From assembly GCA_964270895.1 (NCBI GenBank), contig OZ185446.1: a DNA stretch of 64,000 nt; one strand, given 5' to 3'. The DNA comes from Podarcis filfolensis (taxonomy: Eukaryota). The notes under the pieces were generated by a model. That model saw nothing but the letters and a program-made list of their open reading frames with translations, searched no databases and was not told the origin of the DNA. Below are positions 1 through 64,000 of the stretch, one piece after another. Position 1 is the stretch's first letter. The number at the start of each line of letters is the position of its first letter. The position numbers were made by a program, and so were the translations under genes.

Positions 1-99
1 CCCTCAAAATGACGTGCATGTGCAGATACGGGTTACGTTCGCTTCGAGATGCGAACGGGGCTCCGGAACGGATCCCGTTCTCATCCTGAGGTACCACTG
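1..99. mobile_element. Right end of a pogo/Tigger-like (Tc1/mariner superfamily) MITE, cut by the window edge
   Basis: Ends in GAGGTACCACTG followed by TA, the same terminus as the other copies in the window. Confidence 0.7.
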
Positions 100-505
100 T
101 AGTTCTGTTTGGTCCCTATCTCTCACTATCTGCTACCTGAGGCAGGCGCCTCATTCTGCAGAGGCAGCTCTGGCCCTTTTCAACCAAAGCTGGAGCATGT
201 TTCAGAGAAAAAGAGTCAGGACATATTTGTATTAATATGCCATTTGTTCCAACTGCAACATTTGGATTAGTGCGCTGTTTTGGCAAGAACTGAGATGGGA
301 GTAGGAAAAGTGGGAAATGGCCACAGGGCACAAAGTTCTACAGTGCATCGGATTAGTAATAGGTTACTTTCACACAGCTCTGTGATTACTAATTTGCCCA
401 ACAATCACACTTTCAATGCAGACTTCCATTTGTGAAGCATCAACAATATAATCTCAGTTGTGCAGATTCCTGGACTTTAACAAGTTAGGAAATCCAATTT
501 ATATA

Positions 506-741
506 CAGTGGTACCTTGGTTCTCAAATTTAATCTGTTCCGGGAGTCAGTTCCGACTCCCAGAATGGTTCGCAAACCAAGGCGCGGCTTCCGATTGGCTG
601 CAGGAACTTCCTGCAGGCAATCAGAAGCCAAGTAAGCTGTGTCGGACGCTCAGCTTCCAAAGAATGTTTGCAAACCAGAACACTCCCTTTTGGGTTTCCG
701 ACGTTCAGGAGCCAATTTGTTCGACAACTAAGGTACCACTG
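506..741. mobile_element. pogo/Tigger-like MITE
   Basis: TIRs CAGTGGTACCTT...AAGGTACCACTG, flanked by TA on both sides (504-505, 742-743). Confidence 0.8.
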
Positions 742-838
742 TACAGGAAAAACTTAACAGAAGCAATGGTAATGTCATTCATCTGGAATGAAAGTTTTGT
801 AATTAGCATTCCACAAAATATTTTTTTAAAAATGAAAG

Positions 839-844
839 TTTATT
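839..844 (-). terminator. RALA: Candidate distal poly(A) signal of RALA
   Basis: AATAAA on the minus strand ~1.75 kb downstream of the RALA stop, followed by U/GU-rich sequence. Confidence 0.5.
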
Positions 845-2543
845 CATAGTCAATGGCTCAAATAGCAAATAAAAAGAATCTGGTAAGGCATCAGCCTATG
901 ACAATAGTTTCTCTGTGTCCATTGGCTTCATAACACCTTGGTTCCCATTACACAAACATCAATGTTAGTGGTTAAACTCCCTGGTTAGACAGACTGAAAA
1001 CAAATACACAATAAGATGAGGACCAATCTGCTTGGCCAGGCACATCAAGAACTAATTCTGCACATGGTAGCGTCTACAGGAGAATGTACATACAAAAATT
1101 TTTGATAAACAAGTGTTCTCTAAACAGCCACATTCCTAATGTCTACTTGTTAGCATGTTAAATATGTGTTGTCTAGTTTGCTCAGACACATCTTGAACTG
1201 TCATTTCATAAAGTCACACATGTATATAAAAAAGTGTTTTTTGTAACTGATCTAACCTTTACACCTACACCCAAGAAACTTAAAAGCCTCAGATAGTGCT
1301 TTATCTTTCAATTCCACATACTAAATGTACTAATTATATTTCAAAAAGCAGAACAGTAAAGGGCAATACATTTTAGTGTATCAATGAGGGATTATGGAAG
1401 CACATGGCCAATATTTCCATACTGCAAAGTAGAGTGGGGTGTTTGACTGATATCAGAAAAAGTAGCTATAACGCTTTCCCATTAGGTAATGCATAGCTAA
1501 CATTTCCAAAGCCTTAGACAGGGAGCAACACAGAAAAATGGAAAATTTATATTTTCCAGACAGCCCTAAGAGCAAGATCAATTTGTGCTCTAAGTACACA
1601 ACTACCAGCGACTATTTGTCCCACACTGTGCCCCAACCCTAGGAAGATACCTTACCCAAATTAAGTAGTTGCCAAAGGGCAGCGTCAATATCTGTGCATT
1701 AAGAAATACGTGACCACTTCTGACTGAAATGTGCTCCACCCTCTTTTTATATTCAATCTCAGATGTCTTTGACGGCCCTTCCACTGTAAGCAAAAGCAAT
1801 CTTCATTGAATCACAGGTTAATAGTATGCTCTGGATTATTAAAGACCCAGAGTATGGCACACTTTTCTGATCAGAGATACTGCTAGCACACAGCTAGTTA
1901 GCAAAATTGCTCACAAAAACTGCACTCCACACTGAAGGATATACTTTCACAGTGATGCACACACCTCAGTGCATCACAAGGAAGATACACCCTTAACTAC
2001 GTTAACTTTTTTTAAGTTTTTTTTTTAAAATTAAGGCATATTCAAATATACTCATGAGTTTATACCATTTGTCTAAGCTAATTCCATGTATAAATGACTT
2101 CCAATAGAAGCAGAGAACAGAGCTCGTTTCTCTTCTCTAATTTGCATATTCTTATAACTGCAAAAAAAAAAAAGCATATATACACTACCTTTGCTTAGTT
2201 TTGACCACTGCTGTAGTTTCCAAGGCAGTAGAAGACAAAGTGAAGTTTGGGTGATAGAAAACTGTATGCTTTAGGAGAAATGATAGAAAGTAATGCTTTG
2301 TTTACAGTTCAAGACGGACTGCCCATGAAAAAAAACCCTCTACATTCAGAAGAACCATGGTGAGAGGCAGCAAGTTATGAAATGGGTTGAATTCTGCTCT
2401 CTTGAAGCCACATTAAACTTTTTCAGTGAAAGACTTTCAGTGCTGTCCCAATTCATGCTTTAAGTGGTACATTACAATTTCCAAACTGTTAAGAGTAATT
2501 TCAGTCATAGGAGCCTCCAAATGGCATGCTATAAGTTATGGAT

Positions 2544-2549
2544 TTTATT
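2544..2549 (-). terminator. RALA: Candidate proximal poly(A) signal of RALA
   Basis: AATAAA on the minus strand ~38 nt after the stop codon. Confidence 0.45.
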
Positions 2550-2586
2550 AGTATGATCAAGGGATGATGAGAGTTTGGAACTTTGA

Positions 2587-2709
<123 letters not shown>

Positions 2710-3627
2710 CTAGAAAGAAAAATACAAGTGTTAGTACATGTGTGCAAACATGTGCTACATTAATCAAAGCCTGCATTTTTAAGCTATTAAGTAAACTAAG
2801 AGGTTCTGCTTCATTCCTTTTCAGCTGTGAGTGGTAATGTATTGTAGGGTTAAAACTGTTTTCATATTTTTCTTTAACAGAATTCTATAGAACGTAGAAA
2901 GAAAACAAAAATATATCTATTCAGACCTGCTGTTAATAATGTAAGTAGCCATGCTAAGCATAGCTTGCTAAAATCATAAAGCGGATATGAAGTCACATGC
3001 CAGAAACTGGTAAATCAATGTTGCATGTGACCCAACTATAGAAGTAAGGATGATCTTGCTTAAATGCAAACTAGCCTGCCACCGACCCTTAATGCATGAA
3101 AATATTCCTGAGTGCTACAGAACCAGTTGCTCAAATTAGAAGCCAAGAAAACTTCTAGGAAACAGCTGTCCATCATATTCTAGTGAGTCAATAACGATTC
3201 AGTACCACATTGCTCAGAGTAAACAAGCCAACTTACATTTAGTGACCCAATTTCTAACATCTGAGTTTTTAAAAAGGACTTTCCTGTTATGCAGTCATGT
3301 TTGTATATAGGTCAGAAAGGAGAGGTTTGCATATTAAACCACTAAGCCCCTTAACCTTTTGCCAAGCAGATTTTCTGCAAGGCAGGAGCTAGTACTTAGA
3401 ACTAGTGAAGAATAAGTTTTAAGAACTATAGGGTTCTTATTGTTGTCATTTTTAAAAAACAAAAGATTTAAGAAGTTTTCACCTTTGTACCAGATCATTA
3501 AAACATGAGTTGATTAAATAACACCACTGCCTTCCATCTCATTTGAAAGAGATTAAGACACCGACGCTAGCATTTTCTGCCTAGGGTATATAATCAAATT
3601 CTTTAAAAGAAGAGTATGAAAGAACTT

Positions 3628-3630
<3 letters not shown>

Positions 3631-3669
<39 letters not shown>
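3631..3669. repeat. (CA)n microsatellite
   Basis: About 19-20 perfect CA units. Confidence 0.95.
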
Positions 3670-3671
<2 letters not shown>

Positions 3672-4305
3672 TAGCTCATACAATGTTAAACCCCAGTTTA
3701 CCTATAAGCATTATAGCTCACATCTCCTTCAACAATGTGAGTCAGAACCCACCCTACACCCTTTATAGGGGCAACACAGTCGCCAGCAACTACTTTCCTT
3801 AGACTGGAATTAATCCCACTCAGAATAAATGGAAGCAGGTTCAGGCCATAGTCTGTTAGAGAATGAGCATCAACACTCCATCTCACCCCCACCCCACTGG
3901 TGGAGGAAGAGGGGGGTGGGGGGAGCGCACCGCCCCCTGCAGCGCGATCCCAGTGGGGTGCCATTGCGGCTGTCCCCCTGCCCACGTTGGCTGCCATGCC
4001 CCCACAGGTGGCACGTCACACCCCCGGGACGTGCGCCAGCCACGCCCCCTCCCGAAGCTCCATCACTGCTCACACCAGATTGCGATAAGGCTTCTGGTTT
4101 GTTAAGTTGCAGTTTCCCACGATGTCTGAACTGGAAATACTTACCTGCAAACTGGACTTAAAACTATGGATTGCAACCCTGATTTACAGGCAGCAACCGA
4201 GGCATCATAGGAAATGGTAATTTGAAAAACCAGGAAATGTTCTCTACAGCTGAGCATACAAGAGGGAATGTTCAAGCCCATTGCTTGAACTCCTGTAGCC
4301 TTATT

Positions 4306-4713
4306 TGAGTTCACCGATTGGGTCTGCGTTGCTCCGGGACAGGAGGAAGGAAGTCAAATGACACCGAGGTTGGTTCAAAGAAAGAGTTTATTCTGCTCTC
4401 AGGATAGCAGAAGGCACTTGCGTGATCAATCCACAGCAAGTCCAAAGAAACGAGAAGTTTTATGCAGTATATATATCCTCCAGACACCCTCTCCCCCTTC
4501 CCCAGCCACGTCAGCTTGTACACGCAGGTTGACATCACAGATGTTCCTGCTCCGGCGCTCTTAACCATAAAAGGGATTTCCTTCCTGCACTCCTGACCAT
4601 AAAAGGATCTTCCTCTTCCTACTCTTATCTTGGAGGAAGAGGTCATCATCTCCGGGAACACGCTTCTGGCGTTGTTCCTGAATTTCGGTCTGTGTGTCTT
4701 TTGTGGTCAGCAC

Positions 4714-4714
<1 letters not shown>
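4306..4714 (-). mobile_element. Probable solo LTR
   Basis: On the minus strand it starts TG, has a TATA-like run (4468-4476), AATAAA (4387-4392) and ends ...CA. No clear TSD found. Confidence 0.45.
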
Positions 4715-4759
<45 letters not shown>

Positions 4760-4770
4760 CAACAATAATA
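4715..4770. repeat. (TAA)n/(CAA)n microsatellite forming the 3' tail of the adjacent L2
   Basis: ~14 TAA units abutting the L2 3' end. Confidence 0.9.
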
Positions 4771-6150
4771 GTAATTTTTTATTTATACCCCGCCCTCCCC
4801 AGCCAAGGCCGGGCTCAGAGCGGCTTACAAGCAATAATAAAAACAAGATGAATGATTACAACTTAAAAACAAAAATAAAATACAACATTAAAATAATGGA
4901 ACATTAAAATATTAAAATGTAGCCTGATCGCAGGAGGAGAAGGAAAAGAAAAAAGAAAGAGAGGGAGGGAGGGAATCAAATTGGCTCCAAGCCAAAGGCC
5001 AGGCGGAACAACTCTGTCTTACAGGCCCTGCGGAAAGAAATCAGATCCTGCAGGGCCCTGGTCTCATGAGGCAGGGCGTTCCACCAGGCCGGAGCCAGAG
5101 TTGAAAAGGCCCTGGCTCTGGTTGAGGCCAATCTAACTTTCTTAGGGCCTGGGACCACTAGAGTGTTGTTATTTATGGACCTTGAGGCTCTCCGTGGGGC
5201 ATACCAGGAGAGGCGGTCCCGTAGGTACGAGGGTCCTAGGCCGTGAAGGGCTTTAAAGGTCAAAAGCAGCACCTTAAATCTGACCCTGTACTCCACCGGG
5301 AGCCAGTGCAGCTTGAAAAGCACTGGGTGAATATGCTCCCATGGCAGAGGTGAGGAGCCTCGCTGCAGCATTCTGCACCCGCTGGAGTTTCTGGGACAGC
5401 TTCAAGGGCAGCCCCGCGTAGAGCGAATTACAGTAGTCAAGCCTGGAGATGACCGCCGCATGGATCACTGTGGCCAGGTTGGGGCGGGAAAGGTAAGGGA
5501 CAACTGCTTGATGCGGCGAAGGTGGAAAAATGTCGCCTTGGCTGTTGCTGTAACTTGCGCCTCCATGGAAAGGGAGGCGTCAAGGATTACACCCAAACTT
5601 TTAGCGGAAGGCAATGGCACTAATTGGGCCCCCGCAAGAGAAGGGAGTTGGTCCCTCATCCCCATGCCATCCCGACCTAGCCATAGGACCTCTGTCTTCG
5701 AAGGATTTAGTTTCAATCGGCTCCCACGAAACCATCCAGCCACAGCTTCCAAGCATCTGGTCAGTGTGTTCGGGGCCGAGTCGGTGTGGCCATCCATCAG
5801 CAGATAGAGCTGATTGTCATCAGCATATTGGTGACAGCCCAGCCCAAAGCTCCGGATAATCTGGGCAAGGGGGCGCATAAAGATGTTAAAAAGCATCGGG
5901 GAGAGAATTGCGCCCTGTGGCACTCCACACACCAAGGAGTGGCGCGACGACATTTCCCTCCCTAGTGCCACCCTCTGTCCCCGACCAGAGATAAAAGAGC
6001 ACAGCCAGTTACGGGCTATGCCCTGTATCCCCAAGTCTGCGAGGCGGTGGTCCAGAAGATCATGATCGACCATGTCAAAGGCTGCTGACAAATCTAAAAG
6101 GAACTGATGTGTCTGCTCTGTTCCCCTAGACCAGCCAGGGTCATCCCTGA
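4771..6150 (-). mobile_element. 5'-truncated L2-clade LINE, frameshifted RT (RALA intron 4)
   Basis: ORF fragments LLDLSAAFD, GVPQGAILSPMLFN, HQYADD, SRLDYCNSL, LQRVQNAAARL, LHWLPV in three frames; squamate L2 3' end running into a microsatellite. Confidence 0.9.
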
Positions 6151-6501
6151 TGTCACAAACTGATAAAGGAGAGAGCTGTGTTCTTGTTATGCATTTGCTC
6201 AATGGCTCAAAGTTTATGCATTTTAGCTAAGGAAAAATAGGGATTTTGGTGCAGTTTAAAACTGCCTGCACAGTCAGTTTTGGGTTTTGGGAAACCCATT
6301 CCTTCACTCCAACAAACCCCAGCAAAACTCATTAGTGAGCCATTTGAATGTCTTCTGTTCAGCTACCTGTTAGAGCATTCATCTTGAAGAAGAATGAGCA
6401 ATACACAAGAGAGTCAGGGTAACATTAATAATTAGTCTTGACAAACAACGAGTGGAATCAGAGGTTTATGAAGATGTATTTGGGAAACGGTAAACTTTTA
6501 C

Positions 6502-6676
6502 CTTGTCGACATTAGCTCGTGTTTTAGCAGACGTTTCAACATAGTTAACATTCCACTGATCAGCTCTGTTTTTTGCTTCTTCTACAGAAACCTGTCTTTT
6601 GTCTTCCAAATCCGATTTGTTACCAACTAGCAAAAATGGAACATTCTCATCTTCTTTTACCCTTAAAATCTGCTCT
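6502..6676 (-). CDS. RALA: RALA exon 4
   Basis: 175 nt, AG/GT bounded; (R)[58 protein letters not shown] with NKxD and SAK GTPase motifs. Confidence 0.98.
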
Positions 6677-7654
6677 CTGAAGAGAAGAGAAAAAACACAT
6701 TTTAAGACCCATGCAGTTTAATCTTCTTTGATTTCTCAGATATGATACTTTAATACAACCTTGGTGCAATAAACATGTTTTTGCTGTTACCCATCATGTG
6801 CTATCACCAACTTGGTGCTAGGTATTCACAATATGCAACTTGCAAAGACCCTACACAGGAGAGCAGTCAGAAAAGGAGTAGCAAGTAAGAAGCTATAAAC
6901 TGTTAACTGATAGCACACATAAAGAGGACTAACAGATGAGCCTGTTATAAATTTTATAAGAGGATAACTTTGAAGATGAGATGGTAATGCAAGGGAAGCC
7001 AAGCACAAGAATTAGCAGTTTAACATCAGTAAAAAACTGACCAAGTAGCGCTATTGAGGATTATCAAGATTAATGAAGATATTTACTTTCAGAATTATTA
7101 AGCAGAAACAATACATAAATTAGGTATTTTATAGAAAAAGGGAAATATTTTAAAGTGATAGTGAAGCAGACTTTATATTTTACCACTGTCATTAACCTTT
7201 GGATTAATTTAACCTTGATATCAAACTATAAAACTATCAACATGATTACTCCCCAAATACCTAACTGACAGTCATGTCACAACTGCCCGCTTAACAGACT
7301 AGCTACTGTCCCAACACACCTGTGGCAGCTCCTGCAACATGAATTTCATGCTAGATAAAGGCTATCCAAAATCCTTGCCACTTTGCACTCCAACCTTTTT
7401 AAGAATGAAAATGCCAGTCTACCATACAAAGAACTGATCATTTTCCTTCTGAAAAGCAGCTCAACAAATTATTGCCCACAACTGTAAGTCTTTAGAATAT
7501 TTGCAAAAAACCTGGTTTATAGCACTTTCAGAAAAATTGACTAAGGAAGTCAAAGCATTAGCTGGAAAAAGGGACAGGGACAATTTCATAGCGACATGAT
7601 ATCCTTTTATTGGACATTCAACAGAACATCATTTACAGTGGCATCCACTACTTA

Positions 7655-9230
7655 CAGTGAGGGGGGAAAGTATTTGATCCCCTGCTAAATTTGCCCATTT
7701 GCCCTCTGACGAAGAAATGACCAGTCCATAATTTTAATGGTAGTGAGAGACAGAATAACAACAGGAAAACCCCCAGAAACCCAGAAGTCAGAGACTGATG
7801 TGCATTATAATGAGTAAAATAAGTATTTGATCCCCTATCAACCAGCCAGATGTCAGGCTACCTGGTATCTTCACTGTATGTAACGAGCTGAGATTAGAAG
7901 CACCTGCTGTAAGGGAGAGGTCTTACCTGTAATCCCAGCTCGTTACAGTACCTGCACAAAAGACACCTGTCGACAGAAGCAATCAATCCAGCAGATTCCA
8001 AAGTGGTCACCATGACCAAGACCAAAGAGCTGTCCAAGAATGTCAGGGACAAGATTGTACACCTGCACAAGGCTGGGCTGGGCTACAAGACTATTGCCAA
8101 GCAGCTTGGTGAGAAGGTGACAAGAGCTGGTGCAATAATTCACAAACACAAAAGAACTGCCAATCTCCCTTGGTCTGGGGCTCCATGCAAGATCTCATCT
8201 CGTGGAGTTAAAATGATCAGGAGAACGGTGATGAAGCAGCCCAGAACTACACGGGAGGAACTTGTCAATGATCTCAGGGCAGCTGGGAACATAGTCACTA
8301 TGAAAACAGTGGATAACACACTACACCGTGAAGAACTGAGATCTTGCAGAGCCCACAAGGTCCCCTTGCTCAAGACAGCACATGTACAGGCCTGTCTGCA
8401 GTTTGCCAATGCACATCTGAATGACCCAGAGGAGAACTGGGTGAAAGTGTTATGGTCAGATGAGACCAAAATAGAGCTCTTTGCCATCAACTCAACTCAC
8501 CGTGTTTGGAGGAGGAGGAATGCTGCCTACGACCCCAATAACATCATCCCCACCGTCAAACATGGAGGGGGACATATTATGCTTTGGGGGTGTTTTTCTG
8601 CTAAGGGGACAGGACACCTTCACCGCATCGACAGGACGATCGACGGGACCATGTATTGTCAAATCTTGGGTGAGCTTCTCCTTCCCTCAGCCAGGGCATT
8701 GAAAATGGGTCGAGGATGGGTATTCCAGCATGACAATGACCCAAAACACACGGCCAAGGCAACAAAGGAGTGGCTCAGGAAGAAGCACATTAAGGTCCTG
8801 GAGCAGCCTAGCCAGTCTCCAGACCTTAATCCCATCAAAAATCTGTGGAGGGAGCTGAAGGTTCGAGTAGTTACACATCAGCCTTGAAATCTTACTGAGT
8901 TGGAGAGGATCTGCAAAGAGGAGTGGGACAAAATACCTCCTGAGATGTGTGCAAACCTGGTGACCGCCTACAAGAAAGGTCTGACCTCTGTAATTGCCAA
9001 CAAGGGTTTTGCCACCAAGTACTAAGTCATCTTTTGCAAGGGGATCAAATACTTATTTCACTCATTATAATGCACATCAATCTCCGACTTTTGTCTTCTG
9101 GGATTCCTGTTGTTATTCTGTCTCTCATAGCTACAAATAAACCTACCATTAAAATTATGGACTGGTCATTTCTTCGTCAGGGGGCAAACGGGCAAATTTA
9201 GCAGGGGTTCAAATACTTTCCCCCTCACTG
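7655..9230 (+). mobile_element. Full-length Tc1-like (IR/DR, DD34E family) DNA transposon in RALA intron 3
   Basis: TA on both sides; ~180-190 bp TIRs starting CAGTGAGGGG; inner and outer direct repeats AAGTATTTGA(T/A)CCCCT; internal transposase gene. Confidence 0.95.
8012..9025 (+). pseudogene. Tc1 transposase, inactivated
   Basis: MTKTKELSK...WSDETK...FQHDNDPKH...[11 protein letters not shown] (third catalytic E replaced by K); in-frame TGA at 8885-8887, after which the frame continues [13 protein letters not shown]...KGFATKY-TAA. Confidence 0.92.
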
Positions 9231-11310
9231 TACAACTCTGGAGCAATGTTTTCCCATAAAAATTATGCATCTTGGAGAGGAAGGGACAGGGACATTTGTT
9301 AGGGGAGCGTATATTTTCTATGTTTGTTTTCTTGAAAATTAATTTTTAAAGAAAGAATCCTTGCCACTCAAGAGGACTTTTGGCAAACCTACAGTGGAAT
9401 CTGTGATCTTGAATTAACAGAAGTTAAATGCTGAAGTTTGATTAGGAGACAATGAAGAGGCAATCTATACCAATTGTGTCCATCATATGCTGTCTAGCAA
9501 ACACTTCCTCAATGTTCAGTGGCAAAGAAACTTATTCACTGTGATTCAGTTTACAGTGGCCCAGTATGCACACCACAAAATAGTTTAAAATAAGCTACGA
9601 TTTAATGTATGGAGTACCTTGCTCCTTCCCAAGTCCTGATTGTGATGCAGAAGGGAAGAAACAAGTCAAGCATCTGGCTTGTTGCGATGCAGAAACCTGG
9701 GCTTGTGATTTTTCTCCAAATAACCCTTGACTTATCAGTTGTCAGTTATCAGTTGTGGCACGTTTGGAATGAAACAAACCATGAGCAAACCGTGAGCACT
9801 AGTTTGTGCAACGCCTGAAGCCAGACTCTAGCCTGCTTCCTCCCATGTGGCCAATTCAGTAAAGAGAACAGTCACCATATTTGGCACTGAATATTCACTG
9901 AGTGTTTAGCACACAAAACCTTTTAATGCCAAGTAGGCACACAATGAGTTAATCAACAACTGGAAAGACCGGTAGTCATTTTAAGCTTCCTTCTACCTTT
10001 TAAAAATTATACAGCATACAAAGGTAAACTAGGCTTTCTAAGTTAACACATATTTGTTTGTTCAGGCATTTTAAGTGTTTAAGCATGTGGTTGTTGCAGC
10101 CTCTACTGTTTTCACATGCCTTAATTTTTCATTTATTGTGGCTCAGCTTGTTTTACTTCATGTAATTTATTTTGTGGTACCCCACTCTTTGTACCAGCAT
10201 CAATAAAGGACAAACTATAAATCTTTTAAATACGTTAAACAACCACAAGGTGATTCAAGTGTGTTCTACCCCTGATTCAATCCTGTTCTATGACACAGCA
10301 GAAGTAATATAGCAGTCACTACATATTTGTATCTTTCATGGCTTCAGAACTTTAAAAAGATCCCCAGCCATGTCAACAGCTAATGCTGGACACAACAGGA
10401 ACCAAGAATTTCCAACATAGTAACTAACCCAATAGTGTTTTGTGTCATTAAAAATAGGTTATATATGACATTTATTCAGATACCAGGTGTGCCATGCCTT
10501 CCTTTTTCAGGAAAGCTTCATTTTTCAAAATAAATAATGAAGCTCTTACACCATGATGCAATATTTGTATTATAAACATCAATCTTGGGAGTGCAGCTCC
10601 TGATTCCCATTGCAAGGCAGATACTTTATGTTGGTGATTTAATTGTTTTTGAACAAACAAAGTAAATTTGTGTAAGAGTTATTGAGTAATTGGCTAGAAT
10701 GACTGAGCCAACTGTAACCTCCAACTCCTTTGTTTCTCCTGTTTGACCTTGAAAATGCATCTGTGTTATAAGAACTGCATTACTCAGCAGACAGCAGCCA
10801 CCCAACAGTTACGATGAACAAAAATGCAATATTAAGCTGCTAAGGCTATGTAAGGACTCTGTCTGCTGATTCTGGGGGCTTTATGTGAACTAGCACAATG
10901 TTGATTGTGGAAAAATGTATGGAATGTAGCCATAAAGAAGCAACTTTTACCTTCCTTGCAGCAAGTTGTTCTTTTTCTTTGGACTGTTGCCTCTGCTGTC
11001 TGCCTTATCTGTATCCTTAATTCAGGGCCACTTTCCCTCTATTCCTATTTAGCTGCATCCCATCCCTGTGGCCATAATAGTGGTTTCTTATCCCCATCAA
11101 GGGCCTTGCTTCTTAGGTGTTTATTCCTTAAAACTCTCCAATATTATTGATGGAGAGGCCTGGAGTATAGACTAATGTTAACCATGCACATATATTCTGC
11201 AGCGATATTATAGGCCAGAAAAGCATGGAACAAAGCTACAATTTAGCACAGTAAAAATAAGATGCTGAATTCACTAAAACAAACCAGTTTCTCTCATACA
11301 CATCCAATTA

Positions 11311-11541
<231 letters not shown>

Positions 11542-11649
11542 TCAGTCTTATTTTGGTAACTTCCACCAGGGATTCCAAAGAAACATTCCTTGACCAAATA
11601 CTGGTAACATTTATATAGCACTTTAAAATGTTCAGTGTTTCACATGCAT

Positions 11650-11810
11650 CATCTAGTGGTAATTCTCATAACCGCCCTGGGGGTGGGGGAGAGACCAGAG
11701 GTTGTGAGAGTGTCTTGTCCAAGGCCACCTGGTGAATTCATGGCAGAGGCAAGATGTAATCAGGGAACTTTCTAACTCTTAAGGCAAACGCAGCCATTAT
11801 GCTACACCAG
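11650..11810 (-). mobile_element. Degenerate MIR-like/CORE tRNA-derived SINE
   Basis: Contains the ttgtccaaggccacctggtgaattcatggcagag core shared with the 19860-20068 copy. Confidence 0.45.
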
Positions 11811-12752
11811 CAATATCCAGTAATATTTAGGCAGATAACATGAAGTTCTATCAGAGGTTCAATTTGCTATAAAGTTAACATGAGGAGTGTTGGAATGAGA
11901 AAAATGAATGGAACTTCAAACGAAAGACCAGTTTAATTCTGACAAATATTTGTTAATTGAGCAATCCTAAATAGTCATCAATTAAACTGTGGAGAATTAT
12001 ATGCAGCCAGCAGCATGAACCTATAGAATGGCAAAAGAGTTATTTTGGAAGCTTTGTTGAAATTAAATAATCCAAAATACTATGAATTCATAACAGTGGA
12101 TGGTTTGTTTGAATAAGAATTAATGTAGAAAAATCAGTATCTACAATCAATATTGCTTTCTTTGTGTTCATACTCAAGCTAAACAATACTGTTACTTTGG
12201 CTGTATTAATTTGTAATACAATATGACTTATATTTTTAGTTATTTGTAAGTTATAGGTACAAATACTGTATAAATATAGCATTTTAATTAAAAGTTGAAA
12301 ATTAAACTGCTGTAAATAAAAGAATACTGAAAAACTATTGCTGATCAAGTCTCTTGGACTCTTTAAACAAATATAGTAGCAGCAGCGAGGGCAAAATTTT
12401 ACAACCTTTTATTAATCTAACTCTGCCTCTCTGACTTGCAAGAAGTGCTCAATCCGACAATCAGCTGATTTTTCAGCAGTCCAATTCAAAGCACTGCAGA
12501 AAACAGTGGGCAAAAAAGAGCCGCCTGACATTGTGTCAAACCTGGCCTGCAAGGGGTGGGGGAGATAACAATTAGAGTTAGAAAGGTTCCACACCCCTGC
12601 CATAAACCATACAAAAATCTTTCCAGCTGAAAGAACTACCGGTAGTCTGCTCAGGTTTGCTGAAGCAGTTACCAAACGAACTAAAATGTAGTGATTAGAC
12701 TCCCTGTTCATATACAGCCTGAGAACACACTTCTTTAAAAAAATGATTGTCA

Positions 12753-12884
<132 letters not shown>

Positions 12885-13762
12885 TCAGATATTTCACACA
12901 AAGAAGGAACCTGGGTGAAGAAATGTTTTTTGAATTAATAAGGATTTTTAAACATTCATAAGGAGGTTCAGTAACTAAAATGTACAATAGCTACAAAATA
13001 AGTAGAAGCATGTTCCCAAGGCTTAGCCCAACTTCAAAAACAATTACAGTAATACAAACACAACCTGCTCAGCATAACAGAATAAAGCAAAGAGAATTAT
13101 TCTCTGAATAAGGATGGCTTTCAGCTTTTAGATATAAAAAAATTAACATGCTTGGGATTGAACCTGCAACCTTTTGTATGAAAAACATGTGATCTACCAC
13201 TGAGTTGCAACTCTTCCAGTTGTTTCTGCTTTGTGGATATATTCACATATAAAACTAGTTCAAAGTCCTCTAACACGCCAATTTTTTTAAAGGGGGGTGA
13301 AGTCTGAATTTAGCCTTCATGGTTTGAAGTATCTGGGAAAAAATATAAGCAAGGCAAATGTAAGTGCAAGCCTTAGACATGAATGACTGGCCCAAAGTCA
13401 TTCCGTGAGCTCCAGGGCTAAGTGGGGATTTAAACCCTGATCTTCCAGGTCTTAGTCCAACACTTCAATTGCTACACCACACTTGTTTGTTCTTTCTGTG
13501 TACACACATACACACACCACATATGTATGGTACCTTAATGTTTTTCCCTCTAGAGCAAATAGTAGCTGGGAATGGGAAAGGCAGTTACAAACATTCCCCT
13601 CTGCCATGCTAGTTTATTCTGGGGGTCTAGCAGATGCTTTTCCTTTCCTTTTTTAAAAACGGAAGTGTTGAGAGATCTGATGACAGATTTCCACTTCTAA
13701 TACAGATTCCAAGTTGAGTGGTGTTAATTCCAATAAGGGAGTAGCTAGCCAATTCATGAATA

Positions 13763-13962
13763 CAGTGGTACCTCGGGTTACGGACTTAATTCGTTCCGGA
13801 GGTCCGTTCTTAACCTGAGGCGCGCTTTCGCTAATGGGGCCTCCCGCTGCCACCGGCGCACGGTTTCAGTTCTCATCCTGGGGCAAAGTTTTCAATCCGA
13901 GGCACTACTTCCGGGTTAGCAGAGTTTGTAACCTGAAGTGTTTGGAACCCGAGGTACCACTG
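13763..13962. mobile_element. pogo/Tigger-like MITE
   Basis: TIRs CAGTGGTACCTCGGGTT...AACCCGAGGTACCACTG; TA on both sides. Confidence 0.85.
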
Positions 13963-14988
13963 TATATACATTTAGATACAAGGACTATTCAGAAAGTTCG
14001 ACTTACATACACTTAACTGTTATGCGGACTGATGCTTCTCAGCAAACTTGCATAGGAAGTGCTACTGTGTTCAAGAGAGCTTATTCCCAGGGAAACATGC
14101 ACAGGATCACAGCTTAATGTATGCACGGATAAATGGCATTTGTAGGACAAACTTAATTTTTCCTTTAAAATGCTGTATGTACTAAACCACTCTAAGCGTA
14201 GAATTCAACATTCAGCATCTCTGTTAGCCCACAGCTTATTACAAGAGAAAAGTTGGGTATCATAGATGATACTTTTTTTTAATATACTTGGCTGCTTACA
14301 TTTGCTTTCCAGCTCATTATATAGAATGCAAAGCTCATAGGATATGCATTTACATATAAGGTTGTCAAATTAGTGACGACAGAGTTTTGTGACAGTTTGC
14401 TTGGAAACAGTAAAAGCGCATACTGTACCAGTTATATTTTCAGAACTGAGGCAGCCAAGTACTGGACTCTTAAAGATCTTATGCAACTAAAAGCTGCCTA
14501 CCACTACAAGGAAGGAGGACTACAATACAAAAGTACTGTTGGGATCTGCAGAACTTGTATTTTACAGGTGCCATATATTTAATACTAGGCCGGTACCACT
14601 GATATATTATTTGAGATGCTTGCTAAAAGTTGTTTTTTTTAAAGCAAGCCTACCCAGACATATAATTTATGGTTCTGCTTTTTTAAATGCATATTTGTAA
14701 GTATTCATCCTTGTTAATCATTGCTGAAGTGGAAACAGGGTCCACAGTTCTAAACCTTCCTCCATATTGTGAAGAACTAGACAAAATAAAACACCCTCTG
14801 CAAAGAGATGACTGTTATGAGTCATGTAACACGACCAGTTTGGAGGCAGAAAGAGAATGCCATCACCATAGTGCTTGACTGCACTTTTGCATGCCCCGGC
14901 TGGTCTACTGCATCTACTAACTTCTTAACAGTAGCATCTATATACAGTAAAGGTAAATCTAAAGGCCATAAGAAGTAATCAGAAAGAA

Positions 14989-15243
14989 CAGGGGTCAGCA
15001 AACTTTTTCAGCAGGGGGCCGGTCCACTGTCCCTCAGACTTTGTGGGCAGCCAGACTATATTTTTTTGGGGGGGGGGAATGAACAAATTCCTATGCCCCA
15101 CAAATAACCCAGAGATGCATTTTAAATAAAAAAACCACATTCTACTCATGTAAAAACATGCTGATTCCCGGACCGTCCGTGGGCCGGATTTAGAAGGCGA
15201 TTGGGCCGGATCCAGCCCCCAGGCCTTAGTTTGCCTACCCATG
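14989..15243. mobile_element. hAT-type MITE
   Basis: Imperfect TIRs CAGGGGTCAGCAAACT / AGTTTGCCTACCCATG; 8-bp flanks agaaagaa/agaaagat; near-identical to 24264-24517. Confidence 0.8.
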
Positions 15244-15458
15244 AGAAAGATCATAAACAGAAGCCACAATGGAGTGTAAAATAAAATGCAAGATATCTAC
15301 AGCCAAAGTCTGTGAAAGTGCTGTTTTCAGTAACAGTCTGCTTAAATGTATGTGAATCTCAACAGCTTAGTGCTGTTACAGACCACGTATTGGTGTGATG
15401 CAGTGGCTGAACATGGAAACCTAAATCCGGGACATTTCACACAACATGGAAGCATGTA

Positions 15459-15704
15459 TAGTCGTACCTTAGAAGTCGAACAGTCTAGTTCTTGAATGTT
15501 TTGGCTTCGGAACGCCGCAAACCCGGAAGTGACTGTTCCGGTTTACGAACTATTTTTGGAAGCTGAATGTCCGACAGGGCTTCCAGGGCGTCAGATTGGC
15601 TGCAGGAGCTTCCTGCAGCCAATCAGAAGCCACACTTTGGTTTTCGAATGTTTTGGAAGTTGAAAGGACTTCCGGAACAGATTCCATTCGACTTCCAAGG
15701 TACC
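15459..15704. mobile_element. Degenerate pogo/Tigger-like MITE
   Basis: Ends tagtcgtacctt...ccaaggtac; internal gattggctgcaggagcttcctgcagccaatcagaagc motif shared with 506-741. Confidence 0.65.
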
Positions 15705-18700
15705 CAGCAGGGAGATTTGGTCCATCCCAACTTTCTGGCATAGCTATAGTGTATAATGTGCATGTCAAATGCACATAGTTGGATGTATAGTGTGTACATT
15801 TTACAACTTAAATGTGAAGGAGACCTTCACTATCTTATGCTTAAAAGGATTTTGATGATAAAATGAGAAAGTACCACATATGTTGCTCTGAGATATTTGG
15901 AACAGGGCTGTATACAAATTTTGTAAAAACTGGAATAAAGTTCTGCATAGCAGAATGGCAAATTACTCTTGTCTAACTAATTAAAATACTGACATTACTT
16001 CCCTTAACATGTGGTTTATCTAGGGCACTTTTAAACAGTAGACAATACCTACTGCTTCTAAAATATGTTCTGGGGACACAAAGCTAATAATAATTTTTAG
16101 CATGAATATTTTGAATATTTGAAGAATTTTGCATACATTACCATGTCAGACGGGGAGTAGAGCCAACAAATTTGACAAACACCACCTCCAAGGAGAGTGA
16201 GGTTTCTATTGGGGCCTTCTAGATGCATTACCTCAGTCTCTTTACCACTAAGCATCATTACCACAAGGCAGTGGGACAATTTATCATATACCTACTAATG
16301 GCATCATCCCCCCCCACACCTGCTAACATCCCCAAAGCAAGCCATCAAAATAGCAAATCCCATCATTTTTGGCAGGGATGAAGCAATCTACTCTGAAAAT
16401 GTTCTCACCATTCAGGAATACAGTATGACTGTTCTTCCATCACTTGAGCAGTCTGAGCATGTTAGTGATTTAATAAACTAAGTTATCAAAACACTTAATG
16501 GGGGGAAGAGTCCAGCAACATCTGGAGGGCCAAAGGCCCACTGCTTCTGGTTTAAGAGTTACCATGGGTATTTATATCCTACCCTTCAATGTATTACAAT
16601 GGAAGTTTCACATTTTATTCCGCAGCCTAGATACATTGGTATTTACTGAAATCAACAAGTGATGCATGAATGGGACGTATTTATTCACAACTGCTTCGTG
16701 ACTCATCCCAAGCCACTGCAACTCCCTGGTGCCTGTCTACTGGACATCTTCCCTTCACACTGTGTTCACTGCAACAGCCATTAGCATACCCAGATGGAAA
16801 TATTATTGCAGTGGAAGGAAATCTGACAAATGTTGGTAACAGAAAATGGTGCTAAATGACCTGAGAGAATACAAAGTTTTTGGCTGACACCCCCCCCCCC
16901 ATTAGAATAGGCACCAGGTGAGCCTCTTAATGGAGAGCATCCTATAGCCAAGGAGCAAACAAGAAGACATTCTGTCTCATAGTCACCCACATTACTTCAG
17001 ATTGAGAGGAGGTTATTTACCAGTTTGATTACGAACCAGAGAGTTCTCCCTAATAGCTTCATAGGAAGAAAGGAGGTAGTGACACCAATCTGTACAAAAG
17101 CACAAAGTGTTTTGGATAAAACTTAATATGTAAAGCACAGGATTATGCACATCCTCACAAGAAATCCAAGTTTAGAATACACAAATGTAAGTGTTAAGAA
17201 GATTAGAACAACTTCCCCATGTTGTTGCTAGCAGGTACAGCCTAACAACTCTTAAGAGAAATATTTTTAGCTTAGAGATAAATTTAATGAAAAGATTTGT
17301 TACATACAAATCCAAGGCCCAGTACAGGTATACTATATACTGAAAATGAAATTGAGAAAAACATTTTAAAAGTCGATAAAAGGCATTAAAATACTGTTTT
17401 TTGTGCATTTAAAAGGACTGTAAAATGACTATTTTCTTTGTTTGACTATGTTACTTCCATTTCAAACAAAGAAATGTAATACTCCTGGCAAGTTTGTCTA
17501 AGATTCATTATAGCCAGTGCAGTAAGTTGACAATGTAACTGAAGCTTGTCTTTTCCCCCCGGTAGCAAAGGTATTTTATGGCAAAATAATTTGATCAATT
17601 ATCAACACAGTAAGTGTTAGGCAGAAACTCTCAATGTCTTATTCCACCTTGCATTTTCCCGATTAATTAAATGCAGGCCAAAGAGAGAAAGAGAATCGCT
17701 TTGTGGTTTCCATTTTAGGAATGTATGCATTTATAATGGAAGTTGGAGATGTGGTACAAGAGCAAGACTCATGAACATAGTCTTGTTGATAGAGCCTTGA
17801 CTACTTCAAATCACAGCTTAACTATGAAGTCAGAGTGTGGCCTTGGGCCAAAGCATTCTCAGTTTTCTCTCTCCCTACAATTGCCTTCTATACAAGTAGT
17901 TTTGAGGGCAAGTGGGGCATTTAACAATTCATAATCTAAAGACTTAAGACAGCAGGTGGGCTGCCTCTGTATATCTGCCCTGCCTTTAGCAAGACTTGTT
18001 CAATGCCGCCTGTTCTCATCAGCTCTGGAACACTTCACATAGCTGAACTACAGCAATCAGTAAAACAAAAGTCCAGCACATGTTCCAGGTCCCCCAAAAC
18101 AAGATCCCAGGGAAGCAAAAATACATTTTAGAAATCTTTCCTAGTATTTCTCCAACAAGACGTAAAGTTTACACCTCTTTTCCCACTGAAGACACTTATA
18201 AGACAGAAGTTTGCATATGCCATGATTGCCTATCCCTCCCAGAGTTGTCAGGGATGCCTTTCACATTAGGGAGATGCAGGCAAACCCCCTTTGCATCATG
18301 TGTGAGGGGGCAACAAGTCAACTGCACCGCTCCCAAAGAATGCAGCAACCATGAGGAGAGGCCCGGCCTATGCACATGCTGACATAGCTGTGTAGTGCAG
18401 GAGTGGGCCTGTCCAATCTGCTTAAATCCTTACCACCCAGAGATCTACTAGTAGATCCAAATTTACTTTCCACCCATCACTAACGTAGAGCTCCTCCACA
18501 CAAAGGGAACTCCTGGTTGGTCTTAAGAGTCCCCTCTCCCTGGCATTCAGCTCTCTTGAAACTCATTGGTAGGGCCCTTTCTTTCTCACTGTTACCAAAT
18601 GCAGGGCTCAACAAGTTTTGGCTTGCCCTACTTGCAAATTTGTCAGCACCGAGACATACATGCACCCTTCCCACAAGGCCCAGGGTGTTGCCCACAATCA

Positions 18701-19859
18701 CATACTACATCTCATATCAACCACACGGTCAAAGAAACTGCTCCTCTTTCTAGGTCTAAGTTTGGAGCAGAGAACAGAAAAACACACACACTCTTTGGAG
18801 AGAGGGAAAAGGCTTCTTCTGTGTCTGTGTCCAAAGGGTGCTCTGAGCACCTATCAAGGACGGAGGGACATCCAGGCACCTTCATTGTCCATCTCCAGCT
18901 TTGAGCATATGCAGGGATGTACACTCACTTTTTTTTAACCCCTTTCACAGTGTGTGGCTGACAAGGTAGCGAAGCCTAGTTAATTTGAACTCTCTTATTG
19001 AGAACTCTGATCCCAGGGGACAAAAATGGCAAAAGGATGAGGACACTGGAATAAGATGATGTCACATATACTGGAGACAAGTGGCTCCCAACTCAACAAT
19101 TCTGATTCAATGAGGTCTTGGGGAGCACAAGCTTTTTTAAGTTCAAGTTGTAAGATTTATTCTAAAGTAGTAATGGAGAGCAGAAAAGATATTAAGGATT
19201 TCATCATGGGCTGAACAAGAATTTCTGCTGGGTTGCTAAAGTTCTAATTTAAAAGCATGTTATTCTCATGGCTGTCAATACCAGGCAGTGCTGAAAGTGA
19301 GACTTGGTATACCATTCTACAAACTTGTGCAGTGCAAACCTGTAAGACTTCAATATAACACAATACTGTTAAATTTTAGAAACTGGGTAATGGAGAACTA
19401 GGTTGCTTTCAGACACCCTGTTTATTAAGCATTCAACCTGATTTGTTTGCAAAAAGTTTGCAGGGAGGTTGGGCAAAGCTGGCTATTTACTGAGCATTAA
19501 TTCCAATTAGTTTGCAAGGCGTTTATTCAACATTGAATCAAATGTTGTTATCCCACAATTTGTGGGGTTTTTGGGGGGGGGGGCAGAGGGGGCAAGTTTG
19601 TTTCAGAAGAGCATCAAATCAACTAACTGTGTGACCTGAATTTTCTGGTACATGACTGACTTCAATCCAAAAATAGTCCGAATATGCCCATAGCTACACA
19701 TTTAAGTAGGGGCATTCAGTGTTAGAAATTAGCAAGACGCATTTTGCTACTGGCATGGGTCCAATTGTGACCATGTGGAGATCTCTGGATGCCAAGTTGA
19801 TGACTGACATCTCCACCTGGCTGCCCCCCCAAGCTTTCTTAAGCAGGTAAGCAGAAGAA

Positions 19860-20068
19860 CTTATTTATTCTATTTATATCCCCCCCTTCCTCAAAGGATT
19901 CCATGGTTCACCTCCTCCCCCAGTTAATCCCTACAACAATCCTGTGAGGTAGGTTAAGAGGCTGTGACTGGCCCAAGATCACCCAGTGAGCTTCATGACC
20001 GAGGGGGGATTTGAACATTGATCTCTCAGGTCCTAGTCTAGCACTCTAAACCATTACAACACACTGGC
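19860..20068 (-). mobile_element. MIR-like/CORE tRNA-derived SINE
   Basis: Minus-strand tRNA-like head (agccagtgtgttgtaatggtttagagtgctagactagg...gttcaaatcccc), core region and A-rich tail. Confidence 0.6.
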
Positions 20069-22186
20069 TTCCTAGAGTACCGTACTTCTGCTATGGGAGA
20101 GCTATATAAAATAAATGGGTAAATAAATATGGGGAAAGCAAAATGTCAGTTGGAGAAGGATCTGAAATATTTCCCTTGAAGCCTGACTTTGTTTTCTTTT
20201 ATGTTTTAATGAGTTGTAAACTCATAAAAAAGGTACCTAGACATTCTGTTGTGGCAACCGTAACCTAGGTTTAAGGTGCCATTTGGCGATTAGCTTATAT
20301 ATCTGAGTTTCTACAACTGGGCATACTCTACTGTTAAAAGTTCTTGAACGTTTTGAAAGCAAGTACCAGTGGTCTGGTGCTGGTTGTGGTTGCTGTTTTC
20401 ACTACCCAAGCATCTGCTGCTAGAACTGTTTTACTAATCCAACAGACTCTACAAGGCATATGTAATTTAGAATTTGCAAACACACTTAGCTACAGACAAA
20501 ATTCACTAGCTTGAAATGGAGTTATGCAAATGTTTTCACAGCATTTGAAAATTTAGATATAGAAGGAATCAATATTTTTTTCCTTTGACCCAGTTAAGGA
20601 AGGGGGAATGTAGGCACTTAGAAAACTTAGTATTCAAACTAAATGATATCTCAGCGTCTCAAGTATAACAAAAAAAAATTAGTAAAGGATGAATGCAAAC
20701 AATGGAGTCACACTGAAATTACATCAGTAATTAAGCACTCTCCTAAGCTCTGTACTCAGAATGTCTTACATACAGCTAATTTATGCTCAGCAAGTCTTGT
20801 ATCCCAAGGTCCTTTCAGCAATGGGAAAGAGCAGTAAAGCTGCATTCAAGGCAATTCAACTGTATTAAGGTATGCAGGATATTCACCCATATAACTTCTT
20901 ATGATAAATTCGCATACTTAGCAGTACAAATTCCAGAATCTACAGAGTAGGTTTCCTGCGCTTAGGATGGCTCACTTTGTATAAATGAACAGATTTCCAA
21001 ATTACATGTCTAAGGTCAGCAAGTACAGTAAGTATATGAAATCCTTAAGTATCCCTGTAAACTTTGAAAACGCTTACATTTGAAAATGCCTTTCTCATGA
21101 TGACTTTGGCTTGAGTGCAGCAGCCTAACTAAGCCTAATGACACACCCAGCACTCTTCAAGAAGCTCCGCTTCCCTACAGACTCAGGAGTGGAACATTTA
21201 TTCACAGAGGAGGGAGGCCATCTAAGCTCCTGCTTCTAATCCTGTCCTCAATACCCAAGTATTTCAGCAAGCAGTACAGCAGTAGCCTGGATCTTGTCAA
21301 CAACAATGCAGCATAGAAGGGGGGTAATGGGTGGAAGGGGAGCAACTCTCCCCCCCCCCCATGCTCTGGACAAATTATGCCTTAGGTGTCAAGAAGGGAC
21401 CCGGAACCTGACTTTATATTGAAGGAATTTAGCCTCAGAACATTAAGCAGTCAAGTGGCTTAGATGGCTTTGTGAAAGAGATTACGCTAATTCGTGGGGG
21501 ATGGAGGGATCCAGCAACAGTTCTTTAACCACCGCAGGTTAACGGAAGTTGTGTATTCAGAGCTAGTGCACCAAGCACTACCTGGTACACATGACAGACA
21601 GCAAGGGGTGCGTGTGTGTGTGTGTGTTGCGTGTACACTTTCACACGCAGGTCGGCCGCGAGATTCCTGGAAGCACCTGGCTGGCAAGTGCGGGAAACAG
21701 GAGCCTGACCTCGGCGGCGCCCCAAGCCCGATCCAGCCGAGTCCGCTCTCTTTGTTCTTGGGAGAGCCCCCGGCCCCAAACGGGAGACCGGCCTCCGAAG
21801 CCCAGGAAGACCCTCCGCCCCAGCCAGTCCAGCCCTGCGGAGAGATAATGGCCGAAAGGCGAGACGCTTCCCGGGACCCCCCAAAAGACAGCAGCCCCTT
21901 TGCTGAAGGCGAGCCCAGCAGCCCCCAGAAACCCCCCGCCCCAATGCACAACAACCCCGCAGAGACGCCGAGGCGGGCAGAGAAAACCCCTTCGGCCTTC
22001 CGAGGCGGCGAGAAGGACAGCCGCCTGCACGCCCTCGACCACTAGGCCGCCCCACCACCCTTATTATTTCCCCCGGGCGCAGGGCGGCCACCCCGCCTGC
22101 AGCCTCGCCCGGGTCCCCCGCCGCCGCCGGGGTCGGGCCAAGTCGAGGCGCGACCGGGAAGGGAGGGCAGGCCGGGCCCGTCTCAC

Positions 22187-22390
22187 CTGCTGAGGAAGGG
22201 CCAGGAGCGGCGCGCGGGGAAGAGGAGGAGGAGGACGGGGACGGGGACGCAGCTCGACGCGGCCTGCGCCTGCCTGCCTGCCTGCAGCTCCCGGGCCGGC
22301 GGCACCTCAGTCTCTGGCTGGCTGGCGGGCGCGCCCTGGTCGAAGCCAGCTCCTCCCGCTCCTCCTCCCGACGCAGCCGAGGCGGAGGAA
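22187..22390 (-). other. RALA: RALA non-coding exon 1 (5' boundary approximate)
   Basis: Donor CAG|GTGAGA at 22187/22186 on the minus strand within the CpG island; exon 2 has an acceptor upstream of its ATG. Confidence 0.7.
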
Positions 22391-22479
22391 GGGGGCGAGG
22401 CGGGGCCTAAAACAACCCAACGCCGCCGCCGCCGCCGCCTCGAGCGCCTTCCGGGCCGCTTTCGGGGGCGGGAGACGCG

Positions 22480-22569
22480 GCCGCGGTTCTCTGTGGCGGG
22501 GCGGGTGTCGGCTTCTCCTCAGGCGCCGCTGGGCTCCGTAGGCCCTTCCTGAGGGAGGGAGAGAGAGAG
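22480..22569 (+). other. YAE1: Candidate non-coding first exon of YAE1 (5' boundary approximate)
   Basis: Strong donor GAG|GTAAGG at 22569/22570; the YAE1 ATG exon is preceded by acceptors (AG at 28351-28352 and 28368-28369) and is not in a CpG island. Confidence 0.5.
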
Positions 22570-23096
22570 GTAAGGGGGGCCCCGCGCGCCAAGCCGCCTT
22601 CCCGCCTCAGGCGAAGGCTCCGCCCGCAGCCGCCGCTCTGCGCCGCCGGAGGGGGAGGATCGTCCGGGTTTCAATGAACGAGGCGTCGGGGTGGAGCGAG
22701 AGGAGGAGGCGGCCTCGAGCCCCGCAGCCCCCGCCCCTGGGAGGCCTTCCGACGGGGCCGGAGGAAAGACGGCTGACCCGCTCGCTCTCTCCGACGCCGG
22801 CACCAGCAGCAGCACCCCCGTCTTCCCCAGGACGGCAGCCGGTTGAGCCAGTGACTGGAAAGGCAGGTATCCCTTTCCGACCGCCAGTCCGCCATTAAAC
22901 GACTCCCCCGCCTCGGGAAGGCGTGGGGTGGGGAAACCGGGTGTGTCCCCCCCCCCGACTAGGCTAAAGGCCGCCGTCCAGCGGCAGAGCACCTGCCTTG
23001 CGTGCAGAAGGCCCCCGCTTCGCTCCCCCCGTGGCAGGAGAGACACTCCCCGCCTGAGGCCATGGAGAGCAGCTGCTGCTGCCGGTCAGTGTAGAG

Positions 23097-23292
23097 CAGC
23101 CTTTCTCAACCTCGGGCAGCGGCGGCAGCAGCTCTCCAAGGCTTCAAGCGGGGAGCGTCTCTCCCGCCACGGGGGCTCCCAGGTGTTCTTGAACTACATC
23201 TCCCATCATCCCTGGGGCACTGGCAGTGCTGGCTAGGGATTATGGGAGTTGTAGTCCAGCAACACCTGGGGACTCAAGGTTAAGAAAGGCTG
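23097..23292. mobile_element. hAT-like MITE
   Basis: TIRs CAGCCTTTCTCAACCT / AGGTTAAGAAAGGCTG; internal ctcccatcatccc...gggagttgtagtcc hairpin. TSD not evident. Confidence 0.6.
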
Positions 23293-24263
23293 GGCAATAG
23301 TGTACTGAGCAGTAGGCTCCAGTATAAGTTCCCATATTGACCTGCTAGTGCATCCAGCACTGGCTTTGGTTCCTGTGCAGAGTAGCATCTCCCTCTCTCT
23401 CTGTCTCTGCCACTCTGTGGTCTTCAAGCCTCAGGCATGAGAAATGCTAGCCGCAAACAATTCTGTTCAATGCCTGGTGCCAATAAATGTGGGGTAGGGT
23501 CTGTTGATGGGTGAGAGGCCAGACGTGTCTCAGGGGTCCCTGTTGGGGGACTGACTCTGAGGGAAAGCAAGCAAGAGGGCTCCATGTTGGGGCTGCAGCT
23601 GGCTCCCTTCTTCCAGTGCCAGCAATACAGGAGAGCCATGGTGGGGAAGGCCACAGATCATGAGAAGATGGCCCAGAGAAAGAGCATCCCCAGCCACCAC
23701 TGAGTCAAAGACTGCTGCGGTATCCAGGCTTAAAAGAGAAAGCATTAACTGGGCCCCTTGAAGCAGGCGTCTCTGGAATGGAAAGAGACTAATCTTGTGG
23801 CTAAGGTAGTGTATATAGACATAAAAGTACATGTGTCAATTATCTACACTATTGTCAAGTGGTCTTCTATAGGCAGTGTTTTTATTCTTCCTTTTCTTGA
23901 CTCTGATGCTGATACTATTTGTAGGAGCAACAGTCTGATGTCTTACACTTTCCATCCTGTGTTAGCAGTATACTGCATTTTAAATGATATACCTACCAGT
24001 GAAGGTCTGCCACATATACTGGTGAAAGGGATGTTGTTGACATGCCTGCAGTAGTGCAGTTGCACCATGGAAGATAGCACATCTCAGAGGTGGATAAAGG
24101 AGAGGCCAAGTTAGGTATAATTCTAAACAACGCTCAAAAGGGTCAATCTCCACTTACCACCCACAGATCACCATTTTCCCATCGTGCACATGATGCATGT
24201 ATTTATTTTTATTATTTAACACTTATAGAAGACAGTACCTACATGAAGGTTCAGAGTCTAACA

Positions 24264-24517
24264 CAGGGGTCAGCAAACTTTTTCAGCAGGGGGCCAGTCC
24301 ACTGTCCCTCAGACCTTGTGGGGGACCGGACTATATTTTTTTGGAGGGGGGAAATGAACAAATTCCTATGCCCCACAAATAACCCAGAGATGCATTTTAA
24401 ATAAAAGGACACATTCTACTCATGTGAAAACGTGCTGATTCCCGGACTGTCCGTGGGCTGGATTTAGAAGGCGATTGGGCTGGATCTGGCCCCCGGGCCT
24501 TAGTTTGCCTACCCATG
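24264..24517. mobile_element. hAT-type MITE with perfect 8-bp TSD
   Basis: TSD GTCTAACA at 24256-24263 and 24518-24525; same family as 14989-15243. Confidence 0.9.
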
Positions 24518-26023
24518 GTCTAACAAATACTATACAAAAAGAAAAAGGATTGGGGAAGTAAGAGGAAAACTAGCATTTCAGAAGCTGCTCCTTTGCTGAC
24601 TGATGGAGACAACATTGCTAAGATTTTCTTCTTGAGAGGAAACAAGTGCAGGCATCCAGTGATTCTTGGCCACCTAGCTGCTGGCAGAGCCCATAGATTG
24701 CCTCATTTCATCTCTACAATCCCAGGTAATGGCAGTTGGAGCAGTGGGTTCTTTTATGTATAGAGGGTACGGAAGCAAGTTCCCTGCATCTGCTCTGGCA
24801 CCTTGCTGTGATCTTCCTGGGAGGCAGAAGGGGTGGCTGCCTAAGGCTGTGATGAGTAAGAGTGTGTGCTTTCCTTTGGTTCTTCAAAAAGCTCATGCTA
24901 GTTTGAGTCATATGTACAGGTGTCAACAACACTACAACCATGAAGCAAACAGCCACTCTTCACTCGACAGACCAAGCAAATCAAAACTCTCCAAGTAGGA
25001 ACAGGAAACAACAATCAAGAGCACAACAACTAAAGTACAGGATGATGAAAATGTCTAGCTTTTAGGATCATGACTCTTACTAGTCAAGGAGACTAGCTCC
25101 TTCCACAGGTATAAAGTCATTTCTCGCACAGCAAACTGTTGCACTATGGAACCAGACGCATTGCACTGGTAAAGATGAAGGTACAGTTCTGTCTGCTACA
25201 GGCTTCTCTTCCCCAAAAACAGATTTGGAGTCTTAGTATTACTGGAACAGTGTTGCATTTTATATGCACACACATTTGAACACTAGTCTTATAAAAGAGT
25301 GAATCATAATGCTAGGAATTGACTGCAGTTTAGCAACACCATTCAGTGGAAATGCCTCTCCACCCACAGAAAATGACAGGTGCATAATTTATACATTTTG
25401 TGTTCCGACGAGAGTTGCTATGCTGCCCTCAAAAGCTGTCACTCTATATTGATGAGGGAAATGGAAAAAGTGAGGGCAACTCCTGGAAAACAAAGGTTTC
25501 TCTGTGAACTATTTCTCCATTCACTTGAACCACCAGAATAACCAGAGTTGAAATTAGTTTTAAATTATGTACACCTTGCATAGGCATTGTGGGTTGTATA
25601 AAGGAGAGCTTTTTTTAGAGGCAAGGTTTCTGGAGCTTCAGATTTTAGGCTGTGTGGCTTGCAAATAAGGAACGGCTTCAAATCCTGCAAAGTTGTGGGA
25701 GTGTTGTAAGTCTTGTTTTTTTACAAGCCTGTTGTACGGACACTCCTTACCATTGTTATAGCTTCTTGGTAGCAGGAAGTAGAAGGTTCTTGTGCTCCTT
25801 TGCTGGAAGAAGAATGGTGCTGCTTAGGAGCACCCCATTCTGACATTAATTCCACCAAGGCAGATAGCAGAAGCAAAACATGAATTAGGATTGTGTCAGA
25901 TAACTGTCCAGTTTTTTTTACTACAGCACATGCTGTATGGCAACTCTAGCTTCTGGTGGGGAGGGAAATGCAAATCTATCCACAACCATAGCAGTGGTGC
26001 CGCTTTCTTTCAAAAGTGTGGTA

Positions 26024-26215
26024 GGGTAAGAACATAGCTCAGTGGTAAAATAAGTTTGGCATGCAGAAGCTCCTCAGTTGAAGCCCCAGCATATCCAGGA
26101 CTGATTGTTGGGGGGGGGGGGCTTGTCTGTTGCCCCGGAGAGCTGCTGAAATAATTGACAGTATTGAGCTAGATGGACCAATGGGTTTGACTTGGAAAAA
26201 GGGTAGTTTCCTAAC
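26024..26215 (+). mobile_element. tRNA-derived squamate SINE
   Basis: A-box-like catagctcagtggt, degenerate B box, and body ending gagctagatggaccaatgg. Confidence 0.55.
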
Positions 26216-28117
26216 ATTTCAATAGTCCTTTTGAAAGACTAGAAAGACTGAGTTCAATAGGTTTCCCTAAGAAAGGAGTTCTATAATTGTATAGTCACCA
26301 TGAATAATGCCATGTACAAAGTTTAAGCTACAAAAGTTTCCCCAAATAACTTGGAAAGAGAACTTAATATTTTATTATTCCTAGAAACAAGAAGTTGAAC
26401 ATGTCTTTAATTGTTGAACAGAAGTTACCTGTGGTTCTCCTAATGGGTGGCACACTTAAAGAGTGGCAAACACCACAGTATGTACAAATCCAGGTTCTTC
26501 TACTGCTTTTAGATGATCAGCTCCCCCCAAACCAAATGTATGCCTGAAATACTCTGGTGAATTGAAAGGTATTCTTGAGCATATTCTTAATTTGCACAGG
26601 AATATCCTTGCCTTGTCTCAGACAGTAACTAACCTTGACCCAGGCTTGTCCTCTGTGATTGTCACATTAGCTTGCTTGCTTACCTGGAAGACCGACTAAA
26701 GACTGACCCAACATGTTTAGTAAGCCTTCCAAGTAAGCAAGCTTTCAGTAAACATGCATAAGACTGGACTGCAGTTCAAGGACAGTAAGTGCTATAAAGC
26801 TATAGATTTTTTTAGCTGCTGATAATCATTGTGTTCTGTCCTTTAAATATCCCAGCACAGGGTTTTGAGAATAAAAACATCAAAATGATGTAATAGTAAC
26901 AAAAAATCGATATCAATCCAGATGCTCCTAACTTGTTGCTAGGAAACACTAATCTTTTGGGTAGGCTCTTCTTAAATTGCCAGGAAATTGCTCCTGAAAT
27001 TCCTGCTGGTGGTGGGGAAATGTCTTAATAAACTGGAGCAACTGGAGCATACTGAAGAAAATACTATTTTTCCACTCTGCTACACTTAGCTAAACAGAAA
27101 AGAGTCCCTTTCACCTGTAACAGTAAATTGGACAGTTGCTCCAAGAGGAAGTCAGGTTAACTACTGGCAAAAAAAAAACCTGTTGAGAACAACAGAATGA
27201 ATCATGCAGTGGATAATTAACATTCACACTGACTTTTGCAACACCTGCAAATTAACTTCCATACTGACTTTCTCTATATCTCCACTGTACACTTATTTTA
27301 TATAAGCTGCCCAGAGTGGCTGGGGAAACCCAGCCAGATGGGAGGGGTATAAATAATAAAATTATAATTATAGAGAGAGTGAGAGAATATTGAAGAACCT
27401 TTATTTGTTCTGCATTAGTCTCTCAATCCTTAAAAAAAAAGTTTTGTCATATGTACTACAGGAAACTACCCATTTACTCAGGGGTTATGTGAAATTGCAT
27501 AGATTTGGAAAAGCCAGCAAACGCCGTCTAAACCTCTGGAAACCCTTGGAAAACCCTTTATAAAACAAGAACACCTTTTCGTACATTAAATGCTGACAGA
27601 TTTACTCTGCTATAAATTTCCCAGATGGAGCCCACTGCAACAGCGCAATGAAGTGTTCTTCTTAGCTGTTACACCTGGATATATGGGGGGGGGGGAGCAT
27701 GAAATCCATGAACTTTTGGACCTCTTGTTTCCTATTCATTTCCTCTCTTCCCATATGTCAGCTAAGACTTCCATGAATCTGATAAGGTTGACTGTATTCT
27801 GCAAAAGCATCGGCCATAATAAATTCCGTTAGTCTTTAATGTATTACAAAGCTTCTCTTGGGGTATGAAGACACAGCAGTTGGAAGTATCTGCTACCTCA
27901 AAAGTGACAAAGTTGGGCTGCTGGTGGCCATTTCTTGAGAAGACACTTTCTTCTCCCCTCCCTCATCATGCCAATAGTGCAGCTCACAAACAAGCTGCCT
28001 CATAAGTCATGGTTTTGATCAACACAAAGTCTGTTGTGACCCTGCAAGGAGTGTGAAGGTTTTAAGTTCCATTGCCTTTTTCTCTGTTCCTTGAAGAGAG
28101 GAGTTAATAAAAGTATA

Positions 28118-28222
28118 CAGTCATACTTCGGAAGTCAAACAGAATTTGTTCCAGAAGTCTGTTCAACTTCCGAATCGTTCGACTTCCAAAGTGCGGCTTC
28201 TGGTTGGCTGCAGGAAGTTCCT
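28118..28222. mobile_element. pogo/Tigger-like MITE fragment
   Basis: TA-cagtcatacttcggaagtc start; ttcgacttccaa and gcggcttctggttggctgcagga motifs of the same family. Confidence 0.55.
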
Positions 28223-28458
28223 GATCATGGACCTTATTCACCAGCAAAAGCTGGTCTGGTCTCTTTCCCTTCATTACTTAGTGCAAGTGCTGAACTTCTC
28301 AACATACACACATTATCAGATGTATTTTATATGCAAACATTTGTTTCAATAGGTGTCATTTCCCTGCAGGTTTCAGTCTGATTGCTCAAGCTTACCACCC
28401 TGCTAGACTTCAGCTGCTTCTGCCCATAGCCCTCCTCACGGTTATTAGCACAGACAAG

Positions 28459-28575
28459 ATGTCCTGGGTGCAAGCTGCAGTCAGCCAGCACAGAGAAGAT
28501 GTATTTGATGAAGATGCAGATGAAATGGACATAGCTCAGAAAGAATGGAAGAGCACCATGGAGAAACGAGTCAAA
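28459..28575 (+). CDS. YAE1: YAE1 first coding exon
   Basis: MSWVQAAVSQHREDVFDEDADEMDIAQKEWKSTMEKRVK|gtaatt, recognisable as the vertebrate YAE1 N-terminus. Confidence 0.93.
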
Positions 28576-29301
28576 GTAATTATATGGTTTGGGTTGGGGA
28601 TTGACCACATCATTGACATAAAAAAATAGCTATTGAGATTCCAAGCTGGATTAGCCTTTAGAAGGTTTAGCAGGTCCACACATACTCCGACACACCTCAG
28701 TCAGCGCAGAGGCAAATAAGGTGTAGGGAGGATGTGTTGGTTGCAGGGAGAAGATAATCCATATTGGGGAAAAGGGAGAGCCTTGGCTCACTGGCCTTCA
28801 CTGCAGAGTTGCTGATCAGAGGATTAAGGGTCAGCTATAGTGTTCTGTTTGGGAGAAACATAGTTCTGGAATTAAGCAGAGAAAGTCATTTTCAGATGAA
28901 ACTAACGGCAATCCACAAGGATAGCTTAACTGTTAATAATGCACTGTCTTGTGTCATGCTATATAATCAAAGATTCAATTTTCCTCTTTCTTTTTTTTTT
29001 TATTTGTTCAGTCCATGCAACTGGAAGGGCTGAAAAAGATCTCACACTTTTGTTATTGTGCCGAATATCCTCTGTCTGCTCCAGAAGCACTTTTTTCATG
29101 ATGAGGTTGACTTTTTAAAGCTACATGATTGGCACACATATTATGTGTAAGCCACACCTCTAGAGCAAACATTTTTATAACTGCAGATGGACCTCATTTC
29201 ATGATGGCTTATTTGAATAAGCCAGGCAGATACTGATGAGTACTGTACTGTTTCTTTTTACATCCTAGTTGTTAATGTGATTTTGATCTCTTTGCTCAAA
29301 G

Positions 29302-29423
29302 GAAGGCTATAGGGAGGGAGCAGAAGCTGGAAAACTGCTGACAGTTCAACAGGGTTTTAATCAGGGGTATAAAGAAGCAGCAAGGAAGATGATCTCATGT
29401 GGCCAACTCAAAGGAACCATAAG
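29302..29423 (+). CDS. YAE1: YAE1 second coding exon (Yae1_N motif)
   Basis: 122 nt; EGYREGAEAGKLLTVQQGFNQGYKEAARKMISCGQLKGTI(S), with the GYxxG...G...QxGFxxGY motif. Confidence 0.95.
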
Positions 29424-30120
29424 GTATGTAGTAAAGCAGCATTTTAAAAAAAGGAATGGAAATTAATTGTACAAGTTGTTAAACTGATAGCAGACCTCCA
29501 CCAGAGAAATATATCTATTAATATAGTGCCCATTTAAATTATGAACACTTAACTTTTTATCCATTCTTTATCGTCACATCCTGCAGGGAACTGGGGTGCA
29601 CAGCCAACACAGCAGGATTTAACACCTTGCTCATCAGCTGATGGGGGTGCGTTAAATCCTACTCAATTCGGTAGGATTTAATGTAAACCTCTTCACGATC
29701 AAGAAGGTTTTGCATTGAAATTCATTCTAACAAAATCCCCTTCCATCTTACCAGCACCTTGCTTCCTGCAGGTTACTTTGAAGTTCTGACAATGGGACTT
29801 GTCACCAGATCACCTGATGCCATTGTGATGTTCGGTGATTGACAGGAGGACAGATAAGGATCTCTCCTGTGAAGCCAAAAAGGCTCCTCACCCCTTAATA
29901 TAGCCACTTGTCCTGATACAATGTCACTCTCTGTTGAACTTGAGCTACTGGAGAACAGAAAAAGATGGCAACAGTAGTCCGTTTGGTTTGTAGCATTTGA
30001 AAGCTACAGCCAACTTGTCCTTCCGTGCTGCTATGAAACCTGGAGGCAGCCTCTTCCATGTAGACCTCCACTGAAGGTGCCTTATAGGATGCACTGTGGA
30101 AGGAGGAAATTTTTAGACTA

Positions 30121-30349
30121 CAATGGTACCTCAAGTTACAAATGCCCCAGGTTACAAATGCTTCAGGTTACAAACTCCGCTAACCTGGAAGAGTTGCCCC
30201 GAGTTGAGAACTTTGCCCCAGGATGAGAATGGAAATCGTGTGCCAATGGTGCAGCGGCAGCAAGAGGCCCCATTAGCGAAAGCATGCTTCTAGTTAAGAT
30301 CAGTTTCAGGTTAAGAATGGACCTCCGGAACGAACTAGAGATACCACTG
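30121..30349. mobile_element. pogo/Tigger-like MITE
   Basis: TA-caatggtacctc...gagataccactg-TA. Confidence 0.75.
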
Positions 30350-30706
30350 TACTCCATGCCTGCCATTTCTGAGCAAAGACTGTCTCCTGTCTCTTGATTT
30401 CCCCCAACTATCATGGGCTGTAGGAACTTGATTCCATTATAATGAGTATCTCAGGCATTTGCTAGATAGAAAGCAGGAAATGATACACCGTACTAGAAAA
30501 AGGTTATTTGATTGGTACCATGGTGATTTGTAGAATTCTTATACGGCGCTCCAAATTGGAATACAAAACTATTCTAGATTAATGTTCTGCTCAGTTGCCC
30601 TTTATGAATGAGAATAAATATGGGAGGGGGATAATTTTTTTTTAAAGCTGTCTTCTTATTTACATGTGGTCTCATGCAAGATCCATTTTTAACTTTGTTT
30701 TTATAG

Positions 30707-31145
30707 TGCTCTTTCGTTCTGGTGTCAGCACAATGGATGCAGTTCTGGAGTGCTGAGTGAGGTAACTGACCTGCTGAACGAATTGGGAAAATACGAAGAA
30801 TCTGTGTTTAGAAGTCTTAACTCTACCCACCTGCAGCCCCATGTTGAAGACTTGATGGATACTATTGAGGATATGGACCTCGGTCATGCCCTCTTACCTG
30901 AGAAACAGCATGATGGAACTACAGGGGGAAGAATCTCTGAAAACGGCATTGAGTTTAGTGGACAGTGCTGCAGAAATGATAGCAGGACTGGATCCTCCCA
31001 AGAAGAATGTTGCAGGAAGAGAAAAGGTGGCCCTGATTCCAAAAAGCCAGTGTTTACTTGGCTAAAGGAAAAAACTATCAATTTAGTGGATCAGCTAGGT
31101 TTGCCACCAGACACAATTGAACACATTCGACTATTGCAAAGTTAA
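30707..31145 (+). CDS. YAE1: YAE1 last coding exon
   Basis: ttttatag acceptor; ALSFWCQHNG...HVEDLMDTIEDMDL...TWLKEKTINLVDQLGL...LLQS-TAA. The three exons total 678 nt = 225 aa + stop with consistent phases. Confidence 0.93.
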
Positions 31146-31811
31146 TTAATTGTGTGGAATTTTAAAAAGTTTTTTAAAGTATCGTTTTCCCGCAGAAATA
31201 CAACTACCTCAGAACTGGCTGAAATGCAGAGATTTTGCTTTCAAATATTGCTTAATGTGCCCTTTATATAGTGGATAAAATCCTGTGGTATTACATGGAT
31301 ATGGCTTATGATTAATTTGTACACTGTCTAATCTCCTTTAACAAACTTTGCAAACACATCTTATGTTAGTAAATCATTCCAGGCACTATAATCTTATGTT
31401 ACATCGCTGTTCCAGAGATGTGAAAAATACAGCCTTGCAAGAGGGGATTATTCTCTCTCCCCTTCCCTGATACATAGGAAGAATGGGTGTTAAATACAAT
31501 TTGTGAAGATATCTTTAACATTTTATTTGCATTTTTAAAATATGTATGGTGGAAGGATCCCAGTTATTGAGATGAACAGGCATAAAGCTGGGGAATTAAC
31601 TCATTACTCCCCTGCTTTGTTTCAGGAAATTTTCTGAAGCTAGGATTTGCTTTGAGGAAGAAATTCTTCGCTGGTGCTGGCTGATGCTATTTGCATTTTT
31701 TAATATCTGAAATATAAAGGTGCATTTAATGTCACCTTGAGTTTGGCCTTCAGATATTTACTGAAGCATTTCTTAGCTGGTAAACTAGTCTGTACATAGT
31801 ACGGTTCTCTC

Positions 31812-31836
31812 GTGCTCGCTTCGGCAGCACATATAC
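31812..31836 (+). pseudogene. 3'-truncated U6 snRNA retrocopy (U6 nt 1-25)
   Basis: Exact GTGCTCGCTTCGGCAGCACATATAC flanked by direct repeats atagtacggttctctc (31796-31811) / atagtacggttttctc (31837-31852). Confidence 0.9.
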
Positions 31837-32078
31837 ATAGTACGGTTTTCTCTTCATAAGCTTTCTGGGAAAAACCTTCTTGCCCAGAAGTCAGTGCTGC
31901 ACTAATCAGGGGCAGGTGGACAATGCGAGAAGAGGCAGACCTATTCAAGAGAACAAAGAAATAGAAATTCCTCTTCAAAAGGAATTAACGTTTCTTTCGA
32001 ACAGGGGTGACAAACTTGTGTCCCACTTCTGTGACCTCCAATACCCTCACAAAATTTGACATCACTAAATTTAATAAT

Positions 32079-32110
32079 AATAAAAAACTGATAGTGTAAA
32101 ATAATTTATT
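32079..32110. terminator. Facing poly(A) signals: AATAAA on + (32079-32084) and AATAAA on - (32105-32110)
   Basis: The + signal is the first AATAAA I found after the YAE1 stop; the - signal is downstream of the MED1-like stop (a more proximal - signal is at 32749-32754). Confidence 0.45.
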
Positions 32111-33035
32111 GGAAAGCAGCCTCGAGAAGTGCAGTTCTTGCTACTCACGGGAAGGTTGATTATGGGTCAATGTGGCCCCCCAAAAGATTAGCCTCCTCTC
32201 TCCCAAATAATATGAGTTCTATGGGTCTTTTGCTGCCCTTACTTTGCTGTACTATAGCTACACTACTTAACTCTACCTGATTCAGACCAAGAGAAGTCCT
32301 GTGTGTGAGACAGACAGACATACACTCATGTAAAAATACTTACTTCATCTTACATGTAGAGCAAGGTGAACAAATTGTCTGTGCAAGGACAGATTTCAGG
32401 AGAGAGATTCATACCTGTATCCAGTAGAGACTGCACACAAAAGAGTATAATTATGGGAAAGGGCTGGGGTACAAAAGTTTCATTGTAGTGTAAAGATGGT
32501 TCATTTATCTCTTAATTTTAACTAAATCAATGCTATCTGGAAAAATGTCCCTATGTGACTAACATTTGATGGAATCAACACCCTATTTTTAAAAGATCTC
32601 GTCTGATTGGGAAAAAGGAAGCTTTAGTGTAAAGAAAAAAGCCCAATTTAGACAAACTTTCAAGTGGACTAGAGTTCTGCCACAGGGTGTGACCAGTATA
32701 AAGATCAAAGTTGAATTAAAATAACCCACCCACCCTTGCCAAAAAATGTTTATTCTACTAAAAAAAAGTTCCTAAAGCTTTGTTTAACATACTACTTCAG
32801 AAAACCTACTTTTTCTAAACACTCACTATAAAATAACCCTTACAAAGTTGAAACTTAATGTTTAATAAGGTGGTAATCTCTGCATTCAGATTGCTTTTGT
32901 GACTTAAAACGTAACTTTTTCCAATGTTTTTCACTAAGCAGAATTAGTTTTGCCCAGTTGTAACTTGTGAGAGAAATAAACCAAGTATTACACTAAAAAT
33001 AATAATACTGTTGCTCAGTTTCACAAGTAGCCACA

Positions 33036-33174
33036 CTACTGCTGGTTATGTTCAACTTGTTGGTCTTTGCAGTTTTCCTCACAAGCTCCGTCTTTGCTCA
33101 GAGAAGTTTCCTCAGCTTTTTGTTGGGTGGCTTTCTTGAAAATTGCTCTCATGAGAACTGGAATTGACATACAC
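33036..33174 (-). CDS. MED1-like exon 17 (terminal, short)
   Basis: cttctcttag|G CMSIPVLMRAIFKKATQQKAEETSLSKDGACEENCKDQQVEHNQQ-TAG. Confidence 0.88.
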
Positions 33175-35813
33175 CTAAGAGAAGGGCAAAGTCATCCAAT
33201 ATTTAAGGAATTGCTAATTCACTAAATATAATCTGGCTGCTTCATATGCAGAACTAACTGACTGGTGGATAGAACAAGCTGCATTTGCCACTGTCTCCAA
33301 ACAAGTCAGCGCAGTGCAGAAAGCTTTATAGATTACATAAAATAAATTTCTAAAGTTCCATGCCAGTTCTTCTGTAAGGTGACATAAAGGTAAAGGCACC
33401 CCTGACAGTTAAGTCCAGTTGCGAACGTCTCTGGGGTTGCAGCGCTCATCTCACTTTACTGGCCGAGGGGGCCAACGTTTGTCCGCTTCCACAGACAGTT
33501 TTTCTGGGTTGTGGAAATTATGACTAAGCTGCTTCTGGCCAAACCAGAGCAGCGCACAGAAACACTGTTTACCTTCCTGCCAGAGTGGTACCTATTTATC
33601 TACTTGCACTTTGATGTGCTTTCGAACTGCTAGGTTGGCAGGAGCTGAGACTGACAACGGGAGCTCACCCTGTTGTGGGGCCTCAAACCGCCAACGTTCC
33701 AATCTTATTTTGCATTGCTCACTCAACAGGAGCAGTTTGAATCTTTAAAGTTGCATCTCACCACACTGCTGAAAATCCTACTCATGCTCGATGTTTCACA
33801 AGTATTTCCTATCCCTCCACCACCCATTTCTTTCATCAATTTCCTGATCCTTCTAACTTATAATAATAATTTTATTAGTTGTACCCTGCCCATATGACAG
33901 GGTTGCCACAGCCACTCTGGGCAGCTTCCTCCTATAACAACATTGTTTTACTACAATTGTTGTTGTCAACAACAACAACTATCAGCCTTTTAATTTCCTT
34001 CAACACTTCAAGCTCTTTCCCGTCAGAGCAAGGGAGACCTTGCCCACTCCTGAACCTCTCTGTCTTCTGGCCACCTTTACTCTGCATGCAGAGTTGCTAG
34101 TGTTGCCGCTGGTCCAGCCAAAAGGCTATGGCAGGCAGTGATACTGAGGCCTACCTGAAAGTGGTCCAAAGACCACTGCTGAGACTCAGCCCACTGATGC
34201 TTAGACAGTGGTCTAAGCTGCCCATTACAGAAGCAAAGGAACCTCTAGCTGCGCTAACTATTAAAAGATGGAGGAGATTTTTAGTTCCCTTGAGTTCCAG
34301 AGAATTTCACACTGACATACAGTGCTCAACTAACTCTTCTGACCATCTGGAGCTAGACATTTATGGAGCTTGTAGGTAGTTTATTTTGGTTGCCTGTTTC
34401 TCACGTCTTAAGCCTGATGGAGCTATTCCACTGTGTTGTGCTTTCCTATGAAAGCTTACTCAGAAAGCTTACTCAGTATTATTAAGGTCCAGTTCCTCCA
34501 GCAAACTGTCTAAATGCATGCATCATTTGAGAATATCCTTTTTAAGAAAGCTGAATTGGCCTGTGAAACCCACCATTTTTAATAAATTCTTCATTACAAT
34601 GTTTAAGATGGTATTGTTTCTCCTGCCCCAATGTTTATTCAAATACTGAGAAAAATTTCCCGTTACATGAAATATTTTTCAAATCCTTTAAATCACTTAA
34701 AAGTTTCTAGCTGCTGTACAAAGTTATTAAATTTATAGATAGCCACCCATTGGTTTACAAACCATTCCATTATACATGACACAAAAGGAAAAGGGATTGG
34801 AGGGACAAGAAAACTTGGCCCCTATATATTATAGAAGTGTTACGTACCGCTTCAGGACTCTTGTGAGATAATCATTGCTGCAGATTAATGCTCCATCTTC
34901 AGAATGTGTATGAAGAGTGCACATAACGTCCCTTGAACTCAGAACATCGACCATCACTAAACAGAAGAGGGAAAAAATGCTCTAAAAACAAGTGTGACAT
35001 TATAGTAGAGACAACAGTAAGAATTATTAATAACCACCAAATCTAGTCAATCCTTAAATAGAAATTCTTTCTGGTCACTGCATTGGTTTTATTTATTTTC
35101 CTGAAAGCATGCATGCTTCGTGGGAAGAGGTCACATATTCATGCTCATTCCATGCTGACTGTAAAAATGAGCAATTACAAATCACTACAAGATAAAAATA
35201 TATATGTCACCAGTAATTTCAAAAGAAGTTCATTCACACATCTACCTATGAGTAACAGGCATTTGAACTGGCTCCTGTTATCCCATCACCAGCCCAATCC
35301 AAAGACGTGCACATTGGAAGGATTAACAAAACAGTAAACAGGCTGTTCACCTGTTGCAAGTTTATCCCAAGCCATCTTCAAAGCCGGTGTGGTTCAAGTT
35401 TAATCCACAGATTATGTGATAAAGTGCAACATCTGCTTACTTTTTAATATTCCCAACCATAGTATAAAACTGGGAATCAGACCTAATTTATACCTAGGTA
35501 GTCACATCGCAAAATACGCATTTTCACCCTGGGACCATAGGGTGAAAGATGGACTGTAAATGACATAATGTGCTACTTTTTGTACCAATAGCCCCCAAAC
35601 CAATTTAACAGAGAAAAACACAAACACTAGACACACACACACACACACACACACATACTTATTGTGCAATAGTAGAAAAGAGTTTATATAGATGGCCAAG
35701 TAGTAAATGGGAAGAATTTGCCAGTTTCTTCAATGTGTGCTAAAGTAAGAGCCCCTTTGTGTATAACTATAACCATATTGTACATCACCATGAGACACTT
35801 GTGTAGAAGACTA

Positions 35814-35855
<42 letters not shown>

Positions 35856-38800
35856 TGGCAGCCCTGCTTAGGGAAGCTTTTAATGTTTGACGGACTACTG
35901 TATTTTAATATTTTGTTGGAAGCCACCCAGAGAGGCTGGGGAAACCCAGCCAGATGGATGTGGTATAAAAAATAATAAATTTATTAATTATTATTATTAA
36001 TTATTATTATTATTACCACCTCTTTTCAGACCTTATTTATGAATACGTGGCAATAGTCACAGAAGTGATCCAGCTCCTCCTCTCTAGTTCCTTACCTCTG
36101 TGTGTTCAGACTGCATGGGGAGATGGGCAGGTTAGAGGAAGGCAGGAATTGATGAAGCAAAATTTGGGGTGTTGGTTCTAGCAAGGGACTATTTTTGCTC
36201 TACATGAGGCACAAAGTGTCTTGGGCCAGCACTTTTCCCATTAACATCTGAAAGCAGTCACAAGGGCCAGCTATTTAGGGCTTTGCACAGTGCTGCTCTG
36301 GGAAAAGGGAGGTAGTATTTGCGATGAACTGGTTATTGTGTCCATGTGTGGTATGGACATCCAGTCTGTTCTTAACACTGAAACACACATATACACATTC
36401 ACACGTTCTACCCCGGCCTGAGCCAAATGAGGCTACATGTGTAGTGCAAAATGCAGCGAGTGCATTTCTGCACCACGTTCCCTGCTGACTTTTTGTTTGC
36501 CTGTGTGCACCCAATACACCTTTCCTTTGGAGACATACCACAGGCTAGGTTCTCCTCCAATGGATGCTGGAATGTTACTGAAAAGCTAGTGGCTTTTTGC
36601 TGAAAGACGTCAAAATGAAGCAAGTCTGATGAATCTGGAAGGAAATAACTGTTTAGTGACTGTTTGGGCTAACCCTGTAGCAACAGAGCTAAACGTTTAA
36701 TTTGAACTAGAGATATAAATTAGTGGGTGTAGTCAGAAAACATTTGTATTGATTTCCAAGTATTCTATATCCCTTAACTTAAAACATGACCATTGAAGTA
36801 GGAGTGGGTTGGCTTTTGCTAGACTCAAGGAGTCCTGCTTTGTACACGCTCATGAAGTTTCATGGTACAAACACCAAATGAAATACAGTTGCTGAAAATT
36901 TCCTTTTCAGTTTCACTATCTCCAAAAGAAATAAGTTGTAAGGTGTCAACACTGTTTGGCTGGAATCCAAACAGTTCCAAGCACACCTGAAAGCAGGTCC
37001 ACGTGAATACTTCACTCATTTTTAAATCTCTGCCTGCAGCAACTTTTGCTGAGAAGGGAGGGCCGTAGCTCAGTGGCAGAACATGAGTGCCTTGCCTGAG
37101 AAGGTCCCACGTTCCACCCCCGCCATCTCCAGATCTGACTGTGAGAGAACCTCACCTGACACCCTGGAGAACTGATACCAGGGTAGTGTAGTACTGAGCT
37201 ATGTAAGAAAAAGGGGGGGGGGCTGAAAACAGACTATATAGTTTCAAGATGGGAGTTGCAAACGAAACAAAGAAGAAGGGGGAGAACATTGAAGCCAATG
37301 CACATTCGATTTGCGTGATCTGTTCTACGCTATTCATATTGTTGCACCCCACCTTCAATCTCCAAGGTTTCAGGGATTCCAGGTGCTTAAAGAGGGTTTG
37401 TGATTTCTTTTGGGAATGAGGCACAGCGGAGAATGTGATGTCTTTATGATGTATGGTTTATTTACACGTATATACAAACAGCCTACAATGGAGGGGCTCA
37501 CAACATTAGTTTCTCCCACAGCAGCAGCCTTGGATTCAAACAGAAATCAAATATTTCTCTTTGACCCTGTCTCCAGCTTGCTGCTTTTCTTCCTGGTCAC
37601 TTCACTGCTTCTCTCAACTCTGACTTTATCTGTGAGAGGGGGCCCCACCCATTTGCCATCTTGCCCCTTAATCCCCCTTAACGGCTCATCGCTCAGGTTT
37701 ATCACCTCACGAGGAGGCTAGCCTCGCTATTCCTTGGTTAAATTCTAACACTTGCTAGATCCAAGGATTAGAGGGGTCTGGCACCCAGCTTAACCTCCAC
37801 AGATATGATGGGCTCACAATTTTTCCAGCCACTTTCAATGAATTGGATCACAAAAATGCTGAGAGGGGAGTAGAACCATTATGCTGCCCATCACACCTCC
37901 TTATTTCTAATACCTGAATATCTTGTCACCACCATCCAAGGTGGACCTAACTTTACATGCATCCAACATACAAATACAGGTCCCAATTGATATATTTGAG
38001 CTTCACAGCAAATACTGAAGATAAACTCTTCCCAGAATTCACTACTGGAAACACAGCAGAATCAGAAAGAGGTGTGAGCAAAAGATGTGCAAACATCTTA
38101 CCTTCACACTCAGTTGTCTCAGACACGCAGCTGCTAATGAGGGTGTTATATGCTGCTTGACGTCTGAGAACTTCAATCATATCAGGCACACATTTGGGAT
38201 GGGTGAAAGGGATTTTCTTGACCATTGCTCCAGCCATATCAGATTTTTCTATGCCTTTATCTAGGAAATAGCTGTGTTTTGGGCAGCCTGGAAGAGACTG
38301 ATCATAAACCGTACAAGATTTGTTCATGGATGTAGTAGCAATTGTTTCCTGCATTGATTTTTTTAAAAAGTAGTGAATAGGAAACATGAATAAAAGGAAC
38401 TTCCCTTCAAAAACATACCATATTTATTTGAGTCTAATGTACCATCAAATCTAATGCGCACCTCAATTTTCAGAACCCTGAAACCAAAAAAAGTATTTGC
38501 TGGCGAATGTAAATGTGCCATCGAATCTAATGCGTACCTTAATTTTCACAACAATAAGGGTGAGCATTAGATTTGAGTAAATACGATAGTTGTCTAGAAC
38601 AGTACAAAGAATGTGACACTGGACTTTTAAGCAAACCTTGAAATAAGCTGCTTATATTATAGATGCCTTGACCACCCATTTTTAAACAAGTTATTAAATG
38701 GAGTAGTCTCTGCACTGGATCTGAAGAGTTGCTCAGCTCTCAAGCCCAATGGCACCGTGGGGAAAAACCAACCTGTCTGTGTATACATGGTAGTTTAAAG

Positions 38801-41800
38801 TGGATTTTATGCATTTTATGTGTGTTTGTTTTTCACCTTGTCCACACGACATTGCCCTCATCTAAGTAGAAGTCCACACTTCCCTCTGCCATTTAATTCA
38901 GAACTTCCCAATCCATGTGATAATGGGGGGAAATCCAATGTAAACTCAGATGTTACCCAGACACACTGAAGCACATTGTGAGGGCCACTTCTTTTTATGT
39001 GTGTGACAACATTTTGCTGGGTGAACTGCCAACTATTCCTGCACCCCCTACTTTTACTGGTGAGGTTTCCTTGGTGGGCTTTTAGTGGGACTGAGACAGA
39101 GACGCACTTTGGGGGAGGGGGTGAACCCACAAGTGTGGTATATTGGAAAACTTGTATCTCAATAATAATAAATATTGGCCACCCACATAGGTGAACAAAT
39201 CATTGACATGCCCACAGTGGACTTCAGTTTTCCAGAACTCAAGGGGAGGGGTGGGAAAATACTAACTGAGAGGAGGGGACAGCACAGCCCATGAACATAT
39301 CCCATGAAGTGCGGCCCAGAATCATCGAGATGGAGTTCAGCTGAAAGTGCCCATGTATTGATGAATGCACATGGACAGAAGTGCATGTGGACAAATGGTG
39401 TCTGTGTGAGCCATGTGCACATTAACCCTCTGGTCTGTATACCAGTAGTGCCAGTTTCTGCATAGTAGGATTTATCACACACAGCTGTATCAAGGGCAAC
39501 TTGTACCAAAAAGAACTGAATATAAACTAAAAGCATAGCCAAGAAGACATAAGAAATAAATATAATCCACCAACAGGATTCACTCCAGTTGGATCTTTCT
39601 ATCAATTTATTCCCCACAATGAATTCATTCTACGCTACATCTTTATGAAACTTTCCCAGCTATTATGAGACCATGTGTGCAAATGGTTTTAACTTGAAAC
39701 GAGACTTTTAAAAAAGTAGTGTTATGGGTTAATCTAAGGCCGCATTTAGCTTTTTAATGACATCTCATGGATGACAGCCCCACAATTTTGCACATTAGAG
39801 TCACTGAATTGAGTGTAATTTTGTGTGTGAGAGAGGGGGAGAGTAAGGAGAGAGCGCGTGCACACACAATTTGTATATGTTGTGTAAAGGCCAACCTGGG
39901 CAAAGAATTGCAACTGTGACTAGGTCATAGTCAAATTTAGCAGTGTTAAAACAATCTATTCCAGAAAATTCATGACTTCCCAGAATTCAACACACAGCTT
40001 TCAGTAAGCTGTAGAATTATGACTCATTTAGCAGCTTCATTCCTGACCTCATAACAACTGGAGTGAATACCAACAATTGGAGTATAATTACCACAATGAA
40101 GGAAGAAGTACTTGCTATCAAACCATGCGGATGATTTTCTGAAAGGGCAAACTGAACAATCAGCTCATGTAGAGGACCTGGCTTTACTCTAGCAACTGGA
40201 AGCCCTAAAACCAAATTAATTTTTTTCATTAGTACTGTACAAGAGCATCATTAAAGATGGAATGCATTTGAGAGAAACAGCATCACATGAGAAGAGGCAA
40301 AGAGAGACATGATCACACAATGGTTATCAATAAATCAATGGGATGGTTGCCAACAGAGGGACAGGGCTATTCAGATCAGCAAGCACTTGTGCTCCTGAAT
40401 GGGCAAGTTGCTCGTGGGAAGGCTGGGACAAATACCAGCACGAATGCTATACTCCTAGTACAGAAGCAGCAATACTTGGTTCTCATTTTATGCTCCTGCC
40501 GCTTCTCCCTTTCTAACTTAACCCTGGGGCCCCATCAGCCTTCATACCCCTGTAGAAATCACAGGGGAAGAATTAGCCAAATGTTAATTAGGGTCTCTTG
40601 AAATGCTAGCATGTTAGGAGGGAGGGTGGAGGTACAAAATTATGTACTTAATTAAATTAAAACATGCCTGTAAGCTCCTGTAGTTTATGAATACTGGTTG
40701 AAGACAGAGGAAAAGGACAGTTCTGGTAAAACATCAGGAAAAAGCAAGCTGATAATGGTGCAGAAATTACTTCCTTCAGAGGCAGGAATCTGGGGCTGCT
40801 GAAGAAAAGGGTTGAAAGTTAAGCATCAGGTAAAAGGAAGGTAGTTTGACCATTACTCTGGTAGCACAATCTTATAAGTTAAGCCAATGTTTCTCAAGCT
40901 TGCGCCCCCAGGTGTTGTTGGACTACAACTCCCATCAACCCTGACCACTAGTCCTGCTAGCTAGGGATGATGGGCATTGTAGTCCAACAACACCAGGGTA
41001 CCAAAGTCTGAGAAAGGTTATTCCAGGATCTCAGGCAGGATTTTCCTTTATCAGATCCGGAGGATCTGTGGCCCTCCAGATGTTGTTGGACTTCAACTCC
41101 CACCATCCCTGACCATTGACCAGGCTCACAGGGGCTGGTCAGAGCTGGAGACCACCAGCACTGCTCACAGTAGACAGCACCTTCAAAGGGAAACATCAGT
41201 TGGTGAGGAGAGGGGGCAGAATAAGAGTTCAGCCTGGCCTGAATCCAGATCAAAAGCACATACTGGGTCATGGATTGGCAGCTGCCTTTTCTTCAGACTG
41301 AAAATGGCCAGTTTAAGCATGTACTCTTAAGAAGTGTGAAGAACACAATGTGTAATTTGAAGACGCACTTCCAGGTTTTGTACACATTTTCCTACCATGT
41401 TCCTCACAGTGTCTTAAAATGACAGACTATTAAGAAGTGAATTTGATGTGCTATCACACACCCATTATAACCCACAGAGAGCAAGGGATTTCCATGTTCA
41501 GTTATACTGATAGGAGCATGAATGATGCCCTCAAGTCTTACCCATCTCCACCAGTCGGCGAATTCACAAGTGAGGGTGCAAGAGGGAGTCGGTGGACTGC
41601 ATCAGCCCCTCCTATTATGACAAGCACCTTCCTGCCATCTATTTTCAAGCCTGATGGAAAGAGAAGACACAAATATGTCAGACTAGTGAAGATGATACAC
41701 AAATGGCCTTGAGGTCTTTGTCCAGGAACATTGATTTCCCCCAATACTTAAGTGAATTGTGATTCTAAGTACTATAGCCGGTGATGTTATTCTGTCAGAG

Positions 41801-44800
41801 AACAGAAGTTTGCATGATGGATGCCTTGCTTGCCATTTGAACCCATTTTGTCTTTTGTTATTTCAAAGCTAGTTCTGGACTAGTCTGAGGGAAGGCCCTG
41901 TGGCAGTATCTATTTAGGCCCCCTGTGAGTTTCTATGGTGTGGGTCTGGGAAGCCGGCAGCCATTTTAATAATAAAATGGCCGAGATTTTAAGTCCCCAC
42001 AATGCCTTGGATGGATACTATGTGAACCAGCCCAGGGCACTGATGGGAAATTTAATATGGTGGTCCTCTTCCATTTGTTGTTTAAAAACTAAAGTGGGGG
42101 AGCAGGTGGGCCAAGCTGTGGTGGTCAGCTCTGATGGACTCTGCTGAAATGCTAAGCACTGTCTTTAGTCCTCTACCATCATGACTGATTGTTATTGGGG
42201 TTTTTTGACCCAAGCAGATAGCAGGACAAATAAAGCAACAGGCCACCACCAACTCTTAAACTTGTCCATCTTCTCACAAAATGACCACATCCAGACCAGT
42301 GCACTTCATTTTTCTCCTTCATTGTTCCAGTATTTTTCTTCACATACGTGCATTGCAATATTAACACAGTTGTGTGCCATGTAAAAAACATTACATAAGA
42401 CAGTTTCTTTTTTAAAACACCACACATCCCGGAATGGATATTAGAGAAATTTATACCCCGCCCATCTGGCTGGGTTTCTCCAGCCACTCTTGGCGGCTTC
42501 CAACAAAATATTAAAATACAATAGTCTGTCAAACATTAAAAGCTTCCCTAAATAGGGCTGCCTTCAAATGTCTTCTAAAAGTTGTTTTTCTCTTTGACAG
42601 CTGGTGGGAGGGCGTTCCACAAGGCGGGTGCCACTACCAAGAAGGCCCTCTGCCTGGTTCCCTGTAACTTCACTTCTCGCAGGGAGGGAACCGCCAGAAG
42701 GCCCTCAGAGCTGGACCTCAGTGTCCAGGCAGAATGATGGGGGTAGAGACCCTCCTTCAGGTATACTGGGTCGAGGCCGTTTAGGGCTTTAAAGATCAGC
42801 ACCAACACTTTGAATTGTGCTTGGAAACGTACTGGGAGCCAATGTAGGTCTTTCAAGACCGGTGTTATGTGCTCTCGGCAGCCGCTTCCAGTCACCAGCC
42901 TAGCTGCCGCATTCTGTATTAGTTGTAGTTTCTGGGTCACCTTCAAAGGTAGTCCCACGTAGAGTACATTGCAGTAGTCCAAGCAGGAGATAACTAGAGC
43001 ATGCACCACTCTGGCGAGACAGTCTGCGGACAGGGAAGGTCTCAGCCTGCGTACCAGATGGAGCTATGGGTAGCTTCCACTAAAAGAAGCTAGCAATATT
43101 ATCAAGCTGTCAACTTGAATACATGTATCAATACACTTGAATGCCTGTAGCAATACAGAATGAAGGCTAAGGTTAAGGTTAAGGGTCCAGAAGTGACAGC
43201 AGTGGGATTAGACAGAGATTTCTGCTCCAATCACACAAAAGCTTGTGGCTGTGGGTGTGCATGCGTCCATACCTCAGTGCTTTGCATGCAGGAGGTTTCA
43301 GGTTCAGTCCCCCAAACCTCCAGGTAAAGGATTTTAGGTGGCAGAGATGGGAAAATCTCGACTTTACACCCTTCAGAGAGCCGCTAGCATAACCATGCAA
43401 TCCTGTCCATGTCCCATTTCAGTGGGGCGTCATCATACACAAGTAGGGATAGAATTGGTCTTCGTTTACTCACTCAAAATGAAGCATGTGTCATTTAGTG
43501 AGTGTAGAATCTATTTTAAAAGGGAATGCAGAATGAGACCACCACTATGGAGGTTTTCTAGTCGATTCACAATCCCTCACTCATCACTAATAATAATATT
43601 TTTGTGGGACCTTTTATTTTTTATAGATGTATTTTATTGGTTTGTTTACTGTAATGGGTTTTAGTGTTTATACTGTGTTGTAAGCCACTTTGAGGGATGG
43701 TGGGTGGCGCTGTGGGTAAAAGCCTCAGCGCCTAGGGCTTGCCGATCGAAAGGTCGGCGGTTCGAATCCCCGCGGCGGGGTGCGCTCCCATCGTTCGGTC
43801 CCAGCGCCTGTCAACCTAGCAGTTCGAAAGCACCCCCGGGTGCAAGTAGATAAATAGGGACCGCTTACTGGCGGGAAGGTAAACGGCGTTTCCGTGTGTT
43901 GCGCTGGCTCGCCAGATGCAGCTTTGTCACGCTGGCCACATGACCCTGAAGTGTCTCCGGACAGCGCTGGCCCCGGCCTCTTAAGTGAGATGGGCGCACA
44001 ACCCTAGAATCTGTCAAGACTGGCCCGTACGGGCAGCGGTACCTTTACCTTTAAGCCACTTTGAGTCACTTTTGCGAGTAAACTGACAAAATAGTAATTA
44101 ACTCACCTGGGGTGAGTTGTTCCTCTAGAATTTGATACGGCGATAGATAAAATTCAAGGTTCATAGGGCTTCCTATAGAATTTTAGAAAATGAGATGGAT
44201 TAAACAGAAAAAGCACATAACGGATAGTAAGGTAAGCTATGTAAGCCTAGGATGTTTGATCCCCTTCATCGTTTTTGTTTGCTTCCAATGCAAAGGACTC
44301 AATACCCCAGGGCCATATTGTGCGACAGGGGACCCAGACAACTGTTTGGGGTTGCAAGGAGATTGTTGTGGAGAGCTAGCTATCACCTCAACAGTTTAAA
44401 CATATAAAACAAGTAAGTTCCTTTGTATAAATCACAGAATTGTAGCATTGGAATGGACCACTTGGGTCATCTAGTCCAACTCCCTTTAATGCAGGAATCT
44501 AATCTAGATTCCTTAGATTAAGAATCTAATCTAATGCTCTACCAACTAAGCTATCACTCCTAGGATGAAATTTCTTCCTGATAAATCATGCATACAATTC
44601 ATGCACAAATATTGAGGAGCAAGCTGCAGGACACCCTAAAATAAAGTACAGTGGTACCTCGTGTTAAGAACTGAAGTTGTTCTGGAGGTCCGTTCTTAAC
44701 CTGAAACTGTTCTTAACCTGAGGTACCACTTTAGCTAATGGGGCCTCCCGTTGCCGCCACACGATTTCTGTTCTCATCCTGAAGCAAAGTTCTTAACCTG

Positions 44801-47800
44801 AGGTACTATTTCTGGGTTAGCAGAGTCTGTAACCTAAAGTGTCTGTAACCTGATGCATCTGTAACCTGAGGTACCACTGCATTTAAGAAGGTTGAACAAA
44901 TGGGGGGAGCCGCCCCAAGAGATGCTCCAAAGTGCCATTTTGGGACAACTCTGCTAGAAGCAGCTGCACACGGTCAAGTAACTACCAAAGATAAGAAGAG
45001 TTATAGGCAGAAGAAAAAGGCATTGGGGGAAGCAGTGGCCCAATGATCGGACACCCAGGAAATCACTAGCTGGTCTTGGTTTTAACTTTTAAGGCAGTTG
45101 TGCAGAAAGTGCACAGTTTGATCCTTTATCATCATCTAATACATGGATCACACACACACAGCCGCAACAGGACTAGCACCTTATCAGGAAAAATAAGTGA
45201 GATGGGGGGGGGGAGCAGCATTACTCATAAACAAGGAGAAGTGTATGTGCAAAGGGACCAAAACGCAAGGAGGAACTAGTCAGGACCTCTCCTCTATTTT
45301 CACAGCTACCTAGAAAAAGACTCGGGGACAGGAAAGGGGTTGTACACACTCACGTTGGTCTCACCGTCATCTCTAGTCAAAAAGCGGTTTTGGAGCACAA
45401 AGTCCTGTAAGTGGGAACCTCGGGTTACGTACCATCCTCCTTACGAACGCTTTGGGTAACAAGCGCCGCTAACCCGGAAGTAGATGTTCCTGGTTGTGAA
45501 CTTTGCCCCGGGATGTGAGCGGAAGTCGCACGCCGGCAGCGCAGCAGCAGCGGGAGGCGCCATTAGCGAAAGTGCGCCTATGAACAGTTTCAGGTTAAGA
45601 ACAGACCTCTGGAACGAATTAAGTTCGTAACCGGAGGTACCACTGTACTACAAACAACAATGCCTCTGTCATACATGCTACCTACAAAGTCACCGGAAAT
45701 ACCCAAATCATAGTAATACCCAAGGTTTTACTGTTCTTTAGCATTCTTAAATTATGCTTGGCTACCATGATCACACAGATATCTACTTCAGTCTGAAGAA
45801 AGAAAGAAAAATCAGTTACCTCCACTTCTTGGGTTCAGATAGCCAACTTTTCCACATAGTATTTCAGTGACTCTGTCCATACCTGGTGTTCTGTTTTTAA
45901 AGTATATACAGTAATCAGTGAGATCAAGCATGCACTTAAATGCCTTAAAATATTTATTATTATTATTACGGCAACCTTAGGCTGGAGTGCAAACATTTGA
46001 ACTTGCACCTTTCCCACCACTGACACCTACCTGCTCAAAGCAGACAGTGAGCAGAGGTCTTTTTCCAAAGCCAGGAAGGCAGCAAACACCTTGGATTTTG
46101 TTTCACTAGAAAAGAAAGACCTTATTGGAGGAAGGGAGTTTTATATACAATATAATAATTTAAGTAATGTAATTAAGTTGCAACAAACATACCTGCTTCC
46201 TGGAATCTGATAAATATTTAACATGTCTGCTAGCATGTTTCCAAAGGCATCAAAATTTTCCATTCTAAAGAGCAAAATACATGCAACAATTGTCAGTGCT
46301 GATAAGGCAAAGAGAGCCATCTAGCCAATATTTGGGAAAACACCACCACCGAAGTGAATCTGATATTGGCAGCATTGCGCTACCATCAAACAAGACATCT
46401 AAAAAGCAGCTAAATAACTTTGGAAAGTGGCTCAAATTGGTCCTGGATGGAGGGCAGGCAGGGATGGAAGCAACAGTTATCAGAACTATCTATTCATTTT
46501 TACCTCAACCACAGAAAACGATATGGGAGCAGTGGCAAAGGATTTTTATTTTATGAAATTAAAAATTTAAAAATTGTGTGTGTTAAAAATCCACCTAGCG
46601 CATATGTACCTTAGAAGCTGCAAAAGATCTTCACAGGTCTAGAAGATGAAAGAACAGAGGTTATGGTTTTCTAAAGAGGGGCACTATTTTCTTAAAAACA
46701 AAGCAGAAAGGAGAAATGACATAAGCCGAACCTTAGTCAACACGAAACCTTAGCAGACACTACGAGGAATATCCAAGGATGTTTTTCCCAAGATCTATTC
46801 AGGAACAGTCACTTTTGGCTGTAAACCAGAATCTATAAAGGCATATATTTCCTACTCTTCTCCCACCCGTAGTTGGAGTGTGACTGCATCATCTTGAAAG
46901 CCCTTGGGGTCCCTTCCAACTCCACAATTCTATGATTCTATGTTAAAACGCCCCCCCCCCGATGCACCATGTGCTTCACTGCATCCACATATTGCATTTA
47001 CTTCCTTTATTGGACTACCCCTCCAGACTAGGAAAATTCAAATTTAACGGGGGAAATTGTGGGCTAGCAGTTGGATGAGGACATTATGTGAATGAGGAAC
47101 AACCAGCTTCAAACCCACATTAAGTTCCCCATGTGGACGAGCCCATAGTTGCTACCTCATGTCAAGCAGTCTCATCAGATGGGGACAAATTAAGGAGAAA
47201 TGGTCACCCAGCTATAAGGAAATTTAACAGTCCTTGTGCAATTATTTTGCAGTTCAGCTTTTGTGAATGAAACTGCTATTCCCACAAATTTTGCAATTAC
47301 AACTGCAGATGTTTAGTTTGGTTGTAGCAGCAACAGCGTAAGTGTTATAACTAATGTAAAGTTGTCCCTTTGACTTAGATGCAAGTATCTCACTTGCTCC
47401 ACAGGGTTTATTATGAAGCTATAGATATTTCAGAAGAACTAGAAAAGCAGGATTATATTTCATCAGATCAGAACACCCAAAGGAAAACAACTTAAAATTA
47501 CCAGGGGTTTTTTCCCAGGGTGAGCCAACCTGACATCCACCACTTTTCCATCCTTCTCCAGGTGAATCTCAATGTAGAAGGATTTGGATGTTATATAGCA
47601 AACTGCCCCACTGGGGCTCACATAATAATTAAGTCTACAGAGGAAAGAAGGAAGAAGAAAAAATGCATTGCTTATTTAAAAGTTACAGTGTGCAACGGAA
47701 GCCTAGCAGGGCTGGCCCAAGACATTTTGGCACCTGAAGTGAATGACAAAATGGTGTCCCTCTCCCCACCAGGAAGGAAGGGTGAGTGAAGATCTACATC

Positions 47801-49264
47801 AGGAACAAAGTGATGAGGACTAAATATCGACAGAGTGGCTAGAGAAACCCAGCCAGATGAGCCATGTTATGTACTGAAGTTCTCACCCTGGGCCAGCAGG
47901 GGGATACTGTAGATAGTTCAGGTCCACATATGCAAATAAGGGATTGAAAGTGACATTCAGTGATTGGCTAGTTACAGAAAATGGTTACTGCTGCGTTCTA
48001 GTGGAGCTTTATATAAGCAGGCTGGCTGAACCCTTCAGTTCAGTTCTGTTCTGGGTCTGTGAATAAAGAAGAGCTGTTTGAAGAATCGCTGTGTCGTCTG
48101 ATATGTACACCCACAACTTAACAGGTCAGGTATAAATTACTACTACTTCTACTACTACTACTACCATCTGTTGCTGCTGCCCCTGTGGATCCTGCCACCT
48201 GAGGCAGGATGCCTCACTTGCTGCACGGATGGGCTGACCCCGAATGCAAACTTTTTTCTTCATTGTGGTTGATGTATACGGGTTCTACAGAAAGGAGTGT
48301 TTGCACCCAGCTTTCCAAATGGCTGTGTTTCAGTTCCTGAATAAACGTCAGCAGCAGCAGCAGGTCTGTACATCAGTGGAAGACCACATGCTTTGGACTG
48401 AACCCCCCACCCCACCCCAGGTTCAGCTTCCAACATCTCCAGGGCTGGGAAAGGCAGATGCTGCAAGGCAACTCAGAGATCAAAATACTAATAGCTGGAT
48501 TTGGCATAAAGCAACTTCCTACTCCTGCATTTTCTGAAATGCCACTTTGTAGTGGAATTTATCTACGCTTTGTCAAGAGGCTGAGGTGAAGTAGTAATCA
48601 TTTCACAGGCCCAAGTATGGGAAATGTCCCAAAACATTCTGCCCGAGGGGAACTCCTGAACTGCTCATGCTCATCTCTTTCAAGGATATCACAGGAAAAT
48701 GGCAGTAAGCTGCAGCTTAGAGGATGCATTAGCCACTGAATACACCGAATGGCATGTACGCATGTCATGTGAAAATTATACAGCCATAGAAACATACCTA
48801 GCAGTCCCACTGCTGCGGGAAGTGAAGAGAGCGTATTTAGTAGATGCAGAGTATACTTACCCCTTTCGATTTGACAAAAGTGACAGCTTGTTCATTGTTG
48901 CAGCCAAAGGTCCTGCTGCACACATGAAAAAATAGGGAATAAGGTTCCATCACACAGAATCAATGTGTTCAATAAAAGCAGTCAACAGATCCCATACATT
49001 TAAGAGCAAAAGACCAAAGATTCTTGCTTAATTGTGCTATATTGCTCATCGTACCTTTTGTAAAAGGAAGGCATCTAGAACCCAAAAACACATTCGTTGC
49101 ACAAGATGACAAGACAGAAGCTAGACATCATTTCCATCAAACATAACAGAAAATTAGGCAATCCTAGAGTTGATTACCGTGCAAGGTTCTTTGTATTTTC
49201 TCAAGGCAAATAGATATGGGAGACTCTGATGTCTTACTCGAAGTCCAAGAATGTTTGTCCTCAC

Positions 49265-49325
<61 letters not shown>

Positions 49326-52300
49326 TTGTATCATATAATCACATGCACATGCATCATATAATCACATGCAAGTCAGAAAATTGGCTGGTATGTTCAAAGC
49401 AAAATAGGGAATTCAGCACTCTCAGTCAGGCCTCCTATATCTTGACCTTCATTGCCCCCTTTGGGGTGCCAGATCACAATGCTGCAGCAGCAGTGGAAGC
49501 TACAACTGGCAGAAGACATCCCCCCCACCAGGCTTTATAACAGACCAAGTAACCCCACATCCCAGTATCAGCTGGGGGTGGATTGGAAAAAAGATAAAAT
49601 CAAATGGGGAAAATTTGCCTATTCAATTTTTCAATCCGTAAGGGATTGATTAGCTTTGCAATTACAAAGCATTACAACACTGCCATTTTTATTTTCCATT
49701 CTGACCATGGAATTTGCATCACTCTCCCAATACCACACACAAACTGTCCATTTAATTGCATTTAGTTTCATCCTCGATAATCACAATCAATCAGTATTTT
49801 TGGGAAGTTAAGAATCCCCTCCATTATTCCCACCTAGAGCCATCTTGCCAAAGTTCCCCCTTCAGAGTTATCCATCCAAGTTCAAAGTGGAGATGACAGG
49901 GCAGTAAAATAGCAACCTCACATGTTAAACTTTGGCCCGTCAGGCAGAAAATAAGATGGAAGACCTATACACACAATGACTCACTTTCCCTTCTACTTCC
50001 AATTATTCTCCTCAAGAAAGCATAAAAAAAAAGTTTCTCCCACATTACTCCTCCCCAACAGAACTGATTTCATTACAATTCTTACCATGGAGAGACGAAC
50101 CAGTTCCATAGTTTCACTCCACGGCTTCTGTGAGAATTTTAGACGTAGCTTTTCCATTATGTCATTTGCAGACCCAGATTTCGCAGGATCTGGAAGAAGT
50201 TAAGAGTTTAATTAGCTGAGGGTGTGGAAAACCTTTTTCAGTTCAAGGGCCACAGTTCCTTGCTTGAAGCCTCCTGGGGGCCATGGGCCAGAAGCAAAAG
50301 AGGGTGGAGGAAGAAATGGGAGTAGGCTGGTGTCTTCACCTTCCCTAGATCCCTCTTCATCTTCCATGGAAGCCAGAAGCTTTCTCACAGTTGAAGGAAG
50401 CATTCCACTCAGCAAAACCCTCCAACGGGCTGGGCAAAGGGTGTAGTTTGGGAGGCTGTCTGGCTTAGGGAGATTTGAGGGCCAGATGAGAGGCTCAAGG
50501 TCCCATTTGGTCCCTGGGCTCAAGGTTCCCCACCCCTGATATAGCAAAACAGCCAACTATTACATGACTTCAATGAACAGCCCACACTGCAACAATAGTC
50601 ACTTTAAATTAGGACTATTTAGTCCCAGATGGGTGAGATATTTCAGATTAACTGGCTCATGAACTTGGCTACAATATAGGTACTAATATTAATGGACCTG
50701 TGTTTGGCTTAAATCCCACTCTTCCACCTGTTGAATGTCATAATCTGAAACCCACAACTATTTTAAAAGTTCAGTTTTATATCTTAAGTGTCTTTGACAT
50801 TAAATCAAGATACACACCCACACCCCCCCATATATCATTCTATTTTTTTTTAAAAGATTTTTATTAAAGTTTTACAAAAAAGAAAAATAGAAATTCACAG
50901 AATAAAAAACCATAAATTACAGAAAAAAGAAACACACAAAAGAGAAAAAAAAGAAAAAAATACAGAAAGAAAAACACAACTAATTAAGAAAAATTACATT
51001 TGAACAAAGAAAAAATAAAACCATTCCATTTTTCCAATAACCTCAATTTCATATGCTTATGTTCTTGACCTCCTCGCACCTTCCCCTTTTTGTATTCCCA
51101 TTCAAATATTTAATTCAGCAAATTCTTACCCTTTATCAAATGTTTAAACTTTGTGCCATAACATATACTATATCCCTATTTTTCAACCAATTATCAATAC
51201 CTTTTTTGCATAATCTTAATAACTTTTATCACTAATTACCACTTATTGCCCATCCAAGCACATTTTTAACACTCATTAATTTTATAATATTTCTGAAGAT
51301 AGTCTTTGAATTTCTTCCAGTCTTCTTCCACCAACTCTTCTCCCAGGTCTCGGATTCTGTCAGTCATTTCCGCCAATTCCATATAGTCTATCAGCTTCAT
51401 CTGCCATTCTTCCAGGGTGGGTAGCTCTTGTGTCTTCCAATACTTTGCGATGAGAATTCTTGCTGCTGTTGTTGCGTACATAAAGAAATTTCTATCTTTC
51501 TTTGGCACCAGTTGGCCCACCATGCCCAAGAGAAAGGCCTCTGGCTTCTTAAGGAATGTATATCTAAAGATTTTTTTCATTTCGTTATATATCATCTCCC
51601 AGAAAGCCTTAATCTTTGGGCATGTCCACCAAAGGTGAAAGAATGTTCCTTCACTTTCTTTACACTTCCAACATTTATTGTCAGGCAAATGGTAGATTTT
51701 TGCAAGCTTGACTGGTGTCATGTACCACCTGTATATCATTTTCATAATATTCTCTCTTAGGGCATTACATGCCGTAAATTTCATACCTGTGGTCCACAAC
51801 CGTTCCCAGTCAGCAAACATGATGTTATGACCAACATCTTGTGCCCATTTAATCATAGCAGATTTAACTGTTTCATCCTGCGTATTCCATTTTAGCAGCA
51901 AGTTATACATTCTTGAAAGTATTTTAGTTTTGGGTTCTAACAACTCAGTTTCCAATTTTGATTTTTCCACCTGGAAACCTATTTTTTTATCCATGTTATA
52001 GGCTTCTCTTATTTGAAAATAGTGCAGCCAATCTCGCACCTTATCTTTTAATTTCTCAAAACTCTGCAATTTCAATTTATCTCCTTCTTGTTCCAGTATT
52101 TCCCAATATTTCGGCCATTTGGCCTCCATATTGGACTTTTTAAGTGCCTTTGCCTCCATTGGTGACAACCACCTTGGGGTTTTGTTCTCCAGTAAGTCTT
52201 TATATCTTAACCAGACGTTAAACAATGCTTTCCTGACAATATGATTTTTAAATGCTTTATGAGCTTTGACCTTGTCATACCACAGATATGCATGCCACCC

Positions 52301-55300
52301 AAAGACATTATTAAAACCTTCTAAATCCAAAATGTCTGTGTTTTCAAGAAGCAGCCATTCTTTCAGCCAGCAAAATGCGGCCGATTCATAATAGAGTTTC
52401 AGGTCTGGCAGGGCGAAACCACCTCTTTCTCTTACATCGGTTAATATTTTAAATTTTATTCTAGGCTTCTTGCCCTGCCAGACGAATCTAGAAATATCCT
52501 TCTGCCACTTCTTGAAACAATCCATCTTGTCCACAATTTGCAAAGATTGAAACAGAAATAACATCCTTGGCAATACATTCATCTTTATAGCCACAATTCT
52601 TCCCAACAAGGAAAGCTTCAAGTTTGACCATATCTCTAGATCTTTCTTCACTTCTAGCCAACATTTCTCATAGTTATCTTTAAACAAGTTTAGATTCTTA
52701 GCAGTCATATTAACCCCCAAATATTTAACCTTCTTTACTATTGTTAGGCCTGTCTCCTTCTGAAACCTGTCTTTCTCAATCGGTGTTAAATTTTTCTCAA
52801 GAACTTTTGTTTTAGATTTATTCAGCTTAAAACCAGCCATCTGCCCAAATTCTTGGATCACTTCCAAAACTCTTTTCGAACTAGATTCTGGCTCCTGTAA
52901 TGTTAAAACTAAGTCATCTGCAAAAGCTTTCAATTTATATTGCTTAGCTCCGACCTGAATGCCTTTTATCAAACGGTCCCTTCTAATCATATTCAATAAT
53001 ACCTCCAGGACTGTGATAAATAACAATGGGGAAATTGGGCAGCCTTGTCGTGTACCTTTCTCTATCTTAAATCCCTCTGTCACCATATTATTCACAATTA
53101 ATTTAGCCTTTTGTTCTGAGTAAATTGCACTTATACCATTTTCAAACCCTTGACCCACCCCCATCCCCTGAAGATTTTTCTTCATAAAACTCCAAGAAAT
53201 GTTGTCAAAGGCTTTCTCCGCATCTATAAAGATTAAAACTGCTTTGGTGTTTATATTCACTTGCAACTTCTCCAAGATATTGATTATGTTCCTTGTATTG
53301 TCCGACAAGTGTCTACCCGGGAGAAAGCCCGCTTGGTCCTTATGAATCTCTTCCAGTAGTACTTTCTTTAGTCTATTTGCCAAAATGTCCGCAAATATTT
53401 TGTAATCCACATTAAGAAGGGATATGGGGCGGTAGTTCTTAAGTTGCGTCTTTTCAGACTCAGTTTTTGGTATAAGTGTAATATAAGCTTCCTGCCACGA
53501 CTCCGGCGCCTTTTTCCCCTCTAGTATCTCATTGCATACCTCCATTAGTGGTCGAATTAACCAATCTTTCAAAACTCTATAGTATTTGGAGGTTAAGCCG
53601 TCTGGTCCTGGAGATTTGCCCAACTGCATGTTCCGAATGGCACCCTCCACTTCCTGTTCTGTAATTTTGTCACTCAACATTATCCTCTTTTCTTGAGAGA
53701 TTTTTTGTAATCCGTTTTTCCTCAGAAATTGGTCTAATTCGACCTCTTTCTGTGGCCCTTGTGTATAAAGTTGTTTGAAAAATCTCTGGAAGCAGTTTCT
53801 AATTTCCAATGGGTTCTGTATAATCTTTCCATTTACTTCCAAATTTGTTATGGTATTTAGTTTCTGTCTTTTCTTCATCTGCCATGCAAGCAGTTTCCCA
53901 CATTTGTTAGCCGATTCAAAAGACTTTTGTCTCATCTGTTTAATTTTCCATTCCACTTCCTGATTTATCATTCTCATATATTGTACTTGATATAACTTAA
54001 TTTCTCTCAGAATCTCTTGGGATTTTGGTTTCGCTCTTAATCTTTTCTCTCCTTTTATTTTTTCCAAAATTTTATCTTTTTTCTCATTTTGAGTTCTCTT
54101 CTTTATTGCATTCTGTTGAATCAAAAACCCTCGCATGACCGCTTTGCCTGCATCCCAGACTGTTCTTTTTTCCACCGTAGTGTTTAAATTTATCTCAAAA
54201 TAGTCTCTCAATGTTTTTTGGGCCTTCTTAATCACCTCCTGATTTCTAAACAGGGCGTCATTCATCCTCCATCTGAAGGAGCCGATTGGCATTAGTTTCA
54301 TCTCCATCTTTATTGCATTGTGGTCGGAGCAAGTTTTGGGGCAGATTTCCACTTTTCGAATCTTAGGTGCCAGTCCTCTAGTTATCCATATTTGATCAAT
54401 TCTTGTCCATGTCATATTGGCTTCAGAGAAGAATGTTCCCTCTCTTCCAAGGGGGTTCTTAGTTCTCCAAGTGTCAATCAAGTCCATATTGTCAGTCAAT
54501 TCAAAGAAAGTTTTGGGTAGTCTTCCATCTTTAGTTACCACCTGTCTTTGTGACTTATCCATGTTAGTAGATACCACTCCATTCATATCTCCCATCAAAA
54601 TGATGTTATAGTCCATATAGTCCAACAATGTCTCGTGCAATTTCTTAAAAAATTCAGATTTCCCCTCATTTGGTGCATATACTCCTAAAATCAAATATTT
54701 TTCACCTTGTAGTTGAATCTCAATTGCAATAAACCTTCCTTGTTCATCTTTAAAAACAAATTTCGGTGATAGGCTCTCTTTAGCGTATATAACAACTCCT
54801 CTCTTTTTGACTTTGTCCGATGAAATAAATTCTTGACCCAATCTTTTATTAATAAGAACTTTCCTGTGGAGCCTTACCACATGAGTTTCCTGCAAGCAAA
54901 TTAGATCCAATTGGTCCTTTTTCAATATATGAAATACTTTCCTCCTCTTCTCCAGCGAGTTAAAACCGTGAATGTTCCAACTTAATAATTGCAGAGACAT
55001 GGTGTGATTATTTTAATTTCCTCCAGCCGCTCCCAAGAGCTCGTCAAGTTCTTGCGGTGGTATCTTCTTTTTTGATTTGTCAAATTCCAAAGGTGGTGGT
55101 GCTGTGCCAGCTCCTGGTCTCAAGGCTTTTGGCAGATCTGTCGCTTCCTTTTGTAGATCTTCTTCAAAATCTCTCAGAAATTTTTCCTTATCTTCCACTG
55201 ATCTGATTCTGAACTTTTTCCCCTTAAATGTAAAGGACAGTCCCTGGGGGAACTCCCATCTGAAAACAATAGTATTCTTTCTCAACAAGGCCACCAAGTC

Positions 55301-57948
55301 TCCGTAGTTAGTTCTCAAATCCAAAAGGTGTTTCGGAATATCTTTAAAAATCTCCGCTCTGGTCTCATTAATCTCTAGGGTCTTCTGGAAGTGAGCACTC
55401 AATATTTTGTCTCGTTCCTCTTTCGATCGGAGGGTCACCAAACAGTCTCTCACCCTGTTTTTCCTCCCTCCTCTTCCAAGTCTGAAGGCGCTCACTATCT
55501 TGAAATCTTTATCCAGCTCCAAGTTCCAGAATTTCTGAAATTCCTGTGAAAGATAGTCATTCAAATTGTCTCTCTCAAGTTCTGGCACCGCCCTGATCCT
55601 CAGGTTTGTCTGTCTCTCTCTCAATTCAACCATAGACAATAAGGCCTGGTGGTCCCCAATCTGTTTACGTATTGGTTTGATTTCTTCCTCCACAGCCACA
55701 GCTTTTTCTTTTGCCTCCTCGGCTATTTTCCTAGTAGTCGCAGATTCCTCCAACAGTTTTTCTATAGCTTTGGTATTTGAGTTAATACTGGCTGTGTTCC
55801 CTTTAATTTCAGCTGACTGATCTGAGACCTGTTTACTTAGGCCTTCCAATTTTTCGTAGATTTTATTCAACACAGATGTAAATTCCCCTTCTGAGGCCAT
55901 TCCTTTTGGCTCAATTTGCCCTGGGTCTTCCTCCTGAGGTTCAGGGAGGCCAGGCACAGATGCCCTACGTTGCTGGGAGATTGAAGTAGATTGTTGGACT
56001 TTGACCTTGGATCTTGTTGCTCTTTGGTCAGTCATTCCCCTTTATCTTCAGTCAAGGTCAATTCCCACAGGCAAGCCTTGTAGTGGAAAGTCCCCAAAGT
56101 TAACAGTGGAAAATTCCTCCAGTCAAGTATTAACTTCAATAGTCCTCTAGGGGGACACAGTGGCTACCATAAAATTCTCAATAGCCAGACAAATAAGTCT
56201 TTTTGTAGCTTTCCGTGTCCCCTCTTTAATTGAAACTAAGTATTCAGATCAGTAAAACTCAGAAATGTATCTTCTTGCAGAGTTAGATCAAATATTTACT
56301 GTATCCACAGTCAATGCGAGCTCAAATGTAGCAAACCTCGTTAATCTGACAGACCGTTCCCATGAGAGTTCAAATAAAAAGTCTTTTTAAATTCCCAGAA
56401 GATCCCCAGAAGAAATACAGTCACTTTCTCAACTTCCCCTACAGGGGAGTTCTCTCTTTTGGTGCTTAGAGTTAAAGTTGAACGATCCACATTAAAGTAA
56501 TAGCGCAAAAAGGTCTTTGCTTTGATCTTTTACAAAGCGGAAAGGCGGACTTCCTGTTTACACCTTTCCGCTTCGGAGCCCAAATTCAATCCTTTTTGTT
56601 CTCAAATCCAAATTTCTTAAGTCCCCCTACTCACGGGTGTTCTCTTTTAGAGCCGAATTTCACAGGAAAAAGGTCAGCGCTCTCCGGCAACAGCTACGCG
56701 GCTTCGCTCTGTAGACGCAGCAATCGACCCGTAGCACCGCGCCGCTCCCGCTGCACACCGGAACCCCTTTCGGGGCTCCCTCGCAAAAACGGGGGGCGCA
56801 AAAGGTGCCTGCTGGGTCCCACGCTCGCAGGCTCTTTCTGCCTGCGATTTCAGATCGGGTCCCCGCTTCGCCGTAGCGGAACAGACCCACTTTCTACAGG
56901 GCTTCTCCTCCTACTCAGAAGGAGACCGCCATTGCCGTTGGCACCGCCTCCGGAAGTTCCCATATATCATTCTAAGGAAGCAATCCTACTCTTACCTGAG
57001 AGAAAATCCTATTGAGCTCATTGAGAATTGTCTCAGGCACCATTTTAAAACAAATACAATTTAAGTAGCACAAAGCATTTTTTCTAGCCTAAAGGTTTAA
57101 AGTTTCTGTAAGACAATCCATTCAACACCCACTTTTTGGAACTCTCTGCCTGGTAAAATTAGGTACTTTCCACTGTATTGCTTTTGGTGTTTGCAATAAT
57201 TTTTATTTTTGCAAGCCAACTGAGGCATGTAACTTTAACATGTGATTCCATTATGCACAATTGTTTTTAAAATGCTAGTTTCATATTCAGGTAGCTTGTT
57301 TTTAATGTTTAGTCCCATTGGTATTTTATAATTAATATTTGAGAGGTCTTCTGTTGAGTACGTGGTATGTGGTTTTTGTATGTTTGTTAAATACATCAAA
57401 TGGCCATAAAGCCTATATTGGACACCTGATTTCTCCTTTGTGTTATGCTACACATCAACATCATTTGCTTCACTTAGTTTCCCTATACTGCAGGTAACAG
57501 CACAGTCTATGGAGTCCAGAAATGGCAAAGTCTCTGTCCTCAGGCAGGTAACTCTAGACATTTAATTGGCTAAGGTGCAGGAGAAGATTGCTTGCCTGCC
57601 TTGCACATACAGAAACAGACTGGGCTGGTATTTGACTTACTGCAATAGGAGTAATGGGATGGAGTCCTCAGCCTCACCCAAGGGCAGCAGGGTCATTGTG
57701 GGGGTAAAGGACAGGTCTTGGGGCAGACATAACTCTATCTTACCAGAGCCAGGGACCTCAGGGGCAAACAACCAGCAGCTTCTACGGCCTGAGACAGTAG
57801 CCTTGCTCAACCTATAACATCCTCTCTGTGGTGACAATACAGCATAGTGGTGTAATCCAGCCACACCTTCCACATTAGCACCTGCCTGGAAACCCAGATC
57901 CTAAGCGGCTGCAAATACAACAGCCTAATTAGCAACTTACTTACCCAT
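33036..57948 (-). CDS. MED1-like gene: divergent paralogue of Mediator subunit 1, N-terminal structured region only, ~527 aa, 17 coding exons
   Basis: join(57948-57945, 50189-50086, 49259-49178, 48915-48861, 47634-47502, 46638-46610, 46264-46193, 46105-46031, 45890-45820, 44172-44107, 41650-41542, 40798-40668, 40204-40092, 38297-38102, 36634-36539, 34956-34848, 33174-33036) = 1584 nt. All phases are consistent with no internal stop. MED1 hallmarks: KFSQKPWSET, CYITS..FYIE, GYLNPRSGG, ACFFL, RQAAYNTLISSCV, FSVTFQHP, RCMSIPVLMRAI. Exon 1 is the least certain. Confidence 0.9.
33386..33703 (-). mobile_element. Sauria SINE (5' part degraded)
   Basis: aaaggtaaagg tail plus gtttaccttcc...cctatttatctacttgcac...ttcgaactgctaggttggcag body, reverse of the 43694 copy. 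Confidence 0.8.
34848..34956 (-). CDS. MED1-like exon 16
   Basis: 109 nt; (V)MVDVLSSRDVMCTLHTHSEDGALICSNDYLTRVLK(R). Confidence 0.9.
35815..36015. mobile_element. L2 3'-end fragment(s) with (AAT)n and (ATT)n microsatellites at both ends
   Basis: ttgttggaagccacccagagaggctggggaaacccagccagatgg...tataaa is the L2 3' motif also at ~27305-27372, 42448-42510 and 47832-47864. Confidence 0.65.
36539..36634 (-). CDS. MED1-like exon 15
   Basis: 96 nt; (D)SSDLLHFDVFQQKATSFSVTFQHPLEENLAC(V). Confidence 0.92.
37056..37200 (+). mobile_element. tRNA-derived squamate SINE
   Basis: ggccgtagctcagtggcaga A-box head and degenerate B box, followed by non-tRNA body. Confidence 0.55.
38102..38297 (-). CDS. MED1-like exon 14
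   Basis: 196 nt; SLPGCPKHSYFLDKGIEKSDMAGAMVKKIPFTHPKCVPDMIEVLRRQAAYNTLISSCVSETTECE. Confidence 0.93.
38418..38586. mobile_element. Tc2-like (CCGTA-terminus) MITE, degenerate
   Basis: TA-ccatatttatttgagtctaatg...cattagatttgagtaaatacga-TA imperfect TIRs. Confidence 0.6.
40092..40204 (-). CDS. MED1-like exon 13
   Basis: 113 nt; (G)LPVARVKPGPLHELIVQFALSENHPHGLIASTSSFIV. Confidence 0.85.
40668..40798 (-). CDS. MED1-like exon 12 (NAGNAG acceptor, GC donor)
   Basis: 131 nt; (G)SPRFLPLKEVISAPLSACFFLMFYQNCPFPLSSTSIHKLQELT(G)|GCATGT. Confidence 0.85.
40882..41140. mobile_element. Two adjacent degenerate hAT-like MITE fragments
   Basis: Repeated tgttgttggac(t/ta)caactccca(t/c)ca motif, related to 23097-23292. 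Confidence 0.5.
41542..41650 (-). CDS. MED1-like exon 11
   Basis: 109 nt; (G)LKIDGRKVLVIIGGADAVHRLPLAPSLVNSPTGGD(G). Confidence 0.87.
42448..43065 (-). mobile_element. 5'-truncated L2-clade LINE fragment
   Basis: ORF VHALVISCLDYCNVLYVGLPLK...LIQNAAARLVT...LHWLPV...FKVLVLIFKAL plus L2 3' end. Confidence 0.88.
43694..44051 (+). mobile_element. Full-length, young Sauria SINE
   Basis: tRNA head (tggcgctgtgg A box, ggttcgaatccc B box), CpG-rich body, acctttacct tail; 13-bp TSD TAAGCCACTTTGA at 43681-43693 and 44052-44064. Confidence 0.93.
44107..44172 (-). CDS. MED1-like exon 10
   Basis: 66 nt; (G)SPMNLEFYLSPYQILEEQLTP(G)|gtgagt. Confidence 0.88.
44649..44879. mobile_element. pogo/Tigger-like MITE
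   Basis: CAGTGGTACCTC...GAGGTACCACTG TIRs. Confidence 0.8.
45410..45645. mobile_element. pogo/Tigger-like MITE
   Basis: agtgggaacctcgggttacg...cgtaaccggaggtaccactg-TA. Confidence 0.75.
45820..45890 (-). CDS. MED1-like exon 9
   Basis: 71 nt; (R)TPGMDRVTEILCGKVGYLNPRSG(G); the phase-compatible acceptor has a weak pyrimidine tract. Confidence 0.85.
46031..46105 (-). CDS. MED1-like exon 8
   Basis: 75 nt; (S)ETKSKVFAAFLALEKDLCSLSALS(R). Confidence 0.9.
46193..46264 (-). CDS. MED1-like exon 7
   Basis: 72 nt; (R)MENFDAFGNMLADMLNIYQIPGS(S). Confidence 0.9.
46610..46638 (-). CDS. MED1-like exon 6 (29-nt microexon)
   Basis: ttcatcttctag|TCEDLLQLL(R)|gtacat; bridges phase 0 to phase 2 exactly. Confidence 0.85.
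46880..46941 (+). mobile_element. CR1 LINE 3' end
   Basis: ggtcccttccaactcc...attctatgattctatg octamer tail. Confidence 0.7.
47502..47634 (-). CDS. MED1-like exon 5
   Basis: 133 nt; (G)LNYYVSPSGAVCYITSKSFYIEIHLEKDGKVVDVRLAHPGKKPL. Confidence 0.93.
47865..48123 (+). mobile_element. Solo LTR (259 bp) nested in an L2 3' tail
   Basis: TGTTA...TAACA termini, TATA-like tttatataag (~48008), AATAAA (48062-48067); diverged 5-bp flanks agcca/ggtca. Confidence 0.65.
48861..48915 (-). CDS. MED1-like exon 4
   Basis: 55 nt; (A)GPLAATMNKLSLLSNRK(G)|gtaagt. Confidence 0.88.
49178..49259 (-). CDS. MED1-like exon 3 (GAG acceptor)
   Basis: 82 nt; DKHSWTSSKTSESPISICLEKIQRTLH(A)|gtaatc; acceptor (TC)n-tttctcggtGAG|. 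Confidence 0.8.
49271..49320. repeat. (AG)25 microsatellite, the polypyrimidine tract of MED1-like exon 3
   Basis: Perfect dinucleotide run 11 nt upstream of the acceptor on the minus strand. Confidence 0.95.
50086..50189 (-). CDS. MED1-like exon 2
   Basis: 104 nt; (D)PAKSGSANDIMEKLRLKFSQKPWSETMELVRLSM|gtaag. Confidence 0.92.
50218..50538. mobile_element. Degenerate hAT-like MITE
   Basis: Imperfect TIRs gagggtgtggaaaacctt / aaggttccccacccctg. Confidence 0.55.
51266..55000 (-). CDS. L1 ORF2p: APE endonuclease, reverse transcriptase, Cys-rich domain (1244 aa)
   Basis: SWNIHG, LQETH, GDMNG, RIDQIW, SDHN; YRPISLLNVDYKI, QGCPISPLLF, FADD; CWKC...HLWWTC. Confidence 0.97.
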   Translation of the reverse strand: MSLQLLSWNIHGFNSLEKRRKVFHILKKDQLDLICLQETHVVRLHRKVLINKRLGQEFISSDKVKKRGVVIYAKESLSPKFVFKDEQGRFIAIEIQLQGEKYLILGVYAPNEGKSEFFKKLHETLLDYMDYNIILMGDMNGVVSTNMDKSQRQVVTKDGRLPKTFFELTDNMDLIDTWRTKNPLGREGTFFSEANMTWTRIDQIWITRGLAPKIRKVEICPKTCSDHNAIKMEMKLMPIGSFRWRMNDALFRNQEVIKKAQKTLRDYFEINLNTTVEKRTVWDAGKAVMRGFLIQQNAIKKRTQNEKKDKILEKIKGEKRLRAKPKSQEILREIKLYQVQYMRMINQEVEWKIKQMRQKSFESANKCGKLLAWQMKKRQKLNTITNLEVNGKIIQNPLEIRNCFQRFFKQLYTQGPQKEVELDQFLRKNGLQKISQEKRIMLSDKITEQEVEGAIRNMQLGKSPGPDGLTSKYYRVLKDWLIRPLMEVCNEILEGKKAPESWQEAYITLIPKTESEKTQLKNYRPISLLNVDYKIFADILANRLKKVLLEEIHKDQAGFLPGRHLSDNTRNIINILEKLQVNINTKAVLIFIDAEKAFDNISWSFMKKNLQGMGVGQGFENGISAIYSEQKAKLIVNNMVTEGFKIEKGTRQGCPISPLLFITVLEVLLNMIRRDRLIKGIQVGAKQYKLKAFADDLVLTLQEPESSSKRVLEVIQEFGQMAGFKLNKSKTKVLEKNLTPIEKDRFQKETGLTIVKKVKYLGVNMTAKNLNLFKDNYEKCWLEVKKDLEIWSNLKLSLLGRIVAIKMNVLPRMLFLFQSLQIVDKMDCFKKWQKDISRFVWQGKKPRIKFKILTDVRERGGFALPDLKLYYESAAFCWLKEWLLLENTDILDLEGFNNVFGWHAYLWYDKVKAHKAFKNHIVRKALFNVWLRYKDLLENKTPRWLSPMEAKALKKSNMEAKWPKYWEILEQEGDKLKLQSFEKLKDKVRDWLHYFQIREAYNMDKKIGFQVEKSKLETELLEPKTKILSRMYNLLLKWNTQDETVKSAMIKWAQDVGHNIMFADWERLWTTGMKFTACNALRENIMKMIYRWYMTPVKLAKIYHLPDNKCWKCKESEGTFFHLWWTCPKIKAFWEMIYNEMKKIFRYTFLKKPEAFLLGMVGQLVPKKDRNFFMYATTAARILIAKYWKTQELPTLEEWQMKLIDYMELAEMTDRIRDLGEELVEEDWKKFKDYLQKYYKINEC
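55013..56035 (-). CDS. L1 ORF1p: coiled coil, RRM, CTD (340 aa)
   Basis: Heptad-rich N-terminal half, then RQTNLRIRAVPE, FRLGR, IFKDI...RTNY, FRWEFPQGLSF motifs, immediately upstream of ORF2. Confidence 0.93.
   Translation of the reverse strand: MTDQRATRSKVKVQQSTSISQQRRASVPGLPEPQEEDPGQIEPKGMASEGEFTSVLNKIYEKLEGLSKQVSDQSAEIKGNTASINSNTKAIEKLLEESATTRKIAEEAKEKAVAVEEEIKPIRKQIGDHQALLSMVELRERQTNLRIRAVPELERDNLNDYLSQEFQKFWNLELDKDFKIVSAFRLGRGGRKNRVRDCLVTLRSKEERDKILSAHFQKTLEINETRAEIFKDIPKHLLDLRTNYGDLVALLRKNTIVFRWEFPQGLSFTFKGKKFRIRSVEDKEKFLRDFEEDLQKEATDLPKALRPGAGTAPPPLEFDKSKKKIPPQELDELLGAAGGN
57945..57948 (-). CDS. MED1-like exon 1, coding part (ATG G); the exon may extend to an acceptor at 58044
   Basis: gaaATGG|GTAAGT: good Kozak context, perfect donor, phase 1 matching exon 2, in-frame TAA shortly upstream. 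Confidence 0.6.
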
Positions 57949-59917
57949 TTCTGTTTCTGCAGCTGTTTAAATTGCTGAAGCCAGTAGACAGGAAGTAACC
58001 TCCTAACAGCCTCTCCTGTTTTCTCACTTCCTCCCTCTGTCTACCTAAGAATGGTAGTAGCAGCACCTGGTTGAGATACCCTGGATTTAAGTAAACTGAA
58101 GCCTCAAAGGCCACATGTGCAGTGGGAGAGAATCTTAATTGACAGGGTTGCCAACTTCCTCTATTTTTACACTGCATGTGCTTCTATGCCTTTAATATCA
58201 TCCTAGCCCACAGAGATTTAGCAGGCTCGTGTGGAAGTAAGAGTTCATCTATATATTTCCTTTCTCTCTAATGTGACCAGGTGCAAACTGGTGCAACAGC
58301 TTTGTGGATATGAGATTTCTGCGTAATTCTGCAAATGGTTTGGGCTACTGTACCCTTAAAAGCTGCCTAGAAGAGCGAATCTTAATAGGTGCACTGAATA
58401 ACGGGGTGTGTGCACACACCATACAGTCACAGCACCCACCCCATAAACACTGAGAGCTCTAGTTTACCCCTTACGGAGCCACAATTCCTAGCACACTTAA
58501 TGAACTTCTGCACAACTATTTAAGGTAAAGGAGCCTTGTCCTCCTTTGTGCTTTGTCGCTCCACCATAACAACACGGTGATTGTGATGGGGGTGTGACAT
58601 AACCCACAAAGAGCAGAAAAAGAGACAGGAGCACAACATTGTTGTAATACGTGTGCATGAAAGTATAAACTTGAGCCCTGAACACAAGCTGCAAGTGGGT
58701 GTGATTTTGCAGCCTCTAGTCTACACCCTCTGTCTTCTCAGTTTTTCTCTCTTCTGGCTTCCTGGAACAGCAAGGAGCCCTGTGGCCAGTGGCTTCCGAC
58801 ATTTGAACTAAATCTCTCCAAACAGAAGATTTTACAGCATGCATCTTTCCTAACCCAACTTAAATAGCTGTCTCTTCAAGTAAAGCTCTGAGGTGGCTTC
58901 TGGTTAAGAAATTGTGTGGGAATATGCACACAAATATGCACACACACATACAGTCTTACACAATACCCAGATGGCATTATATTACACTGTCTAAAATTTT
59001 TTGTGTATTCCAATGTTATGTCAATGGCAATATTAATACAGTATCAACTTTTCATTTAGCTTGACAGCCTAATCAGTCTTTAGTCATCATGGCTTCATGG
59101 AGTAAGATCACCAGCCTACACTGTGACGTTTTCAAGATGTTTGGAAAGGACTGTAAGTAGGGTAGTATCAGCACAAGAGAGGACAGATCAGTTACTATTT
59201 GGTGTTGTTGTTCCATGTGCATGGTATGTATTGCAGTTCAGTGTTGACTGTACAAGGGAATCAGGCTGAACTGCACGGAAAGAGGACAAGAGAATGAAGT
59301 GATAATAGGAAAGATTGAATACCAATGTCAATTAAATTGAATCCTCCACAAAAAATGAGGATGTTCAGCAGACGTTCTTCACAACCAGCTCAGTATGCAG
59401 AGGGAATGTTTTCATTTCATTGCAATCGTAAATTTCAAAGGCACAGAGAGATAAAATATTGGCATTTCAATCAGCACAGCTTCACACACCCACTGAGCTC
59501 AGCCAACTCTGCATTGAAAGCTTTAAGAAAGAAAGCCTATAAGATATCCATGAGATTACTTACAAGATTTTAAGGGATGGAATTTTATGAAATCCTTATA
59601 ACTAAGCCTGGTGCCTTTGAAATATCCTTTGAGCTCCCCTGAGCACATATAAGAGGAATGGAAGCAGCAGAATAAATACATATGCTTAATAAATAAAGTC
59701 AGAATCACAAAGCAAACATGTGTTCATGGGGAAACATGAGGAAGCCCGAACTCTCTGAAGCAAATATAACATTGACTCGCTCTGGCTGGTGATCGAATAC
59801 TTAGAAATTTAACAAATCTAAACTATTTCTTAGCATGTTCGTCAAAGGGAAAGAGGTTTCTGGATTTGTTGTTGTTGTTGTTTTAGCATGTCTCCATATG
59901 TGCTGTCTTAAGCAATA

Positions 59918-60781
59918 ATGACCGCTCCCCGCTTAAAACTGGGGGCGCCCTTTGCGTGGACGCGTGCAGCCCCTAGATCTGGAGCGGCTCCAACAACATA
60001 GGCTTGGCTTTGCCTTCCCTCAGGTGGGATGCCTGGAGGTCTCCGCCTACCTCAGTCAGTCGTCCAATCCCACCTGGGGGAAGCGTTGCCAAGGAGACCA
60101 GGCCAGGTAGGGGAGGGATTACCTGCCCACACAATAGAGGGAGGATCTTACCTGGGAATCCTCACTTGGCTCCAGAGCTTCTCCCACCCTACCCACCCTC
60201 AGTTAATGTCTTATTTTACAGGTTAATTTTTCTTCACAGGTTTTGCAGGTTAACTTTTCTCCACAGGTATGCGGGCGCTGCTACGTTAAGGTCGCTGTTA
60301 AAGGGCCGGAAAGGAATTTCCCTGCATTGGCAGGTTTCGCCTTTCCTGTAGCAAAACGTCACAACTTTGGCGGTATCAGGCCTTGGGCGGAATCCTTTTG
60401 TCCATCTTCCTCTTTGCGGCGGCGATACCAGGGTTCCCTGTTAAAGGGGTTTTCTGAAGGGAGGCTTTGACCGTACGCCGAAAGGTCGTCATTGCTCTCC
60501 CCTGCGGCGGCGGCGTTACGGGGGCGGCTATCTCTGCTTGAACATATGTTCTCCAGAGCCGGCCCATCCCCCCCCCACACACTGGGTAACCCTGATGCTC
60601 CCTAGGTCCCCGGCTGGGGACTGGGGAGGGAGAACGCCCAATGCCTGAGCCAAGGTCTACCCACATTTGAAATTTAATAAAGTTGTGGCCAATTTAATCC
60701 CATAGCACGTTGTCTTGAGTCGTTATTCCACATGACGGGGGGACCGCGCGGGATCTGGGGACTCCGCCTGTCCACGCAAAG
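59918..60781 (+). mobile_element. Unclassified CpG-rich ~0.85-kb element with terminal inverted repeats (possibly a non-autonomous DIRS/tyrosine-recombinase derivative)
   Basis: Perfect 12-bp inverted repeat CTTTGCGTGGAC (59950-59961) / GTCCACGCAAAG (60770-60781) extending imperfectly to ~30 bp; AATAAA at 60676-60681; no TSD or ORF found. Confidence 0.5.
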
Positions 60782-61234
60782 TCCTTGGCTCAAAGAACTT
60801 GCAACCTGAACTTTGACAAACGAAGGGTAAAAAGAGATGAGTGTGAACAAACAAGAGTTACAGCACGGTCCTGTGCATGTCTACATGTAAGTAAATCCCC
60901 TTGTGTTCAATAGAACTTACTCTCAGGTAAGTGTGGATTGTTAAACTAGGCTTCACCTAACAGGGGATTGCGGCCATGGATCTCTCCCCCCCTCCCCCCG
61001 GTCCTGATCTCGTTTGCTCCAGCTAATTATTATTATTAAATCTTTCATACTAGGACTATGCATGTGACAAACATCGTATCTAATTTGGCCCAAAGGTTGA
61101 TTATTTTTTAAAAACTTTTTAGCTCATTTATCAATTAACAAAACATTAGTTTATGCTTGGCTGTGAAACTTTTGCAAAAGGAGAAATTAAATGATTGCAA
61201 ATGCATCCTGAAGTAGCTAAACCTTCCCTTGTTT

Positions 61235-61235
61235 A

Positions 61236-61286
<51 letters not shown>

Positions 61287-61320
61287 GGAGAGAGAGAGAT
61301 TGAGAGAGACACACAGAGAG
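61235..61320. repeat. Compound (AC)n(AG)n microsatellite
   Basis: Direct inspection. Confidence 0.9.
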
Positions 61321-62956
61321 AAACCCACCCCAGGAATACTGGTATCAGCATCAGCAAGAAGTACATGGGAGAAGCTATGTCTTTAATTTGCCATATTGCC
61401 CGGGCGCCCTAGCCCTATAGTGCAACGAAACCAAACCAACACAAATCAGAACATTTGTGGTATGAAAAGTGATGGGATTTCAGCAGGAACCTATGGGCTA
61501 TGTACAGATCATTAATGATGCCATGTGACTCCCCCAAAATGTTATGAGGGTGCAAATGAATGTGTGAGTGTGTATGACACCCCCAATAGTGTCAAGAGCA
61601 AAAATAATCCTGAATGCATATTAAAAGACCCATCTGGAGGTGCCTTCAGTTAATCAATTAGATTAACTGAAGGTTTTGCCTGAACCTTCTTGAATGAATG
61701 TGCTCCTTGTTAGCTGAGCAGCAGACTTTTATTTATTTTTTTTATATAGTTTTGAATTATTTTTAGTGTGCACTCTTACAAAAAAGGTGGCTGGTGCCAT
61801 CTTAGAAGAGTGATTCACCCCCTTCCTGCCTCCCTCTCTCACCTGCACACCCCACTTCTAAAATGGAATGTGCTATAGCAGGACTTAATCTCCAAACAAA
61901 GAAAGAATGCCTTTTCCTCTAGAATTCTTGTTCTTGTATGCAAATGGATAGCTTCAATGAAGTGCCTTAAAGTTCAAATGGTGAACTGATCAATGCTTTC
62001 TTTAATCAGGGGGCAGCCCTGGTGAGGACACACACACTTTGCTGTTCCTCCAAAAAGCCTCCTCTGGCAGCTTATAGTTCTGCTTGAGCTGCAGAGTTGC
62101 ACCAGTTGCCTTCAAGCCACTCAGGGTGGCCAGTTCTCTCCCTCTTGGGCAAAGAGCCGGTGCATTTTAACAGTTACATGGGGAAAAGGAACAACTTGCC
62201 AGCACTCTGATACAGTGAAGTGAAAAGTTTCACTAGCCAAATTCCTGCTTGCCACGCTCCTATGAACAGATTTCACTACTGGGTCTTGTAATTATTCTCT
62301 AACACACATTGTTCTTCTGGCAGGGGTTCAAAAATACCCATTCAGTTAGGAACTATATAACAACAACTCCGTGGCGTGTTTTGATCTGATCATAAGCACA
62401 TCCACCTGTCTAACTGGTATTACGTTTAAATGTTTCATTGTCTTTTAATGAATGATTCCCCCTTCCATGTTCTTAGCTGTTCTTTAGTTGTTCAGTCCCT
62501 GTTTGGGAAGAAGGCAGGGTATGTCTGTCTATCTGAAGAAATAAATGAATAAATATGATTTTACAGGAAATGCTCTGGGCTTCAGGTTCAATGTAAGATG
62601 GGCAAGTGGGGCTTGAGAGAGTCTTTTTCAGCCAAGCCAATATGAGCAAAGAGTAGTTCAGTCTCCCCCAAGTGGTCTACTCGTGTGAGCAATGCACCAT
62701 CTGAGGAGATGGGGAAGACAGAAGCAGCAGCAGCCATAATCACAGAGAATCCTTCCGTTGTGCAGCTATTTGCCAGCCCAGCTAACTTCAAGAACTGACA
62801 AGTCAGTTCCATCCAAAATAGACAGCGCTGGGCTATGGATCTAACTTAGCGTAAGGCACTTAAATTGTTTTTGTTTCTTACTATGTTGTGTATTCTTGTG
62901 TTTTAATATTGTGAACCACCCTGTGATCATTGGATGAAGGGCAGTATAGAAAATTA

Positions 62957-63125
62957 CCGTATTTTTTGCACCATAACACTCACTTTTTTCCTCCTAGAAA
63001 GTAAGGGGAAATGTCTGTGCGTGTTATGGAGGGAATGCCTACGGGTGGCATGCCTACGGATTTTCCTCCTCTAAAAACTACGTGCGTGTTATGGTCGGGT
63101 GCGTGTTATATAGCGAAAAATACGG
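62957..63125. mobile_element. Tc2-like MITE
   Basis: TA-CCGTATTTTTTGCACCATAAC...GTTATATAGCGAAAAATACGG-TA. Confidence 0.75.
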
Positions 63126-64000
63126 TAATAAATAATAATACAATCCAAGCATCCTCATCCGAAAACTCTTCTGCAAGGAAGTGATTTTGTATTCTTTTAT
63201 ACAGATGTATAAAAGTGAATACGACAAGGGGGGGCGGGAATCCAGTGCTTTCAGCCACTTGTTACTTTTTAAACTTGGCGAGGGGGATTGGGTGGGGAGT
63301 GAGTGAGCAACAAAGATGAGTCCTAGACACTGGGAGCTCCCTGACCCCACTCCATGATTATTTATTTAAGGTTTTCCTTCAACTTAATAATGCCCTCATT
63401 CTTCTGTAGAATATTTCTGCTGACAGGATTTCAGCTCCCCCTGTTGCGATGCATTGTATTTTGGTAGCAGTCTGAGACTCTCACGTTTCATCAGTTAGAC
63501 GGGAAAACAGCAATACCCCCAGTTCAACAAAGCCTCTGTTCTGCAAAACATACTACGAAACTATATTCTTCTTCCTATATATTATTTCCAGCTGCAGTTG
63601 CTGCTCGGCTGCGGCGCAGATACCTTGTGACATATGTTAGTTAGGAAAAGTTTGGAGCCCAGCTGATTTTCTGCGCTAAGGATGGATGGGGGTTATAGTG
63701 TTTTTTTAAATTATTTACATGGCCGTGGTGTCTGTGACTTTAAATTATTGATGCAAGTGATAGCAACTGTCAATGAGACAAAGCCAGTGCTGGAAGGAGC
63801 GACAGCGGCATGCTGTATCTACCCGGCGCTGGTTCAGATCGGTGCTTCTCATCTTTTCCTAGGCAAGCAGAATGACTGTGGTTCCTGTCTCTCAGTACAA
63901 ACAAAAGAGAGGGAGGGAAGAGGAAGGAATTGTTAGTGGAAGAATTTTCCAGCACAGGCTTTACTACAAAGACGCTTTCTAATTGCCAGGGATGGAGAAC

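Follow-up and report, generated by a model that had tools for sequence, protein, structure and literature searches.

The 64-kb stretch of Podarcis filfolensis DNA analysed here (the window) contains an intact and spliced second copy of MED1, the splicing being seen in sequencing runs that are presumed to be RNA. With a probability of about 0.8, this MED1-like gene is the lizard orthologue of a second, short MED1 which occurs throughout the gnathostomes and which goes back to a duplication of the MED1 locus of 1R/2R age. A reading made from the sequence alone had already taken the gene for an ohnologue, and this view, which we hold with the same confidence, was supported by the tree, by the AU test, by the synteny and by the introns.

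The MED1-like gene in the Podarcis filfolensis window

Three genes of interest could be recognised in the window, the sequence of which contains no runs of N: RALA on the minus strand, YAE1 on the plus strand and the MED1-like gene on the minus strand (Table 1). They follow each other in this order, and the earlier placement of the MED1-like gene next to YAE1 and RALA was confirmed. The kinship with MED1 was seen in a piece at 37956-38387 (-), which matched residues 365-448 of human MED1 (7emf_A, E = 1.4e-9), and in exon pieces matching the Pfam Med1 profile (PF10744) with E = 1.7e-10 and 1.4e-7, both above the 25-bit cut-off. The full Med1 profile was spanned by two orthologues of the short form (E = 1e-46 and 3e-57).

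Exons 2-17 were placed one by one using the exon lengths and phases of the gecko orthologue as a guide; exons were accepted only with an open frame between an AG acceptor and a GT or GC donor. The exon lengths were either equal to those of the gecko gene or differed from them by multiples of 3. An AG acceptor could be found at every exon, and exons 2-16 have GT donors with the exception of one GC. From 50189 to 33036 on the minus strand the exons contain no internal stops, and the reading frame is closed by a stop codon at 33038-33036. A candidate for the coding start lies at 57948, in a putative first exon of which the phase 1 is also the phase of intron 1 in the gecko, frog and eel orthologues. 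An in-frame Met within exon 2 is an alternative start.

Table 1. Positions of the exons of the MED1-like gene and of the neighbouring features in the window
Feature	Position	Strand	Evidence and remarks
MED1-like, candidate exon 1 (coding start)	57945..57948	-	ATG 57948-57946 + G, GTAAGT donor, phase 1
MED1-like, exon 2, 104 nt	50086..50189	-	AG/GT sites; 22/34 residues identical to the Hemicordylus short form
MED1-like, exon 3, 82 nt	49178..49259	-	Splice sites and gecko guide
MED1-like, exon 4, 55 nt	48861..48915	-	Acceptor 3 nt further in equally possible
MED1-like, exon 5, 133 nt	47502..47634	-	Pfam Med1 on piece 47466-47675; conserved in Lacerta agilis
MED1-like, exon 6, 29 nt micro-exon	46610..46638	-	Identical in L. 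agilis
MED1-like, exon 7, 72 nt	46193..46264	-	Splice sites, gecko guide, L. agilis
MED1-like, exon 8, 75 nt	46031..46105	-	Splice sites, gecko guide, L. agilis
MED1-like, exon 9, 71 nt	45820..45890	-	Splice sites, gecko guide, L. agilis
MED1-like, exon 10, 66 nt	44107..44172	-	Splice sites, gecko guide, L. agilis
MED1-like, exon 11, 109 nt	41542..41650	-	Splice sites, gecko guide, L. agilis
MED1-like, exon 12, 131 nt	40668..40798	-	GC donor, kept in L. agilis too
MED1-like, exon 13, 113 nt	40092..40204	-	Splice sites, gecko guide, L. agilis
MED1-like, exon 14, 196 nt	38102..38297	-	Matches human MED1 residues ~365-430; donor exact in contig joint 36634/38102
MED1-like, exon 15, 96 nt	36539..36634	-	Both splice junctions present in a run X9 contig
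MED1-like, exon 16, 109 nt	34848..34956	-	Joint 34956/36539 present in run X9
MED1-like, last exon (17), 45 codons + stop	33036..33174	-	Stop same as in Podarcis lilfordi
YAE1	28459..31145	+	ATG 28459; last coding ORF 30750-31145; convergent with the MED1-like gene
RALA	6469..12884	-	Pieces 12753-12884 (start Met), 11311-11541, 6469-6717; excludes the last coding exon further left
CpG island, GC 0.63	21500..23300	.	Upstream of RALA (- strand)
L1-type retrotransposon, full-length	51266..56035	-	ORF1 340 aa 56035-55013; ORF2 1244 aa 55000-51266; both open

The YAE1 gene was identified by a piece at 29287-29463 which matched Pfam Yae1_N (E = 2e-11). The three pieces of RALA code for a Ral GTPase; the middle one (11311-11541) matched Pfam Ras, and the piece at 6469-6717 gave 122 bits against Ral-A and 87 against Ral-B among the PDB entries. 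Judged from its position, the CpG island is probably the promoter and 5' exon of RALA. The L1 element is oriented like the MED1-like gene, its ORF2 carries endonuclease and reverse-transcriptase motifs and, if exon 1 is at 57948, the element sits in intron 1 of this gene. Further traces of mobile elements were a Tc1/mariner-like transposase ORF of 294 aa in a RALA intron (8003-8887, +) and C-terminal fragments of non-LTR reverse transcriptases at 4976-6202 (-) and 42575-43009 (-), one of which lies in a MED1-like intron. Very high contig depth was observed in all four runs at 33246-34041 (intron 16) and 35833-36031 (intron 15); these segments look like high-copy repeats, and their loose ends resemble a tRNA-derived SINE.

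The conservation of the MED1-like gene was examined by comparing exons 5-17 with those of Lacerta agilis. All splice sites are kept in this species, including the GC donor of exon 12, and there are no stops. The exons of P. filfolensis and L. agilis differ by 3.7% and the introns by about 9%; the dN/dS value was 0.28 at a dS of 0.089. Judged from these substitution rates, the MED1-like gene is under purifying selection. The public lacertid gene models are fragments of 168-239 aa (Lacerta agilis, Podarcis lilfordi), and the L. agilis locus is split into two models. Since exons 5-17 are all intact and conserved in L. agilis, these models look under-merged, and the fragmentary lacertid models of the MED1-like gene should be merged in genome annotation.

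Transcription was followed in contigs from public runs, presumed to be RNA, of the same or a closely related organism. In one contig of run X9 the joints 38102/36634 and 36539/34956 were seen, which are exactly the predicted junctions of exons 14, 15 and 16, and the CT..AC ends at these joints correspond to GT..AG on the minus strand. This was the one spliced contig for the MED1-like gene; some other contigs were unspliced. Upstream of the exon 14 acceptor the spliced contig continues unspliced for at least 100 nt (38298-38400), and this read-through may reflect either intron retention or an alternative first exon within the gene. In another contig of run X9 the match stops at the exon 17 acceptor (33175) and continues on the other side to 32450. 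Since this contig extends to 32450, the 3' UTR of the MED1-like gene is at least 580 nt long.

Distribution, intron structure and age of the short form

An exhaustive protein search with exon 14 as the query yielded 171 cluster representatives. Proteins of the short type, mostly about 510-690 aa long, could be detected across many gnathostome lineages, and in every non-mammalian one sampled: in squamates (lacertids, with Podarcis lilfordi and, in the same cluster, Lacerta agilis; a cordylid; geckos), in many turtles and well over a hundred birds, in frogs, salamanders, a caecilian and the coelacanth, as well as in bichir, sturgeon, gar, teleosts and the elephant shark. The proposal that the gene had been retained in squamates was far too narrow, since a shark, fishes, amphibians, turtles and birds have the short gene too. 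Both paralogues were present in one genome in Nanorana, Anguilla, Terrapene and Labeo. The mammalian matches (pig, hamster, donkey, primates) were all canonical, with 82-85% identity to the canonical MED1 of Anolis, and no mammalian protein of the short type was among the matches listed. This absence from the listed short-type matches suggests, but does not prove, that the short form was lost in mammals. One protein which had been taken for a vertebrate MED1 by its length was actually that of the annelid Capitella.

In the exon-by-exon comparison the window gene was 62% identical to the short form of Hemicordylus, 51% to that of the gecko, 50% to that of the turtle and 39% to that of the shark; the values were 37% for the canonical MED1 of Anolis or loach and 35% for lamprey. 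With the 'MED1-like' protein of Podarcis lilfordi the identity was 92-98% in exons 13-15 and 17, and 78% in exon 16. The short gene bears the NCBI name 'mediator of RNA polymerase II transcription subunit 1-like' in hundreds of species. A 'small form' of Med1 has been described in frogs and fish (Bourbon 2008, PMC2475620), and the window gene belongs with this form and with the NCBI 'MED1-like' models, being in the same clade as the frog, fish, bird and turtle proteins. The paper reports two Med1 forms in frogs, fish and worms and does not deal with origin, synteny or distribution. In our literature search, which besides the paper of Bourbon led to a C. elegans table, no paper was found on the origin, synteny, mammalian loss or function of the short form; a 2026 paper on fish-specific Mediator paralogues covers med13b and med31l, and Med1 is absent from it.

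The exon junctions of the canonical loach MED1 and of the short genes of gecko, frog, eel and elephant shark were projected onto one protein alignment. The loach gene has 15 coding introns, all of which match introns of the short form in alignment column and in phase, and the short-form genes possess one extra intron (alignment column 388, phase 1). The last common intron is of phase 2 and is followed by the final exon, which has 1,220 codons in loach MED1. Since 15/15 canonical introns coincide in column and phase, the MED1-like gene is a DNA-level duplicate and not a retrocopy, and the sequence-only reading, according to which all MED1 introns are kept and no retrocopy is involved, was correct in this respect.

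A maximum likelihood tree was computed from 39 N-terminal domains under LG+C20+F+G4 and was rooted with amphioxus, the acorn worm Ptychodera, a scorpion, a nemertean and the annelid Capitella. The canonical MED1 sequences in this tree come from groups other than the chondrichthyans, and the window's gene was represented by its Podarcis and Hemicordylus orthologues, the window exons being compared one by one as given above. The support was 100/100 for the vertebrates, 100/99 for canonical MED1 and 100/99 for the short clade. The three cyclostome genes stand together outside the canonical and short forms (85/72), and the invertebrate genes are outside too. The branching order within the short clade agrees with that of the species, with the shark first, then coelacanth, ray-fins (including teleosts) and tetrapods, and the Podarcis and Hemicordylus short forms fall among the squamates. 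When the squamate short and squamate canonical forms were forced together, the likelihood dropped by 388 lnL units and the arrangement was rejected (AU p = 5e-12). The tree puts the short clade as the sister group of gnathostome canonical MED1 (97/95); thus the gene is ancient, as had been suggested, and not a squamate-specific duplicate nested in amniote MED1. Because of the rooted tree, the duplication has to be older than the split of sharks and bony vertebrates and younger than the split of amphioxus.

Within this interval, the duplication could also predate the separation of cyclostomes and gnathostomes (1R or earlier). In that case the orthologue of the short form would be a long lamprey/hagfish gene and the truncation would have taken place in jawed vertebrates only; the gene would still be an ohnologue, but of a different round. 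Such an early date would agree with the presence of two long MED1 genes in lampreys (1590 and 1810 aa), and a tree in which the short clade was united with the lamprey-1810/hagfish pair, at a cost of 13.9 lnL units, was not clearly rejected (AU p = 0.053). However, the best tree unites the canonical and short forms (97/95) and leaves the cyclostome genes outside (85/72), and we consider the pre-cyclostome date unlikely. The branches of the short clade are 3-5 times longer than the canonical ones, and a long-branch pull on its placement is possible. Each of the two lamprey genes has two LxxLL motifs, and the hagfish gene groups with the 1810-aa type.

Synteny of the short gene and the 7p/17q paralogon

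In six species, namely Callorhinchus, Polypterus, Spea, Heteronotia, Taeniopygia and Lacerta agilis, a Yae1_N gene was found on the opposite strand 2-6 kb past the 3' end of the short gene. This tail-to-tail arrangement is that of the window. In the carp Labeo rohita a Ras-family gene of 206 aa (RALA-type) stands head-to-head with the short gene, and one of its exons is protein-identical to a RALA exon of the window. Altogether, YAE1 and/or RALA could be observed beside the short gene in seven species besides P. filfolensis. An ohnologue should have homologues at the YAE1/RALA locus outside lizards, and these were found in the elephant shark, bichir, frog, zebra finch and carp.

In eel and Labeo an F-box/LRR gene on the same strand takes the place of YAE1 downstream of the short gene; the F-box exon of the eel gene was not found in the available part, which is its 5' end. 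This neighbourhood resembles that of human MED1, which adjoins FBXL20 in 17q12, and if the fish gene is an FBXL2/FBXL20-type paralogue, it would make a second duplicated pair in the block. The canonical MED1 of the loach is followed by RPL19. CDK13 was absent from the window, as were all other paralogon markers except RALA and YAE1, and none was found within 10 kb of the short gene in any locus examined. In all these loci the neighbours within 10 kb were only YAE1, RALA or the F-box gene, and no second paralogous pair was seen beside the short gene.

Many old duplicate pairs, such as HOXA/HOXB, EGFR/ERBB2, CDK13/CDK12 and IKZF1/IKZF3, are common to human 7p and 17q. A 7p14.2-p11.2 deletion takes in human RALA, CDK13, POU6F2 and IKZF1 (PMC8623992), and human MED1, CDK12, STARD3, FBXL20 and IKZF3 lie in one 0.5 Mb amplification peak of 17q12 (PMC9177111). 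The link of the lizard gene to this paralogon is indirect, as it rests on the human map and on the general knowledge of 7p/17q paralogy. According to the model suggested here, the whole ancestral MED1 locus would have been duplicated at the DNA level after the amphioxus split and before the split of sharks and bony vertebrates, a date that falls in the time window of the vertebrate genome duplications. The short copy would have been kept since then in the RALA-YAE1 neighbourhood, the presumed counterpart of human 7p14, and canonical MED1 in the counterpart of human 17q12. Because of the date and of these two counterpart neighbourhoods, an ohnologue origin is the best reading.

The tree dates the split only, and a genome duplication could not be distinguished in it from a regional duplication of equal age. 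The MED1 locus might therefore have been duplicated regionally (segmentally) in the stem of the jawed vertebrates, the copy landing beside RALA/YAE1 by chance, and the fact that the short gene has YAE1, RALA and the F-box gene as its close neighbours and no second paralogous pair next to it would be in line with such an event. Against this, the split date falls within the 1R/2R interval, the MED1-like and MED1 loci belong to human regions with many old paralogue pairs, and it would take a coincidence for a single gene to be inserted in precisely the matching paralogon; a regional duplication thus appears quite improbable. A recent lizard-specific duplicate, a retrocopy or a decaying pseudogene, which the partial NCBI models of lacertids (168-239 aa, with the L. 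agilis locus split in two) and the 5-6 kb L1 in the putative first intron might bring to mind, is ruled out by the introns at MED1 positions, the rejection of a squamate-only origin (AU p = 5e-12), the open frame and intact splice sites of 16/16 exons and the dN/dS of 0.28, besides the spliced contig and the orthologues from shark to birds.

The short last exon and its possible consequences for Mediator

In canonical MED1 the NR boxes and the disordered tail are encoded by the last exon, which comprises about 1,000-1,200 codons. The corresponding exon of the short forms has 45 codons in the window, 48 in the shark, 89 in the zebra finch, 134 in the eel, 242 in Spea and 497 in the gecko. The 497-codon exon of the gecko Heteronotia contains internal tandem repeats (offset self-match, 90% identity) and no LxxLL, and is a lineage-specific re-extension of the tail. 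After the core, LxxLL was found in none of the short forms (0/13), and there was none in the 45 codons of the window's last exon. Two LxxLL are present right after the core in the loach MED1, in both lamprey genes and in amphioxus. This distribution of LxxLL indicates that the NR boxes are older than the vertebrates and disappeared from the short lineage before the sharks branched off.

The fold was tested on the Hemicordylus orthologue, which stood in for the window's own protein. Its AlphaFold model had a pLDDT of 76, with a core above 90 and the last ~100 residues disordered. The model matched human MED1 in Mediator with TM values of 0.81-0.86 and 36% identity (7emf_A, TM 0.82; 8gxq_a, TM 0.86; also 7ena_a), and the best structural match was 7EMF, the title of which names a 'deletion of MED1-IDR'. 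This engineered MED1 without the disordered region has a close natural counterpart in the short form, with the difference that the MED1 of 7EMF is a laboratory construct, while the short form is encoded by a gene of its own, on which selection has acted for several hundred million years.

Canonical MED1 (TRAP220/DRIP205), a subunit of the Mediator middle module, and the short form have in common the Med1 domain, the fold, 15/15 introns and a core identity of ~37%. They differ in the last exon (45 codons in the window gene against about 1,200), in the post-core LxxLL and the long disordered tail, both missing from the short form, in the rate of evolution, which is 3-5 times faster in the short form, and in the locus, as the short form lies beside YAE1/RALA and canonical MED1 in the MED1/CDK12/FBXL20 region. 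Paralogue pairs of Mediator subunits that go back to the vertebrate genome duplications are also formed by MED12/MED12L, MED13/MED13L and CDK8/CDK19 (PMC2475620, PMC13069492), and the MED1-like gene is, like these, an old vertebrate duplicate of a Mediator subunit which was probably retained as an alternative subunit. The members of those three pairs are kept in mammals and are similar in size, whereas MED1-like is cut down to the docking domain and was seen in no mammal among the matches listed.

On the ohnologue reading, the giant last exon would have been almost wholly lost from the short copy at an early stage. The copy now codes for the folded N-terminal Med1 domain only, with a length of about 510-620 aa in most species, and the two LxxLL boxes and the disordered tail are missing. 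As its fold suggests, such a protein may occupy the place of MED1 in the Mediator middle module, and a Mediator with the short form would have neither NR-box recruitment nor the condensate-promoting tail. The short form could then either replace MED1 in certain tissues or compete with it. We suggest tentatively that most non-mammalian jawed vertebrates might run two Mediators, one with canonical MED1 and one with a natural tail-less MED1 at the same site, and that mammals lost the second. It is possible, to the same somewhat doubtful degree, that the tail-less Mediator would not be recruited by nuclear receptors through LxxLL and would be poor at forming MED1-type condensates. If the two-Mediator reading is true, the short gene is a natural experiment on the purpose of the disordered tail of MED1.

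Nuclear receptors act on Mediator through its MED1 subunit, the disordered tail of which is in standard use as a model of transcriptional condensates. To our knowledge, nearly all the work on the MED1 tail and on the receptors is in mammals. Mammals, in which most MED1 work is done, appear to be without the short paralogue, and chicken, Xenopus-type frogs and zebrafish-type fishes possess an ancient, constrained copy made up of the docking domain only. When MED1 is knocked out or its tail deleted in chicken, frog and fish, the effects may therefore be buffered or confounded by the short form, and the function of a tail-less MED1 is open to study in a natural protein. With the short gene the 7p/17q paralogon would gain one more ohnologue pair, one member of which, as the listed matches suggest, was lost specifically in mammals, and the gene would be a further case of an old ohnologue that was kept outside mammals.

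What the first reader, a model, noticed from the sequence alone, without database searches (positions are those of the whole stretch)
33036..57948. Hidden intact 17-exon MED1 paralogue: a second Mediator subunit 1 gene
Seen in sequence: 17 small minus-strand exons, mostly missed by the ORF track, join with consistent phases into a 1584-nt ORF (~527 aa) with no stops. Established: the peptides align in order with the structured N-terminal region of Mediator subunit MED1 (for example KFSQKPWSET, GYLNPRSGG, RQAAYNTLISSCV and RCMSIPVLMRAI against MED1 KFNQNRPWSET, GYLTPRSGG, HQVAYNTLIGSCV and RCMSIPVTMRAI). Intron positions follow MED1 as I recall them, including a 29-nt microexon. It is far too diverged to be the highly conserved orthologue. 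Inference: a functional paralogue, probably absent from the mammalian locus, implying a variant Mediator complex in reptiles. Automated pipelines may already label it MED1-like, but I know of no functional description.
Basis: partly seen in the sequence, partly recalled or inferred. Interest (0 to 1): 0.93.

Follow-up and report, generated by a model that had tools for sequence, protein, structure and literature searches.

The report
Short MED1-like Mediator subunit gene
This lizard window holds an intact 17-exon copy of the ancient "short" paralogue of Mediator subunit MED1, which databases already label MED1-like from sharks to birds; it lacks MED1's hormone-receptor-binding tail and nobody has tested what it does.

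Summary
Seventeen minus-strand exons (57948..33036) join into a 1584-nt, 527-aa open frame. That includes the 29-nt microexon and one conserved GC-AG intron.

It is a MED1 paralogue, not the orthologue. It is 38-40% identical to canonical MED1. It falls in a well-supported "short Med1" clade that is sister to canonical MED1. Its downstream neighbour is YAE1, not CDK12.

It is neither hidden nor reptile-specific. NCBI already names it "MED1-like" in lizards, turtles, birds, amphibians, ray-finned fishes and elephant shark; the coelacanth entry carries the plain MED1 name. Bourbon 2008 predicted a small Med1 in frogs and fish. No mammalian member turned up.

The gene is under moderate purifying selection (dN/dS 0.28 against Lacerta agilis). 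All 13 invariant family residues are kept. A model of an orthologue matches the human MED1 chain in solved Mediator. Every short form examined lacks both LxxLL receptor boxes and the long disordered tail.

Transcription was not shown. RNA contigs laid on exons 3-10 hit only intronic repeats. RNA-labelled contig sets hold the last exon and 3'UTR, but their strand is unknown.

The most likely role (inferred) is to fill MED1's slot in Mediator as a natural tail-less form. Earlier notes of this scan on the same window made related points.

The parts
57945..57948 (-). Exon 1, coding part: ATG plus G, donor GTAAGT. The 5'UTR extends upstream and its start is unknown.
   Evidence: It gives MDPAK..., matching the MDPVK... 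start of the Hemicordylus orthologue P0273.
50086..50189 (-). Exon 2 (104 nt), holds KFSQKPWSET
49178..49259 (-). Exon 3 (82 nt); a CT-rich microsatellite just upstream lies where the polypyrimidine tract would be
48861..48915 (-). Exon 4 (55 nt)
   Evidence: canonical skink MED1 has the same 55-nt exon
47502..47634 (-). Exon 5 (133 nt), hits Pfam Med1
   Evidence: conserved in Lacerta agilis
46610..46638 (-). Exon 6, the 29-nt microexon
   Evidence: It is 100% identical in Lacerta. A 29-nt exon sits at the same place in gecko and hummingbird MED1-like and in skink canonical MED1.
46193..46264 (-). Exon 7 (72 nt)
46031..46105 (-). Exon 8 (75 nt)
45820..45890 (-). Exon 9 (71 nt), holds GYLNPRSGG
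44107..44172 (-). Exon 10 (66 nt)
41542..41650 (-). Exon 11 (109 nt)
40668..40798 (-). Exon 12 (131 nt), followed by a GC donor
   Evidence: the GC donor is conserved in Lacerta agilis
40092..40204 (-). Exon 13 (113 nt)
   Evidence: the Podarcis lilfordi protein P0001 starts in this exon
38102..38297 (-). Exon 14 (196 nt), holds RQAAYNTLISSCV; hits Pfam Med1
36539..36634 (-). Exon 15 (96 nt)
34848..34956 (-). Exon 16 (109 nt)
33036..33174 (-). Exon 17, coding part (139 nt with the TAG): RCMSIPVLMRAI plus a 34-residue tail. The 3'UTR continues downstream, with polyA signals at 32866 and 32754.
   Evidence: Podarcis lilfordi and Lacerta agilis use the same stop

Best explanation
This is the lacertid orthologue of the gnathostome 'short Med1' gene, which databases call MED1-like. 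It is the sister paralogue of canonical MED1.

Shown:
- It is an intact 17-exon gene of 527 codons.
- It keeps MED1's intron architecture and the whole structured N-terminal Med1 fold.
- The protein ends 46 residues from the start of the RCMSIP motif.
- It therefore has neither the two LxxLL nuclear-receptor boxes nor the roughly 1000-residue disordered tail.
- It has evolved about five times faster than MED1, but under purifying selection (dN/dS about 0.3).

Inferred mechanism, about even odds: the protein docks into the MED1 position of the Mediator middle module. That would give a Mediator population with no MED1 tail, a natural counterpart of the laboratory truncation MED1(1-530). Such a Mediator could not be recruited by liganded nuclear receptors through NR boxes and would lack the disordered tail. 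In cells that express it, it would shift the balance between tail-dependent and tail-independent transcription. The CpG-poor sequence around exon 1 and the near absence of exon coverage in the RNA sets examined fit restricted or low expression.
For: Gene model.

Med1 family: Pfam PF10744 on two exons. Human and mouse MED1 chains match at E about 1e-9. An AlphaFold model of the 64%-identical orthologue P0273 (pLDDT 81, pTM 0.77) matches MED1 chain 7emf_A with E 9.5e-43, TM 0.74/0.82 and 36% identity.

Paralogy: in the maximum-likelihood tree the short clade has support 99/98, the canonical clade 100/99, and the two together 98/93, with cyclostomes and invertebrates outside. The order inside the short clade follows the species tree.

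Both genes in one species: Nanorana, Anguilla, Terrapene and Varanus.

Synteny: a gene with a Yae1_N domain lies convergently 2-3 kb downstream in Lacerta, gecko, ostrich and hummingbird. The window is colinear with it. Skink canonical MED1 instead sits head-to-head with a 1485-aa kinase.

Constraint:
- Against Lacerta agilis, exons 5-17 have no indel, the same splice sites and the same stop.
- 49 of 1338 nt and 23 of 446 aa differ there.
- dN is 0.024, dS 0.086 and omega 0.28, with binomial P = 1.2e-5 against neutrality. Flanking introns are about 84-92% identical.
- Omega is 0.25-0.38 against gecko and hummingbird.
- All 13 invariant and 51 of 58 near-invariant family residues are kept.

Tail: canonical MED1 of fish, frog and skink has LTSLL and LMNLL boxes after RCMSIP. 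In the 17 short forms where that motif could be located, none has an LxxLL after it; their tails are 46-498 aa.

Precedent: MED1(1-530), which lacks the NR boxes, rescues some MED1 functions and not others (PMC8091968).
Against: No transcript evidence for this species. Four RNA contig sets laid on exons 3-10 gave depth only on intronic repeats, at most trace depth in the bins holding exons 8-9, and no exon-exon joint among the 15 joints listed (43 further joints were not shown).

RNA-labelled sets from three studies hold 56-76% of the words of the last exon plus 3'UTR. Contigs have no strand, and the convergent YAE1 3'UTR could account for this.

Lacertid annotations contain only fragments of 168-301 aa, as expected if RNA support is poor.

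Omega near 0.3 and the fast rate show relaxed constraint.

Binding to Mediator was not tested. A full-length L1 lies in the sense orientation in intron 1.
Confidence: 0.8

Rival explanations
1. The gene is real and conserved, but its product does not enter Mediator. It could work as a free decoy that titrates MED1-binding partners, or have a role unrelated to Mediator.
For: It evolves about five times faster than MED1 (branch lengths). Identity to MED1 is only 38-40%. The N-terminal 70 residues are poorly predicted and the most diverged.
Against: The whole MED1 fold seen in solved Mediator is retained. Residues invariant across MED1 and MED1-like from invertebrates to vertebrates are all kept. 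Keeping such a large docking fold for roughly 450 million years is most simply explained by the same docking site.
Confidence: 0.12
2. In lacertids the gene is silent or decaying: the frame is still open but the gene is no longer used.
For: Exon coverage was near zero in the RNA sets laid. Only fragmentary gene models exist in Podarcis lilfordi and Lacerta agilis. The promoter region is CpG-poor. A sense L1 lies in intron 1. The lacertid end branch is longer than that of Hemicordylus (0.40 against 0.25).
Against: All 17 exons are open and all splice sites intact. Omega is 0.28 with P about 1e-5 against neutrality on the Podarcis-Lacerta comparison, which measures recent evolution. Exons are about three times less diverged than introns. 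The invariant residues are kept.
Confidence: 0.06
3. It is the only MED1 gene of this genome, a fast-evolving orthologue.
For: Canonical MED1 of this very genome was not retrieved here.
Against: The tree places it inside the short clade, away from squamate canonical MED1, which is 93-95% identical among squamates and a turtle. Its neighbour is YAE1, not CDK12. Varanus has both genes. An earlier, unchecked scan note reports a MED1 exon on another piece of this genome.
Confidence: 0.02

Closest known systems
Vertebrate 'MED1-like' / small Med1 (NCBI automatic name; 'small form' of Med1 in frogs and fish, Bourbon 2008, PMC2475620)
   Same: Same clade in the tree. Same exon sizes, including the 29-nt microexon, in gecko and hummingbird. 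Same convergent YAE1 neighbour. Same short tail without NR boxes. It is 97.5% identical to the Podarcis lilfordi fragment P0152 and 64% to Hemicordylus P0273.
   Different: Nothing essential. At 46 residues from the RCMSIP motif, the tail here is the shortest of those measured (46-498 aa; the gecko tail carries a long tandem repeat). The lacertid database models are fragments, so the full 527-aa model may not yet be annotated.
Canonical MED1 (TRAP220/PBP), Mediator middle-module subunit
   Same: Pfam Med1 domain. Same fold as chain A of 7emf. The same intron positions and phases for the ten consecutive introns compared. Conserved motifs such as AYNTLI.SCV and RCMSIP.
   Different: Only 38-40% identical. 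No LTSLL or LMNLL NR boxes and no long disordered tail. No long minus-strand ORF lies downstream in 33 kb. The locus differs: YAE1 here, CDK12 for MED1. The amino-acid rate is about five times faster.
Engineered MED1(1-530) truncation (Ge 2008 and Ito 2021, as described in PMC8091968)
   Same: The same portion of the protein: the N-terminal structured domain without NR boxes or disordered tail. In the paper it supports adipogenesis driven by ectopic PPARgamma2 but not normal 3T3-L1 adipogenesis.
   Different: That is a laboratory construct of mammalian MED1. This is a separate natural gene with its own long history. Whether it behaves the same way is inference.
C. elegans MDT-1.2 ('MED1L', small Med1 form; PMC4344494, PMC2475620)
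   Same: A second, short Med1 paralogue beside a long one.
   Different: It arose by an independent duplication in nematodes. In the tree here the vertebrate short clade arises within vertebrates, after the split from amphioxus and the protostomes.

Membership tests
Med1 family (Pfam PF10744) | Significant match to the Med1 profile | tested here: met
   Exon 14 scores 41.1 bits and exon 5 scores 32.3 bits, against a cut-off of 25. All full-length orthologues carry PF10744 in the precomputed annotation.
Med1 family (Pfam PF10744) | Fold of the MED1 N-terminal domain as seen in solved Mediator | tested here: met
   The model of orthologue P0273 (64% identical to the window protein) matches 7emf_A with E 9.5e-43 and TM 0.74/0.82.
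Med1 family (Pfam PF10744) | Physical subunit of the Mediator middle module | not testable with these tools
   Needs co-purification or a multimer model.
Canonical vertebrate MED1 (TRAP220) | Two LxxLL NR boxes after the structured domain | tested here: not met
   There is no LxxLL after RCMSIP here or in the 16 other short forms where that motif could be located. LTSLL and LMNLL are present in canonical MED1 of fish, frog and skink.
Canonical vertebrate MED1 (TRAP220) | Large terminal exon encoding a disordered tail of about 1000 residues | tested here: not met
   The stop is at 33036. No minus-strand ORF longer than 245 aa lies in 1..33100, and none there resembles a serine-rich MED1 tail.
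Canonical vertebrate MED1 (TRAP220) | Orthologous locus next to CDK12 | tested here: not met
   The neighbour is YAE1. Skink canonical MED1 is head-to-head with a 1485-aa kinase.
Gnathostome short Med1 (MED1-like) clade | Groups with the short forms in a tree that includes canonical MED1 and outgroups | tested here: met
   Short clade support 99/98. The window is sister to Hemicordylus (100/98) within squamates (100/100).
Gnathostome short Med1 (MED1-like) clade | Conserved convergent YAE1 neighbour | tested here: met
   Found in Lacerta, gecko, ostrich and hummingbird. Window 28.1-31.45 kb is colinear with the Lacerta Yae1_N gene.
Gnathostome short Med1 (MED1-like) clade | Shared exon architecture | tested here: met
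   The gecko exons are 104, 79, 55, 133, 29, 72, 75, 71, 66, 109, 125, 110, 196, 96 and 109 nt, and the hummingbird exons are nearly the same.

The most novel reading that the evidence does not exclude
Non-mammalian jawed vertebrates keep two interchangeable occupants of the MED1 slot. The short one would make a Mediator that cannot be recruited through NR boxes and lacks the MED1 disordered tail. It would act as a built-in, perhaps tissue- or stage-restricted, antagonist or alternative to MED1-dependent transcription, and mammals would have lost this switch.
Probability: 0.3. Interest if true: 0.6.

Novelty: already known. Interest (0 to 1): 0.35.

Why it matters
MED1's tail is central to current ideas on nuclear-receptor coactivation and on condensates at super-enhancers. 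A natural, long-conserved MED1 paralogue without that tail exists in chicken, Xenopus and zebrafish-type models. It offers a ready genetic test of what the MED1 core does on its own, and of whether Mediator composition is switched in vivo. The gene itself is not a discovery: it is annotated widely and was noted in 2008. What remains open is its function, its expression pattern and why no mammalian copy is seen.

Tried and rejected
1. RNA junction test. I laid four RNA contig sets (X1, X2, X10, X13) on 43400-49399. The search that chose them was driven by intronic repeats, so the result says little, and the single read-laying run is now spent.

2. Terminal exon search. A second run search with the last exon plus 3'UTR found RNA-labelled sets holding 56-76% of its words. 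I could not lay them, so strand and splicing remain unknown.

3. Lacertid transcript contigs. I looked for transcript-derived protein fragments with P0152 as query. Only genome-derived models came back.

4. Locus look-ups. Look-ups for P0273 and P0152 found no record, because they are not the longest isoforms.

5. Exon threading. Exact threading failed for the ostrich and skink models. I mapped the skink gene with a Varanus guide instead.

6. Codon model. The IQ-TREE omega line was not captured, so I report the pairwise Nei-Gojobori values.

7. Neighbouring exons. Pfam and the protein atlas gave nothing for the two YAE1 exons tried (28459-28629 and 30750-31145). I identified the neighbour through colinearity with the Lacerta Yae1_N gene.

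8. Other checks. Rfam found nothing in the window. Earlier-findings look-ups for CDK13, RALA and YAE1 were blank.

9. Rejected readings. The sole-orthologue and pseudogene readings are rejected for the reasons given under rival explanations. The LxxLL at residue 131 (LLQLL, in the microexon) lies inside the fold and is not conserved across the clade, so I do not read it as an NR box.

Full report
**What is there**

I rebuilt the gene with orthologue proteins as guides and a search for phase-compatible splice sites.

- The result is 17 exons from the ATG at 57948 to the TAG at 33038-33036. The CDS is 1584 nt, 527 codons, with no internal stop.
- Exon 1 contributes only ATG plus G.
- The 29-nt microexon is at 46638-46610, with a good acceptor and donor.
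- Fifteen introns are GT-AG. Intron 12 is GC-AG, and the same GC is present in Lacerta agilis.
- No long minus-strand ORF follows in the 33 kb downstream, so the gene has no equivalent of MED1's large terminal exon.

**Family**

- Two single exons pass Pfam Med1's gathering score.
- Exon 14 matches human and mouse MED1 residues 365-448 in the PDB.
- An AlphaFold model of the 64%-identical Hemicordylus orthologue has pLDDT 81. It matches MED1 chain A of the human Mediator structure 7emf over the whole modelled chain: E 9.5e-43, TM 0.74/0.82, 36% identity.
- The window protein keeps all 13 residues that are invariant in an alignment of 39 MED1 and MED1-like proteins from invertebrates to mammals. 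It also keeps 51 of 58 near-invariant residues.

**Orthologue or paralogue**

The protein is 38-40% identical to canonical MED1 N-terminal regions. By contrast, canonical MED1 is 93-95% identical among squamates and a turtle, and 85% identical to mammals.

An exhaustive profile-free search with one exon returned a set of proteins of 500-1000 aa. Their source names are mostly 'mediator of RNA polymerase II transcription subunit 1-like'. They come from:
- lizards (Podarcis lilfordi, Lacerta agilis, Hemicordylus, Heteronotia, Varanus), turtles and essentially all bird orders;
- salamanders, frogs and a caecilian;
- coelacanth, gar, sturgeon, bichir and teleosts;
- elephant shark.

A maximum-likelihood tree of 42 sequences gives a short clade (99/98) and a canonical clade (100/99). 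The two are sisters (98/93), with lampreys, hagfish, amphioxus and protostomes outside. Branching inside the short clade follows the species tree.

Nanorana, Anguilla, Terrapene and Varanus each have one gene of each kind. The duplication is therefore ancient, at or before the base of jawed vertebrates. The window holds the short copy.

Summed branch lengths from the duplication node are about 1.7 for the window protein and about 0.35 for squamate canonical MED1. That is roughly a five-fold faster rate.

**Locus**

A gene with a Yae1_N domain lies convergently 2-3 kb beyond the stop in Lacerta, gecko, ostrich and hummingbird. Window 28.1-31.45 kb is colinear with the Lacerta copy at 87-92% identity. 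That places YAE1 at 28459-31145 on the plus strand.

Skink canonical MED1 instead lies head-to-head with a 1485-aa protein kinase, as MED1 does with CDK12.

From memory of the human map, YAE1 lies near RALA and CDK13 on 7p14. That would make MED1-like/CDK13 the ohnologue counterpart of MED1/CDK12. I could not test this link here.

**Gene architecture**

- Gecko and hummingbird MED1-like genes have almost the same exon sizes as the window gene, including the 29-nt microexon.
- Skink canonical MED1 has internal exons of 55, 133, 29, 72 and 75 nt, and the same phases over ten consecutive introns.

**Constraint**

- Exons 5-17 were recovered from Lacerta agilis with no indel, identical splice sites and the same stop.
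- 49 of 1338 nt and 23 of 446 residues differ.
- dN is 0.024, dS 0.086 and omega 0.28, with binomial P = 1.2e-5 against neutrality.
- The surrounding introns are about 84-92% identical.
- Pairwise omega against gecko and hummingbird is 0.25-0.38, though dS is near saturation there.
- Selection is therefore purifying but clearly weaker than on MED1.

**Tail**

Canonical MED1 of loach, eel, frog and skink carries LTSLL and LMNLL about 105 and 146 residues after the RCMSIP motif. In the 17 short forms where that motif could be located, none has an LxxLL after it. Their tails run from 46 residues (this gene) to 498 residues (gecko, with a tandem repeat).

**Expression**

This is the weak point.

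- The run search on 43400-49399 picked RNA contig sets that share only intronic repeats. When laid, they gave depth on those repeats and at most trace depth in the two bins that hold exons 8-9. None of the 15 joints listed was an exon-exon joint; 43 more were not shown.
- A second search with the last exon plus 3'UTR found twelve RNA-labelled sets of a close relative, from three studies, holding 56-76% of the words. That is as much as that species' DNA runs hold.
- One of those sets (X8) held only 6% of the intron-rich stretch, which argues against DNA contamination.
- Contigs carry no strand, however. The convergent YAE1 has plus-strand polyA signals at 32079, 32715 and 32975, so its 3'UTR could explain this signal.
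- The sequence around exon 1 is CpG-poor, with observed/expected 0.07.

**Mechanism**

What is shown: a complete MED1 docking fold, under selection, without the receptor-binding boxes and without the disordered tail.

What is inferred: the protein takes MED1's place in the middle module and yields tail-less Mediator. The laboratory truncation MED1(1-530) gives a precedent. According to PMC8091968 it supports adipogenesis driven by ectopic PPARgamma2 but not normal 3T3-L1 adipogenesis. I put about even odds on slot competition. A free-decoy or unrelated role is the main alternative.

**Novelty**

[quoted passage not shown] Automatic pipelines label the gene MED1-like in hundreds of genomes. Text searches found no functional study.

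The existence of the gene is therefore known. The lacertid models in the databases are only fragments of 168-301 aa, so the full 527-aa model given here is at most a small annotation gain.

Earlier notes of this scan on the same window made related points, and I tested some of them:
- s1-320506 (the protein ends where the NR boxes begin): confirmed.
- s1-320529 (synteny and an ohnologue origin): partly confirmed.
- s1-320571 (L1 in intron 1): open frames and domains confirmed.
- s1-329781 reports a MED1 exon on another piece of the same genome. That would be the canonical gene. I could not check it.

Noticed in passing
window 51266-56035 (minus), with a CpG-rich 5' end at about 56500-57000: A full-length LINE-1 with both frames open sits in intron 1 in the same orientation as the gene. 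ORF1 is 340 aa. ORF2 is 1244 aa and carries endonuclease and reverse-transcriptase domains. The CpG-rich stretch (GC 0.54, observed/expected 1.0) lies at its 5' end. An earlier scan note (s1-320571) already reports it.
   Followed up: partly
window 28459-31145 (plus): The YAE1 orthologue lies convergent to the MED1-like gene, with about 1.9 kb between the two stop codons. Its first exon starts MSWVQAA. Plus-strand polyA signals at 32079, 32715 and 32975 mean the two 3'UTRs may overlap.
   Followed up: partly
window 21500-23300: A GC-rich block (63% GC over 22-24 kb) with long ORFs on both strands and no Pfam match. It is probably a CpG-island promoter or first exon of an unidentified gene upstream of YAE1.
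   Followed up: no
window 8003-8887 (plus) and 5465-6202 (minus): A Tc1/mariner (Sleeping Beauty-type) transposase ORF of 294 aa with HTH and DDE_3 domains, and a 245-aa reverse-transcriptase fragment.
   Followed up: no
window 49260-49335 (minus): A (CT)n microsatellite lies directly upstream of the exon 3 acceptor, where the polypyrimidine tract would be. Changes in its length might affect splicing.
   Followed up: no
L001 42326-43820 (gecko Heteronotia binoei MED1-like, last exon): The gecko orthologue has a 498-residue tail made of about 20 tandem copies of a 19-residue acidic, serine-rich unit (…LPPLEPLDDRSEANSS…). This is a lineage-specific low-complexity tail on an otherwise tail-less family.
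   Followed up: no
window 60000-61000: A moderately CpG-rich stretch (GC 0.53, observed/expected 0.55) lies 2-3 kb upstream of exon 1. It could be an upstream non-coding exon or promoter of this gene, or of a divergent neighbour.
   Followed up: no

Follow-up and report, generated by a model that had tools for sequence, protein, structure and literature searches.

The exon at positions 33036 to 33174 of the 64,000-nucleotide stretch of Podarcis filfolensis DNA analysed here (the window) reads as the genuine last exon of a MED1-like gene (MED1L) that is intact and looks expressed. We regard this gene as a short MED1 paralogue that non-mammalian jawed vertebrates have kept, and the predicted fold of the family suggests that its product probably docks at the MED1 position of Mediator. 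Canonical MED1 (TRAP220, PBP or DRIP205), a subunit of the Mediator Middle module, has been studied, as the subunit on which nuclear receptors (NR) dock and for its part in driving super-enhancer condensates, almost wholly in mammals, where MED1 is a single gene. Most other jawed vertebrates possess, in addition, a conserved gene under selection that encodes the MED1 fold by itself. The gene family, its short length and the very stop codon considered here are already known from RefSeq/GenBank models of close relatives, and a small Med1 form was published in 2008; given this public annotation and the one-line mention of 2008, the value of the present analysis lies in a clean gene model and its framing, not in discovery. 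New here are the complete 17-exon lacertid model, the intron position common with the giant exon of MED1, the boundary with YAE1, the clade-wide absence of NR boxes, the re-expansion of repeats in gecko and frog tails, and the contrast in evolutionary rate with MED1.

The last coding exon (exon 17, 33036..33174, minus strand) encodes (R)CMSIPVLMRAIFKK and 31 further residues, followed by a TAG at 33038-33036, in exact agreement with the exon and peptide of the original prediction. Its acceptor is ttgcccttctcttag|G, with the AG at 33176-33175, and the minus-strand reading begins G TGT ATG TCA ATT CCA and ends CAG CAG TAG. With a lizard homologue as guide, a search for junctions joins it in phase 2 to the exon 16 donor, GAAGCG|gtacgt at 34848, and the joined peptide runs ...NDYLTRVLKR|CMSIPVLMRAIFKK, then ATQQKAEETSLSKDGACEENCKDQQVEHNQQ, then stop. 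The tail had been described as about 30 charged residues; the length holds, with 31 residues between FKK and the TAG, but only 11 of them are charged (5 E, 2 D, 3 K and 1 H) and the remainder are mainly Q, A, T, S and N, so that the tail is better called polar. The identical stop is present in Lacerta agilis DNA, as well as in the Podarcis lilfordi and L. agilis protein models, both ending ...QVEHNQQ, and is thus common to three lacertid species.

An AT-rich 3' flank with poly(A) signals and without a remnant Ser/Pro-rich reading frame had also been noted, and both features were confirmed. A+T makes up 67% of the 435 nt past the stop, each of whose three frames is interrupted by stops, and the probable end of the 3' UTR (32749..32866, minus strand) carries ATTAAA at 32866-32861 and AATAAA at 32754-32749, 170 and 282 nt from the stop, respectively. 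On the minus strand from 33036 to the RALA CpG island (~23000) there is no stop-free stretch of more than 100 aa and none that is Ser/Pro-rich, and tblastn searches at an E limit of 50, with proteins of Hemicordylus, turtle, pigeon, axolotl and Anolis as queries, gave no alignment past 33066. Furthermore, the coding region of YAE1 (a Yae1_N protein; 28459..31145, plus strand), identified by tblastx against the YAE1 flank of a hummingbird, ends at a stop at 31143-31145 and converges on MED1L from 1.9 kb downstream. Together, the poly(A) signals and the converging gene leave no room for a long tail exon. The coding segments of YAE1 lie at ~28459-28584, 29302-29424, 30729-30947 and 31011-31145 on the plus strand; the gene is tail-to-tail with the 3' end of MED1L and head-to-head with RALA, and the convergent MED1L/YAE1 pair is also found in a hummingbird (Phaethornis), in L. 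agilis and in the gecko Heteronotia binoei. Plus-strand poly(A) signals were noted at 32079, 32715 and 32975, and the 3' UTRs of YAE1 and MED1L may abut or overlap.

The whole coding sequence (57948..33036, minus strand) consists of 17 exons encoding 527 aa in an intact frame, with zero internal stops or frameshifts; 15 of the introns are GT-AG and one is GC-AG. Minus-strand stop-free segments between 50.2 and 33.0 kb encode MED1-like peptides, and exons 2-17 (16 exons, 50189 to 33036; 14 GT-AG introns and one GC-AG) were placed using the 'MED1-like' protein of Hemicordylus capensis (P0243) as a guide. Exon 2 (50086..50189; -D PAKSGSANDIMEKLRLKFSQKPWSETMELVRLSM) starts in phase 1, and the sole upstream ATGG|gtaag on the minus strand, in a good Kozak context at 57948-57945, supplies the 3' end of exon 1 (57945..57948; ATG + G, donor gtaagt) and an N-terminus, MDPAK..., comparable to the MDPVK... 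of Hemicordylus. We also considered an exon 1 within a GC-rich block at 56650-56960, but this block is directly upstream of an L1 ORF1 and is therefore read as the 5' UTR of the L1 element, not as a gene promoter, and ATGG|gtaagt at 57948-57945 fits instead. The element itself is a full-length L1-type retrotransposon in intron 1, in sense orientation (51269-56041, minus strand), in which both ORF1 (342 aa, 55016-56041) and ORF2 (1248 aa, 51269-55012) are open.

Exon 2 is followed, always on the minus strand, by exon 3 (49178..49259), exon 4 (48861..48915), exon 5 (47502..47634; Pfam PF10744, E=1.4e-7) and exon 6 (46610..46638), whose peptide TCEDLLQLL-R, within the folded domain, contains the one LxxLL pentapeptide present in the protein. 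Exons 7 (46193..46264), 8 (46031..46105), 9 (45820..45890), 10 (44107..44172) and 11 (41542..41650) lead to exon 12 (40668..40798), which ends at the GC donor of intron 12, TTACAG|gcatgt at 40667-40666; the resulting junction, ...QELTG|LPVAR, is supported by a Podarcis lilfordi model (P0269). The same model agrees with the junction of exon 13 (40092..40204), and the FIV|SLPGCP junction is likewise confirmed by the P. lilfordi models. Exon 14 (38102..38297; Pfam PF10744, E=1.9e-10), the best-conserved Med1 segment, corresponds to residues 364-448 of MED1 in PDB 7emf_A, and is followed by exon 15 (36539..36634; DSSDLLHFDVFQQKATSFSVTFQHPLEENLAC) and exon 16 (34848..34956; ...VMVDVLSSRDVMCTLHTHSEDGALICSNDYLTRVLK-R), the latter with donor GCG|gtacgt in phase 2 to exon 17. 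An alternative in-frame acceptor, aatgcag|GAA at 38348, lies 51 nt upstream of the exon 14 acceptor and would insert the 17 residues ETIATTSMNKSCTVYDQ (38298-38348, minus strand); this acceptor was set aside because, although in frame, it is unused by the lacertid models, and a donor after ALSE.. in exon 13 was also rejected, being out of frame with both acceptors. Both the peptide ETIATTSMNKSCTVYDQ and the end of exon 13 (STSSFIV) resemble the S-T/M-N-K/N-S-C-F-F-V of birds and turtles at the same point; in squamates the segment may reflect a small duplication or a splice site that has moved.

Membership in the MED1 family is apparent even from single exons: two of them each exceed the Pfam cut-off for Med1 (PF10744; scores of 40.9 and 31.5 bits against 25), and exon 14, the largest segment, matches residues 364-448 of the human and mouse MED1 chains in the PDB. 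A HMMER search with exon 14 against 1.84 billion cluster representatives returned a short group of ~460-790 aa with 52-71% identity and, separately, long proteins of 1400-2250 aa with ~45-50% identity; PF10744 is present in all homologues recovered. Members of the short group are named 'mediator of RNA polymerase II transcription subunit 1-like' by NCBI or, in some fishes, plain 'subunit 1'. Among the matches listed, its tetrapod hosts are turtles, more than 100 birds, squamates, salamanders and frogs, and its other hosts are eel, Brienomyrus, Labeo, Albula, Polymixia, gar, bichir, coelacanth and the chimaera Callorhinchus. No mammal appears among the named members of the MED1-like clade in these matches, in which birds predominate.

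In a tree of 56 sequences (IQ-TREE quick search, LG+C20+F+G4 by PMSF, with SH-aLRT supports), the MED1-like clade (99) and canonical gnathostome MED1 (loach, Anolis and Varanus; 99) are sister groups, united at 91 with both long lamprey copies outside. Vertebrates as a whole reach 100, amphioxus and hemichordates being the successive outgroups. Within squamates (99) the window sequence groups with Hemicordylus (96); both belong to the MED1-like clade, whose internal branching mostly tracks the species tree from chimaera to birds. On this topology the window gene is an orthologue of vertebrate MED1-like, the 'small form' of Med1, nested with Hemicordylus, gecko, turtle and bird proteins, and the duplication is therefore older than the split between chimaera and bony vertebrates. 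Its timing relative to lampreys is only weakly resolved by the tree. Lampreys have two long MED1 genes (P0114 and P0097) of 1590 and ~1810 aa, the longer copy being found in at least four lamprey species; since these copies group together outside gnathostome MED1 plus MED1-like, the lamprey duplicates would have retained the long tail in both.

Within lacertids, the identity of the window protein to Podarcis lilfordi is 97.5% over the C-terminal 239 aa, and that to L. agilis 93.5% over the C-terminal 168 aa. The public lacertid models are partial or split (184 + 168 aa in L. agilis; 218 and 239 aa in P. lilfordi), the L. agilis gene (locus L002, 2189-14235) being annotated as two models. Exons 5-17 align to L. 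agilis without gaps at 94-100% identity, so the gene looks intact in that species too. Over 445 codons the two species give a dN/dS of 0.28 (Nei-Gojobori), from as few as 24.5 synonymous and 24.5 non-synonymous differences, which indicates that the gene is probably under purifying selection.

The premise that canonical MED1 carries its receptor boxes on a very long last exon was upheld: the human chain has 1581 aa, and in loach a single exon of 3.66 kb (3660 nt, compared with 139 nt for the last exon of the window gene) opens at R|CMSIPV, codes for residues 526-1745 (1220 aa) and carries both LxxLL boxes, LTSLL at 666 and LMNLL at 707. Lamprey MED1, like that of loach, has two LxxLL (at 604 and 647) and a tail of more than 1000 aa. 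Exon 17 of the window gene is homologous to the first ~80-135 nt of this giant exon, and the preceding intron has the same place and phase; the last exons of hummingbird and gecko MED1L open at the same junction as well, R|CMS(I/V)P. The original prediction that the paralogue ends exactly where the NR boxes begin was, on the other hand, too precise. The CMSIPV motif begins at residue 501 of human MED1 and the end of the window protein falls at about human residue 545, that is, ~60 residues before NR box 1, if this box lies at ~604 in human, the figure given in the prediction and assumed here.

Nor is the short end a peculiarity of this gene: it is ancestral to a MED1-like clade that spans the gnathostomes, is annotated by NCBI and was mentioned by Bourbon 2008. 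When the stop position was compared across other lineages, as had been proposed, none of the 20 MED1L members with a scorable tail had an LxxLL after the CMSIP motif. Tails typically extend 18-182 residues past the motif: 18 in coelacanth (possibly a partial model), 34 in lacertids, 37 in chimaera, 61-71 in turtles, 78-108 in birds, 110-144 in salamanders, 128 in Hemicordylus and 182 in Discoglossus. The window gene, with a short acidic/polar tail free of NR boxes, shares the feature that defines the clade. There are exceptions in length: in the gecko Heteronotia binoei an acidic Ser/Pro unit of 19 aa, ANSS(A/S)SSLPPLEPLDDR(S/T)E, is repeated in tandem ~23 times in a protein of 991 aa in total, and some frogs have tails enlarged by internal repeats, so that the lack of a disordered region (IDR) is the rule in MED1L without being universal. 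In Heteronotia the terminal exon has grown to ~1.5 kb (locus L003, 42306-43817), and its acidic low-complexity tail is newly arisen.

The proposal that the protein is deaf to hormones and negative for condensates can be retained only in part. The complete N-terminal fold of MED1 is there, with neither an LxxLL after the fold nor a long disordered tail; however, the gecko and frog tails show that 'condensate-negative' does not apply to all members. 'Hormone-deaf' is also too strong, because the sole LxxLL of the window protein, LLQLL at residues 131-135, lies in a predicted helix inside the fold, so that the lack of an NR box concerns the canonical exposed boxes only, and because nuclear receptors contact Mediator also through subunits other than MED1. 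Compared with canonical MED1, the window gene thus shares the Pfam domain, the predicted fold, the plan of 17 coding exons and the position and phase of the intron before CMSIPxxMRAI, but it differs in having a tail of 31-34 residues instead of more than 1000, in lacking the exposed LxxLL boxes that the canonical protein has ~100-180 residues past the motif, and in its neighbours, YAE1 and RALA instead of the RPL19 that adjoins MED1 in loach. Among vertebrate MED1-like proteins the lacertid tail is one of the shortest, and the window provides a complete 527-aa frame where the public lacertid models are partial.

An AlphaFold model of the Hemicordylus orthologue, used in place of the window protein (20-sequence alignment; mean pLDDT 69.5, with 80-94 over most of the core), matched MED1 in the solved human Mediator (7emf_A) in Foldseek with E=1.4e-42, a TM score of 0.80 by target and 36% identity, and the predicted MED1L fold thus appears to match the Mediator-bound domain of human MED1. 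The last helix of the model spans residues 483-507 (SVPVLMRAIFKK and the next residues), with disorder beyond, and the window protein ends 18 residues past the last stretch that can be aligned to MED1 (...SLS), itself near the end of the corresponding helix. Before its stop, exon 17 would accordingly supply the conserved C-x-S-x-P-x-x-M-R motif together with the final helix of the MED1 fold, and a stop placed right after this helix would make the 527-aa product a natural protein consisting of the MED1 N-terminal domain only. We propose that MED1L docks through this conserved fold in the Middle module of Mediator, at the MED1 position, and that a Mediator carrying it would lack the two exposed LxxLL boxes and the ~1000-residue Ser/Pro-rich disordered region.

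That Mediator could assemble without the IDR is made plausible by several observations on canonical MED1. PDB entry 7EMF is itself 'Human Mediator (deletion of MED1-IDR)', ~80 aa separate the last ordered MED1 density from the nearest NR box (PMC7921410), and the beta-strands of MED1 at ~437-481 touch MED24 (PMC7921410); exons 15-16, which correspond to these strands, are retained in the window gene. Furthermore, MED1(1-530) is enough for adipogenesis under overexpressed PPARgamma2, although it is insufficient for normal 3T3-L1 adipogenesis (PMC8091968). The engineered MED1(1-530) and MED1-deltaIDR resemble the window protein in extent (its end corresponding to ~545 in human) and in the lack of NR boxes and IDR, but they are laboratory constructs of canonical MED1, whereas the window gene is natural and separately evolving, and its product is a putative Mediator subunit.

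The main alternative to docking is that MED1L keeps the MED1 fold without being a stoichiometric Mediator subunit, acting outside Mediator or as a decoy for partners of the MED1 N-terminus, which would suit a gene that evolves rapidly and is active, perhaps, in the germline or one tissue only. Its domain indeed evolves several-fold faster than that of canonical MED1: between two lizards, identity is 66% for MED1L (lacertid vs cordylid) and 95% for MED1 (Anolis vs Varanus), between lizard and teleost it is ~38% and 70%, respectively, and the window protein is ~41% identical to canonical MED1. Such rapid evolution weakens the assumption that MED1L simply fills the MED1 slot, as the surfaces contacting Mediator may have drifted or acquired another role. 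The tails, too, are lineage-specific, acidic and prone to repeats, and the gene seems to have been lost in mammals with no obvious replacement, given that no mammal is among the named members and that the two forms were noted only in frogs, fish and worms by Bourbon 2008. Against this, the whole domain, including the strands that touch MED24, is kept under apparent purifying selection, the predicted fold superposes on Mediator-bound MED1 across ~500 residues, and there is no positive sign of another partner. We therefore consider a role outside Mediator rather unlikely, while taking it seriously.

Two further readings would deny that the gene is intact or that it ends at exon 17. A decaying duplicate or unprocessed pseudogene, in which the early stop is a disabling mutation, might be suspected from a tail that, with 34 residues after MRAI, is among the shortest of the clade (Hemicordylus has 128) and from the fragmentary lacertid annotations described above. 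It is nevertheless very improbable, since all 17 exons are open with usable splice sites throughout, the dN/dS and the stop shared by three lacertids speak for constraint, and the family has persisted since before the split of chimaera and bony vertebrates. Even less credible is a long alternative 3' exon elsewhere, encoding NR boxes and an IDR; some bird isoform models do end otherwise (for example the tail of Chiroxiphia isoform X6), but YAE1 occupies the opposite strand, the minus strand down to ~23000 holds no suitable frame, and not one of the MED1L proteins examined, in any lineage, has a MED1-type tail.

Returning to the docking of a short paralogue at the MED1 position, we can offer a tentative account of its origin, which we hold possible but doubtful as a whole. 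MED1L would be a MED1 ohnologue from the vertebrate genome duplications, whose NR-box and IDR half was shed, or never gained, before jawed vertebrates diverged. Sharks' relatives, fishes, amphibians and sauropsids would then have retained the gene for over 400 million years, and mammals would have lost it. An origin by genome duplication fits the linkage of MED1L to YAE1 and RALA: on the human map, RALA and CDK13 are near each other on 7p14 and MED1 is beside CDK12 on 17q12. The loss in mammals is likewise inferred, from the distribution of the sequences. Previously, Bourbon 2008 (PMC2475620) noted 'large and small' Med1 forms in frogs, fish and worms, and C. elegans MDT-1.2 is termed 'MED1L' in Mediator reviews. 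MDT-1.2, too, is the smaller of two Med1 forms, but it probably stems from an independent nematode duplication and has only the name in common with the vertebrate gene. Our literature search found no functional study of vertebrate MED1-like, only Bourbon 2008 and the C. elegans naming having surfaced, and a 2026 paper on fish Mediator paralogues concerns med12 and med13, not med1.

If this account is true, a fraction of Mediator in non-mammals carries a MED1 position devoid of IDR and NR boxes, and the composition of mammalian Mediator is a derived state. The gene would then be a natural separation-of-function allele with which the in vivo contribution of the MED1 IDR and of condensates could be addressed. 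Likewise, if MED1L enters Mediator, subunit composition varies among vertebrates, and chicken, Xenopus and zebrafish offer a natural control for the functions of the IDR and NR boxes.

The remainder of the window is occupied in part by RALA, whose coding exons, with the switch regions among them, lie at 6469-6717, 11311-11541 and 12753-12884 on the minus strand. The CpG-rich segment at 21500-23100, ~10 kb upstream of the first coding exon, is likely the CpG-island promoter of this gene. Reverse-transcriptase fragments occur at ~5277-6226 (minus strand), and a RALA intron contains, at 7913-8884 on the plus strand, an open frame of 324 aa that resembles a Tc1/mariner-type transposase (HTH ... 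DDE-like).
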